DNA from: Bilabrum cf. latius
Lineage: Eukaryota
Direction: 5' to 3'
Assembly (NCBI GenBank): GCA_965178125.1
Contig: OZ237748.1
Span: 992,001-1,056,000 of the forward strand
Length of the DNA: 64,000 nucleotides
Part shown: piece after piece, positions 1 to 64,000 of the stretch
Numbering within the stretch: position 1 is the first letter of the stretch
Layout of the letters: every line of letters starts with the position of its first letter
Notes under the pieces: model-generated
The model's database searches: none
Told to the model about the DNA's origin: nothing
What the model saw: only the letters and a program-made list of their open reading frames with translations
Made by a program: the position numbers and the translations under genes

Positions 1-400
1 CGCTGTCTTGATGCACAATTTGCATGACGTGATATAAATAATTCCATGCTGGATAGTGTTTGCTTGGTGGACTGTGCGGCTGTTGTAGTCGCTGCCGGGA
101 CTGTTGTTCTTGGCTGTCTCAAGCGGCACGCGGCAGGAGGTTGCTCACCTCGACTCTAGGTCGGGCTGTTCACACCTGTTGCACGGATTGCATGATTGTT
201 TTGCATTTGCTTGGAGTTGCAGGTACTCTTGATGTGTTCTGCTCTCTCCATGTGTCCAAGCATCCTCGCTTGTGGCCCTGGGGAGATTTCCAGCCAAGAC
301 TGGCGTTGCCACCTCTGCGGTGCCTTCGCTGTCTTGATGCACAATTTGCATGACGTGATATGAAATTCCATGCTGGATAGTGTTTGCTGGGTGGATTTTA
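1..400. repeat. Imperfect direct repeat, ~326-bp period
   Basis: CGCTGTCTTGATGCACAATTTGCATGACGTGATAT...TTCCATGCTGGATAGTGTTTGCT at 1-~65 recurs at 327-~390. The left copy is cut by the window edge. Confidence 0.7.
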
Positions 401-536
401 GGGCGGCTATCGTCGTCGCTGCCAGCACCTTGTCATCGTACTTTCGTCACAATGTTAAAAGTACTCACTACAAGCTAAATCAGAGCATATCTGTGGTCGC
501 GACGTCACGGTCGCGACGTCACTCACTCAGGTCGAC

Positions 537-2680
537 ATGGTTGATCCCGAATTCGTTGGGGCTGTTGAGTTTTGCCTATGCTCATTACCCGATACTGCCG
601 CTAAATTATCATCATCTCTGGTGAAGCGGATGAAGAAGCATCGCTCAAAGCAGCCCTGCTCGTACCTGTTGGATCCACAACCAGACCGCTGGCCTGAGTT
701 TGTCGATTCCCTTCTGGACTGGGCTCAATCAGCGGCACCATCGTGAGAACGGCTGTAATTAGTGGTTTTATGCATGACCTTGCTGGTGTGCGCCTGTTCC
801 TGCCGGGCTGACGACACCCTGGGCGCAGTTCTGGCGCCCGCCACACTCAACAGCGCCTGCCACTGTTTTGCTTCGCCAATCTGGCTTCGCCTGCTTCTGA
901 CCCCCCCGGCTCCTCGATACCACCAGTATCCAATATTCTCTGTAGTGATATTGCAGGTGCTAGTCCGACATCCTCACTCAAATGGCCCTCGCCCTGAAGT
1001 CTTGCGAGGTGTCCAAATTTGACCGGACAAAGACGGCTCAGGGAGCGCTGCATGCCATGGCACAGGCTGTACTTATCGCACGCGGCGGGAAACCATCTCA
1101 CTAGTATGACTTCCAACGTCTCCCTTGTGCCTCGGCTCTAGCAGCTAGTTCTGATTCCCCATCAGCGGCAGCCCAGCGCTCGTTGTACTGGTATCTGCAA
1201 CAACGCCACAATCACCGGCGTGCTGTTCAGGGGTCTCGCCGAATGGACCAACTCAGCTCTTCTGACAGTGATGAGGCGCACGATGGTACCGCGGCTTCAG
1301 GTCAGACTTCTGCTGAGGCCTCTGAGGGCACTGACTCTTCGGACGAAGATGAAGATGAAGAAAGCGAGACCGAAGGTCTACCTCTCCATGGGAGCTCCCG
1401 CGCTGCACGTACTAAGAGCCCCAAGCTGACCCGTTCATTGTCCGCGGCTTCATCGGCTGAGGCAGGCAAAGCCAGGATCCGTAAGCTGCTGGGAGCACCC
1501 TCTCGCGGCTCATCCCCGGCAGCCAAAGGCCGGTGGTCGGAGGTTTATGAGGCGGCTAGTAGGGAGTCCGTGACTACGGCTCCCCCTACCTCGCTCACTC
1601 GGCTATTCGGAACAGCCCTGGACAGTAGTCACCGTCGTGCTCTCGAGGACCTTCACGCAGCAATCGTTCGTCATGCCCAGGCCTCTGCCGGCAAGCCGAA
1701 GGGTCTCACTGACGTTCAGAGCCAACTTGCATCGTTAACTTCAGACATTGTGGCCTTGCAGCTCGATCCTGCCATGGATGGCATTGACTACCTCCGTGTG
1801 GTGACCGGAAAACTGGCTGAGTACGCCTACGCGTTCTATGGGCGCAGTGTGACGATCGACGATGAGGGCCGCTTCCATGAACGTCGGTCTTCATCCAAGA
1901 CGTCACCACCGAGCTACCAGGAGTTCAGTACCCAACTGCAGGTGCGCCTCGGCCGCGTCGCCCGTAGTCTAGAACACGTCTTGACCGACGTGAAGGACCT
2001 GAGCGAGGAGCTCGGGCTTGTTCGCCGGCGGCTAGCGTCCAGCTCCTCCACACGCCGTGCGAAGGCTGCCTTAACTCTCGACCTTCAGGGCCCCGCTTCA
2101 GGACTCACTGTCCGGACCTTAAAGAACTTCGATGGTCCCCTCCTGCTGGCTATCCTGTGGTTGTACGATTGGACTAGCTTCCGTTTAGCGGGTCTTTCCA
2201 GCGGAGCACCATCAGCAGCTGCTCGGACATCTACGGAGATCACTTGGCTCCAACAACACCTGCTGCTCCCTACCCCTCGCGGCCCTGTCCACTCTCGGGT
2301 GGAATGGTTGCCGTTCGTTGTTTCTTCGCAAAGACCAGCTGCGGGAGCAGGGGCTGACCCCAGCGCCGGGGACAAACGTGTCCGCCATCCTCCTCTTTCA
2401 GGCTCTAGCGAGCCCCAGAGTCGGACAGCGGATGTTTCTGCGGAAGCGCACCCGACGAAACGGACACGGACCGGCAAGTCCGCCAAGAGCACTACACCGA
2501 CGAAGGACGTGGGCGCCGCCTTTGGCGGTCAGCCTAAGGCCTCTTCTTCTTCCGCACGCACAACCAGATCCAACGGTGAGGCTGCTCTTGTAGGTTGTGA
2601 TGCGTGCCTCGACTTTGGCATTGATGAGAACTTGATCCTGTTCTCCAGCGAGGGCTAGTGTGACTAGTTGTCACAGATGC

Positions 2681-2746
<66 letters not shown>

Positions 2747-5052
2747 GGGATCGGGAGGACGAGGATGATGACGATGATGAGGCTGATGGCGTGGATGATG
2801 ACGTGGAAGCCGACGATGGCGCAGATGATGTCGGAGGGGTGGCAAGCCGTACTGCCGGCAGCATGGCCAGCGGCCTTGCCTCCACTACGACCGCTGATGT
2901 CGTCGCCGATTATGCCACGGCAACGTCGCAGCCCGGTGTTCATGCTGCCCTTCATCGGGTTCTTGACCATGCTCGGGCTGGGCGAGGAGCTGCAATCCGG
3001 TCTGAGTTTCGACAACTACCTGAAGTTTTGCAGCTGCGCCATCGCATTGGCAAGGATGATGCTCGCCCTCTGGCTGACGACTTCGTAGGCTTGGCCACCG
3101 AGTTAACAAAGCTCGGTGTAGGCTCGGCTGCTCGTCTCGAGGCTCGTCGTGGGACCAGCAGTCATCGTCGGCACGGCGTGGTGGATCCAGCCGGGGCTCA
3201 TGCACAGCTTGTCGCTGCTGGCCTGTCCTCTGCAGCGCTTAAGTACGGCAGTGCCGCTGCAGTCCTCCAGGACATCTGCAGAGGTGCGGATCTTGCCACT
3301 TTCGCAAAGCAGCCGTGGTCTCAGTGGAAATCCGGCGTTGCCCTTCCCAGCCGCACATACTACGACACGGGCACGAGCGACCGGCAGTTTGCAGCCCAGA
3401 CCATTGAGGATCATGTCAAGGCGGGGGTCCTACAACCTGTCCCGGCCGACTAGGAGTATATCATCCTGCCAGTGTTCACTGTCCCCACGACGGACCTTAG
3501 CTCGACCTCAGAGCGGGAGCCCGTGCTTTTACCATCTCTGGGGCCGCAGGCCGGCTGCACTTGGGATCGCCTCCTCCGGGCGGCTGGAGCTCGGTCCTAG
3601 ATCCGGAAACGCCGTCTCGTGATCGACGCAAGGGCTCTGTCTGAGAACCTCCATCTTCCGCGGTATACCATGCACCCTGGTCATGCCTTCTTCGCTGGTA
3701 TTGGCGCAAATTGGTACACCGCCAGTCTGGACCTCAAGAGCTTCTTCACCTCGATTCCGCTGCGTACGGAAGGCAGAATGGCATTTGCAGTGGACGGCAA
3801 CCTCGGACACGGTCCTGTACGTCCCCTTCGATTCTCCAGGGTCTTCTTTGGCTTATCGGTAGCTCCAGCAATCTGCTGCACCATCAGTGCTGCGGTCGTG
3901 GCAGTGGCGCGGGCACAAGGTGTCCACTGGATTCGTTGTTGGATTGACGACCTGGTCATTGCAGCCCCGACCTTGCAGCTGTGCACAAGAGCAGTAGCTA
4001 TCGTCCGCAGGATACTTCGTGGCTTCGGCTTGTTGGAATCGAAATCGAAATACCAGGCCCCCTCGTAGTCTGCGGTGATCCTTGGTATCCAGCTCTGCAC
4101 GCGTGGCTCCGTCACAATGACGGTACCGGCTGCGAAGGCAGCTGATTCTCGTATGGTAGCAGCTATTGCCCGTGCTGCGTGGGCGGAGATGGACACGTGG
4201 ACATCGCAAGTGCAGCTGTTGCCTGCAGGCACGTCGCCACCTTCAACTCTGCTTGGTGAACTCCGCGCCGTACGGGCCGTGCTTTACCAAATGCTCTGCA
4301 AACTTGCAGGCAGAGCTTCGTGGTACTCAGCTTGTCGACAGACTCTTGCTTCCGGGATAGCACCCCTGTTCCGCATCGCAAATGGTCTTCGCTATGGCAA
4401 CGAGCTCACGGCCGAGGACTGGTCGCTGGGCAAGCTCAGCCTGGCAGGCTTGGACAATTGGCTCCGGTCTCCTACCTGTTGTCCTCTGCAGGCGCCACGG
4501 TTCTGGGACGACCTCATCATCATCACGTCTGACGCGGGGGAGTCAGGCGCTGCGGCTATCATTGAGCGACCACGGCACGTTGTCAAGCCTCTCGCGTTGG
4601 CTGTAGACTTCTCGCCTGGTTCGGCTCTAGCAGCATCATCTAGTACACTTCGCGAGGCGGTCGGACTGTACATGGCCTTGTTGTTCTGCTCTCATACCAC
4701 CCACGGTGCCACCGGCGCTGTTTGGATTGGTGATAGTGGAGCCCTCGCTGGGGCAGTTGCAAAGCGAAGTTCTTCGTCGCGGCAACTGAATGAAGCGCTG
4801 TTCCTCATTTTCAAAGAGGTTCAGCGCCTTGCTGTGCCTGGCCTACTGCCTGCCTGGTTGTCTCGCGAGGCTAACACGCTTGCTGATGCTCTTGCTTGCG
4901 CGTCCGGCCCATCGCGATCCACGGTGACGGCAGCAATGCCATTTCGCCTGCATCCCCCTATTGCGTGTCTTCAAGACTTGCACCCTTCGGGATTTGCTCC
5001 GTCTGCTGCTACCTCTTCTCTTAGTGCAGGCAAGACCAAAGGCAGGAAATGA
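537..5052 (+). CDS. Gag-like/RT/RNase H polyprotein of the YR retrotransposon (TAG read as Gln)
   Basis: Frame 958-5052 (1365 codons) has no internal TAA/TGA, only TAG (961, 1102, 2656, 2665, 3451, 3598, 4066), and ends in TGA. RT motifs: PVFTVP, RLVIDAR, SLDLKSFF, FFGLSVAP, WIDDL, APS[TAG]SAVILG. RNase H motifs: TSDAG, LREA, GDS, SREANTLADALA. The upstream ORF 537-742 joins in frame through a candidate intron 743-956 (~1433 aa); alternative starts are ATG 982/1057/1243. Confidence 0.85.
2683..2745 (+). repeat. (GAT)21 microsatellite encoding poly-Asp
   Basis: 21 perfect GAT units, in frame, between the gag-like and RT regions. Confidence 0.95.
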
Positions 5053-5071
5053 GGGGGGAGGCCCGGCCCAA

Positions 5072-6150
5072 ATGGACGGCCATCAGCTTCATCGGGCAGT
5101 CTCGACCGGTGCTCGCCTGTCAGCCAGCTCTCTCAAGGAGCTTGCAGCGACAGCGGAGGTTGCTGATCTTGCTGCCTCCACCTGGGACCATTATCGGGCA
5201 ACTCAGGAGCAATGGAGGCGGTCAGTGTCGCAAGAGGATCGAAGGAGCTCGAGTGATTTCGGTGTGACTGCAGCCAGATTGAAGCCTTTCAAGCCTTAGC
5301 TCAGCCTCCAACTGTCTCAAGCAACGGCAAGTCACCCCCACGCCGAGTCTCCTCCACTCGGACGATGCTCAAGAAGCTCAGTTAGCTCGCCAGCATCGCC
5401 CTGCGCCGTGACTGGACACCAGCCTGGGTCTCCCCCCGCCAAGACCGTATCGTGAAGCAGTTCGTCAAGGGTGTGTTCAATACGCTGGCTAGATTCGATA
5501 TCACGGCGCACTTGGCATCGAAGCGGCCGCTCCGTCTCAGCGAGCTGAGACGTATGCTCCAGCTGCCATGCCACTCAGCCGCAGACGAGCACTGTCAGGT
5601 GGCATTGTTGATAGCATTTATCGGCATGCTTCGTGGCAGCGAATGCTACCCATCGGCCAAAGATGCCGCCGTACCTCTGACATGGAGGCTCCTGGACAAG
5701 AGTGGACAGACCCTAATCCTTGCTCTCCCTCGCGACAAGACCAACTAGCGAGGCGAAGACGATCGCTGTATCGCATTCCCTGAGGCTCCTGCGCCCTTCA
5801 ACGTGCAAAAGCGGCTCCGTCGACTGACTGCCCGCAAGGATTTCTCCATCTCGAGCGGCCTTTTCCCGAGCACGGCCCCCTCATGGTCCCGCAGGAGGGG
5901 TAAACCAATCTTGACAAAGCGGCACTGGACCGATCTGATTCGAGACACAGCCTAGGCAGCCGACGTTATCGGGTTCGAGCGACTAACAGCTCACTCTCTC
6001 CGCCATGGAGCAGCAACGTGCTGCTTGGAACGTGGCGTCCCGGCCGATGTCTTGTAGGCCTTAGGCAGGTGGGCCAGCGATGCTTACAGGGATTATTTGC
6101 ATCCCACGCCCGAGTTCCTTGCTGCTAGTATCAAGAGCATTTTTGTTTAA
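5072..6150 (+). CDS. Tyrosine recombinase of the YR retrotransposon (TAG read as Gln)
   Basis: LAASTWDHY (N-terminal), GMLRGSE (catalytic R), DKTN[TAG]RG, HSLRHGAAT, L[TAG]ALGRWASDAYRDY (catalytic Y). TAG at 5383, 5746, 5953, 6055; ends TAA 6148-6150. The frame change near 5220-5275 is resolved by a candidate intron 5221-5273 (341 aa product). Confidence 0.85.
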
Positions 6151-6621
6151 TAGCTTTGCACAATGCATTCAGTCACGGCATGTTGGCGACAACTAGCCTC
6201 CACTGCTTCTCGGCCAGACCCGTCATCTGTGCTCGGCCCCGGCACAGTCTAGCCAATACCGGGAGTTTGATTTCTATAAATATAGTCTTTGGGATTTTGA
6301 TTTCGACGCATCAGGGGTTTTCCCTCGCCATCTAGACAATTGTGGGAGTTTGATTTTGGGAGTTCGTCTCGGTATGTATGTGTAAACTAGTTGGGATTTG
6401 CCAGCAATCGTTCTAGATGAAAGGAAGAAGTAGCATTCTGGGAGACACTTGGGAGTTCGTAGCACCCTTTTGCATCGGTTACACAACCAATGCATTGAGT
6501 GGCCGTGCACAGCACTGGGATTCACTTCACTACCTCGCCCTATACAAGCTGTACCCGCGGCATTACATACGGCAATGGGCAATACCACGTCAGTGCAATA
6601 CCCCACATGTGGGTAACGGCG

Positions 6622-7570
6622 GGGCAAGCACTGACTGGCAGTGAATCGATACAGGGCTGTTGCTTCGCGCTGTTAGCGGTTGTAACCGCTTCGCCAAGAC
6701 AATCCAAGTCTTGGCAGAGCCGTGAGGCATGGTGACTCGGCAGCCCATACCAGGGCTGCCCGACCACTAGCACATGACCTGGAGATAGAGCCAGGTCGGT
6801 CACTAGACACACGCGTGTCCACAAAGGTGGCAATACGCCACCGCCCTGAGAGCCAAGCATCGTAGCGAGGACTGTAGACCAAGACGAAACAATCTCGCAG
6901 TGATAGATCCCGTCAGTTGTGTGCCGTAGGTACGGAGGCACGTTACGAAGTGATTTAGATCGGAGAGATTGTGTAGTATTGGTCGCAAGTCCGAGCGCAG
7001 ATGTGAGGCTCTCACTTGTTCGGAATTTCGGTGGCACCTGTGTTCTACAGCTGTGCCCCGATATTCTCAGTAATAATTGTCATTATGTGGCAATACACAC
7101 TGGGAAGACAGGCAGGGGCAACTCCATAGGAGGTGATTCCCACTGCTTGATGTTTTGAACCCACCCACCATCCCCGCAGTTACTACCACAGCCGCGCTAC
7201 TGCAGCAGTACCTACTATCGCATCCCATCGCCAGTCTTTTCATTTGTAACTCATCACATTTTACCCGCCCACCTTCCCCCTCGGGCAAGCACTGACTGGC
7301 AGTGAATCGATACAGGGCTGTTGCTTCGCGCTGTTAGCGGTTGTAACCGCTTCGCCAAGACAATCCAAGTCTTGGCAGAGCCGTGAGGCATGGTGACTCG
7401 GCAGCCCATACCAGGGCTGCCCGACCACTAGCACATGACCTGGAGATAGAGCCAGGTCGGTCACTAGACACACGCGTGTCCACAAAGGTGGCAATACGCC
7501 ACCGCCCTGAGAGCCAAGCATCGTAGCGAGGACTGTAGACCAAGACGAAACAATCTCGCAGTGATAGATC
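6622..7570. repeat. 288-bp direct repeat pair (6622-6909 and 7283-7570), candidate B1/B2 terminal repeats of the retroelement
   Basis: GGGCAAGCACTGACTGGC...CTCGCAGTGATAGATC appears identical by eye in both copies, 373 bp apart. Confidence 0.9.
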
Positions 7571-8310
7571 TGAGCCCCGGTGTTGCCCGAAACGAACGTA
7601 TCTGGTTTGCCTATGCCAGTAACGACCAAATTGCAATCTTTCCGCAGCCACACGACTGTGTAACCGCTGGAAAATGCATTCTCGAATGGGGCGGCGGAGG
7701 AGTGCAGAACCTCACCTCTTTGGAGCCTGTCACCCTAGAACGTTTTTTTCCTCGCGGCCAAGGCGCTCACATCGCAGAAATAACTGCAAACCAGAGCTGC
7801 ACGTTATTAAGGGAAAAACCTTAATAACGGGACCCAAGCTCGGCGATTAAGGTGGGTTAAGGAGATTTTCAAAATAATCCATGTTATTAAGATCGGGTCT
7901 CTGGATCCTGGTGATATCTTCATAATACTTGCAATTATGCACGATTTATAGTCCACAAATGATAAACAACACCTTAACATCTGGTATTAAGGAGACAGAG
8001 TCTGATTCGTTGTTGACGTCAAATGAGATGATAAGCGTTTGTGCGATGAGGATGGCTCTGCGAAGAAGGAGAACGCCGCAACACCTTGTCCGTAGGTGGG
8101 AAGAGGAATTGTAGCGTTAGACATCGTAATCTGATTAACGGAAGAGGCAGGCCACGAAGAGTGGAGGTTGGCATTTCTCCAGTCAATCGCCTCCATTCGG
8201 GGTGGAAGAGCTCAGGACTGACAGATCGTCTTGAATTCTTTTACAACATAGTTTTGCAGTTATCCAGGCCGTGGCGCTGGCCGGACAGCCACAAGCAGTC
8301 ATTACACGCT

Positions 8311-8861
8311 TCACTTGTGCTTGGTCACCAAGGCTCGCAGAACCGTCAGGCTTGCATGGCACGGGCTGTAGTGAGAGCCCTTTAAGTGTACAGCGACCAC
8401 TTGACGGGATGAGGGGTGGGCATGCACCGTGTAAAAGTAGCCTTCAGGTCCCAGTGTACAGACCACGATGGTGCACTTGAACACCCTCGCTGCAGCCATC
8501 ACTTCGATTTGACCCCCCCATACACCGTCCCGCCGCATAGTTCTCACATACTACTGCGAGCTCAGCATGTTCTCGTGCCATCAGGCGTCTGCAGCATCTC
8601 CCCAACAACTGTCGAGCCTTGCTTGACCGGATTGTCCATGCTCTTCTCGACCTCGTTTACGATGGCCAAGCGCAAACTTCGCGGCGATGAGGTCGTCGGA
8701 CCCTTCGGAAGTAGCTGCACTAACGAATTGAACAAGCAGTTGCCGTCCCCTGCTGCCTGTCCGATGGTGATCCCGGGCGCGAGCTCCTTGCTCAGAGCGG
8801 TAGCAAGGTCAGCTTGCGCTGCGGCGGCACCTGCGTCTGCACCGGTCGGAGAAGTGCACAC
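8311..8861 (-). pseudogene. OTU-like cysteine protease domain, frameshifted, inside the TIR element
   Basis: AGDGNCLFNSL (catalytic D/C), then after a frameshift near 8565-8580, Q[TAG]YVRTMRRDGVWGGQIEVMAAA and GSHYS (catalytic H). Confidence 0.8.
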
Positions 8862-9151
8862 TGCGCCTCCTCTACGCTAGGGCGCAATAGGCGATATATC
8901 CACCATATCCATCGAGTGGAACTCAACTGGTACGTAAATCCTGCGCGACGTCACGTGCTGCGAGCCCACTCAGCCTGGCTTCCAGCCGGTCGAAGTAGGC
9001 AGCGCTTGCCTCGTGGTATGCCTAAGCTTCGTACGAATCCATCAGCACCAGTCTATCTTCAGTAATGACGAATAAAAAGCCAACGGCAGTGCTTGGCAGC
9101 GCCCACCACTTGTTCTTCTCGAGCCATGCCTTGCCCAAAACCCGAGGAGCG

Positions 9152-10168
9152 GTAAGACTTGGGATGAGGCCCGACTGATTCCGAGTCGTTCGGGTCCTGG
9201 TTTGTGCTCCCGAGGCACTTCCCTTGGGGCAAGTGCTCGAGTGGAGGCTGAGACGGAACACGCAGCGCCACAGATATAAAGATCTGGGCACTGTAGTTCT
9301 ATTGAAAGGTGGTGCCCACGAATTCTCTGGAATTTACCGACTGGTGGCCACCGACGGGTCCGAAATGCCAACACTCACGCTGCAACTCAACGCCATGCGT
9401 ACTCGCCTGCTTAGCGTATCACTCTTAGTGCGAATGTTGGTTTGAACTATTAACGAACCATTGGAGGGCGTACAAAGTGCGGCCGGTAGCGAGTTTCCAG
9501 GGTATCTGAAGTTAACCGCAAAATTTTGACCCGTCTCGTGCCGCATCCGTGACGGCCTGGGGGCCGCAGCCGCAGCCAAGCTTACCTTTGCCAGCTGACC
9601 CCGTCCCCATCGCCGTCTTTCTCAGCAAATACCAACCGGCAGGTTGGACAGAGATTAATTATGCCTTCGTATTATAACAAATCGGGACCCGGTAAGACTT
9701 GGGATCAGGCCCGACTGATTCCGAGTCGTTCGGGTCCTGGTTTGTGCTCCCGAGGCACCTTCCTTGGGGCAAGTGCTCGAGTGGAGGCTGAGACGGAACA
9801 CGCAGCGCCACAGATATAAAGATCTGGGCACTGGAGTTCTATTGAAAGCCCGCCCACCCGTGAGCTCATGGAGGGTCTATGGAGGGACTGACTGGCTGCG
9901 GTGCAGGATGTTACCTGCTGATCCGGCCAACTGGTCCCTGCTTGACGTGTTTTATGTGTGATTGATATCAAACCTGCCGGCAGCGAGCTCACGTTCCCTG
10001 ACGACGACCGGGACGTGGTGGTGTGGGGCTGCCGAGGCGGGCAGCCCTTGGGTGAGGCTGGTGCGGACCAGCTCACCCCGTCCCCACCACCGTCTTTCTC
10101 AGCAAATACCAACCGGCAGGTTGGACAGAGATTAATTATGCCTTCGTATTATAACAAATCGGGACCCA
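9152..10168. repeat. Internal duplications in the TIR element
   Basis: ~155 bp at ~9152-9307 repeated at ~9692-9847; ~95 bp at ~9597-9690 repeated at ~10074-10168. Confidence 0.85.
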
Positions 10169-11666
10169 CGAACAGTCGGTGATGATGATGCTGCTGATGA
10201 ATTCACCCTCTTTAGTATCGTAGCGATGGCGTGCTTTCCCTTCGAATCCCATGTCTTTGAAGTGATTGCACGCTGCGTCCTCCAGCAAGATGCCAACGCT
10301 TTTGCTTCTGGGCTGTCGGAAAAGCTGTTAGGGCGCCCTGGTGCAAGCCGATGTAAGTCATCGTGCTTCTGCAGCATCTTCTTAAATCGCGCCTCGAGAT
10401 CCTTCACACCAGAATTTATATTGATACCAGCAATACTGCGCAGTATATTCGAGTACTGTCCGATCGGGCTACACAGCTTTGCGTTGAAAAGAAGACCTGC
10501 TACCCGCTTCTCTAGAAGCTCAGCTCCACCCTCAACCCCGTGATATTCGCCAATGACGGCCTGCTGTTTCGAGTAAAAAAGTCTGACATTGCTAGACTTG
10601 CTAGTTATTTCCGGCGTTGTTCGCCTTTTCTTGGCCTGGGGCCGAGCTGCGTGGGTTGGGTCTTTGAGGTTTGAATTGCAGTACGCTCATACTGGCTCAA
10701 TATTACCAATTATGATGCTTGAGCTGTCCACCAAAAAAGATACATAACTAATTTAACTATATCTGCAGTTATTTCCCCATATTATGACGTATTTAGGTAT
10801 AAAAATGACTTCGGTGATTAAGGCCTTCGGGGGGCGAAAATCCATGTTATTAAGGAGCCCTTAATAACGTGCAGCTCTGCTGCTAACTTTGTCTAATTTG
10901 AAGCCTTGAACTGATTCTTTGCGGCTATGGTGCCTGCTGCTGCTGGCGTGGAGAGAGACCGACGACATCATGGAGCCAGCGCTGCGAAGGTGCTGCTGGC
11001 CTTTTGCTCGTCGCCCGTGCACACTGACCGCCGAGCAGGCCACAACAGCCACCAAAATGGAAACAATTGATTGCATGCCTGCAAATCTATGACTTATGAG
11101 CTAGTTGTACCACCTTGCGCTGATGCAGCGGGCTGCAAGGTCGAGGCAGGCACATGACCCCGCGAGGCGGGCCGGGGTGGACGGGCCCCGGGGGTGGGGG
11201 GGGGCTGGGTGAGGGGGTAGAACTCTCGGTACTGACGACCGTCCACCCACCACATGGCAAAATGAAGCTGAGTTCTTCATAGAAGATGTATAGGAAGGCA
11301 TTGATGCAATTTCATCGCTTTTCAAAGAAGGAAAGGCTCAAATGATTGCGGATCAAGACCTGCATGTGCGAGCGATCGGCGCGGTTGTCCGCGGAAAGCG
11401 ATAATCTGATGCACCATTGGAGCAACATACAAAGGGCCTAGGTGCATGGAAAGCATCTCCGTCTCAAGAAGACAACCATTGAATGTCAAGAACTATCTAT
11501 AATGGAAGTGCTTTAGCTGTGAAGTCCCGAGAGAAATCCGTAGACTCACAATTCAGTCCATTACTACAATGCTTCCAGAGTCCGTGAAAATTCCTGAAGA
11601 TAGAACGTCTTTGGCAATACGTGCGAGTAATGAGGGTGGCTTCGTTGTACACAAGCACCTCACTCT

Positions 11667-13321
11667 TCACGGCTTCTGGAACTCGCGCAAATACTCAAAT
11701 GCCTCTTCGAAGTCGTCAGTCGGGTATCCCTTCGGGATCAGCGGATAGTTGAAGAAGAATGAGTCTTTATGAGTCTCCCAGATATATTCGAGCGAGGCTT
11801 GCTGGCGCAGGCGTAGACTGCTCCAACCTAGCTTCAGCACCCTGGCCGTGGGCCGCATGTAGGACGTCTCGACGCGCCACAGGTACGCCCCGCTGTCCAT
11901 GTCCACGAGGGCAAGATCCCCCACGCGGTCGCACTCCTCCCCCGTGATGACGAGTGAGCAATTACTGGCAGACGTTCCTGCATTCCAGAAATAGAGACTC
12001 GTAGCGACTTTCACTTCCAGGTCGCAGTTGTTCTTCACTGCTAGAGTGGAGGAGCCCTATCGCCCGTACAGCAGATACTTCCCTTTGCCGAGCAACTCGT
12101 TGCTCCACAGCTTATCCCCTTTGGCGGAAGGTCGCTTGGCGAGCGCCTTGGGGTCGCAGCGAGGAACCCACCCATTGATGGCCCCATGCAGCGCCGCCGT
12201 CTTGAGACCATTGCCGAAGGTCTCGTCGTCGTCAGGACTGTCGAGATCTTCCGACCCCGCAGACCACACGATCGCACCTCCCTGCTGGTGCAGGACGGCA
12301 TTCCCGTCCCCCTGCAGGCGAAGGGTGTCTGCACCCGGGTCCATCATTGAGGTAGGCACCCGCCATATGTACTGCCCGGAGGCGCTGTCCACGATGGCCA
12401 GGTCGCCCTGGGTGTCGCACCCGTCTCCCGTGATGACGAGTGCGCACTTCCCCTCGGTCCCCTTGCCCCTCGTGTTGGTCGCAAACCGTGCTTCGCCCTC
12501 TCGGTGGACCACGAGGTTGCAGTCTCCCTGCATGCGCAGCTCGGCCCCCTCGCCCGCCCTCAAGCGGCCCCGGCTTGCAGCACCTGCCTTGGAGACAGCA
12601 CGTCGCCGCCGGTCACTTGAAGGTACGACGATTGCAAGGCCCCAGCATCGCAATGCAAGTTGTGCACGTCCTCCCGCACCTCTAGATCGAAGTGGAACTT
12701 CCCCCTTCTCTGCTATATGTGGCCGTCGATGGCGCCCCAAAGCGGCTTTCCGCCCTCTTGAAAGAGAACGGCATTGCCGTCCCCCTGGACCAGAAACATG
12801 TCCACCTCGGGAGTGAAAGCAGACGACTGTACCCGCCAGAGGTACATGCCCGTTTGCGTGTCGATGATGGCCAGATCTCCTTGCGTGCTGCACGACGCAT
12901 CCGTCATGAGCAGCGCGCAGTGATCGGTGTGCTTCTCTAATAGTCCGGAGATGAACAACATATCAGTGTGATCATCGTAGACAATAAGATAGCACTAGGT
13001 ATTGAGCCACACCTCTGTCGTGTCCTTGGACAAGTAGTGGGAGGAACGCAGAATCTCGCCCCTCTGCAGCCTGTCGCCCTTTGCTGGCTTCTTCCTCGAG
13101 GCCAAGGCGCTGACGTTGCACGAGTACATGTCAACTCTGTCATACAGAAGATCATACTCTGTGTGTCTGTCCCTGACAGACCTGCTGCCGGCGTGGACCG
13201 AGGCCGACGACATGATAGAGCCAGCGCTGCGAAGGTGCTGCTGGCCTTCTGCTCGTCGCCCGTGCACACGGACCGCCGAGCAGGCGACGAGAGCCAGTAA
13301 AATAGAAACGATTGATTGCAT
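11667..13321 (-). pseudogene. Secreted multi-domain bulb-type (GNA/curculin-like) lectin, copy A, with one frameshift
   Basis: Signal peptide; QGDGNAVL, MQGDCNLVV and KNNCDL motifs; TAG at 12995, 12713, 12057. A 1-nt deletion relative to copy B near 12563 (GCCGCTTGAGG vs GCCGCCTTGAGG) shifts the frame; this could be a sequencing error. Confidence 0.75.
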
Positions 13322-14526
13322 TCCTGCAAACCTATGACTGATGAGCCAGTTGTACCACCTTGCACTGCTGCAGCGGGCGGCAAGAATGTGTGTGACCTCG
13401 ACGCGAGTCGGGCACAGGACCCCGCGAGGGGGCCCAAGGTGGACGGGGGGGGGGGGGGCTGGATAAGGGGGTAGAACTCCGGGTAGTACTGATGACCGTC
13501 TCCCCCTAAATTAAGAACTTTAAGAAACGCACCATCATGTCGTTATGTATCGACATACTTGTGAGAGCTGTTATCGTCAAAGCCCGGTGGACGCAACCGG
13601 AATGTTTCAAATCAAGTGTTTTGCGCTGCATTACACTCGTGGGAAACTGTGATGGAGCGCATTGTATTTCCATACCTCGCTCCCCGCCAGTCGGTCGGAA
13701 TAAGTCGAATAGGCAATGGCAGAAGGAATCCGGGTGCTGCAGCAGGACTTGGCCAAAATTAACGACAAACGCAAGCAAAGGAAGCTGTGCTCGATGCCAA
13801 AACGTACTCAGCTGAACCATGAGAGAGGTGTGCGACCGGGCGAGCGACCTCGGGGCCCTGCTGCAAGTGATGGGCGGCGAGCTGCTGCACCGCGTGCACG
13901 GCAAGGAGGCACTGTTTCCCGAGGTGGCCAGCTGGCAGCGTGGGGGGAGTCTATGCCCGGGCTAGAAAGTTTCTCAAGACGGCGCGCTCCCTGCGGCTGC
14001 ACGCCGCCCTGCTGGCCCAGCTCATCGCGCCTTGCCCGGAGGAGAGGACGGGCAGGAGGAGAACGAGGTCAGGCACTAGGCCGCGGGTCTGGCCCAGATC
14101 GTGTTCGCGGGACCGCTGGTGGATCCTCACCGTCTGGCGGGATGTGTCGCTCGTTGCGTGCGGGACGCTTGGCTCGAGGCGACCGCAGTGTACCGCATCA
14201 TGGCTGGGGGCCGGGCGGCTGTGGCGGCGGCGGTCGGGGGCTGCAAGGCGACGGAGCTCTTCCAGCGGGGCAACAGCCTGAGCAGGTGCTGTTGCAGGAG
14301 GCCAGGGGGTGGAGGAAGTTGCAAGGGGACTTGGACTGCTGGTGGGCTGAGGTGCAGCTCCAGAGGCAGCAGCCCCTTTGGATAAGTAGGGGGCCGGCGC
14401 CGCCGCAGCCAAGAGGGCGAGGGCGGTGGAGGAGAGCGTAGATCCACTCGGGGGCGCGCTCGGCAAAGCATTGGGGCCCTGCAATCGGAAGCAGAAGGTA
14501 GGCAAGCAGAAGCAGAGGTGGAAAAG

Positions 14527-14835
14527 GAAGAAGAAGAAGAAGAAGAAGAAGAAGAAGAAGAAGAAGAAGAAGAAGAAGAAGAAGAAGAAGAAGAAGAAGA
14601 AGAAGAAGAACAAGAAGAAGAAGAAGAAGAAGAACAAGAAGAAGAAGAAGAAGAAGAAGAAGAAGAAGAAGAAGAAGAAGAAGAAGAAGAAGAAGAAGAA
14701 GAAGAAGAAGAAGAAGAAGAAGAAGAAGAAGAAGAAGAAGAAGAAGAAGAAGAAGAAGAAGAAGAAGAAGAAGAAGAAGAAGAAGAAGAAGAAGAAGATG
14801 AAGATGAAGAAGAAGAAGAAGAAGAAGAAGAAGAA
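14527..14835 (+). repeat. (GAA)~103 microsatellite with rare CAA/GAT interruptions
   Basis: Directly visible. It lies in a GC-rich, ORF-like but stop-interrupted segment (~13700-15260). Confidence 0.95.
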
Positions 14836-15690
14836 GGAGCCGGCAAGGGGAGCGGGGCAGCAAGCCCGGGGCGGGACCAACGCAGCGGGACCGGCGAGTG
14901 CCAGGCCGAAGCGGAGACGAGACGAGCGCAACGGGCAGGATCAGCTCGAAGAGGGAGCGGCAGAAGGAAACATCGATGACGAGGAAGACGCGGGAGAAGT
15001 GGACGATTTGGGCCCGCAGGCGTCGATGGAGGGATGCCCCCCGGTCGAGGACGAGGACCTGACCGGGTAGGACGACCCTGGCGGCAACGGCGGGGAGCCA
15101 AACGAGAGGGTACAAATACAAGTGGAGGGTTCGAGTCATTTTATGATGCTTGCCCTGGAACAGGCGCCCGACCCGACCAAGAGACAGGGGCGGCCGTCCG
15201 AGAAGCTGCTGCGCATGGTCGCACTAGCGCGCGATGGGCGCGACGATGACACGCTGTGACGCTCCACCGGTGACAACAAGTTGCCAACTCTCTATAGAAG
15301 CATGCTAGTGGTGCTGTTTTGTGCGTATTGCCGGCAGGGCCGGAGAAATCGCTGATTGTATCGTTTTTACGACGTGACTTTGGGTGGCGATTCTGAAATT
15401 TTCTCCGGGCGCACAGGGCTATAATCCAGAAAGTGCAACTGTGATATTCGCATAAATGTACATGCTAATTTTTGGAAAGTCCTTTTAAGTCCTTTTTAGC
15501 CGAGCAGCTGTGCAAGACAAGGTCGGGTGCGAGCGATATCAGCGATCGATTTGAACTCATCGCGCATAAAAAGACACAAAACCAATTTTGATAAATACAC
15601 TAATAAGATTCACCCACTAACGACCCCAGTTACTGACCAGGAGCCGAGCAATATGAGAATTTCGAAATCTGTCCCAACTGTCAAAAATTC

Positions 15691-15722
15691 CCGGTTCTAA
15701 CCTCGGGAGAGGTTAGAACCGG
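15691..15722. other. Perfect 14-bp inverted repeat (hairpin)
   Basis: CCGGTTCTAACCTC-GGGA-GAGGTTAGAACCGG. Confidence 0.9.
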
Positions 15723-16440
15723 TCGAAACTCCCGGTCTTCCGAGCGAGCAGCATCACCATCAGTTCGAGCCGAGCACGCATTTGGACAAGGCGCAATCAA
15801 ACATAATCATATTCATATTATCTGGATTTTGAGTTTCGAGACACCGTGGTGAGACCCCTTTAAGATACATTCGTTCGTGTCTCACACTCGCGCCTTCGTT
15901 CGTGAAGTAAGCACCGCTCTATCGACGGACAATACAAAAAACGCAAAATATGTCAAATTCATCAAGTCTTGGTTTGGCTTTCGCCGCTCCTTCGCTAGAA
16001 AGTGCCCGACAGGCGTTCATTCCCACTTGTATTAACCGCGGGCCTTCTCCCGACTGCAGCCAAAGCCCGCTTTAGCTCAGCTTGGACGTCAAAACGTGGG
16101 GAGATGACGCTTTCAACATTTCCAAATCCGCACCATGGCCGCTTTGGTCTAGAGGTTCCTACTGGTAGTACGCCGTGATGCCGTCCGGTCCACTGCCTCT
16201 GCCAGGGAGGGAATATCGCAGGTGATTGACTGTGGTGACTCCTAGCGCGTATGATTCAGCTCAAAAGGTATGAATCTTACAATCATATCAACTCGCGCCG
16301 TTCAGCGAAGACGCATCACGCTTGCACATGCGCCAACAAGGCAAGAGCGGGTTTCGCCGTGATGCCGGATTGGCATCGTTGGGAACCGGATCGCACGCCA
16401 TATGTGCTCTCACGACCGCCGTACAAAAGCACACCACTCT

Positions 16441-18126
16441 TCACGGCTTCTGGGACTCGCGCACATATTCAAACACTTTCTTGAAGTCGTCAGTCGGGTA
16501 TCCCTCCGGGATCAGCGGGGGGGTGGAGAAGAGCGCTCGTTCAAACGTATGCCAGATACCATGGCGCGAGGCCTGCTGCCGCAGGATCAAATTGCCCGAT
16601 TGTAGGTCCAGCACCCTGGCCGTGGGACGCATGTAGGACGTGTCGATGCTCCACAGATACACCCCGCTGTCCATGTCCACGAGAGCAAGATCCCCCACGC
16701 GGTCGCACTCATCCCCCGTGATGACGAGTGCGCACTTCTCGGCCTTGCCCTTGGTCTCTGATCTCCAGGTCTTGCCTCCCTCTGCGAAGGTCTCCACAAG
16801 GTCGCAATCGGACTATAACGTTAGAGAGGCGTCCTTGTTGTCCAATTGCAGCATACGGCCCTTGCGCATGATCTCATCGTCCCACAGTGACTTCCCCCGG
16901 GCGGCAGGTCGCTTGGCGAGCGCCTTTGGATCGCAATGAGGGCGATTCCCATTGATGGCTGCCTGCAGGGCAACCGTCTTGAGACCGTTGCCGAAAGTCT
17001 CGTCCTAGTAGGACTAATCCGCAAATGGCCTCCCCGTAGACCACACGATCGCGCCTCCCTGCTGGTGCAGGACGGCATTCCCGTCCCCCTGCAGACGAAG
17101 GGTGTCTGCACCCGGGTCCATCAGTGAGGTAGGCACCCGCCAGATGTACTGCCCAGAGGCGCTGTCCACGATGGCCAGGTCACCCTGGGTGTCGCACCCG
17201 TCCCCCGTGATGACGAGTGCGCACTTCCCCTCGGTACCCTTGCCCGCCGTGCGGGTCGCAAATCGCGCCGGCCCCCCTTTGTACACCACGAGGTTGCAGT
17301 CTCCCTGCATGTGCAGCTCGACCGGATACCTCTCGTCCTCGCCCGCCCTCAAGGCGGCCCCGGCTCGCAGCACCTGCCCCGGAGACAGCACGTCGCCGCC
17401 GGTCACTTGGTGGTATGAAGATTCCAGAGCCTTTGTATCGCACTGCAAGCTGTGCACGTCCTCCCGCACCTCCAGATCGAAGTGGAACTGCCCGAAACCC
17501 TGCGTCGTGTCGTAGTAATCGGTGCTCCACAGCAGCTGCGCGCCTTCCTGAAGGAGAACGGCATTACCATCCCCCTGGGCCAGAAACGTGTCCACTTCTG
17601 GTGTGAAGATAGAGGATTGCACCCGCCAGAGGTACTTGCCCGTATCCGTGTCGATGATGGCCAGGTCTCCCTGCGTGCTGCACGATGCATCCGTCAAGAG
17701 AAGCGCGCAATGCTCAGCATGAGCCTCGGTGTCGCCCGAAACGAACTAATCCGGTTTGCCCTTGCCGATAACGACCAAATTGCAATCTTTCCGCAGCCAC
17801 ACTACTGTCAAACCTTTGGACAATGCATTATCGAATGGGGCCGCGGCAGAGTGCAGAATCTCGCCTCTCTGCAGCCTGTCGCCCTTTGCTGGCTTCTTCC
17901 TCGCGGCCAAGGCGCTCACATCGCAGGAAAACATGCTAACTTTATCAAATTTGAGGTCAAACTATGTGACTGTGCGGCTATGGTGCCTGCTGCTGCTGGC
18001 GTGGACCGAGACCGACGACATGGAGCCAGCGCTGCGAAGGTGCTGCTGGCCTTTTGCTCGTCGCCCGTGCACACTGACCGCCGAATAGGCAACGAGAGCT
18101 ATCAAACTAGAAACGATTAATTGCAT
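16441..18126 (-). CDS. Secreted multi-domain bulb-type lectin, copy B, intact with TAG=Gln (561 aa)
   Basis: Single frame from ATG 18126 (MQLIVSSLIALVAYSAVSVHG) to TGA 16441. Only TAG interruptions (17962, 17746, 17014, 17005, 16813). Repeated QxDxNxV-type motifs, including LTL[TAG]SDCDLV. Confidence 0.85.
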
Positions 18127-18404
18127 TCTTGCAGATCACTTTGTGCTGATGCAGTGGACGGCAAGGGAACGAGCCGGAATCTTGGCCAGATCCCCGCAAG
18201 GGGTGGATGGCCCGGGGGTGGATGTCTCCAAAAAGGGGTGCACCCCCCCCTCCCCCCCCTTAATATCCACTGAACAATTTGACCACATTACTTGTTCATA
18301 TGCATTACTTTAAAAACTATTGGTGTTTTTGACTTTACGGTGTCCTTGCAAATTGTATTTCTAACTGTTAGGATTTGTCAATCCACCGCACAGATGCACC
18401 TCCT

Positions 18405-18940
18405 TCACGGCTTCTGGGACTCGCGCAAATACTCAAATACCTCCTCGAAGTCGTCAGTCGGGTATCCCTTCGGGATCAGCGGCTCTCCCGACTCAGTCGA
18501 CTCCCTGATACGTTTGAACGAGGCCTGCTGGCACAGAGCCATTCTGCCCCCGAATTTCCTCAGCATCCTGGCTGTAGGCCGCATGTAGGACGTGTCGATG
18601 CTCCACAGGAACGCCCTGCTGTCCATGTCCACGACAGCAAGATCTCCCACGCGGTCGTATTCTTCCCCCGTGATGACGAGTGCGCAGTTACTGGCTTCCG
18701 TTCCTGTATGCCAGATATCGTCGATATGCGCCAAGCTCTCTTGCAGGTCGCAGTTGTTCCTTAGCCTCAGAGCGACTTGGTATCTATAGTTAAACAGCAT
18801 GCTCCCTCTGCCAAGCATTTCATTGCTCCACAGCTTGTCCCCCTTGGCCGCAGGTCGCTTGGCGAGCGCCTTTGGGTAACAGCGAGGGCGATTCCCTTCG
18901 ATGGCCGCCTGCAGCGCCGCCGTCTTGACCCTTCGCTGAA
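18405..18940 (-). pseudogene. 3' fragment of bulb-type lectin, copy C
   Basis: KTAALQAAIEG...RNNCDL...GYPTDDFEEVFEYLRESQKP matches the C-termini of copies A and B. Similarity is lost upstream of ~18940 and no signal peptide was found. Confidence 0.65.
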
Positions 18941-19772
18941 ACAGCATCGTGCATGTCTCGCTCTTGGGCAAGACTGGGGATCGAAAGGGATTTGGCCCTC
19001 GCGATCCATTCGTTACGTCCCTTTGCAGTCTTTTCCCAGGGTACTTGCTGGTGCAGTGACTCAGCGCGGTATAATTCTTCTCCCAGCTGTCTGATCCTAT
19101 CCTTGTGCAGCGGGCCTGCCAGTGGTCTGGGGAATCGGCCACACATCTGCCTAAGGAAAGTACGATGTGTCAACACCTCTTGTACACTACCTGGCAAGAG
19201 CAGGTATGCATCGGAGGCCGTAACCCGTAAACATCAGCAAAGTCAATCCGTAGCAGCAGGCGAAATGTGTTCACAGCTTCATGTTCCTGGCCTCTTTGGC
19301 CAAGGAGGCTCCTGCTCCATCGGCTCTTTGCTGCCAGAAGCTTCTGGGTGGCCCTCTCTAGCACCTGCTACCCCGTTCGCCTTGCGAACGCTTGCACCGA
19401 CCGCCGCCGTCCTTTGGGGCTATAGTCTAGCCTGTTCAGTAACTCTGGAGATCGTTGGTGTTGGTATGCTACTGCAGTTGCCATGTTCACCACTGGACAA
19501 CATGTTTTGTTGTGTGTGATTATCTCAATACGATATTTACGGACAGATTGCTTGGATTTAGGTTGCCAGTTGACCGTAACTAAACGCGGAAGCTGGAAGG
19601 TCAGCATAACTTTATGCGACGAATGTAAGTTATAATGTTGACCGAGTGCTTTGGCTGCATTGTGATGCTTAGCGGCATGGCAGAATCTTTTTCTCGGACA
19701 ATGCTGCACAGATATACACTCTTCAACGCACCAATTCAACGCACTCGTGGTATATAATGTTATCTTGGTAGA

Positions 19773-22700
19773 ATGCTACAGTCTTACATCCACAGGGAAG
19801 ATGCGCTGCGTGAGGCTGCCAAACTTGGCAAAGTGGACGACTTGAGGGCTTACATGGATGCGGGAACGGACATTGAATCAAGAGATAAGGTGAGGTCAAC
19901 TTCAGCAGAATATTGTATTATCTCCATGTTTGTTAAGCAGTATATGAAGAAGGCCCAGTCGTCGAATTGCGGCCAAGAACCGCAGCTGTTGACCGCATGA
20001 ATCTTGCTACGGGGTTCACTGACTACGTATCTGCCAAGCATGCCAAAAGCAGCGGCGTATACCGTATATCCGAATTATGCGTAGCGACCACGGGATGTGG
20101 TACCGACACTCGGTAGTGCACTGACTGCGATACAGAGGTGGCTAGGTGTGGGACTTCTTGGAGCTGCACTGGTACAAATACGTGATCAATAGATGCAAGC
20201 TATTTGATGTCTTAACCTTCATATGCTGCCATACCGGCAGTCCAGCAGTCGCGTGAACAAGTCTGCTACACGGTAGATGTCGCGGGAGGTGGTCGCATAT
20301 CCGATCGTTGAAGCGTGCCTGCATACTTGTAACAACTGATACAATTTATAATTCATTGTGCAATGTCCCCTGGGGTATCTTGCTACAGTGGTAGCTGAAT
20401 CCTGCTGCAGATTGATGCATGTCCGAGTTTGATTCGCCCGCCGCTGCACCGCAGTATGGAAGAACAGCCGCACACTATGCAGCAATGGAAGGTCGCTTGG
20501 ACTGCCTGAAGCTTGCCATCGAAAGAGGTGCTGATATGGACGCAGCAAAATCTGTGAGGAGGACAGGCTGATACAACGGCTACAATGTGTGTGAAGGTCG
20601 TGACAATGAGTGTTACTCTCAAACTAAGCAAGCTAACTTAGCTAGACTGATCGCTTGTCCATAGATCTGAAGTGTTCCACCGGACAGCTTTTAGACTTGA
20701 TGCTGGCATATGCAATGCACTGCGTTCCATCCACCGTGTGCCCATCCGGATACTCATCGCAGGACGGCGTCACACCGGCCCATGTGGCGGCGGGGGCAGG
20801 CGACCTTGAGTGTCTTCGCTTGATCGCTGCACTTGGCGGGGATTTGAATGCTCGTAGGAATGTGAGTCGAAACCACGGCTTTACTAACGAATTACAATAG
20901 CTTTCTTCTGTTCAGTGTATTCGGATATTGAGGTGTTTACGTAATCGCGCAAACCCTTGCGACTGCATGTCTTCATACACATTCTGCGAGCCTCAAGCTG
21001 CCTTTCCCATCCAAGTGGCCGACCACTTCTCTTCCCTGCCCATCCAGAAGAGCTCCCATCTTGACCTGATGCGCATACCCTCCCTACCTTGCGCTCAATT
21101 CTCCGTGTTACCATGCGCATCGCAGAATGGCGCCACACCGGCTCATTTGGCAGCATTAAAAGGCCACCCCGAGTGTCTCCGCTTGATCGTTGCACTCGGT
21201 GGGGATGTGAACTCTCAGGCTAATGTGAGCGAGAAACATTGCCTGCTCGCAGGTGCAGCTGCGAGTCTGCACGTAGTGCAATTTGACAATGGGGTGCTCG
21301 CGTGATCTTGGTAGCTAGGATCTATCGGCAGCGAGACGCGGCTGTTGGTTCCAATTCTCGTGTCCGACTGCCAATGCAACAGAGCTTACGCATCCCGGGT
21401 AGACCTGATGCTGGCAAATGCCCTACCCTGCGCTCCTTCCTCCATGCTCCCATTAACATCGTAGAATGGCGCCACGCCAGCTCATATAGCTGCAGTCAAA
21501 GGCCACTTTGAATGCCTCCGCTGGATCTCTGCCCTTGGCGGGGATGTGAACGCTTAGAATTTCGTGAGGTAGCCTCTAGAACCATGGCTTGGTCACAAGT
21601 GTGCGAGCTTGTTCGGAGTGTAGTTGCTTAAAGGCATGTCTTCATGATCGCGCAAGCTAGCGGAAAGAGGTGGTTATTGCTAGAAAGATTAACAATGTCT
21701 CACTCCAGGCATGGAACAAGGGCTTTGTGCACGCTTTAAGCTGCCTTCCCCATCCACTTACTCCGGGAAGGGTTCACTGTTCGTTCGCGAACGTGCAGGG
21801 TCTACACACTTCTTTTAGAACCCCGGGCAAACATTACAAGATCGGTCCCGGCGAGTTCCTTCTCAGCATTCACTCGAACGCGTGCTCCATGTGCCCATTT
21901 TCATCGCAGAACGGCATCACACCGGTTCATTTAGCAGCTTTAAAAGGCCACTCCGAGTGTATCCACTATATTGCGGCACTTGGCGGGGATGTGAATTCTC
22001 AAGCTCATGCAAGGTTGAACTACGGCTATACCACAAGGGTGAGAGTCTGGCCGTACTGCAATTGGTCAGTGGCGTGTCTGCATGACTGGAAGAATGACAG
22101 GTAACCATCGACTCTAAATAAGAGCACTGATTACCTTGAAACCCGGACCAAGTGGCCATTTGCGAGCTTTCAGCCGCATTTCCCATCTATATTCCCGACC
22201 ATACCTCTCCCCCGCCAACCCAACATAGCTCACATCTAGACTTGATGCTCGCACTTGCACTTCGCTGCTCTCTTTTCTGCATTTTCTGAAGTCCATCGCA
22301 GAACGGCGCCACACCGGCCCATAAAGCAGCACAGGGCGGCCACCTTGAGTCTCTCCGCTTGATCGCTGCACTTGGCGGGGATATGAATGCTCGTGGTGAT
22401 GTGAGAGACAGCCACGTCTTTACCATAGGTGTTCGAGTTTGTCCGGAGAATCATTACTTTTTGGCACGTCTGCACGATAGCGCAAACTGGTTGCAACGTG
22501 TGGTTTTTGCTTAGACAATAAGATCGACAACATTTCTCACTCCAGGCCTGGAACATGGGCTTTGCATAAGCATGTGGCCGGCTGGGAAAGTTCCCATTCA
22601 TGAGGCCGCCAACGTCTCCCCTGCCCATCCAGAGGAGCTTGCATCTTGACATGGTGCTCATACCACCCTACCTTGCGCTCCATCCTTCACATTTCCATAT

Positions 22701-25635
22701 TCGTCGCAGAATGGCGCTACACCGGCCCATGTGGCAGTATAGGCAGGTGACCTTGAGTCTCTCCGCTTGATCGCTGCACTTGGCGGGAATGTGAATGCTA
22801 AGAATTATGTAAGAGAAGAGTATTGCCGGATCACAAGTGTGCCAGTCTGTCCGTAGTGCAATTTGAGGACGGGGTGCCTGTGAGATCTTGGCACCTAGAG
22901 GCGGCAGGTTGCTGTTGATTAGAAGATCGACAACATGTCTCCATCCAGGCATGGAACATGGGCTTTTTGCGAGCCACAAGCTGCTTTCCCCGTCCAAGTG
23001 GCCGACCATTTCTCTTCCCTGTCCATCCAGAAGAGCTCACATCTTGACTTGATGCTCACACCTGCCCTACATTGCGTTACATCCTCCATGATCCTCTATA
23101 TTCATCGCAGTACGGCGCTACACCGGCTCATTTGGCAGCAAAGTATAGCTACTCCGAGTGTCTTCGCTTGATCATTGCACTCGGTGGGGATGTAAATGCT
23201 CGCGATTGTGTAAGATAAAGGAATTGCTTGGTTGCAACTGTGCGTATCTGGAGAAGATTGGCTTTTGTGGGGCTCACTGAACGATCGATGCAGCACTGAT
23301 GAATAGTTCAACGCGGGGTGTGTCCAAAATGCCACTTAATAAGCCAGCCTGGAGCCGGGGCTGCCAAAAAGCTTGCCTGACAAGACCTAAACTTCGTCTT
23401 ACCCGGATGCTACAATCCCCTCGTTTACCCGCAGGGTGGATACACCCCCTTACACACGGCAGCGTACTATGGCAACACCGCCTGCGCCATCATCCTTATG
23501 GAGGCAGGGGCCCGCGGGGACATCAGACACTACGTGAGCATCCGCATTGAATAGTACAGAAATCTTCGTTGTCATCACCTTGATCTGTGTCCTGTCTTTC
23601 AATGCAAACCTGTCACTACTTTGATTTGTTGACCCCCCTGCAAGCCCCCCTCCCCCCCTTGCCTCCTCTTCAGTTCTCTGACCCCCCCCTCCCCCCCTTG
23701 CCTCCTCTTCAGTTCTCTGACCCCCCCCTCCCCTCCTTGCCTCCTCTTCAGTTCTCTGCCCACCCCCCCCCCCCCCCTCTTGCCTCGTCTTCAATGCTGC
23801 AGTATGGCTGCACTCCAGTAGAGATGGCACTATACCAGAGCAAGACTGGAACCGCTGCTGCAATACGATCATTCGTTTCCAGGAGAATCCGACAATCCCG
23901 AAGGTTGCTGTGCTGGCGGAGGGCAGTGGAGGGCAAGAGGGACGCAGGCAGAATCTTCCGAGCGGCCGCCGAGGGGAGGCCCCTGGAGCTGGCTAAGAGG
24001 CTGAGGCTCGGCAAGCTGAATGGCGGTCTATCAGCATTGGGCCTGTTACCCGACACAGACGGTCTACGTGCTCTATTGGAAAGAAGTAGAGACTAGCGCT
24101 GCGCCACCCGGCTAGAAGAAAGCATGACAAGGCCTGGCACGCAGCTCGTGTGCGGCCCCATGTTGGCGGCTGCGCTGGGGGGACACGAAGAGTGCGTGCG
24201 TATCATCGCAGCTGCAATCGATGAGCATGCAGGCCAATCGGAGAGTCCTGATACAACACGTGGCCATCTGATGGAGGCTCAGGCGTTGCGGTGTGTGGTG
24301 CGAAGCGATGCAGCGGCTTCATCACATGCGCAAGCTAGTAACCTGTCAGGATTTACATCTGATGGCGCTGTCTGGAACAAAGTGGTCCTACCCTGCGATG
24401 AGCTGTGTGGACTGTTTCACTCGGCTGTCAATAACGATAGTGAACCACGCCCGGGTCTCGATGATGCTCTGAGGACGTATGCTTCTTGGATGCGAGCTGC
24501 ATTGGAGGCTATATTCCTGCCAGCTGCGACTATAGCAGCGGAGTCTGTCGCCATGGCTGCATGCATGGCAGAGAGGCTCAGACCGGCAATCGAGGAGACC
24601 AGCATGTGCGAGGCACTGCAGCAGGAACTTGCGGATAAATTGAAATAGGTGCGAGACATGGAGGAAACACTGAGGAAACTTTGGAAGGAAGCCGAAGCTG
24701 TCCGCTAGAGGGCCGTCGCATGCAACAAGCTTCGCATTGATGTGGAGACATGCATGTGGAGGGCCCAGGAAGATGCGACCAGGACGTGCGGCGAGCTCCG
24801 AGTGCCCCCTGGGCTGGCTCGGCCCATCGATCCGGATACTCTGATCAGCTGGGGCTAGGGTTTACGCAAGAGCGTAGACGGACCGTATCTTCAACGTAGC
24901 GTAGATGCACTGCAGGGTGCAGTAGCTGGCGGAACGGAGGGCTAGGAGCCTACAGGCCAAGACGTTCTCGCAGCTATCTGCTCTGTAGACGCAAAACCGG
25001 CCAATGAACTTGATGCCACACGGCCCTCCACGTATGGTGCTGCCGATTGGTCTGCATCAGTTGCTGCCGATGGGTCTGCATCAGTTGCTGCCGATGGGTC
25101 TGCATCAGTTGCTGCTGGATGCACTGACACGTCGATTAAGGCAGAAGGGTAGAAGCAGGTCGCCATTCCCTTGAACGCGTCTGCGCCATCCATCCGGGAA
25201 TCCATGTTGGTCACGGCACGCAGTGCGTTCGAACGGACTGTCGGGCGGGTTGCTCCCCAACTTGTATTACTTCAACCTGCCGGTAGTCATGGCGGCTGTC
25301 CTGGAAACACCTCGGACCCCAAGAGCGAGTCAGGAGACTCAGCTTCAGCACCTGCCGCCACAGCGAGCGGCAGCCCTGGTGGCTCTCCAAATCGCTTCCT
25401 AATGCGGTATAGATAGGGGAGTGGCGGCGTATCAATGTGGCGAGGCGCGTCTTCCCAAAGAGCTTCGGCACACGGGTCCGCTCGTGTGGACCGGATCCGA
25501 TGCAACGAATTCAGGAGACGAATTTCCGTTGAGCTTTGTCACAGCATATAGCGCATAGAGGACATTGCGCTTAAGCTCGCGGCTGCGCGATCCAGGGTGT
25601 AGGCCAGGTGGATGGAAGCAAAGACTAAGACCTGA
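19773..25635 (+). CDS. Multi-exon ankyrin-repeat protein with RLRLGKL module and long helical C-terminus
   Basis: Exon 1 19773-19889 (LREAAKLGKVDDLRAYMDAGTDIESRDK|GTGAG). About eight ~99-nt phase-0 exons each encode one ankyrin repeat (e.g. 20763-20861, 21126-21224, 21910-22008). The last exon 23803-25635 has 611 codons with nine TAG, no internal TAA/TGA, and ends TGA. Confidence 0.8.
23636..23790. repeat. ~36-bp pyrimidine-rich minisatellite in an intron
   Basis: CCCCCCTCCCCCCTTGCCTCCTCTTCAGTTCTCTGA-like unit, about 3-4 copies, just before the acceptor at 23802. Confidence 0.85.
25039..25116 (+). repeat. 24-bp coding tandem repeat (AADGSASV x3)
   Basis: GCTGCCGATGGGTCTGCATCAGTT unit, three copies. 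Confidence 0.85.
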
Positions 25636-26043
25636 AGAAGCAGTTATAACTTATTTCCTGAGTGCTAGACCTTTAACCCGGACCACTAATCCGGATCCTG
25701 TGTCGGATCCGATGGATCAGAACTTGTTTTTCATTCACACACCATTGGCTCATGTATAGTCTAGGGATCTATGGATTCTGATACGGATTGGCAGATTCCA
25801 ATAACTATAGCTTATCCCAAAGACACATTCCATGCATGTCCCCGATCCCGCGGACCCACTGGGCTTCACCCCGAAGGACTGGTTCTTCAGGTGACGCCAC
25901 TACGGCTATGATCCCAGGCTATGAGGAGGGAGGAGCTAGATCAACTTTCCTCACAACGGCGAGGCTTTGCTCCCATGACTCGTGATGCCCTGCCGCCTGT
26001 CCTTCCTGCACCCGAGTCAGCCTGATCCTGATCCTGCCGTGCT

Positions 26044-29000
26044 TTACCCGACCTCGCCCTCTCGTCCCGCATCCTACTGTTCGACCAGCCCATCACCACC
26101 CTGCTCAGCCGCTTCCTCATCCAGATCGTCCTCTTCTTCCTCTTCATCCACAACCAGCGGCGCGGCGCAGTCCAGCTCGCCCGCCCATTCACCCACGGCT
26201 CCAAGCACCAGCTCCTGCACCACCAAGCGGGGCAACAGCTCCGAATCCTCATCGTCATCCTCTTCACCACCCCGCCGCCCCTCGGCCGCCGCACTCATCA
26301 CACCGTCCAGAAGCGGCCACACCGCAGCCCGCGCCGGGCCCCACCCGCACACTGCTCCCGCCGCCAGCCCCACGCAAGCCAGATCCACCTGCAGCTGCTT
26401 CAATCCACCGGTGGACGCCCGCAGGTCGCCGCTCCGGACCCAACGCAGGAGCGGGCGCAGGGAGGATGCAGCCGCCTGCGCCGCCCACGGCCCCGCCTGC
26501 AGACACTCGTCACCCTGCGAACCAGAGGCAGATCCGGATGCGGAACCGGCGCCGCGCCTGCCCATGCGACCGTTGGGCCCGGCAGCGCCCCCGCCACCAC
26601 TCGTCACACCTCCCCCATCGCCCAGCGCCGCAGCCACAGACGCGGCCACGTCGTGCGAGGGACCTGCACCACCGTGCGATGCACCCTGCTCGCCCCCCCC
26701 CGCACCCAGCCCGTCTCGCCCCGCGTCCATGCCGCCCGCAGCTCCTGGCCCCGCCCCGTCCCCACTCGTCACACCCCCCATGGCCCTCATCGCCCCGGGA
26801 AAGACCCCCCCGCACGCCCCCCGCATCGCCTCCGCCGCCCCCTGCCCCCGCAGCAGCTCCGCCACCCCCTCACTCGTCACACCGGGCCCCCCTCCCCCCA
26901 GCGCCGCCACCGCCGCGTCCCTACCCCGGGCCAGACCCCTCGCCCACACCCGCACCGCTGCCCTGGGCCCCTCGGGTTCGAAACCGGGACCGGGCCTCCA
27001 GTCAGCCGCGCTGGCGGACCGCACCAGCAGTGACCCCAGCTTGCGACCAAGTCCCCGAGCAGCTGCTCCGGCCTCCTCCCCCGCGGCCAGGGAACAAGCC
27101 CTCGCCAGGGCAGAAGCCCCCGCCTCGGCCGCCATGCTCGCGGCCTCGCAGGCCTCGGCCTCCTCCCCCCTCCTGGGGCGGGGGAGGAGCAGCTCCCGGG
27201 GGGTGCGCTTGCGGGGGGGGCTGCGCTTGGGGGCTCTCTTCGTGCCGCCATCTTCATATTCGTCCTCCTGTCCATCGTCGTCATCTTCATCTTCATCTTC
27301 GTCGCCCTCCTCCTCCTCCCCGTCCCCAGGATCCGCGAACAGCCCGCTGCGGACGGATCCCAGCGCACTCGTCACACCATGCGCGCCCCACCACCACAGC
27401 GCGCGGGCACACACCAGACGCCCCACCAGACCCACGTCCAGCGCCACACTCGTCACACCCCCAGCCCCAGGGACGCTCGCCAGACCCGCGGCGTACCCCA
27501 GATCCGCCTTGCCCGCCGCCGCCGCAGCAGCACCGTGCAATGCACCCGTAGAGGACCCCTGCGACAGGGCTGCTGGAGTCCTGCCGAATACCACTCCGGA
27601 TGGAGCGTGGTGTGACGACGACGGGGCACCGGAGGAGCCACCGTCGCGACCAGCACCCCCGTGCAATGCACCCGCAGACGGGCCCATGGCCAGGGCCAGG
27701 AAACCGATTTCGGCTCCGGATCTCGCCCCCTCGTCCCGCGACGCACCTCCCCCCGCGCCGCCGCCGCCGGAAACACCCGCCCCCGCCGCACCCCCCACCG
27801 AGGGCACCACGGGCGCCGCCACCGACTCCCACCCGTCCGCACTCGTCACACCACCACCCCCGCTCGCCAGCCGCCGGAGAGCCGCAGGCACCGCCGCGAC
27901 GGCGTCCCCGACGGCCGCCGCGAGCTAAACCGGAAACGCCCTCCCCAGGTCGGGCAGCGCGCGCATGAGGCCGAGCACCAGAGGGCGGCACCTGCGGCTC
28001 GACTGCGCCAGGGAACACAGGGCGGCGGCGCACGCGGCCGCCGCCAACCGGGGTCCCGGCCGGTTCCGCAAGCGCGGCGCCAGCGCCTCCACCGCCGCGG
28101 CCGCTTGTTCCCTGGCCTGGGCCTCGAACCACCGGCGGGCTGCGGCGGTGGGCGCCCCCGGCCCCAGCCGCATGCCCTCGAGTGGCAGCCCGGGGAGCAG
28201 GGGGGGGGGCTCCACGGGGGTACCCGGTTCCGCAGGGGTTCCGCTGCGCGGCGCCGATGCGGCGGCCCGTCCTGCAGCCGCGTTGTCCATGGCCCCTGGC
28301 GCGGCCAGGACAGCCGCCAGCAGAGCATGAACCGCTCTGCGCCTGCCCGCCCCCAGTGCCCCCTGCACGCCCAGCCGAGCCGCCCCCTCGGCCGCTTCCG
28401 CCCCCCTGTCCCTGAGCCTTAGGCTGGGGGGGAGCTGGGGGGCCAGGGCCTAAAGGGAGACGAGGAGAGTCTGAGCCGCCCTAGAGGCGCGCGCCGGGGT
28501 GTGACGAGCGCCAGGGGAGGCGCATGCCGCGGCGCTCAGGGCCAGAAGGGTCCTTCCGTGGGTCAGCAGGGTGGCCAAAGCGGGTTTGGCCACCTCCGCC
28601 GCGATCAACCCGGCGATGGGCCCTCTGCCGAGCCTGTCGCCCCCACTGCCACCGCTGCCAGAACTGCCTCTGCCTCTGCCTCTGCCTCTCCGACTATGAT
28701 CATCACCATCGTCGCCGGAATGGCTCCCACCTTGCTGGTGCAATGCCCCCCTCACCCGAGCCACGAGAGCGGTTGCACCCGGGGGCAGCGGCAGCGGGCA
28801 GGTGCCCATGGGGACCGCACTCGTCACACCTCCACCCCTGCCACCCTCGCCCCCACTCCCACCCTCACTCGTCACACCCCTCAGCACCCCCTCGGCGGCC
28901 AGGACCCCCTCCCGCAGGGCACCCAGCCAGCCCCCCGCGGCTCCTTCCGCGAACCGATCCGACGCCTGCTCTAGGCCCTCCCCCTGTGCCTCCGTCTGGA

Positions 29001-30981
29001 AGGGGGGGAGGCCTAGAGCAGAGGAAGAGGGTGACCCGGACTTGGAGGCCGGAGGCTTCGCACTCGTCACACCCCCATCACCGCCCCCAGCGGTCCCCGG
29101 CAGAAGCCCGTGCAGCTCCCCGGCGCACAGCCCGCCGCGCCCCGCACTCGTCACACCAAGGCGAGCCGCGGCCGCCTCGAGGGCCCCCCGCAGCCACAGC
29201 AGCAGCAGCGCCCCGACCTCGCACTCGTCACACCCCACCCGCAGCAGCAGGCCGGCCGCCTCCGTGACCTGCCCCGCCCCCCGGAGCGAGCCCAGCCGGG
29301 CGGACTCGGAGCCGGAAAGAGAAGGGGGCTCCCAGGCGGGGGCGCCATCGTGCAGTGCACCCATAGCACCGGCCATCCCCGCGGAATCTTCATCTTCAGC
29401 GCCGTCATCGTCGAGCCCAGAGCGGCGGGCCTCCGCGGCATCTGCCGCCGCGCGCGCCCACGCCGCCGCCGGCTCCAGGCCGGTCCCCGCACTCGTCACA
29501 CCCGAAGCATCGCCGCCCGTGTTCCCCTCTCCCCCCTCCTCCGCCCTGCCTCCATCGCGACCGCCGCCCGCCGCCGCCGCCGCCCCCCACATGCGCCTCC
29601 ACAGCCTGACGCGGAGCCCGGCGGCCGCCATCTCCGTCTCCCGGGCGATGGGCGCCAGCAGCACCCGCACCGCACCGCCGTGCGATGCACCATCCCCCCC
29701 ACCGCCCTCCTTCGATTCTCCCTCCTCACTCGTCACACCCTCACTCGTCACACCCACGGCCCGCAGCCCCTTGACCCCCCCCTCGTAGTACCTCCCCGCC
29801 TGCCCCTCCGCCCCCAGCTCCACCGCCCGACGGAGCCGGGCGGGCAGCCGCAGCAAGGCCTCGAGTCGTCTCAAGCGCCGCTGCTGCCCCAGCAGCCGAC
29901 TCACCTCCTCCCGTCTCCGCCGGAGGGCGCCGTCCACCAAACCGGAAGTGTCCGCCAGCCGGTCCATCCTGCCCCTCAGGGCGGCAGAGGCCTCCCCGAT
30001 GCCACCCGCGGCGCCCCTCACGTCCCGCACCGTGGAGGCCGCGCCGAGGAACCTTCGGTAGTTGGCGTACACGAGTTCCTGCACGCCGCCCAGGAGAGAT
30101 TGCCGCTCCGAATCCAGGCGCAGGCTCTCTGCGGCCAGCGAGGCCACGTCCTTTGATCGGAGCAGATGCCTCACGTACTCCTTGGGCTCCAGCTGCGGGG
30201 AGTCGATGTCGAGGGCCGGGGGGTTGGCCCTGTGTCCCGGGTGCATCTGGGCGGAGGAGGGGGAGGGGCCTTCTTTGCCTCCAGCAGCCGTGTCGATCCT
30301 GCCCAGATCACCCATCCCACCTCCGTTGGTTTGTTGCTCCTCCTCCTCCTCCTCGGGAGCAGAGACACCGTAGAACTGCTCCATGAGAGCCATCATCCTG
30401 CGAGTGGGGGGGGGTGAATGGCGGTGAGTGAGTGGGAGGAGAGTGGGCGATGCACTCGAGGTGCAGTACCATGCTACAAGACATGGACGGGAATGATACG
30501 ATACCAGCCCAGGATGGATCCGCCAAGCGCGACGACGGTAGGAGAGAGACTGGTGTGATGACGCACCGTTTGACGGGTGAAGGACGGCGTGCACGGTACC
30601 AAGATGAAAGCGGAGGATGCAAAGCACACCATGTTGCTGCATATTCGATACGGTATGCCGGCCTACAGATGCGGCGCACCTGTGACAAGATTGCGCTGCA
30701 GCCAAATAGGCTCGCGGGCGTGATGCAACATCCGCATGCGCCAGCATCACTGGCAGCCTAGAGCTATACATCCACGGCGATTTCATTTGCTGTTGTACAC
30801 ATATAACTGAATGATCTGTTCGATCGCTCATGCGTGGAACCGGTGACGCTGGATCCACTGCTACAACAGCGTCTGCAACACCCACGGCTGGCGTTACACA
30901 CGGCAGTGCAACCGCCAAAGTCACTGCGCTAGCTGAGCTCAGATCTCACTTCATGTCATCGTCATCTCCATCTGCTGCCAT
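26044..30981 (-). CDS. VPS51: Vps51 (GARP/EARP tethering complex subunit)-like protein with low-complexity insertions
   Basis: LMEQFYG...DIDSPQLEPKEYVRHLL...LVYANYRRFLGAASTVRDV...LEALLRLPARLRRAV matches the Vps51 N-terminal domain. The main exon ~30397-26044 is one frame across TAG at 28450, 27925, 26074 and ends TAA 26044-26046. A short first exon (ATG 30981, MAADGDDDDM, GTGAG donor) is inferred; 5' exon structure is uncertain. Confidence 0.8.
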
Positions 30982-31765
30982 GCCTTCTGTATTTCAAGAT
31001 AGGCGGAGCTTGCACATCAATTTCCCGAAATTGGTATTTTAAGAATGTACAGTGCTATTCAAAGGGTTCAATCCGGATTCTTCTTCGGTTGCAGTTTAAC
31101 TGGTTTCAGCTGGCGCAACATATATCGATCGGCACTGTAGGTGAGCAAAGTTTGTCATTTACTTGACCTGATCTGATGTTCGAGTTCGCGTTGACACTTG
31201 TCGCGTTGAGCGGATCATAGTTCCGGTTCATGTCTCAATGGGCGAGGCGCGCAGGCCGCCTCTGCCACGCGCTGCGTCAAATGACTGTTTTGTTTGCCGG
31301 AATGCTCGCTGCAGCTGCGTATTTATTGTCTCAGAGCAGTTGAATCTGTAGGTCTACGTTTGACTCTTGCCTGCCCGCAAGCATGTTGCGGTCGGGGCGA
31401 GTCTGCGACTTGGCTTGAGATGCAGCTGCCTGCACCTACTTTGCATGCGCACCGACATTCGCACAGGCCCTGTTTTGCAAATAATCACGGAATTATCTCG
31501 TTTGGCTCAATTAATCGCGGTTGCCTACGCACGGTGCTTCGAGCCTAGCTTGATCCACCATTTGCATCCACAGCCGTGCCCGTTGCACTCCGTCCAGCCC
31601 GGGCAACAACATGCCACATCTTACTTGCAATGCATCGCAGGTCTACGTATACGAGAGTAACGCTTGCTCTCAAAAAAATCCGGCTGAAGCTCGCATTCAG
31701 CACAAACACCCAGGCGCGCTTCCATCCAACGAGGCCTTCCAAAGACCCCGGACGCACTCGTCATC

Positions 31766-34700
31766 ATGGCAGGCTCGCAGCAGGATGACCCGCAGCAGCC
31801 GCCGCGATTCGGGGCCGCAAGCGCGTTCCCGCCAAGCTCCTCCTCCTTGTCCCCGCCCGGGGGCATCAGGGGGGGTGTCGCCGCAGGGGTGGGGTCCGGG
31901 CGAGGAGGGGGCGGGGGGGGCACGCCCCCCAGGGGGGGAGGGGCCGCCGTCCCCCCCTCCTCCTCCCCCGACCGCCCCCACTCGTCACACCACCACCCGG
32001 CCACCCCCGGGGCCATGCAGCAGCTCGTGCCCCTGCTCTCCCACGTGCAGGCCGCCTTCGGGGCCGCAGGATAGCCGCCCCTCCCCCTCCCGCGGGTGGC
32101 ACTGATCGGGGGCCAATCCGCGGGCAAATCGAGCGTGCTGGAGGCCATCGTGGGGAGGCCCTTCCTGCCCCGGGGAACCGATGTGACGACTAGGCGGCCG
32201 CTTGTCCTGTACCTGCAGACGGTGGGAGAGGAGGAGGCGGCGGCCCTCAGGCACGCCTCGGCGGCGGCGGCGGCGGCGGCCGAGGCCCAGCGGCAGCGTG
32301 AGGCGCAGCGGGAGGGAGGTGTGACGAGTGAGGGGGGAGAGGAGGGGAAGGGGGACGGCGTTAGCGGCGGCGCATCGCACTCGTCACAGTCAGTCCCTAG
32401 GCCCCCCCCCGCTCCGGCCAGCGCCAGCGGGGAGTGGTGCGAGTTCCTGCACCGCAGGGGGGAGCGGTTCGTTGATTTCGACGCGGTGCGGGAGGAGATC
32501 GAGAGGGAGACCGCGCGGGTGTGCGGGCCGCAGAAAGGGGTGGATCCGGAGCCGATTCACCTGCGGGTGCACTCCCCCTGGGTGCCCACCCTGACCCTGG
32601 TGGATCTTCCGGGTTTGACCAGGGTGCCTGTGGGGGACCAGCCAGCCGACGTGTCCACCCGCATTGAGGGCATGGCCGAGCGGTATGCCAGCGACGAGCA
32701 GACGCTGCTGCTGGCGGTCACACCAGCGACCGACGACCTTGCCACGAGCGCGGCATTGGAGCTGGCGAGGAAGGTGGACCCTAGAGGGGTTCGAACCCTG
32801 GGGGTGCTGAGCAAGTGCGATCGGGTGGACGCGGGGGCGGGGGCGGCGGTGACTGCGGCGCTGCGCAACGGGGTGGTTCCGCTGAGGCTGGGGTGGGTGG
32901 GGGTGGTGTGCCGGGGCCCGCGGGCGGAGGAGCAGGGAGTCACTTTGCTGCAGCAGAGGCAGCTGGAGAGTCAGTTCTTCGCGCGGCATCCCACGTTCCA
33001 AAGGCTCGGGGGCCGGGCGGGGATCGGGCACCTCGCCCGGAGGTTGGCGCAGACTGTGCTTGAGAGCGCCCGGGCGAGGCTTCCTCGGATCAGGGAGCGG
33101 CTTCAGGCGGAGCTGCTGCACCAGGAGAGGGAGGCGGGGCTGGACAGGGACAGGGGTGTGACGAGTGGGGGTGCTGGTGCGGGGGAGGACGACGGCGCCG
33201 GTGGTGAGGGGGGGGGTTCTGCCGGTGGTGCTGTGAGGGGTGGGCTGCTCTTGTCCCTGGTGAGTGGGTATTCCCGGAGGTACGTGTCCATGCTTGAGGG
33301 GAGGCCGGATGACGAGTACGACGAGGACGAAGATGAAGAGGATGATGGGAACATGGGTGGGCGTGGGCGGGGTGCAGTGCACGGTGGTGCGCAGGAGAGC
33401 AAGGAAGCCTCTTCTCGTGCCCAGGGGGGGCGGGGGCGCAGGGAGGTGCCACGACCCCCGGGGGGTGGGGGCGCTCAGGAGGGGAGTTACCCCGCGACCC
33501 CGGGACCCCAATACGGGGGGGACACCACCACTACCCCCGGGGCCCCCTCCGTGGCCCCCCCCCAATCCACCGTTGGATTGCCCGCGTCCTTCAGAGCCGC
33601 TCAGGCTGCGGCGGAATCCAGGGCCGTGCGAGACGCGGCGAAGGACGGGACCTACGAGAGTGCACTGCACGGCGGTGCACTTGGGGGTGCGTAGGGCGCT
33701 GCCGGGGGGTAGTACGGAGCCAGCGGTCGTGGCGCGGCCGGCGGTGGTGTGACGAGTGGGGAGGAGGGTGACAGGGGCCTGGGAGCACTCCCCCGGGGCG
33801 GGGCCCGGCTGCGGAGCGAGGTGTTTGAGCGGTTCGCCAGAGGCACGATCGAGATGGACCCCCTGGGGGGTTTGGGGACGGGTGACGTGGCGGCTGCGAT
33901 CAGGGCACACACGGGGCCCGGGCCCGACCTGTTCGTTCCCCAGGGGGTGTTCGACTCGCTGGTGCGGAGGCAGGTGCGGAGGCTGGAGCAGCTGGGACTG
34001 GCCTGCGTGCGGCAGGCGTATGACGAGTGCAAGGCGGTGGCGGCGCGGGCGGGCGACGGGGGTGGCTTGCCCCGGTGGGGGCGGGCACGGGAACGGGCGG
34101 TGGAGGAGTGCAGGGCATTGCTGCGCTCCCAGCTGCGACCCTGCGAGGCCTTCGTCAGGCAGCTCATGCAGTGCGAGCTGGCACACGTGAATATCCAGCA
34201 CCCGGATTTCCTGGGGGGCGATGGGGCGCTGGGGAGGGCCAAGGCGTGGGCCGACAGGGTGGGGCCCGCCCTCCTCGTGGACGGTCCTCACTCGTCACAC
34301 CACCGCCACCACTCGTCACACCACCACCACTCGTCACACCACCACCACTCGTCACACCAGGAGCCGTGGGTCCTCCCCGGGGAGGCGCCCCCGAGGGACA
34401 GGGAGGACGAGGCCGCCCTACTCTTCGGGGGCAGGGAACCCAGGGAACAACTGGAGGCGGCGCTGCAGCGGGAGCTCGGTGTGGCGAGTGAGGGCGGCGC
34501 GACGGCCTCCCCTTCCGCGGGTGCGCTGCAGCTGCAGGTGCTGGGGCAGCAGGGCGCCTTCCGGTGCGGCGAGCTGCAGCTGCAGGTGAGCGGTGGGGGC
34601 GGGGAGGACCTGGACGGTGTGACGAGTGTGCCGCTGGACACGGAGGCTCTGCTCGCGCGCCACTGGCCCGTTGCCGCAGCTGTGGCGGGGGCTGTGGCGG

Positions 34701-35878
34701 GGGCGGGGGCCGGTGCGTCCTACCCCCCTGATCACTCGTCACACCGCTCCCCCCCTCAGTCCTTCCCCCGCCGGGTGTGGCTCCCGGCGGAACAGGCCGA
34801 GGAGGCCCGTATGCTTCGAGAGTGCGTGCGGTCCTATGTGACGATTGTGCAGCGGCAATGGGCGGATCTCGTCCCCAAGGCGGTCATGTGCCTGTTGGTG
34901 GGAGCCTCCAAGCAGAAGGTGCACGCCCATCTGGTGCAGCGGATGTACGGGGGCGCCACGGACGCCCAGAGGGTCTGGGAGCGGCAGGGGAGGCCCTCGA
35001 TCCAGGGGCCTCTGTACCAGCTGACCACCGAGACGGGCGAGGCAGCCGCAAGGAGGAGGAGGGCGGGGGCCGTGGTGCGGGCGCTGCGGAGGGCCCTGAG
35101 GGCGGCCGATGCGGTGGCTGCTGCGGAGGAGGGGGGCGCCGCGGGGCTGCTTGGGGGGGGTGGGGGGAATGGGGTGGGGGCGGCGGGGCTGGTGCCGGGG
35201 GGTGTGACGAGTCTGGAGGACGAGGAGGTGGCCATGCAGCAGCAGTAGCAGCAGGGGGGGTATGGGCCGAAGGAGGGAGGCGATGAGTGGAGTGGTGGGA
35301 TGTATGGTGTGACGAGTGCGGGCGGGGGTGCCTCGAACGGGGTGGTGCGGGAGGAGGAGGCTGTGGCGGCGGCTCGGTTCTACGCCTCGCAGCGGGCCCT
35401 GTCTGGCGGGGGCGGGGGTGTGACGAGTGATGGGGGCCTGGGCGTGGGGGTGTCGAATCCGTGGGGCGTGGGGGGATCGGCCTACGGGGTCGGCGGGTGG
35501 GTGATGGAGAGTGTAGGTCGTGTGCCACTGGGCGCGTCCCCGCCGCAGCCTCCCGCCTCGCAGGTGTCGTCGGGGAGGGGTCGCAAGGACGGTGTGACGA
35601 GTGGGAGTGGGGGTGCTCCGGTGGCTGGGGGGCCCCCGATCGTGGGGAGGGGTCCATCGGGGGGTGGGTCTGGTGAAAGTGTGACGAGTGGGTCCAGGGG
35701 CGGGTCCGTGCTGCGTCGGGCGGCGCACGCACCGGCGCACCTGGGTGGGGAGCGGTCGGTGGGTGTGACGAGCGATGCGCACCAGCGTCGGGTCCGCGGC
35801 AGTCCGGGGAGCGTCACTGGGTCTGTGACCGCGGCCGGAAGGGCGGATGTGCCTGCTTTGGGGTCGGGCGGGCGGTGA
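31766..35878 (+). CDS. Dynamin-related GTPase (Drp1/Dnm1/Vps1 type), 1370 aa with TAG=Gln
   Basis: MQQLVPLLSHVQAAFGAAG[TAG]PPLPLPRVALIGGQSAGKSSVLE, LPRG..VTTRRPL, LVDLPGL, LSKCD, ELAHVNIQHPDF, GED SYVTIVQRQWADLVPKAVMCLLV. One frame with TAG at 32072, 33692, 33710, 35246; ends TGA 35876-35878. ATG ~32015 is an alternative start. Confidence 0.9.
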
Positions 35879-36283
35879 GGGTGTCTCGTGTCTGCCTCTG
35901 GCTCGCGCAGCATCATCCGCATAGATCGATCGATGATTGATGATTGATGGGGACGCCGCGGCAGGGATATTTGAGTGTGCTTGCACAGTGCGAAAGGGGC
36001 TTGTTTATCAGTCGGTGCTTGCTGTTGAACTCGAGACCATCGATACCGGAACCACAATGAAACCGGAACCGCGCATCGTTCTCGATCCGATGGATCGAAC
36101 GCAAGAACCCAGGGCTTGGTGCTGCCTACGCTGCGGATGTCGCGCAGTTCCGAGGCCAAGAAAAATACAGATCCGTTCACGTCATCTAATGTGTGGTGAG
36201 TTCCATCGTGATGTCTGCTACTGGCAAATTCTCAAGCGACCAAAGCAACCCTTGCTGCTCGCCTTTCGTTGCGTGTCCTACAG

Positions 36284-37932
36284 CATTGAGGATATGATTG
36301 CTGCTGTACATGAAGACAGCAGCGATCGAGTCAGAGAGAATATCGCCAGAGGTGGCCATCCGGACGTTGTAACTGCAGTGAGGCATGTCGCTGCGTTCTC
36401 GGTGGTCCGTCATTCATGCTTGCACTGCATGGTTGCATTTCTGTTTGTAGGGTTTTTCGCCTAGATTAATTACCGGCAAGCTGCAGCATCCGACAGAAAT
36501 CGCGTTGTCTGCGGCTCATGTTGCTGCAAAGGAGGGCAAGCCAAAAGCCCTCGCCGCGCTGCTCGAGTGCGGGGCCGACCCCAACCCAATCTCCACGGTG
36601 AGAACGACCAATGGCAGGTTTTGAAGCCGCGGGCATCGAGCTGCGTGCGAAAGAGCGAGGCTAACCTGCTGTACGAGCGATGTCCGCTCAAGCCATCCTC
36701 GCGCCGCGCCCACCACGCCCTGACTGCACTGACGCTGTCATCTCCACACCCCACCCACACAACCGTTCGCACAGCTCGAGTTCACCCCGCTCCACTTCGC
36801 CGCCATGCGAAGAGAGGATGGGGCTGAACTGGCTCGAATCCTCCTGCGCGGAGGGGCCCGCGTGAATCCCTGGCCTGACATGGTGAGCAGCCGCAGTGCT
36901 GCTCTGCGGCCCGTCGCAATGCAACGCTGCATTCCACCGCGGAATCGAGCAGGAATGACGTAGTTGCATCGCTAGCAACCAGGACGTATGATGCAACTGA
37001 GGCAAACGGCCATGTCATTGTGCAGTTCGCATCTTTTGCATGGCCCTCTTGCATGGATCCGCAGCTCAAGTTTAGTCCCCTCCATGCCGCTGCGAGGGCA
37101 GGGGCTGCAGACGTCGCCAGAGTGCTGATTAGGGCGGGCGCCGAGGTCAATGCCTGCACAAAAGTGAGAGGCGCTGCATTGTAACTCGAGTTGGCATTTA
37201 CGAGTCTAGCAGCGTATGGCAAGCGGTTCAAGCTGTGCTATGTGTTGTGCTCCGCTCGCAATCGTTGCATTGATGACCCCATGAGCCAAGCAGAGTATAT
37301 GATTGCGATATAGGGAATCCCGTCGTAGTAGTATATCGGTTAGATATCGCTTTCGTTAAAGGAGTCACTGTTTCACAGTCTGGAAAAACTCCACTGCACA
37401 TGGCGGCCAAGCAGAAGGATCCTGCTTGCGCATTTGTGCTGCTGCAGGCAGGGGCCAACCGGCAGGCGGTGCACGGAGTGAGGCACTTGCGCGATCAGAG
37501 CACAAGCACACTGCTTTGCTGCAGATGCATACGGTCTTATTGATTCTGTCTGCATATTCCCTCCTTGTTCACACGACTTAATTTCGCAAGCAGAGAAGGG
37601 AACGAACCCCGGAGGAGAGAGCAGAGCACTTCGGGTATCATGTCACAGCGAGGTGTATCCGGCAGTTCAACCATAGGAATAGATACTTGATTCGATGGAG
37701 AAGGGCGGTGGAGGCCAATCAGGACGCTGGGAGGGTGTTTCATGCAGCCGCCGAGGGCAGGCCCATGGAGTTGGCTAAGCGATTAAGGCTGGACAAGCTG
37801 GCTGGCGGGCTGCAGATGAAGGGTACTGTATTGCTTCCGGATGGGAGCACCAGGTAGGTCATCCCGCTGGAAGCAGCCAGGCTGTGCGGGCATGTTGAGT
37901 GCGTAAAGCTTCTGGAAGTTGATAGCTACTAA
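36284..37932 (+). CDS. Multi-exon ankyrin-repeat protein with RLRL(G/D)KL module (5' end uncertain)
   Basis: Exons flanked by CAG/GTGAG encode SAAHVAAKEG...GADPN, FTPLHFAA, FSPLHAAARAG and GKTPLHMAA. Last exon WRRAVEANQDAGRVFHAAAEGRPMELAKRLRLDKLAGGL; TAG at 37855; ends TAA 37930-37932. Confidence 0.75.
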
Positions 37933-38776
37933 GTTAGTCCTGTGGGTCCTGCAATATGCCAGGCAACGATACGTGTTGGGGAGGCCGATGAGATCTCTGA
38001 GATCCAGGGGATTGGAGTCGCCCGCTGGCAGAACCTCTTGGAGGTGGTGGATCAAATCCGGATGTGACGCAGCAAAGCGATGGAATGAGCGGTCAGGGAT
38101 GCCAGTCCAGCGGGGTGCGAGAAGCAGCGGCGGTTATGATAGTGGAGCGAAGGTCACAGGCGGAGGAGGGAGGGGATCTATCACTGCCAGTGCGGGGAGG
38201 GGTGATGGTACCAGGTGGTACACACCATGTGGGTGTATCTGTCCATGGTGCTCACCGATCACAGATCGAAGCCGTGCATCGGCAACGGGACTTCTGCTGA
38301 GGATGGATTCATATCCGATCTACAGATCCCTTCAGTTGCACTGCAATGTGATGGCAACCACTGCAGCACATGTCCTGCGGGAGGAGCAGCGGCAATCAAG
38401 GGGTGGAATGCCTGCAAAACGTACTTTTGTGCACTTGGTACACTATCCCTGATGTGGAATGTGGAGTAGCGTGTATGGAATGTGTTGCGTGAAGTATCCA
38501 GGATTTTGTTTGCGTACCCAACTTGGGTATGGCCAGTGCGTGGTGTACCGCGACTTGGCTATCCGTGGCTATCCTTGTACATTTTGGATGCTTGGCGGAA
38601 ACGTCAGCTAGCTCTATCGTAGCAATGCACTGCAATTTTGATCCGCGCAGCCGGCACTTTGGGCATGACACTTCCGGTATTCAGGTTGGTGGCTGGAGAT
38701 TGCCGAGTGCCGAGTCGCAATGCGACAGCAGCAGAAGCCCGATCCAGCCCCAGCTAGTGCACAGGACTAGCCTGTC

Positions 38777-41700
38777 TCAAGCACTGTTGGCTTGCGCTGG
38801 CACGGTGCTTGATGCCTGCGCCTCGCCAGCCTGCCTTTCAGCGTACGCTCCTGCACCTTGGGAGGCCCCTGCTGTTTGGACAGGTGACTCGCTCTTGGGT
38901 GCCGCCGCAGGTCCGCAGCACAGGAAGTACGCCGCAGTACTACCCCCGCCCAGAACGAGTCCCACCACGGCTCCGATGATGATGCCCACGACCATGCTCC
39001 CGTCGTCGTCTTCGGCGCAATTTCCGCTGCCGTCCGGGTTGTTGCCATCGAGTGGACTGTCATCTGTCGCCGGGTCGTTCGACCCACTACCGGGGTTCGG
39101 ATTGGAGCTCGGTTGGACCCCGATCGTGGGTTGCATGCTCGAGCCGACGCACGCATCGATGGCCACGCCCGAGTCCACGTTGGAGCCCATGTACTGGGTT
39201 GTAAGCTGGAAGCCCTCTTGCAGGGTCAGAGTGCCGAGCGACGGAAAGTTGATGCTGGTCCCTTCAGTGGCAGCATCAACGACCTGGTCCAGGTCGAAGT
39301 CGATGTCACCCACGTTGATGACAGCGGAAACAGCCCCAGCCTCCATGCCGACAGTGGCATCAGAGCATGAATCAGCAGTAATGGTCTGTGCACGCCTGTC
39401 CGCGCTGCTGCCCTGTGCAGGCTCGGCCCAGCTGTCCAGTGCCGGGGCCAAGTCAGTCGTGCCCTCAACTTTCACGGAGAACTCAACACCAGCGAAAATC
39501 TCAACGGGAATGAGGCCGTACAGGTCGATGGTCAGCTTGGGACCGACAGCAACGGTCGTTCGGCCTCCGACGATGGACACGGACTCATCCTGAGTGACCA
39601 CAGCCAAGGGGCGAAACGCGATTGACCAGTCTGCGCTCGCGATCGGCGATCCAGGGTCGACATCATCGTTCAGATCTGGGCATTCGAGTTCATGATCATC
39701 TCCTGACGCGGTCTCGCAGCCCGCGTTGGCGAAACAGTAATCCGACCCGAAAGTGGGATTGTAGCATCTCGACACGCAGTAGCAACCGTCTCCGTCCGTC
39801 TTCCCGTTTCTGTACGTGAAGCCTAGCTCTGCCTGGGCGGTGGCAGTGGCACCAACCTTGAGCTTGGTAGCTGTTGCGAACCGGTTCACACCTCTAGCGG
39901 CAAGTGCCACGTCACTGCCGATGACGACAGGGAAGGGACCCACGGTAAGACGAACGTTCGGTAGCGATATAGGGGCAGAAAGCTCCGTGACGTCACTTTC
40001 CGGGACGACGCTAGTCATGTCAGCAACGAGGTCCGCCTTCACTGTGGCATCGCCCACCACCTTGACATCCAGTCTCGTCACACCGAGGCGGGGGGAATCG
40101 GTCCCGGGAGGTCTGGCATACCCGGCGAAAGAGAACTCGAGGCTAGCATCGAACTTGGCGTAGCTGCGGTGAGTCAAAGAGGCAGGTATAGGAACTAGTA
40201 GGCCACTGGTATCAAGGGCATGAAACGTGTCACAGCAGTCTCCAGATTGTAGGCTAGTAGGGGGGCTGTGGGGCCGTGCAAGCGGCCATGTGCGCACGCA
40301 ACAGGAGACAATCAATGACGAGACCAGCGCACACGGATGCAAAAACTCACGATTCCTCGAAGTAGATGGTGTCCTCCACGAGGTCTAGCTGGGCCGTAAC
40401 GGCGCTGTCAGTGGTAGAATCGTAGTTGAAGCCCCAGCTGAACGCGTCCACGTCGCAGCCGTAGTTAAGCGTGGCGAAGTTCTCCGGCAGGATGGCCCCA
40501 ACCTCCTCACGGCTGCAAGAAAGCTCCTGTGCACGTCGAGCCTCCGGGCTCGAAGCTGTGCTGTGGTCTGGGCTGATGTGAACATCCATGTCAAAGGCTT
40601 CCGCTGCCATGTGAGGGGGGACCTGCTGAGCTCTGAGCCGAGTCACCCACAGCGTTGCTCCGGTCCTGTCGGTCACCTGCTCCGGGACCGTGCTCGATGT
40701 GATCATCACGGTCTGGCCAACTCCGAGTCCATCATTGGCAGCACCGGTCTCTTCTGCTGCTCCGCCGGAAACATCTCCGAACAGGGGGGTCACTTCGTCG
40801 GCTCCTGCACCCTTACGCACCGCGCAGGACCAGCCCTCCTCCAGCGTGAGTGCCTGCCCGGGCTCAAGCACCATCGGGACGACGGAGAAGATCTGCATGT
40901 CGCTGGACCCATGATTGGGACATTGCACGCGCACTACTTCGGGGCGATCCTCCAGCACGACGGTGGAGTTGAGCAGCACTGCATGGTACTTGATCTTGGA
41001 CTTGCCGATGCCCGGGGCATGCACCTCTGACACATGCAGGTACCGCCCTCCGTGGCGCCCACCCGATTCCTTGGCAGTCTCGATGGGTGTCGTGCGGCGA
41101 CCGATGACCATGAGTCCTGTGTGCGCTGTCGGCTGGAAGTCTCGTGCGAGAAATTCCATGGGCGCGAGGCGGCGAGAGCTGTCTGCTTGGTGACCGGCCC
41201 TTCCTGAACCGGACGATTCGCTGCGCAGATGTCTTGGAAGTTCTCCTTTAGAGCTGCTCGAATGCACTTGAATGGCTTGGTCTAGCTCCTGAGCGTGCAC
41301 ATCGCTTAGGACCCGCCTGTGGTCGACAGCTGTGGAAGCGTGCACGGTCTGAATCGTCGCCCCGTGCTGCGACGCGAAATTCCGCGCGGCCTGAAGGTTC
41401 TGTACCAGATTACACTTCTCTGATTTTCCACACAAGTGTAGAATGGCATGGCTCTGGCCAATTGACCGACAATCGGATGCCTACGGAAATGATCGGATCA
41501 AAACAACAATAGCTAGCTTGCAGAGAAGCGGGCCTGATATGCTCCAATATTGCGTCTAGTAGATCGCAGCAGTGCACATTCATGATAAATAACATATCTT
41601 ACTCCGGGGATGGCAGCTAGAAGCGCCTCGCAGCCGGGTAGGGCTCCTTCAGGCAGCGAGACAGCCACGCCGACCTGTTCGTGGGAATGCAAGTCCCACT

Positions 41701-41803
41701 TGGAGTACATCTGAGATACCTTGGCTTCTGTGAGGGCTTCCGGTGAACACTTGACTAGATTCAGCGAGCATCCCAGCAGCACAATGGAGGCAATCGCGCG
41801 CAT
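38777..41803 (-). CDS. Uncharacterised type-I membrane / cell-surface protein (about 3 exons)
   Basis: Signal peptide MRAIASIVLLGCSLNLVKC; long ORFs 40347-41435 and 38777-40342; Cys cluster CYCVSRCYNPTFGSDYC...C; Pro/Asn/Gly linker; TM segment MVVGIIIGAVVGLVLGGGSTAAYFLCC; ends TGA. Confidence 0.7.
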
Positions 41804-42369
41804 CGCTTTGCCCTGCAATTCTAAGAGTGCGAGTGTGGGCAAATTCCGAAACTCGAATTGTTGTCGTAGTCGTCACACCTGCATCGTAATTCCGCCGGCT
41901 GAATTCGAATTATTGCAATCCGCTAAACTCGTTTTGGGTTAGGACTTGGGTATTCCAATGAGCGTAACTCAGTCGAGGCTTTATACTGAAGCACCAACCA
42001 GCGCGTGTTACACTCGCTGGGCGGCGCCCCAATGCCAGGCCTGCCCACTGCCACTGCCAGGGCACCATCTTCTTGACATCCAGTGGACCCGTCCGCTCAG
42101 CTTCAACCAGCGTATTGATCTATAATCTTATTGGTTAATTGCGTAATTCATGGTCGACAACATAGTTTCCTGACGGTGCCCACCCTTCATTGTATTATAC
42201 TTGTTGGTGGGGCCAGCAAGGTCTCTGAGATTGAGGTCGCGCGGTGGGCGCAGGACCCGCTCGAGGTGTAAGCCCGATTGGAACAGTACGTGTCGCCATG
42301 GCACCTCCTGTACGATGCAGCGAGACTCATCCGGCTCTTCAGCCCTAACATGCATCACCTGGTAGACTA

Positions 42370-42590
42370 ATGGAGGAGGGCAGTGGAGAGGCCACGAGGA
42401 ATGATGGGTTGGTGTTCCAGGCAGCAAGCAAGGGCAGGCCCATGGAGCTGGCAAGGAGGCTGAGGCTGGGCAAGCTGGCAGGCGGGCTGGAGATGGAGGG
42501 CGAGGTAAAGCACGAGTCGGGCGGCACCAGGGTGGCGAGTCACGTACGATTACATGAAGCTGCTGGAAAAGGCCATGGAGGGCTAAGCTC
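42370..42590 (+). pseudogene. Isolated, degenerate fragment of the RLRLGKL module exon
   Basis: LVFQAASKGRPMELARRLRLGKLAGGLEMEGEV with indels on both sides and no adjoining ankyrin exons. Confidence 0.65.
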
Positions 42591-43057
42591 AAAGTGGAGT
42601 ACTAAATTGTCAAATGTTCTGTACCTTTTATAATTATAATATTGCACTGGAACTTCATTATGGACGCCATCTTGCTCGCGATTGACCTCGCCTTGGTATT
42701 CACGAGGGCCCGTCATTCAATTGGGACCCGCTACAATTCACACAACATGATAGCCACTGGACACGTAGTATCGACCCACTGTGATTTTGAATCGCACGCA
42801 TGTTGCAAAAGATAGTGCAGCTACAGGTGCAGGGCACTGGGGCACTGTCATCACCGTGAAGCTGACCCGGCCTTGACTAGGTCCATCTATCGAGCAGCGG
42901 ACACCACGAACGCAGTAGGCTGTTAAAGTATTTAAGCATGAGGTGTGCACTGTCTGGATTGTGATGCTTCCTTGTTCGCGATCATGTGCTCCCAGCCGTC
43001 ACCAGTTCTTCTGTTCTCAGTTAGTCACCCCCGGCTCCACGTCCAAGCTTTCGCAGT

Positions 43058-44824
43058 AAAGCAGATATTTTCGCAGCAGCTCGTAAAAGCGATATCGGCA
43101 AGATCAAACGGCTAGCAGATGAAGGAGCTGATTTGAACTGCTCCACCGTCGGGGTGGGATACGATGCCATCTTTCGGCTCCGATGCAAGCTGTCTCCTCA
43201 ATTACAACAGGAATATTATAGCGTTGCACCAGTACGCATTCGCAGACACAACATACAGCGCTCCATATTGCAGCAAGAGATGGGAGAGACGCATCTCTCG
43301 AGGCGCTGCTCGAGTGCGGAGCGGACCCGAATGCTCGCACCACAATTTAGGCTGTGCGTACGAGAGCAATACTGGCAGCTGGCAGCGGCAAGACTCTCAG
43401 AATGCATCCAATTAATTCAACCACGATGCAACCTTCTTGGTGCCCTGTCGTATCCCCGCAGGATAATTGGACCCCTCTTCACTACGCAGCTTAGCGAGAA
43501 AGTGGCGCAAAGGCGGTGCGGTTGCTGCTTGAGGCAGGGGCGGACGCAGAGCCAGCTGTCCTCGTTCGGGTGAGTTGATACATAAACACGACTGCTTCGT
43601 GTTTGCCCACGCGGTGCCGTGGATCCGAGTGCCACGCACGGGCCCGTGACCGTGCTGTGTTGCCCTACCACAGCTAGATTAAATCGCTGGTTATTTGCGC
43701 TGCGTGGGCCATGCGATTGAACCTCACTCTCACTCTCACCCTAACCCTCACCCATCATGCCTCTCTGGAGTGCACCAGGACGCAAGATCCGTCCTAAGTT
43801 TCTTGTAGTGGCCCCCCGTATGCTGAACTTTTCGCAGTTCTACAACAGCCCGCTGCACCTGGCCGCCCGATCCGGGGCCTTGGACAGCGTGAAGCTGCTA
43901 GTGGAGGCTGGCGCAGACGTTTGCGGCAGGAACCTAGTGAGTAAATGTCGAGAACATGTCCGCGCACGGCTGGTATGCTGGTGCGGCATGATATAGTGGG
44001 GTTGTTGCAGTTCCGGCTGTAACCATCGGGCGATTGGGAGCCGAGAACTACCACCACAACTTCGGAACCTGCTCGTTTTCTTTGGTATGGTACCAATTCA
44101 CTCGTCACATATCGATCCTCAACCCCCCCCCCCCCCCCCCCCCTCAACAGTCGGAAGAGACCCCCCTCCACGAGGCTGCCACCAGGCCAGACCCAGCCTT
44201 CGTGCGAGAGCTGCTGTGGGCGGGGGCAGACAAGCATGCTCTCGACGTTGTGAGGTGCAGCGCATTGCAGTATTGATGTGTGTCTATGTAGAAGAGCAAG
44301 GTCCTTAGCATATCGAAGTATGTGTTCCCGCCACCTGGCCCCCCCTACTCCAGGCTGGGAACAGCGCCATGCTCCTGGCGGTGTCACAGGGCCACTATGC
44401 GACGGCTGCTTGCATTCGGGACTTCCATCCGATCGTGCCACACATTATTCGATGGAGGCATGCAGTGGAGGCCAAGAGGGACGCTGGGATGATCTTCCGC
44501 GCTGCAGCTGAGGGCAGGCCCATGGAGCTGGCCAGGAGGCTGAGGCTGGGCAAGCTGGCAGGTGGGTTGGAAATCAAGGGCGACCTGGACGACGGGGAGG
44601 GTGGAACCACAGTGGTGGGTCCACTGGAGGCGGCTCGGTTAGGAGGACATGACGAGTGCGTGGAGCTATTGGAGGAGGCAGCCGTGGACGAGCACGATAG
44701 GCGAGCCAGAGCAATCGCGGCCAACAAGAAGAAGCGGCCACAGAGAAAGAAAATCCCGCATCCGGATCAGTTTCCAAATACTGTGATATACCCTGGCTAG
44801 GGTGCTGGGTGCGAACTCAGCTAA
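43058..44824 (+). CDS. Multi-exon ankyrin-repeat protein with RLRLGKL module (first exon not located)
   Basis: Exons encode DIFAAARKSD, HTALHIAARDG...GADPN, WTPLHYAA[TAG 43492], NSPLHLAARSG and ETPLHEAA. Last exon WRHAVEAKRDAGMIFRAAAEGRPMELARRLRLGKLAGGL; reads through TAG 44798 to TAA 44822-44824. Confidence 0.75.
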
Positions 44825-45182
44825 GAGCGGGTATCGATGCAAAGGACAGTGAGAGCTGCCGCTAGAATCTGGGCTGCAAATCGGAGGCCGAGATCCATTT
44901 GCAGCCCTACCAAAGGCACAATCTATTTACAAACTTGAATCATTCGCTTGAATCATGCGCACTTTTTTGATCAGATAGTAGGGACGGAACTGCGTCCTGT
45001 CGTGATCGAACGTTCCTTTCGATGTAGCGTGTCGTTTCATCCCGAAAATCTATAATTATGGGCGTTCGGCTGATGAAGATTGATACGTCAACTGCGGCCA
45101 AGCTCCTCATTCCAGCGCAAGATCAATCCTCTGGTCCGCATATACTCTCAATACGTTGTCGTTGAGCAGCCACACGGACTGA

Positions 45183-45692
45183 CTAAGCGTAAGTTATAAG
45201 CACCTGCTTGTATGGTGCGTCGCACCTCCTCGATTCTGGACTCTGACCTCTTAGTTTGGCACTGTATGGCTTGTGGAGCGCACGAGCCTGTATTTGGTTG
45301 CATTTATATGCATCCACTGTGTTGACGAGGTGTGCTATAGCAATGATGCTCTGATAGGTACACCAGCGGGCAGCTACGTCCACGAAGGTCGTTGCTGAAG
45401 GGTCACCGGTCGGCTGTAGGGTCCAGCTCGCGTGGTAGTTCGTCAAAGCGCCATGCTTTGTTTTGAAATATGTGTTTTTAGCTGCATGCCCGGTATATGG
45501 TCCGAATGCAGCCGGTTCACCTGGCTTCCGACCAGCGACAGCTGGTGCTCGCATGGACCGGTTGCCTCCGTGGCCTTGATGGCATGCAGCTTCCCATTGG
45601 TATCCCATGTGAAGCATGAGCGCCGGTTTGTTATAGTTATCCAACGCCGTGTGTGGAGTTGATCCCCCCCTGCGATGTCCATTCCATTCCAT
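45183..45692 (-). pseudogene. Possible divergent SET-domain fragment
   Basis: FGPYTG ... FVDVA ... AHLVNTVD..CN resembles the SET motifs GEYxG, xDA and RFINHSCxPN. No complete gene model. Confidence 0.35.
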
Positions 45693-45867
45693 TCCATGCT
45701 GCTCCGCCCCTCCCTAGCGCCCAGCACCACCGTCTGTCCCACGTCCCACGTGCCTTCTTGCTTCCCCTCTACTACCACGCGCCGCAGTGACCGCCGGCAG
45801 CAGGTAGCAGGGCTGAACCAGCTGCTCCCACCACCGCGATACTCGTCACACACATCCAGCCCCTTCC

Positions 45868-48800
45868 ATGTCGGAGCACGTGTGGTACCGTCACGCGGCC
45901 GACTGCTGGCGGCTGGGGGCGGTGGCACAGCTGAGGGGGGAGGAGATGCAGGTGCGGGATGCGGAGGACGGGAGCGAGACGGTGCTTCCCCTGACGGACC
46001 CCAAGTCGGGGCAGAAGAACACGCACCCCTGCGACCCTTCCCACCTCCAGGACACAGACGATCTAGCGAGGATGAACAACCTGCACGAGGGGCCCCTGCT
46101 GCACCTGCTGAGGAGGAGGTACCTCGAAGACAAGATATACACCTTCACGGGGCACATTTTGATCTCGATTAACCCGTACTTCCTCATCCCCGGGCTGTAC
46201 GTGATCCCGGAAGGAGTCTCCCACGAGACCAGGCTGGCACGGGACGAGGACAGGAAGCCGCACCCCTTCACTGTGGCCCACCAGGCCTACCAGCAGATGA
46301 GGGAGGAGAGCAATCCGGCCAGGAAGAACCAGTCGCTGATCGTATCGGGGGAGTCGGGGGCGGGCAAGACGGAGGCGTGCAAGCGGATCATGCAGTACCT
46401 TGCCCATCTGAGCGAGACATTCTCCAAGCAGGTGGCGAGGAGATCTTCCCTGGCCAGGAAGAGCGGCAGCATCGAGAAGCGGGTGCTGGACTGCAACCCG
46501 TTTCTGGAGGCCTTCGGGAACGCCATGACGGTCCGGAATAACAATTCTTCCAGGTTCGGCAAGTTCCTCAAGATCGAGTACAGCAACGGGGCCATCGTGG
46601 GCGCGACCATGAGGCACTATCTCCTCGAGAAAGCACGGGTGGTGAGTCCACAAGGGGGGGAGAGGAACTACCACTCCTTCTATATCCTGATGCGCGGCGC
46701 CACCGAGGAGGTCAAGCGGAACCTCGGCCTCACCCGACCGGCGGAGGAATTCGCCTACCTGTCCGCCGGTGGTGTGACGAGGATCGACGGGGTGGACGAC
46801 CGGGAGGAATTCGGGATCGTGTGCACTGCACTGCGGAACGTGGGGCTGCCCGACCCCGTGACGGAGATGCTGTGGGCCACCCTTGCGGGGATCGCCCACC
46901 TTGGCGACATTGCCTTCATCGAGACAGGTGACGATGCCGCCCCCAAAGCTGCCGTGTCAGAGGCGGGTAGGGAGGCGACCGCGTGGGCGTCCAAGCTGCT
47001 TGGCCTGCCGGACATCGAGGGCGGCTTGATCTCCAGGAAGGTAAAGGCCCCAGGGCAAGCCGCCGTGGTGGTGCCTCTGTCCCAGCAGCAGGCCAGGGAC
47101 ACGAGGGACGCGCTGGCCAAGAGCCTCTACGACCGGCTGTTCTCGTGGATCATCGGGCGGACCAATGACTGCGTACAGAGCACGGAGGCGTCCAACGCCT
47201 TCATCGGTATCCTGGACATCTTCGGGTTTGAGATCTTCGAGCATAACTCCTTCGAGCAGCTGTGCATCAACTTTGCCAACGAGAAGCTGCAGAACCTGTT
47301 CAACCACCACATCTTCATCATGGAGCAGGAGCAGTACGAGCAGGAGGGTGTCGATGTGGCGGCCATCGAGTTCATCAACAACCAGCCGTGCGTGGATTTG
47401 ATCGAGAAGAAGCCAGTGGGTCTGCTGCCCATGCTGGACGACGTTTGCGTGCAGGCGGTCAAGGGCATGACGGACACCAAGTTCAAGGGGAGGTTGGACC
47501 AGCAGCACCTGGGCAAGAACAAGTACTACGGCGTGCCTAGGAAGAACAAGCAGAAGCAGTTTGTGGTGCACCACTTCGCCGGGGCAGTCACGTATTCCAT
47601 CTCCGGGTTTATCCACAAGAACAAGGACGCGCTGCACTCGGACCTGCAGAGCATGGCGCACTCGTCACAGTCGCAGCTGGTGGCCAGCCTGTTCGATGAG
47701 TCGGGGACCATGGCCACGGAGCTGCTGCTGAGGCATGGGGGGGGCGTGGGTGCCATCGGTGGACTCAAGGGGCGGGTGGGGGAGCTGCAGGGGGGGGGAG
47801 GGGCCGGTGGGGCCGCGGGGGACTCCCCCTCGGAGGGCGGGGCCGATGATGCGGATAGTGTGACGAGTGCGGCCCGGGGGAGGTCGTCGTCCCCGTCGGG
47901 CCGGTCGGTGCGGTCCGGGTCACCATCGGGTGGCCGCAGCGGGTCACCATCGGTTAGTCGCTCCAAGAGCGGGGCGGTGGGTAGGACAAAGAGCGGCAAG
48001 GCAAAGAAGAAGAAGAAGAAAGGACCCCAGACGCAGACGATCGGCGCCAAGTTCAAGCACCAGCTGGGGGATCTGAACGACACGCTGCTTCAGACCTCCC
48101 CCCATTACGTCCGGTGCATCAAGCCTAACTCGCTCAAGGCCAAGCACAACTTCGACAACCGACGGATCTTGGACCAGCTGCTGTACTCCGGTGTCCTCGA
48201 GACGGTCAGGATCAGGCGGCAGGGCTTCCCCTTCAGAGAGACCTTCACGGAGTTCTGGAGGAGGTGCAACGCGGGCTCGGAGAGCGCGGCCATGAAGAGG
48301 GCCAGCGCGGCTTTGGCCAGGCGAAGATCCAGGGCGATGAGTCGGCAACCCAGGGGTGGATCCATGTCGGCGGGGCCCGGGTCACCAGCCCAGTTCAATG
48401 GCGGTGGTGCCTCCAGCGGGGCGGGGGCGGGTGGGGGTGCGGCGGCCGGTGGCTCTCCCAGGTCCCTCTCCTCCCCTGGTCTGTTGGACGAGTTCACCGG
48501 TGTCCTGGGGGAGTCCCCCCCGGGGGTGCCTGCCCACAACCCCAACGTGCCGGGGTCCATGCCTGGGGGCAGGGTCACGGGGTACAAGCTGCTGATCAAA
48601 GAGACCCACGGGATCCCCGCCCCGCCCCCGCCCCTGTATCAAGAGGTCAAGGAGAAGGGCGGCTCCAGGCGCACCATAGACGCAAGCTAGACGGAGGACG
48701 TGATCGAGCTGTCCAAGGGGGGTACAGAGGCAATCTGCCGTGCGCTGATCCCACCGGACCAGTGGGTGATGGGCAAGACGAAGATCTTCATGAAGGACGG

Positions 48801-51800
48801 GGCCATGGAGAGCATCAGCCTGAGGTACAGGGCGCACCACACCACGAGGATCCAGGCGTGGTGGAGGATGTCACTGGCGAGAGAGAGGTACCACGATGCT
48901 AGGCGGGCGCTGGCACAGGCCAAGGGGATGTGGAGGAACGTGCTGGCGACTAGACGGGCCAAAGCCATGGAGCAGACGGTCGTCAAGCTGCAGGCACTCG
49001 TCAGGGGAAAGCTGGCGAGGAAGCGGGCGGCCAAGAAGAGGCACGCCAGGGAGAACGCGGTGGGGACGATCCAGAGGGTGGTCAAAGGCAACTTGTACAG
49101 GCGGAAGTACCTGGCCAAACGCAGGGGCGCCGTGATGATGCAGTCGATCGTGAGGATGAGCCAGGCCGTCCGTCTAGCTGCCAAGCGAAGGTGGCTCTGC
49201 ATCCGGGTTACCTCCATCATCAGGGGCTGGCGGGCCAGGCGACTGGCCAGCCGGAGGAGGCGGGCGCTGAGGGAGGGCTGCACTAGGATCCAGGCGGCGT
49301 GGAGGGGGCTGTCCGCCCGACGAACGTTCGCCGCGAAGCGCAAAGCGGCCCTGCTGCTTCAGGCGCGGGTGCGCGGGCGGAACCAGCGGCGAACGTTCGT
49401 GAAGCAGCGGAGGGCCGCCGTGATGCTGCAGTCGCTGGCCCGCGGAAGGGCGGCGCGCGTCCGCTTCACCCGGCAGCGCGCCGCAGTGCAGTGCATGCAG
49501 CGGTGCGCCCGCCGCTGGCTCAGCATCGCCCAGCACAGGCGCAGGCAGAGGGCGGCGAGAAAGATCGAGAGGTGCGCCGATGCGTGGCTCGGCAGGCGGG
49601 CGCTGGACAGGTGGGTGCAGGACCTGCAGGCGGCGGCGAGCTGGGGAGATGTCGCGGAAATTTCCTCGGTGCTCGGCTGCGAGGACGGCCGGCTCCACGG
49701 GCGGCTGCGCGGCATCCCGCTGGCCTCCCGGGTCGCGATCCGGAGCCGATTTGACGGGAAGAGCGCGCTTCACGTGGCGGCCGCGGGGGAGGAGGCGGCG
49801 GTTCGGTTCCTGCTGCGGGCGGGTGCCGATCCCCTGGCTCTGGATCGGGCGGGCCAGACTCCCCTTCACAAGGCGGCCGCGGTGGGCGATTCGCACGTGG
49901 ACGTGGCCCGGGGGCTGCTGGAGGCCAGCGAGAGGGGGAGTACCGGTGTGACGAGTGGAGGGCGTGCGGCTCTGCTGGCGCAGACGGACGGGCGGGGCGA
50001 GACTGCGCTAGACACGGCTGTGCGGGAGCAGCGAAGGACGAGGAGGAGGACGCACGCCAAGATGATCCGGCTCCTGCTGGAGGCGGGGGGGGAGGCCCGT
50101 GCCACGAGGGGGGGCACAGCTGCGGTGAGGAGGCTTGTAGGGACCTTGGCACCGGAGGCGAGCGGGAGCCGGGCCTGGCTGGCGAGGGAGGAGAAGGCAT
50201 GGGAGCAGCAGCAGCAGCAGAGGGCGGAGGACCCGCACTATCAGCTGCTGCTGGTGCAGGAGCAGGAGAGGAAGAAACAGGCCGAGAGAGAGAGGGTCAG
50301 TCGGGGGGTCAGGGAACAACGGGCGAGGAGGGACGGGGCGCTGGCCAACGCGGAGTGCAGGCGGATGGCAGCAGAGGACAGGATCTCCCGGGGTCTCAAC
50401 GCGATCTGGAGGCAGCTCGAGGACGGGGGTGTGACGAGTGCTGGGGGTGGGGGTGTGATGAGTGCGGGTGTCCCTGTGCCCCGGTCCGCTGGGGCCCTCC
50501 CCAAGGCGCCCTCTTCCGACGATGCGGGCGGTTGGAGGAGCGGTGATGGTGTGACGAGTGCGACACCCGCCCGGGTGCCCGGCGCGGCGGTGGCGTCTGC
50601 GGTGGCTGTCGTCGCGCCCGAGGCGTTCGGCGGTGCGGTGCACCGGGGGTCTGGATCCAAATCTGGGTCGGGGTCTGGGTCTGGGTCTGGATTTGGGTCG
50701 GCGCGCTCGGACCAGGCTGCGGTTGGATCGGAGCAGTCCACCGGTGGATTGCCCCAGACGGAGAGACCTAGGGGGCAGGAGGGGGAGGGGGAGGGGGAGG
50801 GGGAGGGGGAGGCGGCTCTATCCGATGGATTTCACAGCCGGGGCCGGGACCAGGGGTGGAGCGAGACCCGGGGTCAGTTTGGCGGGGGTCAGTTCGAGTC
50901 CCAGTCCCAGTCCCAGCCACACGGTAAGCCGAGGCAGTAGTTAGCAGCAGATACGATCGATAGTTATGCGAGAGGAAAATCCGCCGCCGCTGGATCGTCG
51001 GTTGAGCAAGGATCGTCGGTTGAGCTGGACACGTTGTTCCGCGAGAGGGGCGGGGTTCGATCCAGGCGGGAGAGGGAACAAGCCGAGAAGGATGCACTGC
51101 ACGGTGGTGCAAGCAGCCCGCACCCAGGCCCGGAGGCAGCAACGGAGGCGGGGCGTCTGGCGGGTGCATCGCATGGTGGTGCTGACGGTAGGCAAATGAT
51201 TTCGGGCAGTTCCGGAGTCTCGGATGATGTGACGAGTGCACGCCCCCGCTGGGAGCAGGACGGCCTCACGAGGCAAGAGAGGGAGAAGCAAGCAGAAACA
51301 GACCCAGGCGAGAGGAAGGCCACCGAGCATCAGAGGCAGGAGCAGGAACAGGAGCAGGAGCAGGGACAGCCATTGGCTCAATCCCACCGGTTGCAGCCGC
51401 AGCCGCAAGGTTCTCCGTCCCTGTCCCTGTCTCAGTAGCAGCAGCAGCAGCAGCAACAACAGGAGCGGACGCCTGCCAAAGGGGGCGCTAGAGGGTACAG
51501 CCCCGCCCCCGTCATGGGGACGCGCTCGTCACACGCTTAGAACTCGCCGCAATACCGGTAGCAGCAGCAGCAGCAGCATAGCGCGCCCGTTGGTGTGACG
51601 AGTGCGGCCCAGATGGTGCTGCCGCGCACCGGAAGCAGCCGGAGCATCGGGGGCGGCGGTGTGACGAGTGGCAGCCGCATGCCGCAGGGCCCCCGCGTCT
51701 ACTCGCCCCTCGCCGAGGCCGTGCGGGGGAGCAGCGGTGTGACGAGTGGTAGCGGGTCGGGCACGGGCAGGTCGAGCGGCGGCGGCAGTCGCTTTAGCCG

Positions 51801-52749
51801 TGTGACGAGTGCATCGACCCCTGGGACCAAGCCGTCGCTGGCCGAGGCCGTGCGATCAGCCTCGTCCTCGTCTTCGTCTCTTTCGCACACCGGGTCTGGC
51901 CGCGGGCTGGGTGTGACGAGTGGTATCGGACAGGGGCGCAAGCAGCAGCGCGGTGTGACGAGTGAAGGGACCCCAGTCTCTAAGCAGGCGTCCCAAGGTG
52001 CATCCGCCGGCGCCTCACTAGATATAGCAGCAGCAGCATCATCATCAGCATCGAGCATGCACGCTTCCTCGGCCCCTGCCCCTGGCCCTGCTGCTTCTTC
52101 TCCTCCCGCGTGGTCCATCCACCAGTCGAGCTCCACAGGCCTGCTGTACTACCACAATCGTCACACCGGCAAGACCCAGTGGGACGAACCCGCGGACCTC
52201 GACTGCCAGTACGAGGGATGGCAGCTGGCCGTGCTCCGTGTGACGAGTGAGGCGTTCAGGAGGCACGCGATGCCGGCCGCCACGGAGCTGCACGCCGCCA
52301 GGGAGCGGGTGCAGGCGCAGGAGCGAGAGGCCAAGCGGCTGCAGGAGGCGGCCGAGAGGAGGGCGGGGTACGGTGTGACGAGTGCTACGGCTGGTGGGGA
52401 TGTGGCAGGTCTGGCGGGTGCTTCCGCAACAGACGCTTCTTCATCTGTGGAAGGTGCACCGCACGGTGGTGTCCCCGGCCGGTCGGACCGCCTCGTGCTG
52501 GAGCACGCGATCCAGGGTGCATCGAACGGCAGCGCACATCACTCGTCACACCACCCCGCTAGATCCAGTGGTGAGGAGGCCCCGTATGACCCCGAGCAGG
52601 ACGCTAGCATGTGGAGCGCGCACGAAGACGAGGAGGGGCACCTGTTCTACTACAACGCGAGGACGGACAGGTCGGTGTGGGAGAGGCCGGCCTGTCTGGG
52701 GCCAGTGCCTGCCGGGTATGAGATGGTGGGTGGTGTGGGGGGCAGGTGA
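45868..52749 (+). CDS. Unconventional myosin: motor - IQ repeats - ankyrin repeats - two WW domains (2293 aa with TAG=Gln)
   Basis: GESGAGKT, LEAFGNAMTVRNNNSSRFGK, LDIFGFE, NEKLQ, PHYVRCIKPN, MGKTKIFMK; multiple IQxxxRG; SALHVAA/TPLHKAA; WW domains WSIHQSSSTGLLYYHNRHTGKTQWDEP and WSAHEDEEGHLFYYNARTDRSVWERP. One frame with TAG at 48688, 50938, 51436, 51538, 51559; ends TGA 52747-52749. Confidence 0.93.
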
Positions 52750-53397
52750 TATTAGGCCTTGGGGGGATAGCATCGTTTCAAGCTGGGATGTACACTTGGA
52801 GGCCTTTCCACATCGCAAGTCTTTTGTGGCTTGCAAGATATTCTCTGGCACTACCGGTGTGAGATTTCGTTGGGTCTCAACACTTCTTCAAACCACCCGT
52901 CTCATGTGTTGCAGCGTGCAAGTCGTTCACATCAGTCTATCTCCACGCCTGGCGTGATATGCGACAGACCGGCTGCTTGTGGTACAGGCCAGTTTTACCG
53001 CCACTTACATACTCTGCATAGCATATCCCTCATATATCATAGACTAAAATCGTATACTACGGGTAGACTTCATGCAAACGAACTGTTTCGAATGCACTGC
53101 GACAGAATTCCACTGAGATACTGCGCAACGGACCTCACCACTCCAGATTTTAGGAATAATATATTCATTAGCACGTTGTATGCCTGAATGAAAGCTATAT
53201 ACTACTAATTGACGTGCAACAATGCATCCAATATCATATGGAGGCCTGGCGAGCGTAAGATTCGATACCATCAAATCGGGAAATCGGGCAATGCAACCGT
53301 ATGCAACCATTTCTATCAGTGGATTGAAAGTATGAAAGTACCAATGAACTCCGTCTGTCGCATGCAATTGATGCTTTTAGCATATTGTTTCATTTAG

Positions 53398-53946
53398 GTG
53401 CTCCCGATGTGCCAAGGGGTCCCCATCACACGGGAGAACGAGGGAGATCTTTTGCTTGGCAGCCAGGCACGCGCCGCTGCTGGGAAGGCGGCAAGTTCAC
53501 GCCTCAGGGGGGTTATATCGGGCGACCAAGAGCAATGCCCTGCAACAAATGCTCTCAATACTTCATCTAGCTCAGATGCTATGGCATTCGAGCAAGTTGC
53601 GGCCTGGGGAAGGGCCCGCGAGGGACACAGCGGGTGCGCTTACCTGCATCGCCCCGCGAAAGATACCAGGCCAGCTTACGCGTTCAACCTGGTGCTTGAA
53701 GGATTGTACACGTATGTAGTCGAGATAGGTCCCATGCAGTTCATCAAGGCAGGCTACTTTAGGGATACTCTAGAGTTTCGAGGCGCTTGGAGGAGCAGTC
53801 ACAGTCGCCAGCGCTGGGACTTCAAGTGCGACGTGCCGGCCCCGCTCCGACAGTTCGCTTGGAGGACCAGATTACCGTGTGAGATTGAAGTATTTCTAGC
53901 CATCCTGATATGCACCGCATGTCGCTCCACTAGTATCGTCAATTGA
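53398..53946 (+). pseudogene. Possible piggyBac-like transposase N-terminal fragment
   Basis: PAYAFNLVL...YVVE...WRTRLPCEIEVFLAILI weakly resembles the region before the piggyBac DDD core. The similarity is remote. Confidence 0.3.
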
Positions 53947-55799
53947 AGAGTCCGACGAGCAACCGGCTGATGGTTGCTCGTTGTTGCCATGCCTTGCATC
54001 GCACCTTAGAAGCCAAGTTTCGATTTCTATATCGCAGCAACTGAGGTTGTACTCGTCGATGCAAATCCAGTGTCTGCAAAAGGCGTGAAAAGGGATATTT
54101 TCCCAGTCATTGAGACTGCCAGTACGAGGCAAGGAGTCGATTCGAGCAGCGACGGGGCGGCGGCAGGAGGTGCAAGCGACGCTGACAGTGTAGGAGGAAG
54201 TTCAGTCGATTCGAGCCGCCGAGAAATTGCAGTCGATGGATCGCAGGTGCCGGACCTTCAGTTCACAAGCAGACAGTGCGCCGCGGAGGGTGACGTGGAC
54301 CTGATTCGGCAGCTGGTTGCAACCATTTTCTCACGGCGGCACACGGAGATTTGCTCCCTCGCCAACCTGAGCCTAGAGCAGTACTGCAGCACGCATGGGG
54401 GATTTCCAGAAGCTCTTGGGAAACTGCCGAAATCTGACCAGTCCCAGATCTTCGTGCAGTACGTCAAGACTGTGCAGGTTCTTGTGCGGGCCTCGATCGT
54501 GCCAAACTGCGGTGGAAAGGTTGGGCAGCGATGGGATAAGTTCGCCAATTCATTGACTCCAGCGGCAGAGGGCTGTGGCAGAGCTCCTAACCGTCCCCGT
54601 GAAATCTCCCAGAAATTTCTGGATTCCGGGTCCAAATTTGCGACCCAATGACACTCAGGGCCAAATATATCTAAAAAAAATGAGTGGAATAGAAATATAA
54701 CCACTAAATAGATTAGTATGTACGGTTGTCCGTGTAATACAGGTACAGTGATCTGGAGTTTCGCGCAAGAAATGTCAGTAATCGCGTCTTGAATCCGAAA
54801 GCTCTGCAAGGGAGACGAGCGCTGCGACCATCCTGACCGGAGTTTGGACACTATCAAAGTAGACATACCGTGAGCATCTAATACTGGACTGTGCAACAAG
54901 CCTCCCCCAATTCATTATTATTTTAGTAGGTGTTGTAATGTTGCGTAGATTACTTGTATGAAAATGTCCATGCATGGTACCAATCTGGGCTGTGCGATTC
55001 CCGACCTCGTCTGCAGTACCCCCAATATTCGCGGCTGTGTACAAAAAATACGCAGAGAGAAAATTTTGATCTGTTCGTCGATATCTGGATTTTGTGGCAA
55101 GCACAATTCAATGCCAGGTAGAACTCCCTCCGCAATGGTAGCATTGGCTAAGAAACAGAGGAAAAGTGCTGCTCAGACAGGCTCACTAGCCTGGCGTCGG
55201 CCAGCAAGCGCGGCTGGTGGCAGCGCTGGCCATTGGCGCCACAAGTCATACAGAGCTACATCCTCCGCACGTCATAATATTCAATGGGTTAAATTTGCAT
55301 GAATTTGCTGCAACGTCCAGAGCAGTGCGTATTTGGTGCAATATTTGCTAGCTTTGCCACTGCGTACAAAATTCGATTTCAGCAACGAGCAAGGGCCTCG
55401 GGTTGCTAATGCTACCCTTTTGTGCACAGCCAGCGGCAGAATGTACATTTAATATATTGAATGTCTACACTGTTCATTGTTAAAGGGAAACTTGCGATTG
55501 TTTGGGCCCTGTGTGATCGAACCAGTTTGCGGCCGCATCAGCAGCAACTGGCCACCCATCAGGCGCGAATCATCGGCCGTGCATCTCATACTAGCCCGTA
55601 ACTACACCACCTACACCGCATAATCTACAATTAATCCTACCAAAATCCCATTTGGCGTACTTGCAGCTACCAGTAGCTCTTCTGCCGCAGCAAAACCTGC
55701 AGTTGGGCGTTTGAGCACTTCGGCTAGTGCAGCCCTAACCATCGGTGCAAAAAGAACTAGACCGGCAAGCCAGTAGTCAAATTCGAAGCATTTATTATT

Positions 55800-58070
55800 A
55801 CATGATAAGTATCTGCAGGCGATGGTTGACGAAGATGACGATAAGGACTACATTGATCCAGACAGTGATGAGGACGAGATTTTGGACGCTCGGCAGATTT
55901 GAGCCGACCTCCAATATTTGGCCAGATACGACAAGCTGCCGCACGAGCAAAGCGCAGAAGGATAGAAGGAAATGAGTTGCAGCAGCCCATTGGTGAAATG
56001 TCACAGTTGCTGGATTCATAGCTCAGCCGGTACTACTTCAATGTTCGAGCCGAGATCGGCGAGGACGGAATCCCGAAGCCTGCAGCTAGGGCAGCTCGCC
56101 TGCGTGCACAGCCTATATTTAACAGTGGTAGAGCCGGTGTGGTGATTTCGTGATATCTCCACTTCGTATTATGTGCTCAACTGTGCCTCTAAACATTGCG
56201 TTCCCATGGGAGGCAACGTCAAGTAGACATGCCTCTGGCGCGGGCGGTGCGACCGGGCAACCCAGTGCCGCACAGGGCATGCCCGATGCCATGATGTTCT
56301 TGGCAGTCTTGCTGGCGAACTCCATCCTACGACCACGAATTCTACTAAAATATATCGTTAGTAGTATATTACCGGTAGATCGTTTCGATTATATTGTTTT
56401 AGATGACTGGAATCGCTGCCACCGCAATCTGGCTTTCGCCGACCGGGTTGGGGACCTCCCCGAAGAGGAGGTGGAGCAGGCTCGATCATCAGGCCAGCTC
56501 GGCAGCGCTGGAAGATCTAGAGATAAGATACGTCTTAATTATCCTCTTAGTATGATTGACACCGTTTCTGAGTTTTTCAGGTAGGCTGTATCGGTTCCAG
56601 GGTGGGTGGTAGTAGACGAGCAAGTGGTAGTGGTTTACGGCCTGCACAACGCAACCAAGCTGATGCCGAACAAGCCAGTATCCCATGGCTTTGAGTCGTA
56701 GGATCTCGCTAGGCCCGATGCATATGTAATCCATATTGACTTAACTACTATTGTTGAAGAGGACACGTTGCAATCAGTGGATGCTGAAGAGTATTGCTAC
56801 ACTGTTCCGTCGGACGGTGGAGTCACGCGCCGGTAGCTGACCCGGATGGACTTCCTAACAGCAGCAATTATATCCAAAGCATTGGATGGAAAACTAGAAG
56901 ATAGACTTGTATCAGTATATAACTATTTTATGTCAGCTCTATTGACATATTTGGCAAGTCATAATGGTTTGTGAACCTTTGGAACGCTTCGGAAGGGCAA
57001 GGTCAGCGGGGAGGTGCACCACTCGCTCGCACGCCTGAACAGGAACAGGCCAGGAGCTCGAGGCAGTGCAGTGACAGAGGCACCAGCAGGCTCTATACGA
57101 CAAACATCTACTAGTACTTGCTATGCTGGTGTCATTATGCCAGACTAGTTAGCAAATGGGATGCTACTGTCTGAGGTTGCCCTGCCAAGCAACGGGAGTC
57201 TGATGACCGGTCAGACAGTCGCCTTCGATCAGCCGTCAAGTAAGGCTACAACTACGTACGTGGTGGGACATTACGACAGGCTACCATTATTTAAGGCCTC
57301 TAGTATACTTCTAAAGTATTCTGTCAAGCAGACAAAGAAAATGAGAGGTGGACGGGGCCGTCTAAGTAGTGTGTACGCCCTGGTCGCGTTTATCCTCTAC
57401 AACAGGTACATGGGTGGAGTCGATCTTGCAGACAGGCAAAGGTTTTATTTCAAGTTGACGAACGGTCTACAGGGTAATATTAGAGCATACCATTGCATGT
57501 GGCTCGGAGTCATGGAACAGGTTAAAGTAAATGCCTATATACTGTGGCTGAACTTTGAAGCCATGCGAATGCACCGGCTCGCACCGAAGGCAAGGGGGCA
57601 AGTGGTATCACAAAGAGAACTGTTGCTGAGGAAATCGAGCACCTGGTCAGATTAAATAGTGTGTATTCAATGTTTGTTGAGGTTCTATACGATGAAATTA
57701 TGCGCCCTTACTTGATTAGGAGGCGGAGCTCTAGAGGTACCTAGATTGCACGAGGCAAGCGAGATGGCAACAAGCGTACAAGTAATATGCCCACCAGGTC
57801 CGCAACGCGACTTGGGTCCCTGCGATATTTTCGATAGGCGTCAAATACGCTTGTTGTAATCAAGAAATTCATTGGATCTGATGGAAAGGGCAAATAGATG
57901 CAGTGTTGCGCCACCATTGGTGGACGCAGGTGCACCAAGTCACAGCAAAACCAAGAGCCTGAGAGGTATATTGAGTGTATCGCATGCTTCCAGCCGGTGT
58001 GTGGCATTTTAAAGTATCCAACAACCATTTTAGCACGAGAGAAGGGTGCTAACATGATGTAATAACCTAA
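55800..58070 (+). pseudogene. Inactive piggyBac-like transposase
   Basis: One frame 56150-57655: FFR[TAG]AVSVPGWVVVDEQ, MPNKP..HG, VYNYFMS (expected DNYF, Asp lost), TFGTLRKG, YNRYMGGVDLADR. In-frame TGA at 56972. Acidic N-terminus upstream and Cys-rich remnant (~57975-58005). TIRs not identified. Confidence 0.75.
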
Positions 58071-58501
58071 AAGTCTAGTCTTGTAGGTAGCCTCGAACTG
58101 TGCAGCATTCAGTCGTCCTAACCTAAGATTGCATTTTCGGGCTTACTCAAGCATTTAAAAAATTGCGTCCCAAGCTAAAATCAAATTTTATGTGTATTTA
58201 TTAGTCATACACATTTAATATTTTCAATTGCAGATACATTCGAAAAGTTATGGTCGAACCAAATGTGGTGACCCGCTCCGGCTCAAAATAATTTGGAGTC
58301 ACAGGATCTCAGCACCATGCAGGCGCACACTCTTCCAATTAGTCAAAACATTCTTACATATATACTAATATTTGGTTTGCATTAATAAAAGTAAAATTGC
58401 ACCGCAGCATTGGGCAAAAATCAAAGGACAAAGATTTTGCCGATTTGCCTCAAAATCCGGAAACCGGCTGAAATCGAGATTTCACGGGGACGGCTAAGAA
58501 G

Positions 58502-59614
58502 ATGGGTAGGTCTGGACGAGCGAGCAAGTAGGCAGACATTCCGCCTCCTGGCGTGAGCAAGTGCCAAAAACTCGGATTGCAATACTCGGGACTTGATGAG
58601 GACTGGCACCACCAGGACAAGGAAGGGAAACCCGCCGTAGAACTAGATGGACCTGGTAGCGACGCCGGGGGATCTGCTGGGGCGGACAAGACTGGCGGTG
58701 ACATCGCGGGACCCGCGGAATCCAAAAAATCAAAACGGAGCGAGGGAAAAGGTGCAGATGAAGAGGCCACCGGAGACGCAGCAGAACCGGAGAAACGGTC
58801 TGAATCAGCGCCAGCACCAGTACCAGCACCAGCACCAGCACCGGCACCAGCACCAGCGCCAGCGCCAGCACCAGCACCAGCACCAGCACCAGAACCAGCA
58901 CCAGGAGAAGAGGCAGGGTCAGCCGCAGGTCCAGCAGCAGCTAGTGGAGCAGGAACTGGCGAAGAAGAATCAGATGCACGGACGGATCCGGAGACGTTCC
59001 AGTCCTGCCAGCTCGCTCACCCTGACAGAACTCAATTCGGTGTCCCTGGCATCCACGTCAGCATGTACGGCCTCGAGCAGGAGATGCACAAGTGGATTCG
59101 ATTCGCCGGCCTGAGGGCCTTCAAGCATATCTTCGACCTCAAGCCCCCCGACTCGCTGCGAGGACTAGACGAGTTCTTCGCAGGGGAGTCTACCGACAAG
59201 ACGCGCAGCGAGGCCGGCGTGATGGCTGCCTGCAAAAAGCTGCAAGCCGTGAATTTCGAGAATGTACCATTCACCGTCGACCTTGTATAGACTGTAAGTG
59301 ACGAGAGCTTCCGGATGGTAATTGCAGCCATCCGTGCTGGAAAAGACGACGAGTCTGCATTTATATACCTACAGGACGAGGCAATTCTTAAAAGGGCAGC
59401 TGATGAAGATCGCCATGTTGACGCCAAAGACGAGGCAACGGCCTAGGAATATGTACAAGCCGACTGCTCCGATTCGATGTCTGCATTCGAGGTGATCGGC
59501 AAAGTGGTCACCCGCCTCCCCATGGCTGGACTGTTCGTGCTGAACGAGAAGCAGAAATGGCAACTTGTGGCGGCGCCATCCTCTTCGCAGTCTCACAAGT
59601 TTATAATGCTTTGA
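58502..59614 (+). CDS. Hypothetical protein with Ala-Pro repeat (370 aa with TAG=Gln)
   Basis: ATG 58502 to TGA 59612-59614 with TAG at 58529, 59288, 59444; (GCACCA)n tract ~58808-58903. No family recognised. Confidence 0.5.
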
Positions 59615-59764
59615 TCCAGACATTGTGTCCGATGATCCCATACAAATGATTCGGAATGGTATCGCCGCCCTTTTCCACCAAATCTCAGCCGAGCAGGGTC
59701 AGCTGTTTTTTCGCGAACGTTCAGCTGATACTGGCGTGATCCTGTGATTGACCGGCAAGCTGTC

Positions 59765-59964
59765 NNNNNNNNNNNNNNNNNNNNNNNNNNNNNNNNNNNN
59801 NNNNNNNNNNNNNNNNNNNNNNNNNNNNNNNNNNNNNNNNNNNNNNNNNNNNNNNNNNNNNNNNNNNNNNNNNNNNNNNNNNNNNNNNNNNNNNNNNNNN
59901 NNNNNNNNNNNNNNNNNNNNNNNNNNNNNNNNNNNNNNNNNNNNNNNNNNNNNNNNNNNNNNNN
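59765..59964. other. Assembly gap (200 N)
   Basis: Run of N. Confidence 1.
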
Positions 59965-59969
59965 AACAG

Positions 59970-62900
59970 TGCTGGCACAAACGATGGTCTGTGTGGGTAG
60001 ACGAATCCTTTGAGATTGGCGGGCGGCTCCTGCAACAAATGCTCAATAGAAGTCCCGTCATCCGATACAAAGTCTAACCTAGCACCGGCTTGCAGAAGGT
60101 GCATGAGTCCGCTGATGTCTTTGTAGATCTGGGTTAGGACCACCAGAGGGAGGCCAGACTGGGATGAAATAGTTAAGGTGGAATCAAGTGATGGCAAGCA
60201 TAGTACCAGCATTGCACTCATGGATCAGCGATACATGGGATATTTACTACTTCTGTAACTTGATTCTCACTTTATCTACTCGGTCCGCCGACATGCCGTG
60301 CTTGAGCAACAGCGGTATCTTGCCTCTGAAAACCCATGGAGCATACGCTTTGGTCTTCTCAGCCACATGGCAGTCTGGATCTGCCCCTCTGGACAGCAAA
60401 GTGCGCGATATTGCGCCCTTAATTGGCGGTTTACATGATGGGAACTCCAGCAAAGGAGAATCGAAGGGATTGTGCTGTGATAGAGAGAGAAGGGAACGGG
60501 TTGCAGCGCTCGTGCAACAATAGCACGCAATTCGTTGTAACTGACAAACACAGCGCATGCCATGCGATGCTCTCACGCTGTTGTCCAGTGGAACCCCAGC
60601 ATCGAGCAGCAATTTGCAAACCTTGGGGGCATCTGTTTTCTTGCCTAGTGAACGACAGTTTCGGACCACTCTGTCAGTCTGCGCTTAAGAAGTATAGTCC
60701 GATCGTCTCGTATACAAAAAAGGTGAAATATCATTTATGTCTAAACACACAGCAGGCATGAAACAATACTCCCCTAACTCACCCTCTTGCACAGGTTAAG
60801 CCCATGACGGATTTGCAGCGCCACGCCCACCGCTCGGCCCATGCTGTACATCTCCTGCAGTCTCGAACATGAGCAAGTTACTAGATGGGAATAGTTCCAT
60901 TCTCAACATTCAATTGCACAAACGAATGATCTGCACTCTCACCGGTGGGATCCCCCAGCTGTACAGCAGGCCAAGCACCGATTCAAAGACAGAATCTTCG
61001 GCACCACGCAGCCAGGATTCCATGCTCTGTCTCACAGCCTGCTTGCGGAGAGAATGCAACTCAAAGCGAGATACCAGCGTACATAGCATCATCATCAAAT
61101 GCACGAATACTCTTGCGATTCGGATTCACCCAGTGCGTGAAGTCAACTCCTGCCTCTCGGCAGACTTCCCAGTACGAAAGAGGCAGGTCTTTGCCACACA
61201 AAAACTTAATTGTGAACTGCGGTGATGTTACGGAGACCAGCAGACGCTAGAAATTTCAGGACACAGCAGAAAGGTATTCAATGCACCCAATGGCATCTCA
61301 CTTGAGCGTATTGCAGCAGTTCATCTAGTTTGTCTCTGTGATGGCTGACAACCTCATCAAAGCCTTTGGCGTTGAGAAGATCCACCAGCTCCATCATTAA
61401 TACTTTTCTTACGACAAGCAATGAGTCACTGGATTTGATTTTGCAGAAATTGCATTGAAGCTGTGAGGGAACGTTCGTCAGGCTTCTATGGGAATATCTA
61501 CCTTTCTTCAAAATCTTCCCTACTATGATCACACGTTGTAAAATATGGCGAGCGCTGCCCCTCAGTGCCTGATCAGCAGACGGCTTCATCGCCGCTCAAG
61601 TCTAATAGCGACCTTCCACCTTCCACATCCGCATGTGGTCGGGTAATCCAATCCCATAATCTGAGCCACTCGTCTCACAAACGCCCAAACCCCCATCTGC
61701 CAGGCCTGTGCCTCTCCCTTCCACTCCACCGTATCAACCCGATGACCCCACCACTCATCTTCTCCTCCACTCCTTCCTCACCCGCTTTGGTGAACCATCG
61801 CCCCCTCCCCATCTGCTCCGCCCTCAACCCCCATTCGCTCACCCTTAGTCGCCGCCGCTCCTGGTCTGCATCCCTAGCCGCTCTCTCTCTCACACTCCTC
61901 CGCATCGCTGCTTTGCATCTGCTCCTGCAACTCGCGCGAGTCCTGCGACCACCGCTCCACCTCAATCTCAAATACTGTGCTGGCCTCACCAACCAACACG
62001 CTGCCATTGGGCGACGGGTTTCCGTAGCGTGCTGCCGGCCAGCCCCAGCCCTCGTGCACAGCCCCTAGGCCAGGACCCATCGCCTGACCCAGACGTGGAT
62101 CCAGTGGCCCACTCGCCTAGATCGTCGAGCAGCAGCTGCAACACCATTCTCCCGCCCCAACTATGCGAGTCTACATCCGCGTCCCCGACCTGTTCTATGG
62201 TACGCGCTACCTATCTATACATCCCCATCCATACCAGATCTGATCCAAATCTCAGAACTCCTTCGGATATCACCGCCCTTCTTTCCCACATCCCAGCCCT
62301 GTCTGTGCCACTTGTTTCTTCGAATCCACCCACCCTATCCACCATGTATTCTTCATCCCTCCTCTTCGACACTTCATATTCATCTCACGCATGTACTGCC
62401 TCCAGTGCAAAGCCACAGCCCTCAACGCCACATGCCCAAGTCCGCGCCCTGATCCTTCAGCAACGCCTCGCATTCAACGTGCCCACCCCGTACAGCCGCT
62501 TCCAAAGCTGTCACATACTCACCAGCATCACCTAAATCACCCGCCAGCAAACAACCCTTCCGATGATGCCCGCCAGCCAGCTTGCCTAATCGCAGACGCT
62601 TGGCCAGTTCCAGAGGCCTCCCCTCGCTCGCTGCTTTAAACACCAGTGCTACATCCCTGTGCGCCTCCATCCCCTACCGCCAGCCCACCACCGCCCATAT
62701 CCTATCGCGCGGATCTGGAGGTCCTTCACGAAGTGTCTCACGATCCCCTGTTGCCTTGAGGTGGTCGATGATGAGCCGGAGAAGCCGCTGGGGGTTGCCG
62801 CGTGTTGATGGCAGGAGTGCTGGCACAAACGATGGTCTGTACCGGTAGCTCAATAATTTGAGATTGGCGGGCGGTTCCTGCAGCAAATGTTCAATAGAAG

Positions 62901-64000
62901 TCCCATCATCCGATACAAAGTCTAATCTAGCACCGGCTTGCAGAAGGTGCATGAGTCCGCTGATGTCTTTGTAGATCTAGGTTAGGACCACCAGAGGGAG
63001 GCCAGACTGGGAGGGAACAGGTCAGGTAGAAACAATTGTTGAGAGGACGATCATCAGCACTGCAATCATGACGCAGCGATACATGTGGTACATACTACTT
63101 ATGTACCTTGATTCTCACTTTATCTATCCGGTCCGCCGACATGCCGTGCTTGAGCAACAGCGGTATCTTGCCTCTGAAAATCCCTGGAACATATGCTTTG
63201 GTCTTCTCAGCCACATGGCAGTCTGGATCTGCCCCTCTTGACAGCAAGATGCGCAATATTGCGCCCTTAATTGGCGGTTTACATGATGCAATTTCCAGCA
63301 AAGGGGTATCGAAGGGATTGTGCTGTGATAGAGAAAGTAGGGAAAGAGGCGCAGCGCTCGTGCAACAATAGCACGCAATTCGTTGTAACTGACAAACACA
63401 GCGCATGCCATGCGATGCTCTCACGCTGTTGTCCAGTGGAACCCCAGCATCGAGCAGCAATCTGCAAACCTTGGGGGCATCTGTTTTCTTGCCTAGTGAA
63501 CGACAATTTCGGACTATTCTGTCAGTCTGCGCTCGAGAAAGATGTTTCGTTGGCCTCAAATACATAAGACGTATGAAACTTGTTATACACGTCTGAACAC
63601 ACAGCAGGCATGAAACAATACTCCCCTAACTCACCCTCTTGCACAGGTTAAGCCCATGACGGATTTGCAGCGCCACGCCCACCGCTCGGCCCATGCTGTA
63701 CATCTCCTGCAGTCTCGAACATGAGCAAGTTACTAGATGGGAATAGTTCCATTCTCAACATTCAATTGCACAAACGAATGATCTGCACTCTCACCGGTGG
63801 GATCCCCCAGCTGTACAGCAGGCCAAGCACCGATTCAAAGACAGAATCTTCGGCACCACGCAGCCAGGCTTCCATGCTCTGTCTCACAGTCTGCTTTCAG
63901 GGAGAATGCAATTCAAAGCAGGATACCAACGTGCAGAGCTTCATCATCAAATGCAAGAATGCTCTTGCGATTCGGATTCACCCAGTGCGTGAAGTCAACT
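59970..64000 (-). repeat. Tandem duplication (~2.85-kb period) of an intron-containing ankyrin-like gene
   Basis: ~59970-61150 is nearly identical to ~62816-64000 (e.g. offset 2848 between 60573 and 63421). Confidence 0.9.
62422..64000 (-). CDS. Divergent ankyrin-repeat protein with RLRLGKL module (5' end beyond the window)
   Basis: CRLLLDAGVPLD, TPLLEIAS...ILLSRGADPD, LLLKHGMSAD, HLLQAGARLD, then WR[TAG 62674]GMEAHRDVALVFKAASEGRPLELAKRLRLGKLAGG...TALEAAVRGGHVECEALL. Confidence 0.65.

Follow-up and report, generated by a model that had tools for sequence, protein, structure and literature searches.

Genes and open frames of the window

The window, by which we mean the whole 64-kb stretch of DNA analysed here, carries a retroelement, bulb-type lectin genes, an ankyrin-family region and genes for a Vps51-like protein, a dynamin-family protein and a myosin. 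Their positions, strands and in-frame TAG codons are as follows:

949..5052, plus strand: retroelement pol frame (reverse transcriptase, RT), 1367 codons, ending at TGA; Pfam RVT_1; seven TAG (961, 1102, 2656, 2665, 3451, 3598, 4066)
5257..6150, plus strand: tyrosine recombinase (YR) open reading frame of the same element, 297 codons, ending at TAA; Pfam Phage_integrase; four TAG (5383, 5746, 5953, 6055)
11670..13510, minus strand: lectin A, a paralogue of lectin B, split over two frames; TAG at 12059, 12715 and 12997
16441..18135, minus strand: lectin B, a three-domain bulb-type lectin, 564 codons, ending at TGA; Pfam B_lectin and PDB lectin matches; five TAG (17964, 17748, 17016, 17007, 16815)
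20400..23300, plus strand: array of ankyrin-repeat exons (99 nt, one repeat per exon) separated by GT-AG introns; Pfam Ank matches; exonic TAG at 21555 and 22740
23584..25635, plus strand: ankyrin-family C-terminal frame, 683 codons, ending at TGA; nine TAG (24094 to 25600)
26044..30945, minus strand: Vps51-like gene, open frame of 1633 codons, ending at TAA; Pfam VPS51_Exo84_N (E = 2.6e-09); three TAG (28452, 27927, 26076)
31688..35878, plus strand: dynamin-family gene, open frame of 1396 codons, ending at TGA; Pfam Dynamin_N, Dynamin_M and GED; four TAG (32072, 33692, 33710, 35246)
45817..52749, plus strand: myosin gene, single open frame of 2310 codons, ending at TGA; Pfam Myosin_head (E = 7.6e-207), IQ, Ank and two WW; five TAG (48688, 50938, 51436, 51538, 51559)

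The retroelement resembles DIRS-like elements, which have a tyrosine recombinase after the RT frame where others have a DDE integrase, here with both frames on the same strand; this assignment refers to the RVT_1 and Phage_integrase frames, the order itself being defined by its terminal repeats. The first two TAG codons of the RT frame, 961 and 1102, may be located upstream of the real start.

The ankyrin-family C-terminal frame contains no internal TAA or TGA (9-21 in the other frames), and its N-terminal part of about 150 residues is common to paralogues at 43745, 37582 and 62425; a Pfam search with this frame (23584..25635) gave no match. In the preceding exon array, alignment places a pyrimidine tract and CAG or TAG before each exon and GTGAG or GTAAG after it, the length of 99 nt having been counted by hand for the exon at 21462 only. 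Twenty further open reading frames from unannotated parts of the window had no Pfam match.

TAG codons and the use of stop codons

Two aspects of stop-codon use are considered, the counts inside and outside the coding frames and the homology around the TAG codons. For the counts, seven long frames were taken (myosin, dynamin, Vps51-like, lectin B, RT, YR and ankyrin-family C-terminal), the limits of which were set by TAA or TGA. With terminators set aside, their 8250 codons include 37 TAG, no TAA and no TGA, whereas the remaining five reading frames of these stretches contain 220 TAG, 82 TAA and 576 TGA in total, a mean of 44, 16.4 and 115.2 per frame. TAG is equally common in and out of frame, TAA and TGA are excluded in frame, and the difference exceeds chance. 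The terminators themselves are TGA in five frames and TAA in two, and none of the seven must end at TAG. An earlier note on this DNA had reported more than 40 in-frame TAG codons, a number that is reached when the 37 are joined by one from lectin A, those of three short ankyrin exons and three from the frame at 43745-44821; each of its per-gene counts and coordinates that was checked is present in the sequence. The pattern is displayed by all homology-supported genes within the 64 kb, and nine or more homology-supported coding frames tolerate TAG at the density of an ordinary codon.

Considering that the frames are bounded by TAA and TGA, non-circular support has to come from homology in the same frame on either side of the TAG codons. 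Pfam domains indeed resume in frame past them: IQ, Ank and WW in myosin; the GTPase, middle and GED domains in dynamin; RVT_1, Phage_integrase and B_lectin in the others. Both WW domains of myosin are located downstream of all five of its TAGs, and TAG 48688 is inside a lineage-specific insert that directly precedes the conserved converter block as well as the IQ motifs. In dynamin, TAG 32072 is located between the N-terminal helix and the P-loop, without a gap relative to dynamin-1 structures, and is followed by the whole GTPase domain. The RVT_1 match spans TAG 4066, and the Phage_integrase match, which covers YR residues 92-276, has three of the YR TAGs inside it.

The TAG codons could be damage or error, if the frames were pseudogenes, dead transposon copies or misassembled. 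It is conceivable that the retroelement and part of the lectin copies are no longer functional; the coding sequence of lectin A is divided between two frames, and mutation of CAG to TAG is frequent. However, decay would also give TAA, TGA and frameshifts, whereas TAG accounts for every one of the 37 in-frame stops even though TGA is about 2.6 times commoner out of frame, and the myosin, dynamin and Vps51-like frames (1396-2310 codons) are otherwise intact. Assembly error is unlikely because 18 of the 21 TAG sites in 16400-36000 are located inside contig pieces that match letter for letter, with zero differences, in runs of two other studies (seven runs were compared, all as contigs and probably of DNA). 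Damage or error is therefore hardly credible as a general explanation.

It could also be proposed that the code is standard and that the TAGs are spliced out as in-frame introns or edited from UAG to CAG by U-to-C changes; editing of this kind would likewise give Gln. A 3' splice site may legitimately end in TAG, and two sites that had been candidates for Gln evidence, 21462 (CAG in 6/6 paralogues) and 62979 (CAG in an 88% copy), were rejected as such because each is a 3' splice acceptor after a pyrimidine tract. Against this, RT 4066 and dynamin 32072 are within ungapped conserved blocks, so that no intron can hold them, and at more than 30 sites the introns would have to be stop-free, in phase and of 3n length. 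Editing would have to change about 0.45% of codons from U to C, and we know of no precedent for nuclear editing on that scale. Splicing or editing under a standard code is accordingly considered very improbable.

A further question is whether TAG, although sense inside genes, still acts as a context-dependent stop at some gene ends. Context-dependent reading of a codon as stop or sense has been reported for some ciliates. In two of the seven frames a TAG occurs close to the terminator, nine codons before TAA in the Vps51-like gene (26076) and ten before TGA in the ankyrin-family frame (25600), and these positions allow a second role as stop. With 0.45% TAG per codon this would be expected in about 4% of genes, so two of seven is marginally high (P ~0.035, estimated by hand). 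On the other hand, homology ends at a TAG in no frame of the seven, which are too small a sample, and the dynamin frame continues for 209 codons beyond TAG 35246 without TAA or TGA, in a tail with six copies of a 13-mer in coding phase. An ambiguous code of this type is thus assigned a low probability.

This invariant 13-mer (GGTGTGACGAGTG) occurs in dozens of copies, in a single codon phase, in the coding sequence of the same genes, and may be the trace of a hitherto undescribed type of element inserting in frame into coding DNA. It was tried as the 5' end of an intron and rejected: the frame is open through all copies, and the lone clear inverted pair has a span of 71 nt, a length not divisible by 3. 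A palindromic CRE-like 9-mer encoding G-V-T-S was also discarded, as there is one copy only. A literature search for the 9-mer returned primer matches only, and a scan of viral contigs for a 14-mer form gave single chance matches only.

The amino acid at TAG

Several of the arguments for glutamine that the earlier note had put forward could be compared with homologues or with the codon background. The poly-Gln contexts at 35246 (CAG CAG CAG TAG CAG CAG), 51436 and 51559 read as it had quoted them. Among the 12 codons that flank runs of at least three Gln codons three are TAG (P = 2e-5, with TAG making up 0.47% of non-Gln codons as background), which makes this a strong line. When any Gln codon at position +1 or -1 of TAG is counted, no significant association appears (5 of 37, P = 0.135). 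Flanking by Gln runs is compatible also with a mutational CAG-to-TAG origin combined with tolerance of any residue.

Two motif positions are also strong. At RT 4066, proposed to be the Gln of P(S/T)Q before the hLG motif, 100 of the 138 aligned homologues have Q and 6 have K. At lectin B 16815, the first position of xSDCDLV and proposed to be the Gln of the bulb-lectin motif, Q is present in five of the seven printed PDB alignment segments, with E and R in one each and K in none. In YR, TAG 6055 aligns with the Q in 'IIQEL' of the XerC-like chain 4a8e, the match being single and weak (E = 0.98); a word-index search for YR homologues, with which the candidate Gln of KT(D/N)Q in DIRS recombinases (5746) would have to be compared, found none at E <= 1e-5. 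Together these are the three motif-level TAG columns, and all three are on Gln, the YR match being weak; most TAG columns are variable.

Other positions carry less weight. The Gln of FSAIGQ in dynamin (32072) does occur in dynamin-1 structures, but among 120 homologues Q is found in only 6 and V in 84. Gln is likewise present opposite the ankyrin TAGs, but in only one of five paralogues at 21555 and one of six at 22740. Both of these proposed lines are weak. In the RT frame, Q is found in 1 of 7 homologues at 3451 and in 2 of 40 at 3598; at the latter position the closest site-spanning relative (P0126, 68% identity) carries Q. TAG 12997 of lectin A is opposite D or N in 7/7 paralogue segments, and therefore lectin A, which may be a pseudogene, says little about how TAG is read.

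A Codetta-style profile tally, in which the families of RT, dynamin and myosin were used, gave Q 0.43, K 0.15 and T 0.09 for TAG from three columns only, with 57 of 61 sense codons decoded correctly in the control. A BLOSUM vote over 20 columns gave Q 0.51 and K 0.35; for external homologues alone it gave Q 0.55 and K 0.05, and for the window's own paralogue columns alone K 0.60, R 0.20 and Q 0.08.

If TAG stood for another amino acid, lysine would be the likeliest, with arginine or glutamate following, and the paralogue columns, taken by themselves, favour lysine and arginine. Opposite the lectin TAGs the paralogues have K, R or D; at 16815 the window's own copies have K, N and R, AAG or AGG stands in paralogues at 7737, 12059 and 16815, K is the commonest residue at RT 3598 (7/40), and the poly-Gln flanking would fit a tolerated replacement arisen from CAG. 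However, several of the lectins compared are possible pseudogenes, and where a column is variable Q is usually replaced by K, R or E. The motif-level columns, the ratio of Q to K at RT 4066, the PDB lectin segments and the external vote all point away from lysine, so that a sense reading other than Gln appears unlikely. Glutamine is the most likely and best reading of TAG as judged from the alignments, short of proof.

Taken together, it is probable that this nuclear eukaryote genome reads UAG as sense, most probably as glutamine, and that UAA and UGA still end translation. This core reading, which the earlier note had proposed, is supported by the stop counts, the in-frame homology and the motif-level Gln columns. 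Decoding would require a tRNA-Gln with the anticodon CUA, one base from the CUG anticodon, and an eRF1 that is presumably no longer efficient at recognising UAG. New TAG codons would then arise freely from CAG by C-to-T transition, and such an origin would place TAGs in and beside CAG runs. No tRNA genes were found within the 64-kb window, and an Rfam scan of the window gave no match.

Known codes and the host lineage

The code proposed here is the same as NCBI table 15, in which UAG is Gln while UAA and UGA are stops. It differs from table 6, where both UAA and UAG are Gln: no in-frame TAA is found where about 9 would be expected by hand calculation (37/279 x 68) on the assumption that TAA relates to CAA as TAG does to CAG, and two of the window's frames end at TAA. 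It also differs from the Condylostoma and karyorelict codes, in which one codon is both sense and stop, typically for all three stops, since TAA and TGA are never in frame. Nuclear codes with differing meanings of UAG and UAA are rare. The cases named in one published account (PMC11687900) are UAG-only reassignment to Gln in Iotanema spirale, in Protocruzia tuzeti and in two lineages of phyllopharyngean ciliates; UAG has become Leu in some ciliates and a rhizarian, and Ser in Scotinosphaera.

What kind of organism carries this code? In a FastTree phylogeny the window myosin groups with stramenopile myosins, which suggests a stramenopile-like host. A literature search for a code change in a stramenopile-like lineage found no report, and an independent case of UAG reassignment is plausible. 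The wider proposal, that this is the first case of a reassigned nuclear stop codon in a stramenopile-like lineage, independent of those in ciliates and fornicates, and that the 13-mer is perhaps a new element invading coding sequence in frame, is put forward as a whole only tentatively, and we would sooner doubt it than rely on it.

If the reading is true, AT pressure cannot have driven the reassignment, because the genes reach 72% G+C. The window would then provide a case from a GC-rich non-ciliate with ordinary long genes, retroelements and introns, and would test whether such a change needs AT-biased genomes or gene-sized chromosomes. If the case is independent, it adds a data point on the uncoupling of UAG and UAA.

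Related sequences from other data sets were also inspected. A metagenome myosin that is 50% identical (contig L001, the one contig found in the scan with P0398) has a 912-codon frame without TAG; it is uninformative on the extent of the code because the window's own motor domain is also without TAG. A JGI metagenome scan with the RT gave 52 pattern matches, none of which was confirmed. The open reading frame of P0125, a 75% relative of the RT, ends exactly before the site of TAG 3598. Two relatives have frames of 92 and 221 codons, on contigs of 1812 and 3730 nt, that stop just before the window's CAG at RT residue 257; like the end of P0125, these ends count in favour of Gln. Standard-code gene callers would cut the host's proteins at every TAG, and public protein sets contain short ORF pieces from related retroelements that resemble the products of such cutting.

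Long frames and their internal TAG codons

The window, 64 kb of nuclear DNA from a eukaryote, ranges in G+C content from 48% to 72%. Long frames appear in it when TAG is taken as a sense codon, the same frames being fragmented by the standard code.

Genes and frames of the window (window positions, strand, description)
45817-52746, +, myosin, 2310 codons; Pfam Myosin_head (E = 7.6e-207), IQ, Ank, WW
31688-35875, +, dynamin-family protein, 1396 codons; Pfam Dynamin_N, Dynamin_M, GED
26047-30945, -, Vps51-like protein, 1633 codons; Pfam VPS51_Exo84_N
949-5049, +, retroelement pol frame with reverse transcriptase (RT); Pfam RVT_1
5257-6147, +, tyrosine recombinase (YR) of the same retroelement; Pfam Phage_integrase
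16444-18135, -, three-domain bulb-type lectin (lectin B); Pfam B_lectin
23584-25632, +, frame of the ankyrin-gene family, 683 codons
20400-23300, +, ankyrin gene, an array of small exons with one repeat per exon and GT-AG introns between

All TAG positions listed in the earlier note were found in the sequence, and its observation of in-frame TAG is confirmed by both counts and flanking homology. With terminators set aside, the first seven frames (8250 codons) contain 37 TAG and neither TAA nor TGA, whereas the remaining five reading frames of these stretches average 44 TAG, 16.4 TAA and 115.2 TGA. TAG is about equally frequent in and out of frame, TAA and TGA are excluded in frame, and TAA, at 0 against 16.4 per other frame, appears not to be reassigned. 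The frames are themselves delimited by TAA or TGA, and therefore the independent evidence is the homology that flanks TAGs in one frame. In the myosin, TAGs precede the conserved converter block as well as the IQ motifs, the ankyrin repeats and the two WW domains; the RVT_1 and Phage_integrase domains span TAGs; and in the dynamin, TAG 32072 comes after the N-terminal helix and ahead of the P-loop, ungapped against dynamin-1 structures.

Genes of the standard code that had accumulated stops through decay or DNA damage would also show TAA, TGA and frameshifts, whereas the in-frame stops are TAG in 37 of 37 cases, and TGA is absent in frame even though it outnumbers TAG about 2.6-fold in the other frames. 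The stretch was matched in seven public runs from three studies, all of them contigs and probably DNA, and the contigs of four runs were aligned to 16400-36000. Within that segment 18 of the 21 TAG sites lie in contig pieces with zero differences, in runs from the two studies that did not supply the best-matching run; therefore misassembly is not the explanation. TAGs could also be compatible with the standard code if they were held in introns, but RT 4066 and dynamin 32072 are located inside ungapped conserved blocks, which makes an intron impossible at either site. TAG is almost certainly a sense codon.

The seven frames terminate with TGA (five) or TAA (two). TAG 26076 (-) is 9 codons upstream of the vps51 TAA and TAG 25600 (+) is 10 codons upstream of the TGA of the ankyrin-family frame, which gives, in two frames of a sample of only seven, a hint that TAG may also serve as a terminator near the ends of these genes.

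The amino acid assigned to TAG

The earlier note proposed that UAG is read as glutamine, and several positions agree with this. Of the 138 homologues aligned at RT 4066, named there as a Gln position, 100 carry Q (T 13, R 10, K 6), and the proposed Q of the bulb-lectin motif (16815) is Q in 5/7, E in one and R in one of the printed PDB segments. YR 6055 aligns, in a weak match (E = 0.98), with the Q in the 'IIQEL' segment of 4a8e, a XerC-like chain. RT 3598 is Q in the retroelement relative P0126 (68% identity), the closest relative that spans the site; both this column (Q 2/40 overall) and that of RT 3451 (Q 1/7) are variable. The poly-Gln context also holds: the seven frames contain six runs of at least three Gln codons, and TAG occupies 3 of the 12 flanking codons (P = 2e-5, against a baseline of 0.47% TAG among non-Gln codons). 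A looser test, in which any Gln codon adjoining TAG was counted, was not significant (5/37, P = 0.135).

Other sites named in the earlier note have correct TAG positions, but their assignment to Gln stands less well. At dynamin 32072 only 6/120 homologues have Q and 84/120 have V, and the ankyrin paralogues give Q in only 1/5 at 21555 and 1/6 at 22740. In the lectin paralogues the residue facing TAG is mostly K, R or D, and at TAG 12997 of lectin A (11670-13510, -), the paralogue of lectin B, D or N is found in 7/7 paralogue segments; lectin A is broken across two frames and may be a dead copy.

In a Codetta-style profile tally covering three families (RT, dynamin and myosin), TAG, with three columns, scores Q 0.43, K 0.15 and T 0.09; in its control 57 of 61 sense codons were decoded correctly, and codons with about three columns reached only 0.4-0.5. 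In a BLOSUM tally with one vote per column (20 columns), Q scores 0.51 and K 0.35. Lys is the main alternative to Gln: it leads when window paralogues are used alone (K 0.60, Q 0.08), whereas Q reaches 0.55 with external homologues alone. Gln is the leading candidate and quite probably the correct one, and the reading of UAG as glutamine is supported.

Two further TAGs, 21462 (CAG opposite in 6/6 paralogous exons) and 62979 (CAG opposite in an 88% copy), were dropped as evidence for Gln. Each is preceded by a pyrimidine tract and followed by an exon start, and each TAG is a 3' acceptor. The acceptors of the ankyrin array are CAG in 6/7 and TAG in 1/7, the latter being 21462, a mimic of an in-frame TAG codon; its exon, counted by hand, is 99 nt (33 codons).

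Public protein sets contain relatives of the retroelement (68-75% identity) solely as short ORF fragments, whose contigs are longer. The ORF of P0125 (75% identity) ends exactly before RT 3598, and those of P0127 and P0128, on contigs far longer than the ORFs, end just upstream of the window's CAG at RT residue 257. These ORFs look as if cut at in-frame stops, presumably TAG, as expected of a standard-code gene caller.

Mechanistically, the reassignment would involve a CUA-anticodon tRNA-Gln together with an eRF1 that has lost recognition of UAG, and the TAG codons could have arisen from CAG via C-to-T transition. No tRNA gene was found within the 64-kb window.

The host and the known codes

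The best matches of the myosin have about 50% identity. In a FastTree phylogeny of 49 motor domains, hand-picked from 120 listed matches plus the window, the window's myosin groups within a clade of 20 rows (support 100) in which Triparma laevis is the only named member, and the named members of the enclosing 31-row clade (support 100) are all stramenopiles (Triparma, Phaeothamnion, Pythium, Phytophthora). The family is rich in paralogues and the method quick, and 'stramenopile-like' is a lead to the host rather than a placement. The dynamin search retrieved no close relative; its matches, at 35-48% identity, come from animals, fungi, a diatom and green algae. On the criteria of gene structure, G+C and possession of a myosin of this kind, the host is neither a ciliate nor a fornicate.

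With UAG read as Gln, the code corresponds to NCBI table 15 and is a further instance of an already known code type. PMC11687900 describes UAG-only reassignment to Gln in Iotanema spirale, Protocruzia tuzeti and two phyllopharyngean ciliate lineages (Hartmannula, Trochilia), with 58% and 70% of internal UAGs at conserved Gln in the latter two. On the Gln reading, these cases share with the window that UAG alone is reassigned to Gln and that UAA and UGA are still stops, whereas the window's host differs in being GC-rich, non-ciliate and non-fornicate, with retroelements and long genes; crAss-like phages also use code 15, but in bacteria. The codes with UAR = Gln (table 6; ciliates, Ulvophyceae, Hexamita, Streblomastix, Amoeboaphelidium) differ in that they reassign UAA as well. 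A rhizarian and some ciliates (UAG = Leu) and Scotinosphaera (UAG = Ser) resemble the window in uncoupling UAG from UAA, but the amino acid is different. Searches of a limited library found no stramenopile reported to have an altered nuclear code, and the case would be of real interest if the host proves to be one.

Repeated sequences and other elements

The 13-mer GGTGTGACGAGTG is invariant (for example 32319-32331, 33747-33759 and 51593-51605). Its 9-base core occurs 48 times, always within 26.5-52.6 kb (26505-52550), and 47 of these copies are located in three very GC-rich single-exon genes (vps51, dynamin and myosin). The sense-strand copies (36) share one codon phase in 34 cases, read G-V-T-S, and the antisense copies (11) one phase in 10, read H-S-S-H. 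Copies of the 13-mer lie in lineage-specific low-complexity inserts and are identical letter for letter in other studies' contigs; a comparison of their flanks showed no conservation, and the 13-mer is absent from all homologues retrieved. A conventional intron was rejected because the frame is open across every copy. Tandem copies occur at 29729/29744 and 34291-34348, and three convergent pairs (71, 128 and 179 nt) are similar to tiny inverted-repeat elements.

In the retroelement (949-6150, +), which is DIRS-like, the tyrosine recombinase lies downstream of the reverse transcriptase frame. Bulb-type lectin genes and fragments occupy 6500-19200 (-), at 6525-7079, 7264-7803, 10864-11337, 11670-13510, 16444-18135 and 18408-19169. 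The lectin family is probably large, because in the runs compared the contig depth summed across 16400-17700 reaches 30-100 times the level of adjacent single-copy DNA. Around 14300-14900 there is a long simple repeat, whose minus-strand frames read poly-Phe or poly-Leu over about 100 codons. A segment is present in two copies (59596-61400 and 62425-64000), and since their match (74-98%) extends to several frames the duplication is at the DNA level; at 59765-59964 the sequence consists of 200 N. Two ORFs in the same frame at 56123-57652 (+), separated by a single stop, gave no Pfam match at E <= 0.01; the second contains YNRYMGGVDLADRQ, which we take to be reminiscent of piggyBac-type transposases. 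A 621-codon frame at 38780-40642 (-), assigned to no family in the Pfam search, contains one TAG and a hydrophobic stretch at its C-terminus, and its predicted product resembles a surface or membrane protein specific to the lineage.

Follow-up and report, generated by a model that had tools for sequence, protein, structure and literature searches.

Nuclear genetic codes in which UAG and UAA differ in meaning are rare; those named in the parts of PMC11687900 and PMC5304391 drawn on here belong to Iotanema, to a single rhizarian and to a small number of ciliates. According to the same parts of both papers, variant codes mostly reassign UAA and UAG jointly, which agrees with what the preliminary description of the DNA studied here had stated. 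In Iotanema spirale (Metamonada, Fornicata), UAG encodes glutamine and UAA is the primary terminator (PMC5304391). The phyllopharyngean ciliates Hartmannula sinica and Trochilia petrani likewise read UAG as glutamine and prefer UAA as stop, and a suppressor tRNA with the anticodon CUA is expected by the authors to read UAG only (PMC11687900). UAG means leucine and UAA is a stop in the rhizarian exLh and in three TARA phyllopharyngean ciliates (PMC5304391, PMC11687900). Under code 6, UAA and UAG both encode glutamine, as in Tetrahymena and Oxytricha (PMC11687900) and in the hexamitin diplomonads (PMC5304391), and Condylostoma, the karyorelicts and Plagiopyla have codes in which stop or sense depends on the context (PMC11687900). 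The combination of UAG as glutamine with UAA and UGA as stops is listed as genetic code 15 (PMC9523058).

Here, we describe a stretch of 64 kb (the window) whose genes point to a code of this last kind. Like Iotanema, the organism is not a ciliate and appears to have reassigned UAG alone in its nuclear genome, to glutamine, with UAA and UGA still serving as stops. Unlike in Iotanema, where UAA is primary, the closing stop among the 13 frames examined is TGA in nine and TAA in four, the DNA is GC-rich and the best named protein matches are to stramenopiles. With H. sinica and T. petrani the window would share the change of UAG only, to glutamine, with UAA fixed as stop; it differs from these ciliates in its ordinary GT-AG introns, in a myosin gene that Triparma-like relatives share and in UGA as the main stop. 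The uncoupled meanings of UAG and UAA are also seen in exLh and the TARA ciliates, but there the amino acid is leucine, whereas glutamine fits the window best.

Genes that run across TAG

The sample is small, being this one 64-kb window with some twelve genes, of which four frames end with TAA, and two of the genes used are retroelement genes. The pol frame of the tyrosine-recombinase retroelement (949..5052, plus strand) has seven in-frame TAG and ends with TGA (5050-5052, plus strand); its RVT_1 match (residues 916-1048) includes the TAG at residue 1040. The tyrosine-recombinase frame (5257..6150, plus strand) has four in-frame TAG and ends with TAA. Three in-frame TAG are found in a Vps51-like gene on the minus strand (26044..30945; VPS51_Exo84_N, E = 2.6e-9) and four in a dynamin-family gene on the plus strand (31688..35878), in which Dynamin_N, Dynamin_M and GED lie in a single frame across the TAGs, closed by TGA at 35876-35878 (plus strand). 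A myosin that also carries IQ, ankyrin and WW parts (45817..52749, plus strand), identical in architecture to its relatives, is one frame across five TAG and ends with TGA at 52747-52749 (plus strand). The standard code splits the dynamin, myosin, Vps51 and pol frames into pieces; with TAG read through, each of them is one frame with its Pfam domains in the expected order. A B-lectin gene (16441..18135, minus strand) contains five in-frame TAG and has the same TGA end as its paralogs at 11667-12962 and 18405-19169, and the frame x23584 carries nine TAG in 683 codons. TGA also closes x23584, x38777 and the ankyrin gene at 62422. That pol, dynamin, myosin and the lectins end with TGA had been noted in the preliminary description, and these stops are indeed present in the sequence. 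Frames at 56123-58059, which by eye resembled a piggyBac-type transposase, gave no Pfam family and are left unnamed here.

In eight frames running from TGA to TGA (7,626 codons), we counted 32 TAG, 0 TAA and 0 TGA in frame 0; the corresponding numbers were 39, 11 and 135 in frame 1 and 50, 26 and 158 in frame 2. TAG in frame (32 in 7,626 codons) is as dense as out of frame; TAA and TGA are missing in frame. It could be argued that no codon has been reassigned and that the TAGs belong to introns or to pseudogenes, or else are passed by low-level read-through. The ankyrin genes do have canonical GT-AG introns, with GTGAGT at the intron start, and two TAGs of the frame at 43745 are inside such an intron; moreover, one of the sites at which paralog copies differ by TAG versus CAG is probably a 3′ splice site. 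However, neither the density of the in-frame TAGs, with TGA and TAA lacking in frame, nor their positions fit this explanation. A TAG of the dynamin gene (32072..32074, plus strand) follows the N-terminal helix and precedes the P-loop, 8 residues ahead of the P-loop strand, where the alignment with solved dynamins has no gaps; the recombinase domain match contains three TAGs, and the TAG-bearing genes include housekeeping genes whose domain sets are complete. The absence of a reassignment, already disfavoured, is therefore extremely improbable.

A 13-nt word occurs in 41 copies, in frame, within three genes of the window and is unexplained; if translated, it would encode Gly-Val-Thr-Ser. The idea that it is a short intron was rejected because the frame of the domains is the same on either side of it and only 13 nt are conserved, and also because the real introns here start with GTGAGT. 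When metagenomes were scanned with the 12-mer in two copies, 122 loci were returned. Most of them are tandem repeats that are unrelated and differ in GC content, and a single one (L065, 2.7 kb) has a relative of the ankyrin-family domain. A literature search for the 12-mer returned only unrelated biomedical or engineering titles.

The amino acid at TAG

The residue opposite the dynamin TAG at 32072 is glutamine in human dynamin-1 and dynamin-3 as well as in 94 of 120 homologs. In the recombinase, the TAG at 5746..5748 (plus strand), which the Phage_integrase match of Pfam (residues 92-276) covers, falls on a column in which glutamine, with 73 of 132 homologs, outnumbers every other residue. 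Glutamine also leads at the TAG at 6055..6057 (plus strand), likewise within the recombinase domain and 30 codons before the TAA, with 59 glutamines, 46 lysines and 16 arginines among the 132 homologs. Of the other two TAG columns of this alignment, the third has no prevailing residue, and alanine or glycine predominates in the fourth. Summed over the seven TAG columns with at least three homolog residues, BLOSUM62 scores place glutamine first (7.9), followed by arginine (4.5) and lysine (2.6); leucine is outside the top eight, the lowest of which scores −4.6.

Three TAGs are in or at poly-glutamine runs, one surrounded by consecutive CAG codons in the tail of dynamin (35246..35248, plus strand) and two in the myosin tail, where one heads the poly-glutamine run (51436..51438, plus strand) and a second follows at 51559-51561 (plus strand). 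A TAG in an ankyrin-family exon (62977..62979, minus strand) is CAG in a paralog copy with 91% identity (60129-60131). The claim of the preliminary description that UAG is a sense codon is thus borne out by the glutamine columns of dynamin and recombinase, by the poly-glutamine runs and by the equal density in and out of frame.

Might UAG be a sense codon for something else than glutamine, such as the leucine of exLh? Two TAG columns go against glutamine, one in the ankyrin family that is mostly leucine (5 of 13 sequences) and another with arginine in 11 of 12, and the former would suit leucine. Yet glutamine is the commonest residue at the three conserved columns and tops the BLOSUM62 sum, in which leucine ranks low, and the TAGs within poly-glutamine runs and the CAG of the paralog copy also speak against another amino acid, which makes this alternative very unlikely. 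Judged from the sequence, glutamine is the most likely meaning of TAG as a sense codon.

Opposite TAG, the lectin paralogs have E, T, L, K, D, S, N, Y or R and never Q, which counts against glutamine; their alignment was dropped as evidence on the amino acid, and a sister repeat inside the lectin at 16441 does have Q. The myosin TAG at residue 958 was uninformative, being within an insertion that is missing from 10 homologs, and the comparison of the reverse transcriptase region with solved structures gave one weak match in which the TAG column is unaligned. UAG as a sense codon is further supported by a database relative of x23584 that stops exactly one column before the first TAG of x23584, as if a standard-code gene caller had terminated it at a shared TAG. 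At least one database relative thus looks cut by standard-code calling.

Termination at UAA and UGA

TAA is kept out of the reading frames beyond chance. If it were used like TAG, scaled by the proportion of CAA to CAG in each gene, 6.7 in-frame TAA would be expected in the six family-supported frames and none was observed (Poisson P of zero = 0.0012); for all eight TGA-to-TGA frames the expectation is 14.8, again with none observed. No in-frame TAA was present in any family-supported gene of the window, in line with the earlier statement that TAA is not seen inside conserved domains, and among 18 TAA-containing frames read with code 6 there was not one Pfam match running across a TAA.

These numbers bear on the question whether the organism uses code 6, with UAA and UAG both glutamine and TAA scarce through GC-richness alone. 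TAA is the rarest of the three triplets on the plus strand of the whole window (322, versus 497 TAG and 917 TGA), and the high-GC genes are expected to hold less than one TAA each, as this explanation would have it. On the other hand, in-frame TAA is absent where the correction for CAA:CAG use predicts 6.7 to 14.8, and pol (about 4 expected) and x23584 (about 7.5) should each hold TAA. The code 6 organisms and the window would have glutamine at UAG in common, but in the window TAA is out of the reading frames and closes genes, at ends typical of homologs in the recombinase and in the ankyrin gene ending at 37930. We consider code 6 highly improbable.

The four TAA that the preliminary description had placed at the ends of named frames are all present in the sequence and do close these frames. 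Its further claim, that all four are plausible C-termini, holds for two of them when judged against homologs. The TAA of the recombinase frame (6148..6150, plus strand; the next codon is TAG) leaves a tail of 17 residues after the catalytic tyrosine. The tails of 132 homologs have a median of 22 residues and quartiles of 18 and 30; read-through to the next TGA would extend the window tail to 57, a length reached by 9 of the 132 only. In the first ankyrin-family gene, the TAA at 37930..37932 (plus strand) follows 5 residues past a conserved C-terminal motif, whereas read-through would give 50; in nine of ten database relatives bearing the motif, its distance to the end is 4 to 14 residues. TAA would thus close at least two genes at the point where their homologs end.

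The other two TAA ends are unanchored. The one of the Vps51 frame (26044..26046, minus strand) is not anchored by homologs and is preceded by an in-frame TAG at a distance of 10 codons (26074-26076), with the next TGA 8 codons downstream; the one of the second ankyrin-family frame (44822..44824, plus strand) comes after a tail of 50 residues, with an in-frame TAG 8 codons upstream (44798-44800). Because of these TAGs 8 to 10 codons upstream both termini are ambiguous, and occasional termination at TAG is therefore still conceivable.

In three of 11 frames a TAG precedes the final stop by 8 to 10 codons, namely in Vps51 and ankyrin 44822, both closed by TAA, and x23584, closed by TGA; a hand estimate from the mean TAG density gives roughly 0.5 such cases per 11 frames by chance. 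These three frames could end at TAG. UAG might then depend on position, being sense within genes and terminator for some of them, as after an incomplete or context-dependent reassignment. Besides the near-end TAGs, a drop in GC content at the Vps51 and 44822 ends would fit such a situation, and in leaving room for a position effect the window resembles the context-dependent codes. It differs from them in that one codon is affected, TGA and TAA are never in frame and no anchored end is at TAG: a homolog-anchored C-terminus coinciding with a TAG was not found in the window genes. Furthermore, two of the three genes concerned are TAG-rich or of uncertain structure, x23584 has its many TAGs anyway, and the dynamin frame continues for 210 codons without TGA or TAA past its last TAG. 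Taken together, a position-dependent UAG is unlikely. That UAG is sense with UAA and UGA as stops is supported by several independent tests.

The host and its code

The GC content of the window is 48 to 72% per 4 kb, and its best named protein matches are to stramenopiles, not to metamonads; the gene combining myosin, IQ, ankyrin and WW parts is common to the window and to Triparma-like relatives. A quick dynamin tree gives no placement, since the branch that the window shares with two unnamed sequences is very long. Contigs from four sequencing runs over 25400-45300 behave like DNA from the same or related strains and show neither splice joints nor transcript ends, and no RNA run is among those listed for 26001-36000. 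A viral contig scan with pol as query gave no relatives, and neither did viral and genome contig scans with the family alignment A1.

From all this we regard it as probable that the window is nuclear DNA of a GC-rich protist in which UAG is translated as glutamine and UAA and UGA are the terminators, UGA being the commoner. Judging from established knowledge, UAG would be decoded by a tRNA-Gln with the anticodon CUA that leaves UAA unread, and an eRF1 that has lost the recognition of UAG would have kept that of UAA and UGA, much as the preliminary description had proposed. Within the 64-kb window, ARAGORN detected no tRNA genes and Rfam gave no match of any kind; an eRF1 gene is absent from it as well. 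The code variant is rare and already described, and it looks like the lineage is new: in the literature searched, we found no report of UAG as glutamine with UAA as stop for a GC-rich lineage like that of the window. We see an even chance that the code arose independently here, in a GC-rich lineage of protists that belongs neither to the ciliates nor to the fornicates or rhizarians, and that this origin has not been reported before.

In practical terms, gene calling with the standard code truncates proteins of this organism at each TAG. Every independent case probes whether the coupling of UAG and UAA is a hard constraint, and a GC-rich lineage with mostly UGA ends would differ in its setting from the known cases with UAA as the main stop. 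Every case also supplies a natural pair of eRF1 and tRNA that separates UAG from UAA, a discrimination of relevance to genetic-code engineering, as pointed out in the part of PMC5304391 considered here. If our reading is true, the organism would be a new natural system in which eRF1 tells UAG from UAA.

Gene content and composition of the window

The window is eukaryote-like nuclear DNA with a GC content of 48 to 72% (per 4 kb) and a single stretch of 200 N (59765-59964). Its composition is strongly heterogeneous: GC is 65-72%, with a G-rich sense strand, in the single-frame housekeeping genes (24001-36000 and 44001-52000) and 48-57% in the gene families with introns and the repeats. The long frames described here are those obtained with TAG as sense. 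They include a retroelement (949-6150) with a long pol frame, matched by RVT_1 only, followed by a tyrosine-recombinase frame (Phage_integrase), and several B-lectin paralogs. A Vps51-like gene (26044-30945, minus strand), a dynamin-family gene (31688-35878, plus strand; Dynamin_N, Dynamin_M, GED) and a myosin (45817-52749, plus strand; IQ, ankyrin and WW parts) are each a single, very GC-rich frame. The members of an ankyrin gene family have a common C-terminal domain without a Pfam family and ordinary introns, which start with GTGAGT and finish with a pyrimidine run and CAG.

This C-terminal domain of about 80 residues is found at 37582-37932, 44345-44824, 62422-63021, 23782-24300 and 42349-42633; its relatives are 11 short unnamed database sequences and one metagenome contig (L065). 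Ankyrin-family exons and introns also make up a segmental duplication of about 1.18 kb with 91% identity (59965-61160 and 62811-64000). Contigs from two sequencing runs link 36803 to 43301 via 26 other letters, as if strains differed by a 6.5-kb insertion or deletion; these runs also have no cover across 38.7-42.0 kb. A (GAA)n microsatellite at 14527-14836, with about 103 units and 97% matches, gives rise on either strand to long open frames that are artificial. At 56123-58059, two frames are linked through a single in-frame TGA (56972-56974), followed by a change of frame. Visual inspection suggested a transposase, but no Pfam family was matched and the region is left unnamed.

UAG as a sense codon

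Under the standard code, the dynamin, myosin, Vps51 and pol genes each break into two to four pieces; with TAG read through, each is one frame with the expected domain order. At 32072, the dynamin TAG falls in the stretch that separates the N-terminal helix from the P-loop; the alignment with solved dynamins is gap-free there, which excludes both an intron and a terminator at this site. The Pfam domain match of the recombinase contains three of its four TAGs, and the RVT_1 match contains one from pol. With TAG as a sense codon in both of its frames, the retroelement is adapted to the code of its host. In x23584, a TGA-closed frame, a database relative stops exactly one column before the first TAG, an early end that a standard-code gene caller would give at a shared TAG.

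Eight frames that run from TGA to TGA, with 7,626 codons in total, contain 32 TAG in frame, a frequency close to that of the other two frames (39 and 50). TAA is absent in frame (11 and 26 in the other frames), as is TGA (135 and 158). In-frame TAA was expected from the TAG count of each gene, scaled by the CAA:CAG ratio of the same gene. The six frames supported by a protein family should hold 6.7 (P of zero = 0.0012) and the full set of eight 14.8, and none was seen; therefore, GC bias alone is no explanation. We also read with code 6, in which UAA and UAG are both Gln, 18 of the 184 TAA-containing, TGA-delimited frames of at least 100 residues, chosen by eye outside the annotated genes. No Pfam match in these 18 frames spanned a TAA, and the two matches obtained were identical to those with TAG as Gln. 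The preliminary description had seen no TAA inside a conserved domain, and this holds for the eight frames counted and for the Pfam matches of the 18 code-6 reads.

Several columns point to Gln as the amino acid. Of 120 homologs, 94 have Q at the dynamin TAG; vertebrate duplicates make up many of them. Q is also the commonest residue at two recombinase TAGs (73 and 59 of 132 homologs); the third column is mixed (A 17, Q 16, R 15) and the fourth, in a poorly aligned part, is mainly A or G. Three TAGs lie within or at Q runs, and the 91%-identical paralog copy has CAG in place of the TAG at 62977-62979. These copies also differ by TAG/CAG at a probable 3' splice site, and this second difference was therefore left out of the evidence. 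Over the 7 TAG columns for which 3 or more homologs supply a residue, Q had the highest BLOSUM62 sum (7.9), followed by R (4.5) and K (2.6). Against Gln, or neutral: one ankyrin-family TAG column is mostly Leu (5/13) and another Arg (11/12), and the lectin paralogs have E, T, L, K, D, S, N, Y or R opposite TAG, with Q only in a sister repeat of the same protein.

Termination at UAA and UGA

The closing stop is TAA in the recombinase (6148), in Vps51 (26044, minus strand) and in the ankyrin genes at 37930 and 44822; it is TGA in pol, dynamin, myosin, three lectins, x23584, a further frame (x38777) and the ankyrin gene at 62422. UGA thus closes 9/13 and UAA 4/13 of the frames examined. The stops named in the preliminary description were all found at their positions, which confirms that observation.

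Whether the TAA codons are at plausible C-termini, as also claimed, was compared with homolog tails. The catalytic Tyr column is common to all 132 aligned recombinase homologs, whose tails beyond it have a median length of 22 residues, with quartiles at 18 and 30. In the window the tail to TAA is 17 residues, exactly as in 10/132 homologs; read-through to the next TGA gives 57, a length reached by 9/132. In 9/10 database relatives that carry the C-terminal motif of the ankyrin genes, the protein ends 4 to 14 residues after it. Ankyrin 37930 has 5 residues to TAA and 50 with read-through, and a paralog ends at TGA after 11. The claim stands for these two genes. In Vps51 and ankyrin 44822, whose termini are unanchored, a TAG lies 8 to 10 codons ahead of the closing TAA, and in x23584 at the same distance ahead of the closing TGA. 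Such near-end TAGs occur in 3/11 frames vs about 0.5 expected (hand estimate, mean TAG density); therefore, some genes may end at TAG.

Taken as a whole, with 32 in-frame TAGs vs no TAA and homolog-like ends of the recombinase and ankyrin 37930, the proposed uncoupling of UAG from UAA is supported, and UAG is probably Gln with UAA and UGA as stops. The machinery first proposed for it would be an eRF1 that rejects UAG and a tRNA(CUA); no tRNA genes or Rfam families were found within the window. Contigs from sequencing runs that match the window behave like DNA.

Vps51, dynamin and myosin also contain a 13-nt word (G plus a 12-mer), whose 41 exact copies occur only within these GC-rich genes. 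Of the 34 sense copies, 33 are in a single codon phase reading Gly-Val-Thr-Ser, a peptide found once in 292,177 residues of 401 fetched proteins, and all 7 antisense copies are in the phase reading His-Ser-Ser-His. Conservation is limited to the 13 nt, with flanks that are not conserved. In a myosin ankyrin repeat the word lies within a 9-residue insertion absent from 10 homologs, and word-bearing stretches are unchanged in contigs that derive from other studies. In dynamin, the antisense word makes up an 18-nt tandem array (34289-34359), translated as a His/Ser run, which differs by 3 and 18 nt between contigs of different runs and so varies in frame. Our best guess from these patterns is a translated insertion, selfish or minisatellite-core-like. 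In its two remaining sense phases the word yields TGA or Cys-Asp-Glu, and selection would therefore confine it to the phase that does no harm. Another word, about 20 nt long and containing a palindrome, has 10 in-frame copies in the same genes, for example in low-complexity parts of dynamin and Vps51, and translates as Gly-Ala-x-His-Gly-Gly-Ala.

Affinity of the organism and known codes

The closest myosin matches are about 50% identical, in a protein database from which the organism itself is absent; named matches of identical architecture are from Triparma. The best named long-coverage dynamin match is from Cafeteria (39% identity, 77% of the query). In a quick dynamin tree, the window shares a very long branch with two unnamed sequences, which does not place the organism, so that 'stramenopile-like' is a lead only, taken from these protein matches.

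The first demonstration that UAG alone can be reassigned, with UAA retained for termination, dates from 2017, in the account that describes UAG as Leu in the rhizarian exLh and as Gln in Iotanema spirale (PMC5304391). A 2024 account of phyllopharyngean ciliates describes UAG as Leu in three TARA genomes and as Gln in Hartmannula and Trochilia (PMC11687900). The latter two prefer UAA as stop, whereas in the window UGA (9/13) is more frequent than UAA (4/13). In one ciliate, UAA and UAG are described as coding for different amino acids (PMC10553269), and the variant with TAG as Gln is named genetic code 15 (PMC9523058). In the literature at full-text level we found no report of nuclear UAG reassignment in stramenopiles, nor, beyond the cases above, of one in a GC-rich non-ciliate lineage. 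The code variant itself is already known, and the lineage appears to be new.

Follow-up and report, generated by a model that had tools for sequence, protein, structure and literature searches.

The closest described counterparts of the DNA word analysed here are bacterial uptake sequences, USS in Pasteurellaceae and DUS in Neisseriaceae, which are exact words of 9-12 bases present in hundreds to thousands of copies, many of them intragenic. Coding copies of these sequences occupy tolerated frames and poorly conserved residues and are scarce in recently arrived genes (PMC2817400, available part). HIP1 (GCGATCGC) of cyanobacteria is a palindrome of eight bases linked to cognate methyltransferases (PMC4390886, available part); it is hyper-abundant, occurs inside and between open reading frames (ORFs) and is conserved between genomes, and the available sections of PMC5861425 support neither a peptide nor an RNA role for it. 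Searches of the literature found no eukaryotic equivalent of such a word, the pattern being known from bacteria. Eukaryotic gene-licensing marks comprise many short cis elements across gene bodies, such as the periodic A/T clusters of C. elegans germline genes and the export elements within coding regions of human intronless genes; these elements are degenerate and orientation- or phase-dependent, and a role in distinguishing genuine genes from silenced or spurious transcripts has been proposed for them.

In the window (the whole 64-kb stretch of DNA that was analysed) 41 exact copies of CACTCGTCACAC were counted over both strands, against a mean of 0.01 (maximum 1) in dinucleotide shuffles; the preliminary description had put the number at about 45. 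All 41 lie within three long ORFs that need no intron (Table 1), with 14 copies in the Vps51-like, 14 in the dynamin and 13 in the myosin gene, where roughly 15 exact or near-exact copies each had been reported, every listed one correctly placed except that at 35418, entered as 35417. The three ORFs stay open only if TAG codes for an amino acid, probably Gln. Copies occur at approximately 1 per 385 bp of host gene and the specificity is sharp, these genes containing 41 copies at zero mismatches, 13 at one and 3 at two, while the count at three mismatches (17 versus 12.4 in shuffles) is near the shuffle level. Allowing up to two mismatches, the whole window contains 66 matches versus 5.55 expected.

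Table 1. Host ORFs and copies of the word in the window (exact copies of CACTCGTCACAC unless otherwise indicated).
Feature	Position	Strand	Gene	Remarks
Vps51-like ORF	26044..30831	-		1595 aa; 3 in-frame TAG; TAA stop; GC 0.72; PF08700 2.6e-9; 14 exact copies
Dynamin-family ORF	31766..35878	+		1370 aa; 4 in-frame TAG; TGA stop; GC 0.72; Dynamin_N, Dynamin_M, GED; 14 exact copies
Myosin ORF with IQ, ankyrin, two WW domains	45868..52749	+		2293 aa; 5 in-frame TAG; TGA stop; GC 0.66; Myosin_head 7e-207; 13 exact copies
GVTS	26598..26609	+	Vps51-like	read on gene strand
GVTS	26763..26774	+	Vps51-like	
GVTS	26871..26882	+	Vps51-like	
GVTS	27366..27377	+	Vps51-like	
GVTS	27447..27458	+	Vps51-like	
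GVTS	27840..27851	+	Vps51-like	
GVTS	28818..28829	+	Vps51-like	
GVTS	28866..28877	+	Vps51-like	
GVTS	29061..29072	+	Vps51-like	
GVTS	29145..29156	+	Vps51-like	
CDEC	29222..29233	+	Vps51-like	other open sense frame
GVTS	29490..29501	+	Vps51-like	
GVTS	29727..29738	+	Vps51-like	next copy 15 bases off
GVTS	29742..29753	+	Vps51-like	
HSSH	31979..31990	+	dynamin	antisense
GVTS	32319..32330	-	dynamin	dynamin insert A region
GVTS	33156..33167	-	dynamin	
GVTS	33747..33758	-	dynamin	
HSSH array, 4 copies	34289..34357	+	dynamin	antisense; copies at 34289, 34310, 34328, 34346; HH(R)H spacers; period 18-21 bases
GVTS	34617..34628	-	dynamin	
HSSH	34733..34744	+	dynamin	
GVTS	35307..35318	-	dynamin	
GVTS	35418..35429	-	dynamin	
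GVTS	35592..35603	-	dynamin	
SVTS	35679..35690	-	dynamin	
SVTS	47858..47869	-	myosin	variable loop of myosin motor
GVTS	49946..49957	-	myosin	loop between ankyrin repeats; GDIG in 73%-identical orthologue fragment
GVTS	50429..50440	-	myosin	
GVMS, one mismatch	50453		myosin	
GVTS	50549..50560	-	myosin	
GVTS	51593..51604	-	myosin	
GVTS	51659..51670	-	myosin	
GVTS	51737..51748	-	myosin	peptide kept in 91%-identical orthologue
RVTS	51800..51811	-	myosin	kept in 91%-identical orthologue
GVTS	51911..51922	-	myosin	kept in 91%-identical orthologue
GVTS	51953..51964	-	myosin	kept in 91%-identical orthologue
RVTS	52238..52249	-	myosin	kept in 91%-identical orthologue
GVTS	52373..52384	-	myosin	kept in 91%-identical orthologue
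HSSH	52540..52551	+	myosin	kept in 91%-identical orthologue
TACTCGTCACAC, one mismatch (11/12)	45840..45851	+		non-coding; 28 bases upstream of myosin ATG
CACTCGTCA then TC, partial (9/12 bases)	31755..31763	+		5 bases upstream of dynamin ATG

Compared with the 41 copies in 15.9 kb of host genes, the remaining 48.3 kb of the window (a retrotransposon, lectin genes, ankyrin-family genes and others) held no exact copy and three one-mismatch copies, one of them an HSSH reading in an ankyrin ORF at 44099, in agreement with the near-absence from transposons, lectin and ankyrin genes remarked on earlier. Proto-sites at three mismatches were similar in density in the host genes (17) and the remainder (37). 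This restriction to core genes describes three genes in one 64-kb window; for a genome-wide spread of the word the signs were only indirect, namely spikes in depth and numerous contigs with partial matches.

Spacing between copies ranged from 15 to 978 bases. No conserved unit longer than the word was found, the flanks of the 41 copies being unrelated beyond a G at position -1 (37/41) and a weak preference for G downstream; the core of the word is ACTCGTCACA and the usual 13-mer on the G-rich strand is G followed by GTGTGACGAGTG. A transposable element or MITE was rejected on the ground that no conserved unit exceeds the word, and a tandem repeat or minisatellite on the ground of the spacings and unrelated flanks, only 34289-34357 and the pair 29727/29742 being local arrays. 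The former array is 18 bases shorter in one contig of run X6. The lectin string CACTCGTCATCACGGG (5 copies) was likewise rejected as the motif, as it is a repeated segment of the B-lectin domain reading CALVITGD.

Both orientations were enriched, with 34 sense and 7 antisense copies (8 and 6 in dynamin, 12 and 1 in myosin). Reading frames were strongly biased: 33 of the 34 sense copies are translated as xGT GTG ACG AGT, giving GVTS, SVTS or RVTS, and all 7 antisense copies as HSSH, confirming the earlier pairing of one peptide with each orientation. The frame containing TGA never occurs among the copies. The CDEC frame is rare, its exact copy at 29222 being the remaining sense copy, and the other readings previously noted, ARHT (28499) and NRHT in a WW domain (52155), are real and belong to one-mismatch copies.

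In the three host genes 30/31 GVTS and 7/7 HSSH peptides use an identical codon string, for which the genes' own codon usage gives per-site probabilities of 0.004 and 0.010, respectively; in these genes synonymous variants are not as common as the exact 12-mer. The enrichment also withstood a codon-preserving null, as 1000 synonymous-codon shuffles of these genes averaged 0.58 copies and never exceeded 5, versus the 41 observed. The word forces GGT, AGT and TCA into genes that otherwise favour G/C-ending codons, as had been proposed: outside it GGT accounts for 21% of Gly, AGT for 7% of Ser and TCA for 6% of Ser. One-mismatch copies include both non-synonymous (GVAS, GVMS, DVTS) and synonymous changes.

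The same word was found in a related TAG-sense eukaryote, with 64 copies in 19 non-redundant contigs (GC 0.53-0.62) from three metagenome projects; these contigs were chosen for two nearby copies, which biases their densities upward. Host genes there encode HECT, sugar-phosphate transporter, SET, WD40, GH39, NUDIX, DUF268 and hydrolase proteins. Forty copies are sense and 13 antisense, the latter distributed over all three frames (4, 5 and 4) and reading TRHT and LVT besides HSSH, and 11 of the 64 lie outside ORFs of at least 300 aa. Some copies stand in tandem groups of two to four, separated by 3-9 bases and apparently non-coding, one such group lying upstream of an ATG. The same nucleotides recur in unrelated genes and also in non-ORF DNA. 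Because codon strings are identical, both orientations are enriched, a relative carries non-ORF copies and the word is the same at a different base composition, a constraint on nucleotides rather than on the peptide is supported, and to this extent the earlier proposal of a cause acting on the DNA and not the peptide is upheld.

Copies sit in lineage-specific, loosely constrained protein inserts: 22/31 motif peptides of dynamin and myosin fall in alignment columns that no more than 25% of homologues occupy, and such columns make up 42% of dynamin and 35% of myosin. The excess of sense copies is in line with the G-richness of that strand, background proto-sites being distributed 68:22 (sense:antisense) at four mismatches and 319:123 at five, and the frame bias fits what proteins tolerate. 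In the relatives each antisense frame is outnumbered approximately 9-fold by the GVTS frame, above the roughly 3-fold proto-site excess, and therefore an extra sense-strand or peptide preference beyond composition may exist.

Compared with USS and DUS, CACTCGTCACAC shows the same kind of exact word with many intragenic copies, far above chance in three genes here and in unrelated gene families of the relative, together with the frame bias, the placement in inserts at poorly conserved residues and the inflated GVTS counts; it is also lacking in the retrotransposon and in lineage-specific families. The likeness to DUS and HIP1 drawn in the preliminary description is therefore apt for the pattern, whereas membership fails on defining features. 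The host is not a competent bacterium, its genes being eukaryotic (dynamin, myosin, Vps51, WW, ankyrin), so the same driving process cannot be assumed; the density in the three host genes exceeds the per-genome figures in the available part of PMC2817400; and, unlike the HIP1 octamer, with which it shares hyper-abundance inside and between ORFs, conservation between genomes and the fact that neither a peptide nor an RNA role is supported, CACTCGTCACAC has 12 bases and differs from its own reverse complement. As with gene-licensing marks, many short elements extend across gene bodies, here of intronless hosts among repeats. Unlike those marks, CACTCGTCACAC is an invariant 12-mer that is written into codons and enriched in both orientations.

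The reading towards which we lean, tentatively, is that CACTCGTCACAC is recognised as a word on double-stranded DNA and kept dense in resident core genes, marking or protecting them, with its placement filtered by the protein. A sequence-specific reader, for which a protein with a footprint of about 12 bp or a nucleic-acid guide would be candidates, would recognise the word, which stands at high density in the bodies of long-resident core genes and sometimes just upstream of them. The near-copies previously reported upstream of ATGs bear on the latter point: those at 31755 (9/12) and 45840 (11/12) stand, and that at 41867, with two mismatches, is at chance level. The protein decides which copies persist, these surviving only in loose lineage-specific inserts and in frames yielding harmless peptides (GVTS; less often HSSH, TRHT and LVT), and the mark might identify resident genes or shield them, for example, from silencing acting on neighbouring repeats. 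Occurrence in both orientations and homotypic clustering, from doublets to quadruplets, are features of binding-site clusters; however, an exact word of 24 bits is unusually sharp compared with a typical transcription-factor site, which counts against a binding-site reading. The functions suggested earlier (anti-silencing licence, nucleosome positioning, insulator, self-mark) are possible, and non-adaptive drive explains the pattern about as well. Should a reader exist, it would establish a second information layer in eukaryotic coding sequence, fixing rare codons and inserting one tetrapeptide dozens of times in housekeeping proteins, and would offer a handle on how a genome recognises its own genes among selfish or foreign sequences without introns or small-RNA memory.

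Molecular drive without a function for the organism is a possibility to which we give somewhat under one chance in three. Here a bias favouring the word in repair, gene conversion or templated insertion would let copies accumulate wherever the protein tolerates them, so that the oldest resident DNA becomes richest. The evolutionary logic is that of bacterial uptake sequences, and the pattern matches that described in the available part of PMC2817400: copies lie in inserts, are absent from the retrotransposon and expanded families, and follow proto-site availability in their orientation, while several unrelated words are over-represented together. In a 73%-identical fragment of a myosin orthologue the ankyrin-loop site (49946) is absent, although the word itself is unchanged across species; therefore individual sites are not anciently fixed, and this turnover fits drive as well as selection on density. 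In a 91%-identical orthologue 8/8 motif peptides are kept while 32/358 aligned positions differ, which selection predicts equally. The unrelated flanks imply that the moved unit would be only 12-13 bases. A eukaryotic process of such 12-base specificity was not found in literature searches, and we know of none of this kind. Conservation of HIP1 sites in cyanobacteria has, moreover, been read as evidence against replenishment by biased repair (PMC5861425, available part). Pure drive would represent the first uptake-sequence-like accumulation in a eukaryote, pointing to a new repair or conversion process of 12-base specificity. Under either reading, gene callers must take TAG as a sense codon in this lineage, and the word is a ready marker for the lineage in metagenomes.

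An element acting in RNA is unlikely. According to this explanation an RNA-binding protein or guide RNA would bind GGUGUGACGAGUG in the transcript and help intronless mRNAs to be exported, stabilised, localised or translated, each copy adding to the effect. Consistent with it, the host genes need no introns, copies form homotypic clusters, sense copies outnumber antisense ones (34:7 in the window, 40:13 in the relatives), and GVTS-frame copies exceed the number predicted from proto-site availability alone; however, the sense bias is about what a G-rich sense strand alone would give. A cis element of intronless mRNAs would be confined to the transcribed strand, whereas exact antisense copies are far above chance (7 and 13, against approximately 0 expected), and one antisense HSSH copy is kept in the 91%-identical orthologue. 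In addition, oriented non-coding copies (45840, 31755 and one on contig L108 of the relative) face the downstream ATG in the opposite sense to the coding copies, and no RNA family matched the window.

The view that GVTS and HSSH are short linear peptide motifs, such as modification or docking sites, with their DNA identity a by-product of recent copying, is close to refuted. It would account for the single frame shared by 33/34 sense copies, for peptides unchanged in the 91%-identical orthologue while flanking residues change, and for a tetrapeptide recurring in disordered linkers, at times in local tandem arrays, as short linear motifs and low-complexity repeats do. In that class synonymous codons vary by usage, in contrast to the fixed codons observed here, and the enriched reverse complement with its several readings, the non-ORF copies, the non-synonymous changes among one-mismatch copies and the identical nucleotides in a relative of much lower GC all argue against it.

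Even less probable is a supply of off-frame stops, by which, in GC-rich genes with TAG reassigned, the +1-frame TGA of GGT GTG ACG AGT would stop slipped ribosomes. Motif copies do contain 33/112 of the +1-frame TGA/TAA stops of the three genes (13/32 in the Vps51-like gene), but a single TGA needs no 12 fixed bases, an antisense copy contains no stop in whichever frame it is read, non-coding copies lie beyond the reach of a slipping ribosome, a second word (CAGGGAACA) has no stop, and other TGA-containing strings do not replace the word in relatives. It is barely credible that the copies are a technical artefact, introduced by an adapter, a barcode or the assembler, or that they belong to an ordinary tandem or low-complexity repeat, for although most of 120 metagenome matches to a two-copy pattern were unrelated short-period tandem repeats and the window has its few local arrays, the copies lie in frame within conserved genes with unrelated flanks, the word recurs in contigs of three separate metagenome projects, and independent unitig contigs (rather than raw reads) of runs X4-X7, from 4 runs and 3 studies, reproduce the copies with 0 differences.

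At least one other word behaves like CACTCGTCACAC. In the relatives CAGGGAACA occurs in 34 copies versus 1.3 expected, and in the window its 5 copies, in all frames and on both strands, lie in the three host genes, with 0 elsewhere. The lineage may, though this is less likely than not, possess a limited set of exact DNA words (GTGTGACGAGTG, CAGGGAACA and perhaps more) spread through its resident coding sequence, read on double-stranded DNA and telling its own genes from transposons or incoming DNA; a silencing, recombination or repair system would be the candidate reader. Such a vocabulary would be the first eukaryotic counterpart of the bacterial self-words (DUS/USS, HIP1), and a non-coding code superimposed on the genetic code would have a measurable influence on the proteins of the lineage. 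Palindromes are found among the weaker co-occurring words (CGGTTGCAACCG, GTGCAnTGCAC).

The word CACTCGTCACAC was found as 41 exact copies on both strands of the whole window, against 0.01 by dinucleotide shuffles, and relaxing the search to at most two mismatches gave 66 matches against 5.55 expected. All 41 exact copies are confined to three stretches of 63-75% GC, in a contig that otherwise lies at 46-59% GC. The preliminary description had estimated about 15 copies in each of the Vps51-like, dynamin and myosin genes; the counted values are 14, 14 and 13, and its coordinates were right apart from a single copy placed at 35417 that lies at 35418. Translation of the coding strand bore out the peptides it had proposed: 33 of 34 sense copies read xGT GTG ACG AGT (xVTS) and the remaining one reads TGT GAC GAG TGx (CDEC), while all seven antisense copies read CAC TCG TCA CAC (HSSH).

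Synonymous variants of these peptides are far rarer than the exact word. Among GVTS peptides encoded by the three genes, 30 of 31 use the string GGTGTGACGAGT (string probability 0.004 per site), and 7/7 HSSH peptides use the exact word (0.010 per site), both values being computed from codon usage in these genes with the motif left out. The constraint therefore acts on nucleotides. The enrichment also held against a codon-preserving null, another test that the preliminary description had proposed: synonymous-codon shuffles (n=1000) that preserved each protein and its codon counts averaged 0.58 copies and reached 5 at most. The mismatch spectrum in the three genes falls from 41 copies at no mismatch to 13 at one and 3 at two, and the 17 sites at three mismatches are near the shuffle level of 12.4; among the one-mismatch copies both non-synonymous and synonymous changes are represented. 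Scans of the window for tRNAs and Rfam families returned no matches, and a scan of a viral sequence collection gave 2, both in low-complexity CA/TC-rich stretches.

The three regions carrying the word are broken open reading frames (ORFs) under standard stops but single uninterrupted ORFs when TAG is read as sense (see table), and the same reading is needed by several other ORFs of the window, including those at 982-5052 and 23602-25635. It is also required by the long ORFs of relatives, i.e. metagenome contigs from a related TAG-sense eukaryote (up to 30 TAG in 2708 aa). Several TAG codons fall within CAG (poly-Gln) runs, such as CAGCAGTAGCAGCAG near 35241 and the runs near 51430-51580, and glutamine is therefore the likely meaning of TAG; judged from these sequences, the nuclear code likely has TAA and TGA as its two remaining stops. 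The single TAG within an aligned SMC segment faces Arg of bacterial Smc, one column that is uninformative as to the residue. Homologue searches placed the dynamin at a top identity of ~49%, and the best named matches of the myosin motor (Triparma, Pythium, Phytophthora and Hondaea, 40-45%) are all stramenopiles, which suggests a stramenopile affinity of the organism as a lead only. GVTS runs were absent from the nine nearest myosin homologues examined.

Coordinates of the host genes, further words and motifs, and lectin genes
Feature	Location	Strand	Remarks
Host gene 1	26044-30831	minus	1595 aa, 3 in-frame TAG, TAA end; Vps51/Exo84 N-terminal domain (Pfam)
Host gene 2	31766-35878	plus	1370 aa, 4 in-frame TAG, TGA end; Dynamin_N, Dynamin_M, GED (Pfam)
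Host gene 3	45868-52749	plus	2293 aa, 5 in-frame TAG, TGA end; myosin head + IQ, ankyrin, WW (Pfam)
CAGGGAACA in window	27088, 28009, 28114(-), 34441, 50310		5 copies, all in the three motif-bearing genes
CAGGGAACA in relatives	loci L002-L115		
GCAyyGCAyGryGGyGC in window	26682(-), 29358(-), 29688(-), 33374, 33662, 51094, 51166		
B-lectin genes	11667-12533, 16441-18126	minus	repeated domains, each with CACTCGTCATCACGGG (CALVITGD)

The preliminary description had allowed that the word might be an artefact, and independent contigs (not raw reads) were compared with the window. X4 is a DNA run and may represent the source sample; its unitig contigs show 0 differences along 26000-45999, which they tile except for two short gaps (42121-42474, 44048-44653) that contain no copy. 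Parts of the Vps51-like and dynamin genes, motif copies among them, were likewise present with 0 differences in contigs of runs X5-X7, which are possibly of RNA and come from two other studies; the sole difference of one X6 contig was an 18-base gap in the array of HSSH copies. At contig level the copies thus agree across four runs and three studies, and the suspicion of an artefact was not substantiated. Motif-rich bins of X4 additionally showed 20- to 50-fold depth spikes, and hundreds of its contigs matched only partly, indicating that the word is common to many other loci of this data set. A mini-intron or excision scar, conceivable from the GT...AG within the word, was rejected, the copies being in frame and retained in contigs of all four runs, with no other observation in its favour. 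Within the dynamin HSSH array (34201-34411), copy number varies between data sets, with small indels around 34313-34345. Identical gene pieces (26000-45999) were found in X5-X7 under two other organism codes in the two other studies, which suggests that the organism is carried along with, or inside, samples of other organisms.

The orientation of the copies largely follows what the coding strand offers. Among word look-alikes in the window background (proto-sites, 3-5 mismatches), sense outnumbered antisense 68:22 at four mismatches and 319:123 at five, so that the G-rich coding strand offers approximately the 3-5 fold excess of sense seen among real copies. No copy uses the frame that would give GTG TGA, and the CDEC frame is rare. 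Placement was assessed by aligning the dynamin with eight homologues and the myosin with seven. In dynamin, 10 of 16 motif peptides occupy columns in which no more than 1/4 of the homologues have a residue, such columns making up 42% of the protein; in myosin the corresponding values are 12 of 15 and 35%. No motif peptide was located at an invariant column of either alignment. As the preliminary description had noted for the transposon, lectin and ankyrin genes, the remaining 48 kb of the window has 0 exact copies, at a similar density of three-mismatch proto-sites (37 in 48 kb, compared with 17 in the 16 kb of the three genes).

Metagenome contigs were scanned for two copies of the word lying 3-33 bases apart, which returned at least 120 loci. 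By flank identity, many of these are unrelated short-period tandem repeats, for example (GTGTGACGA)n. In the unrelated contigs L026, L028 and L116, (GTGTGACGAGTG)x4 forms a perfect head-to-tail array whose flanks are identical, and many other matches listed are 9-base-period repeats containing the word, a phenomenon distinct from the dispersed copies. Among the matches listed, 21 loci from three metagenome projects (19 non-redundant, 101 kb, GC 0.53-0.62) represent relatives; these contigs were picked by the motif itself. They have the identical 12-mer in unrelated flanks, mostly read as GVTS, in non-domain parts of HECT, triose-phosphate-transporter-like, SET, WD40, GH39, NUDIX, DUF268 and alpha/beta-hydrolase genes. 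No orthologous DNA was found between these contigs and the window, and they have a lineage-specific protein domain in common with the window's ankyrin-family ORFs at 56-79% identity, indicating a related organism rather than the same one.

In relatives' ORFs of at least 300 aa, 38 sense copies are GVTS-type and 2 CDEC-type, and 13 antisense copies use all three frames (4 HSSH, 5 LVT, 4 TRHT). A further 11 of 64 copies lie outside such ORFs. Tandem doublets to quadruplets with spacers of 3-9 bases occur outside such ORFs in L108, L093, L020 and L082; the L108 triplet, one spacer of which is TAA, stands ~35 bases ahead of an ATG, and ATGs also follow the array in L093. Tandem copies upstream of ATGs could be relics of spliced leaders, a reading rejected because the repeat units (15, 17, 22 and 21 bases, with differing spacers) have only the 12-mer in common.

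Other words are over-represented as well. For CAGGGAACA, a word that played no part in choosing the relatives' contigs, an order-3 Markov model predicts 1.3 copies there; 34 were counted, distributed over 15 of the 19 loci, both strands and all frames. The window's other 48 kb contains 0 copies of it. The palindrome GGTTGCAACC, strings around GGCGCCGCGCA and a few others exceed expectation 20- to 70-fold in the relatives, where AATTCCGAAT and ATCCGGAATC are likewise enriched, the latter without a scored fold value; these four lie partly in non-coding DNA. A looser motif, GCAyyGCAyGryGGyGC, has 7 occurrences in the three genes of the window and another 7 in relatives. It is read as xALHGGA, ASHGGA or AVHGGA, uses GCA and GGT codons throughout and contains the near-palindrome GTGCAnTGCAC. 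Judged by these counts, what is enriched is a vocabulary rather than a single word.

Two protein comparisons bear on the age of the sites. A 355-aa protein 91% identical to the myosin tail retains all seven xVTS peptides as well as the HSSH, while 32 of 358 aligned positions differ, including residues directly beside one copy; at the background rate, all 32 motif residues would stay unchanged with a probability of ~0.04, which is weak evidence and at the protein level only. Aligned with the ankyrin region, a 115-aa fragment of 73% identity has GDIG opposite the window's GVTS, again at the protein level. These two comparisons suggest that sites persist over short distances, with one site differing over a longer one. 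Between organisms with only 56-79% identity in their common proteins, the word itself has not changed.

The analysis shows constraint at the nucleotide level, an excess of copies on either strand and in non-coding DNA, positions limited by protein tolerance, restriction to three core genes within this 64-kb window and conservation across related organisms. We therefore read the word as one recognised on double-stranded DNA, and two mechanisms fit. We prefer a putative high-density binding-site mark of resident genes, a possible explanation if somewhat short of a probable one, because sites are retained in the 91%-identical protein, copies in non-coding DNA form homotypic clusters, and neighbouring repeats, although they offer proto-sites, lack the word altogether. 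A conversion- or repair-type drive, which would accumulate the word wherever it is tolerated, appears rather unlikely to us; the present data fit it and the mark alike. Readings at the level of RNA or peptide, as an off-frame stop or as an artefact each fail at least one test.

Among known systems, the coding-region uptake sequences of competent bacteria, as reported in PMC2817400, match the present pattern point for point, but the host here is a eukaryote and membership of that family fails. Cyanobacterial HIP1, itself an open problem according to PMC5861425, is similar, but the word here is not a palindrome and does not belong to that family either. Full-text literature searches, which covered article texts, returned no description of the word or of a eukaryotic equivalent; the same holds, within the same scope, for literature on GVTS with a UAG genetic code and on stramenopile UAG as glutamine.

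The rest of the window also includes ankyrin-family and unassigned ORFs. A reverse transcriptase ORF (982-5052, 6 TAG) is followed by a tyrosine recombinase ORF (5365-6150), with 0 copies of the 12-mer, a pairing that we take to be a DIRS-like retroelement. The word was considered as a target or attachment site of this neighbour and rejected, its only look-alikes there (6801 and 7462, two mismatches) being at chance level. The lectin string CACTCGTCATCACGGG was likewise rejected as a form of the word; it is a domain repeat whose 9 bases in common with the word are apparently due to chance. A long (AAG)n/(CTT)n microsatellite at ~14.2-14.8 kb accounts for ~90 overlapping 10-mers, with poly-Arg/poly-Leu pseudo-ORFs and strong local GC and AT skew, and an assembly gap of 200 N lies at 59765-59964. 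Finally, a lineage-specific protein segment with RRAVEGKRDAGRIFRAAAEGRP lies beside ankyrin repeats in four window ORFs (23884-24033, 37675-37830, 44441-44578 and 62569-62667) and is also found in relatives' loci L064 and L108, at 56-79% identity.
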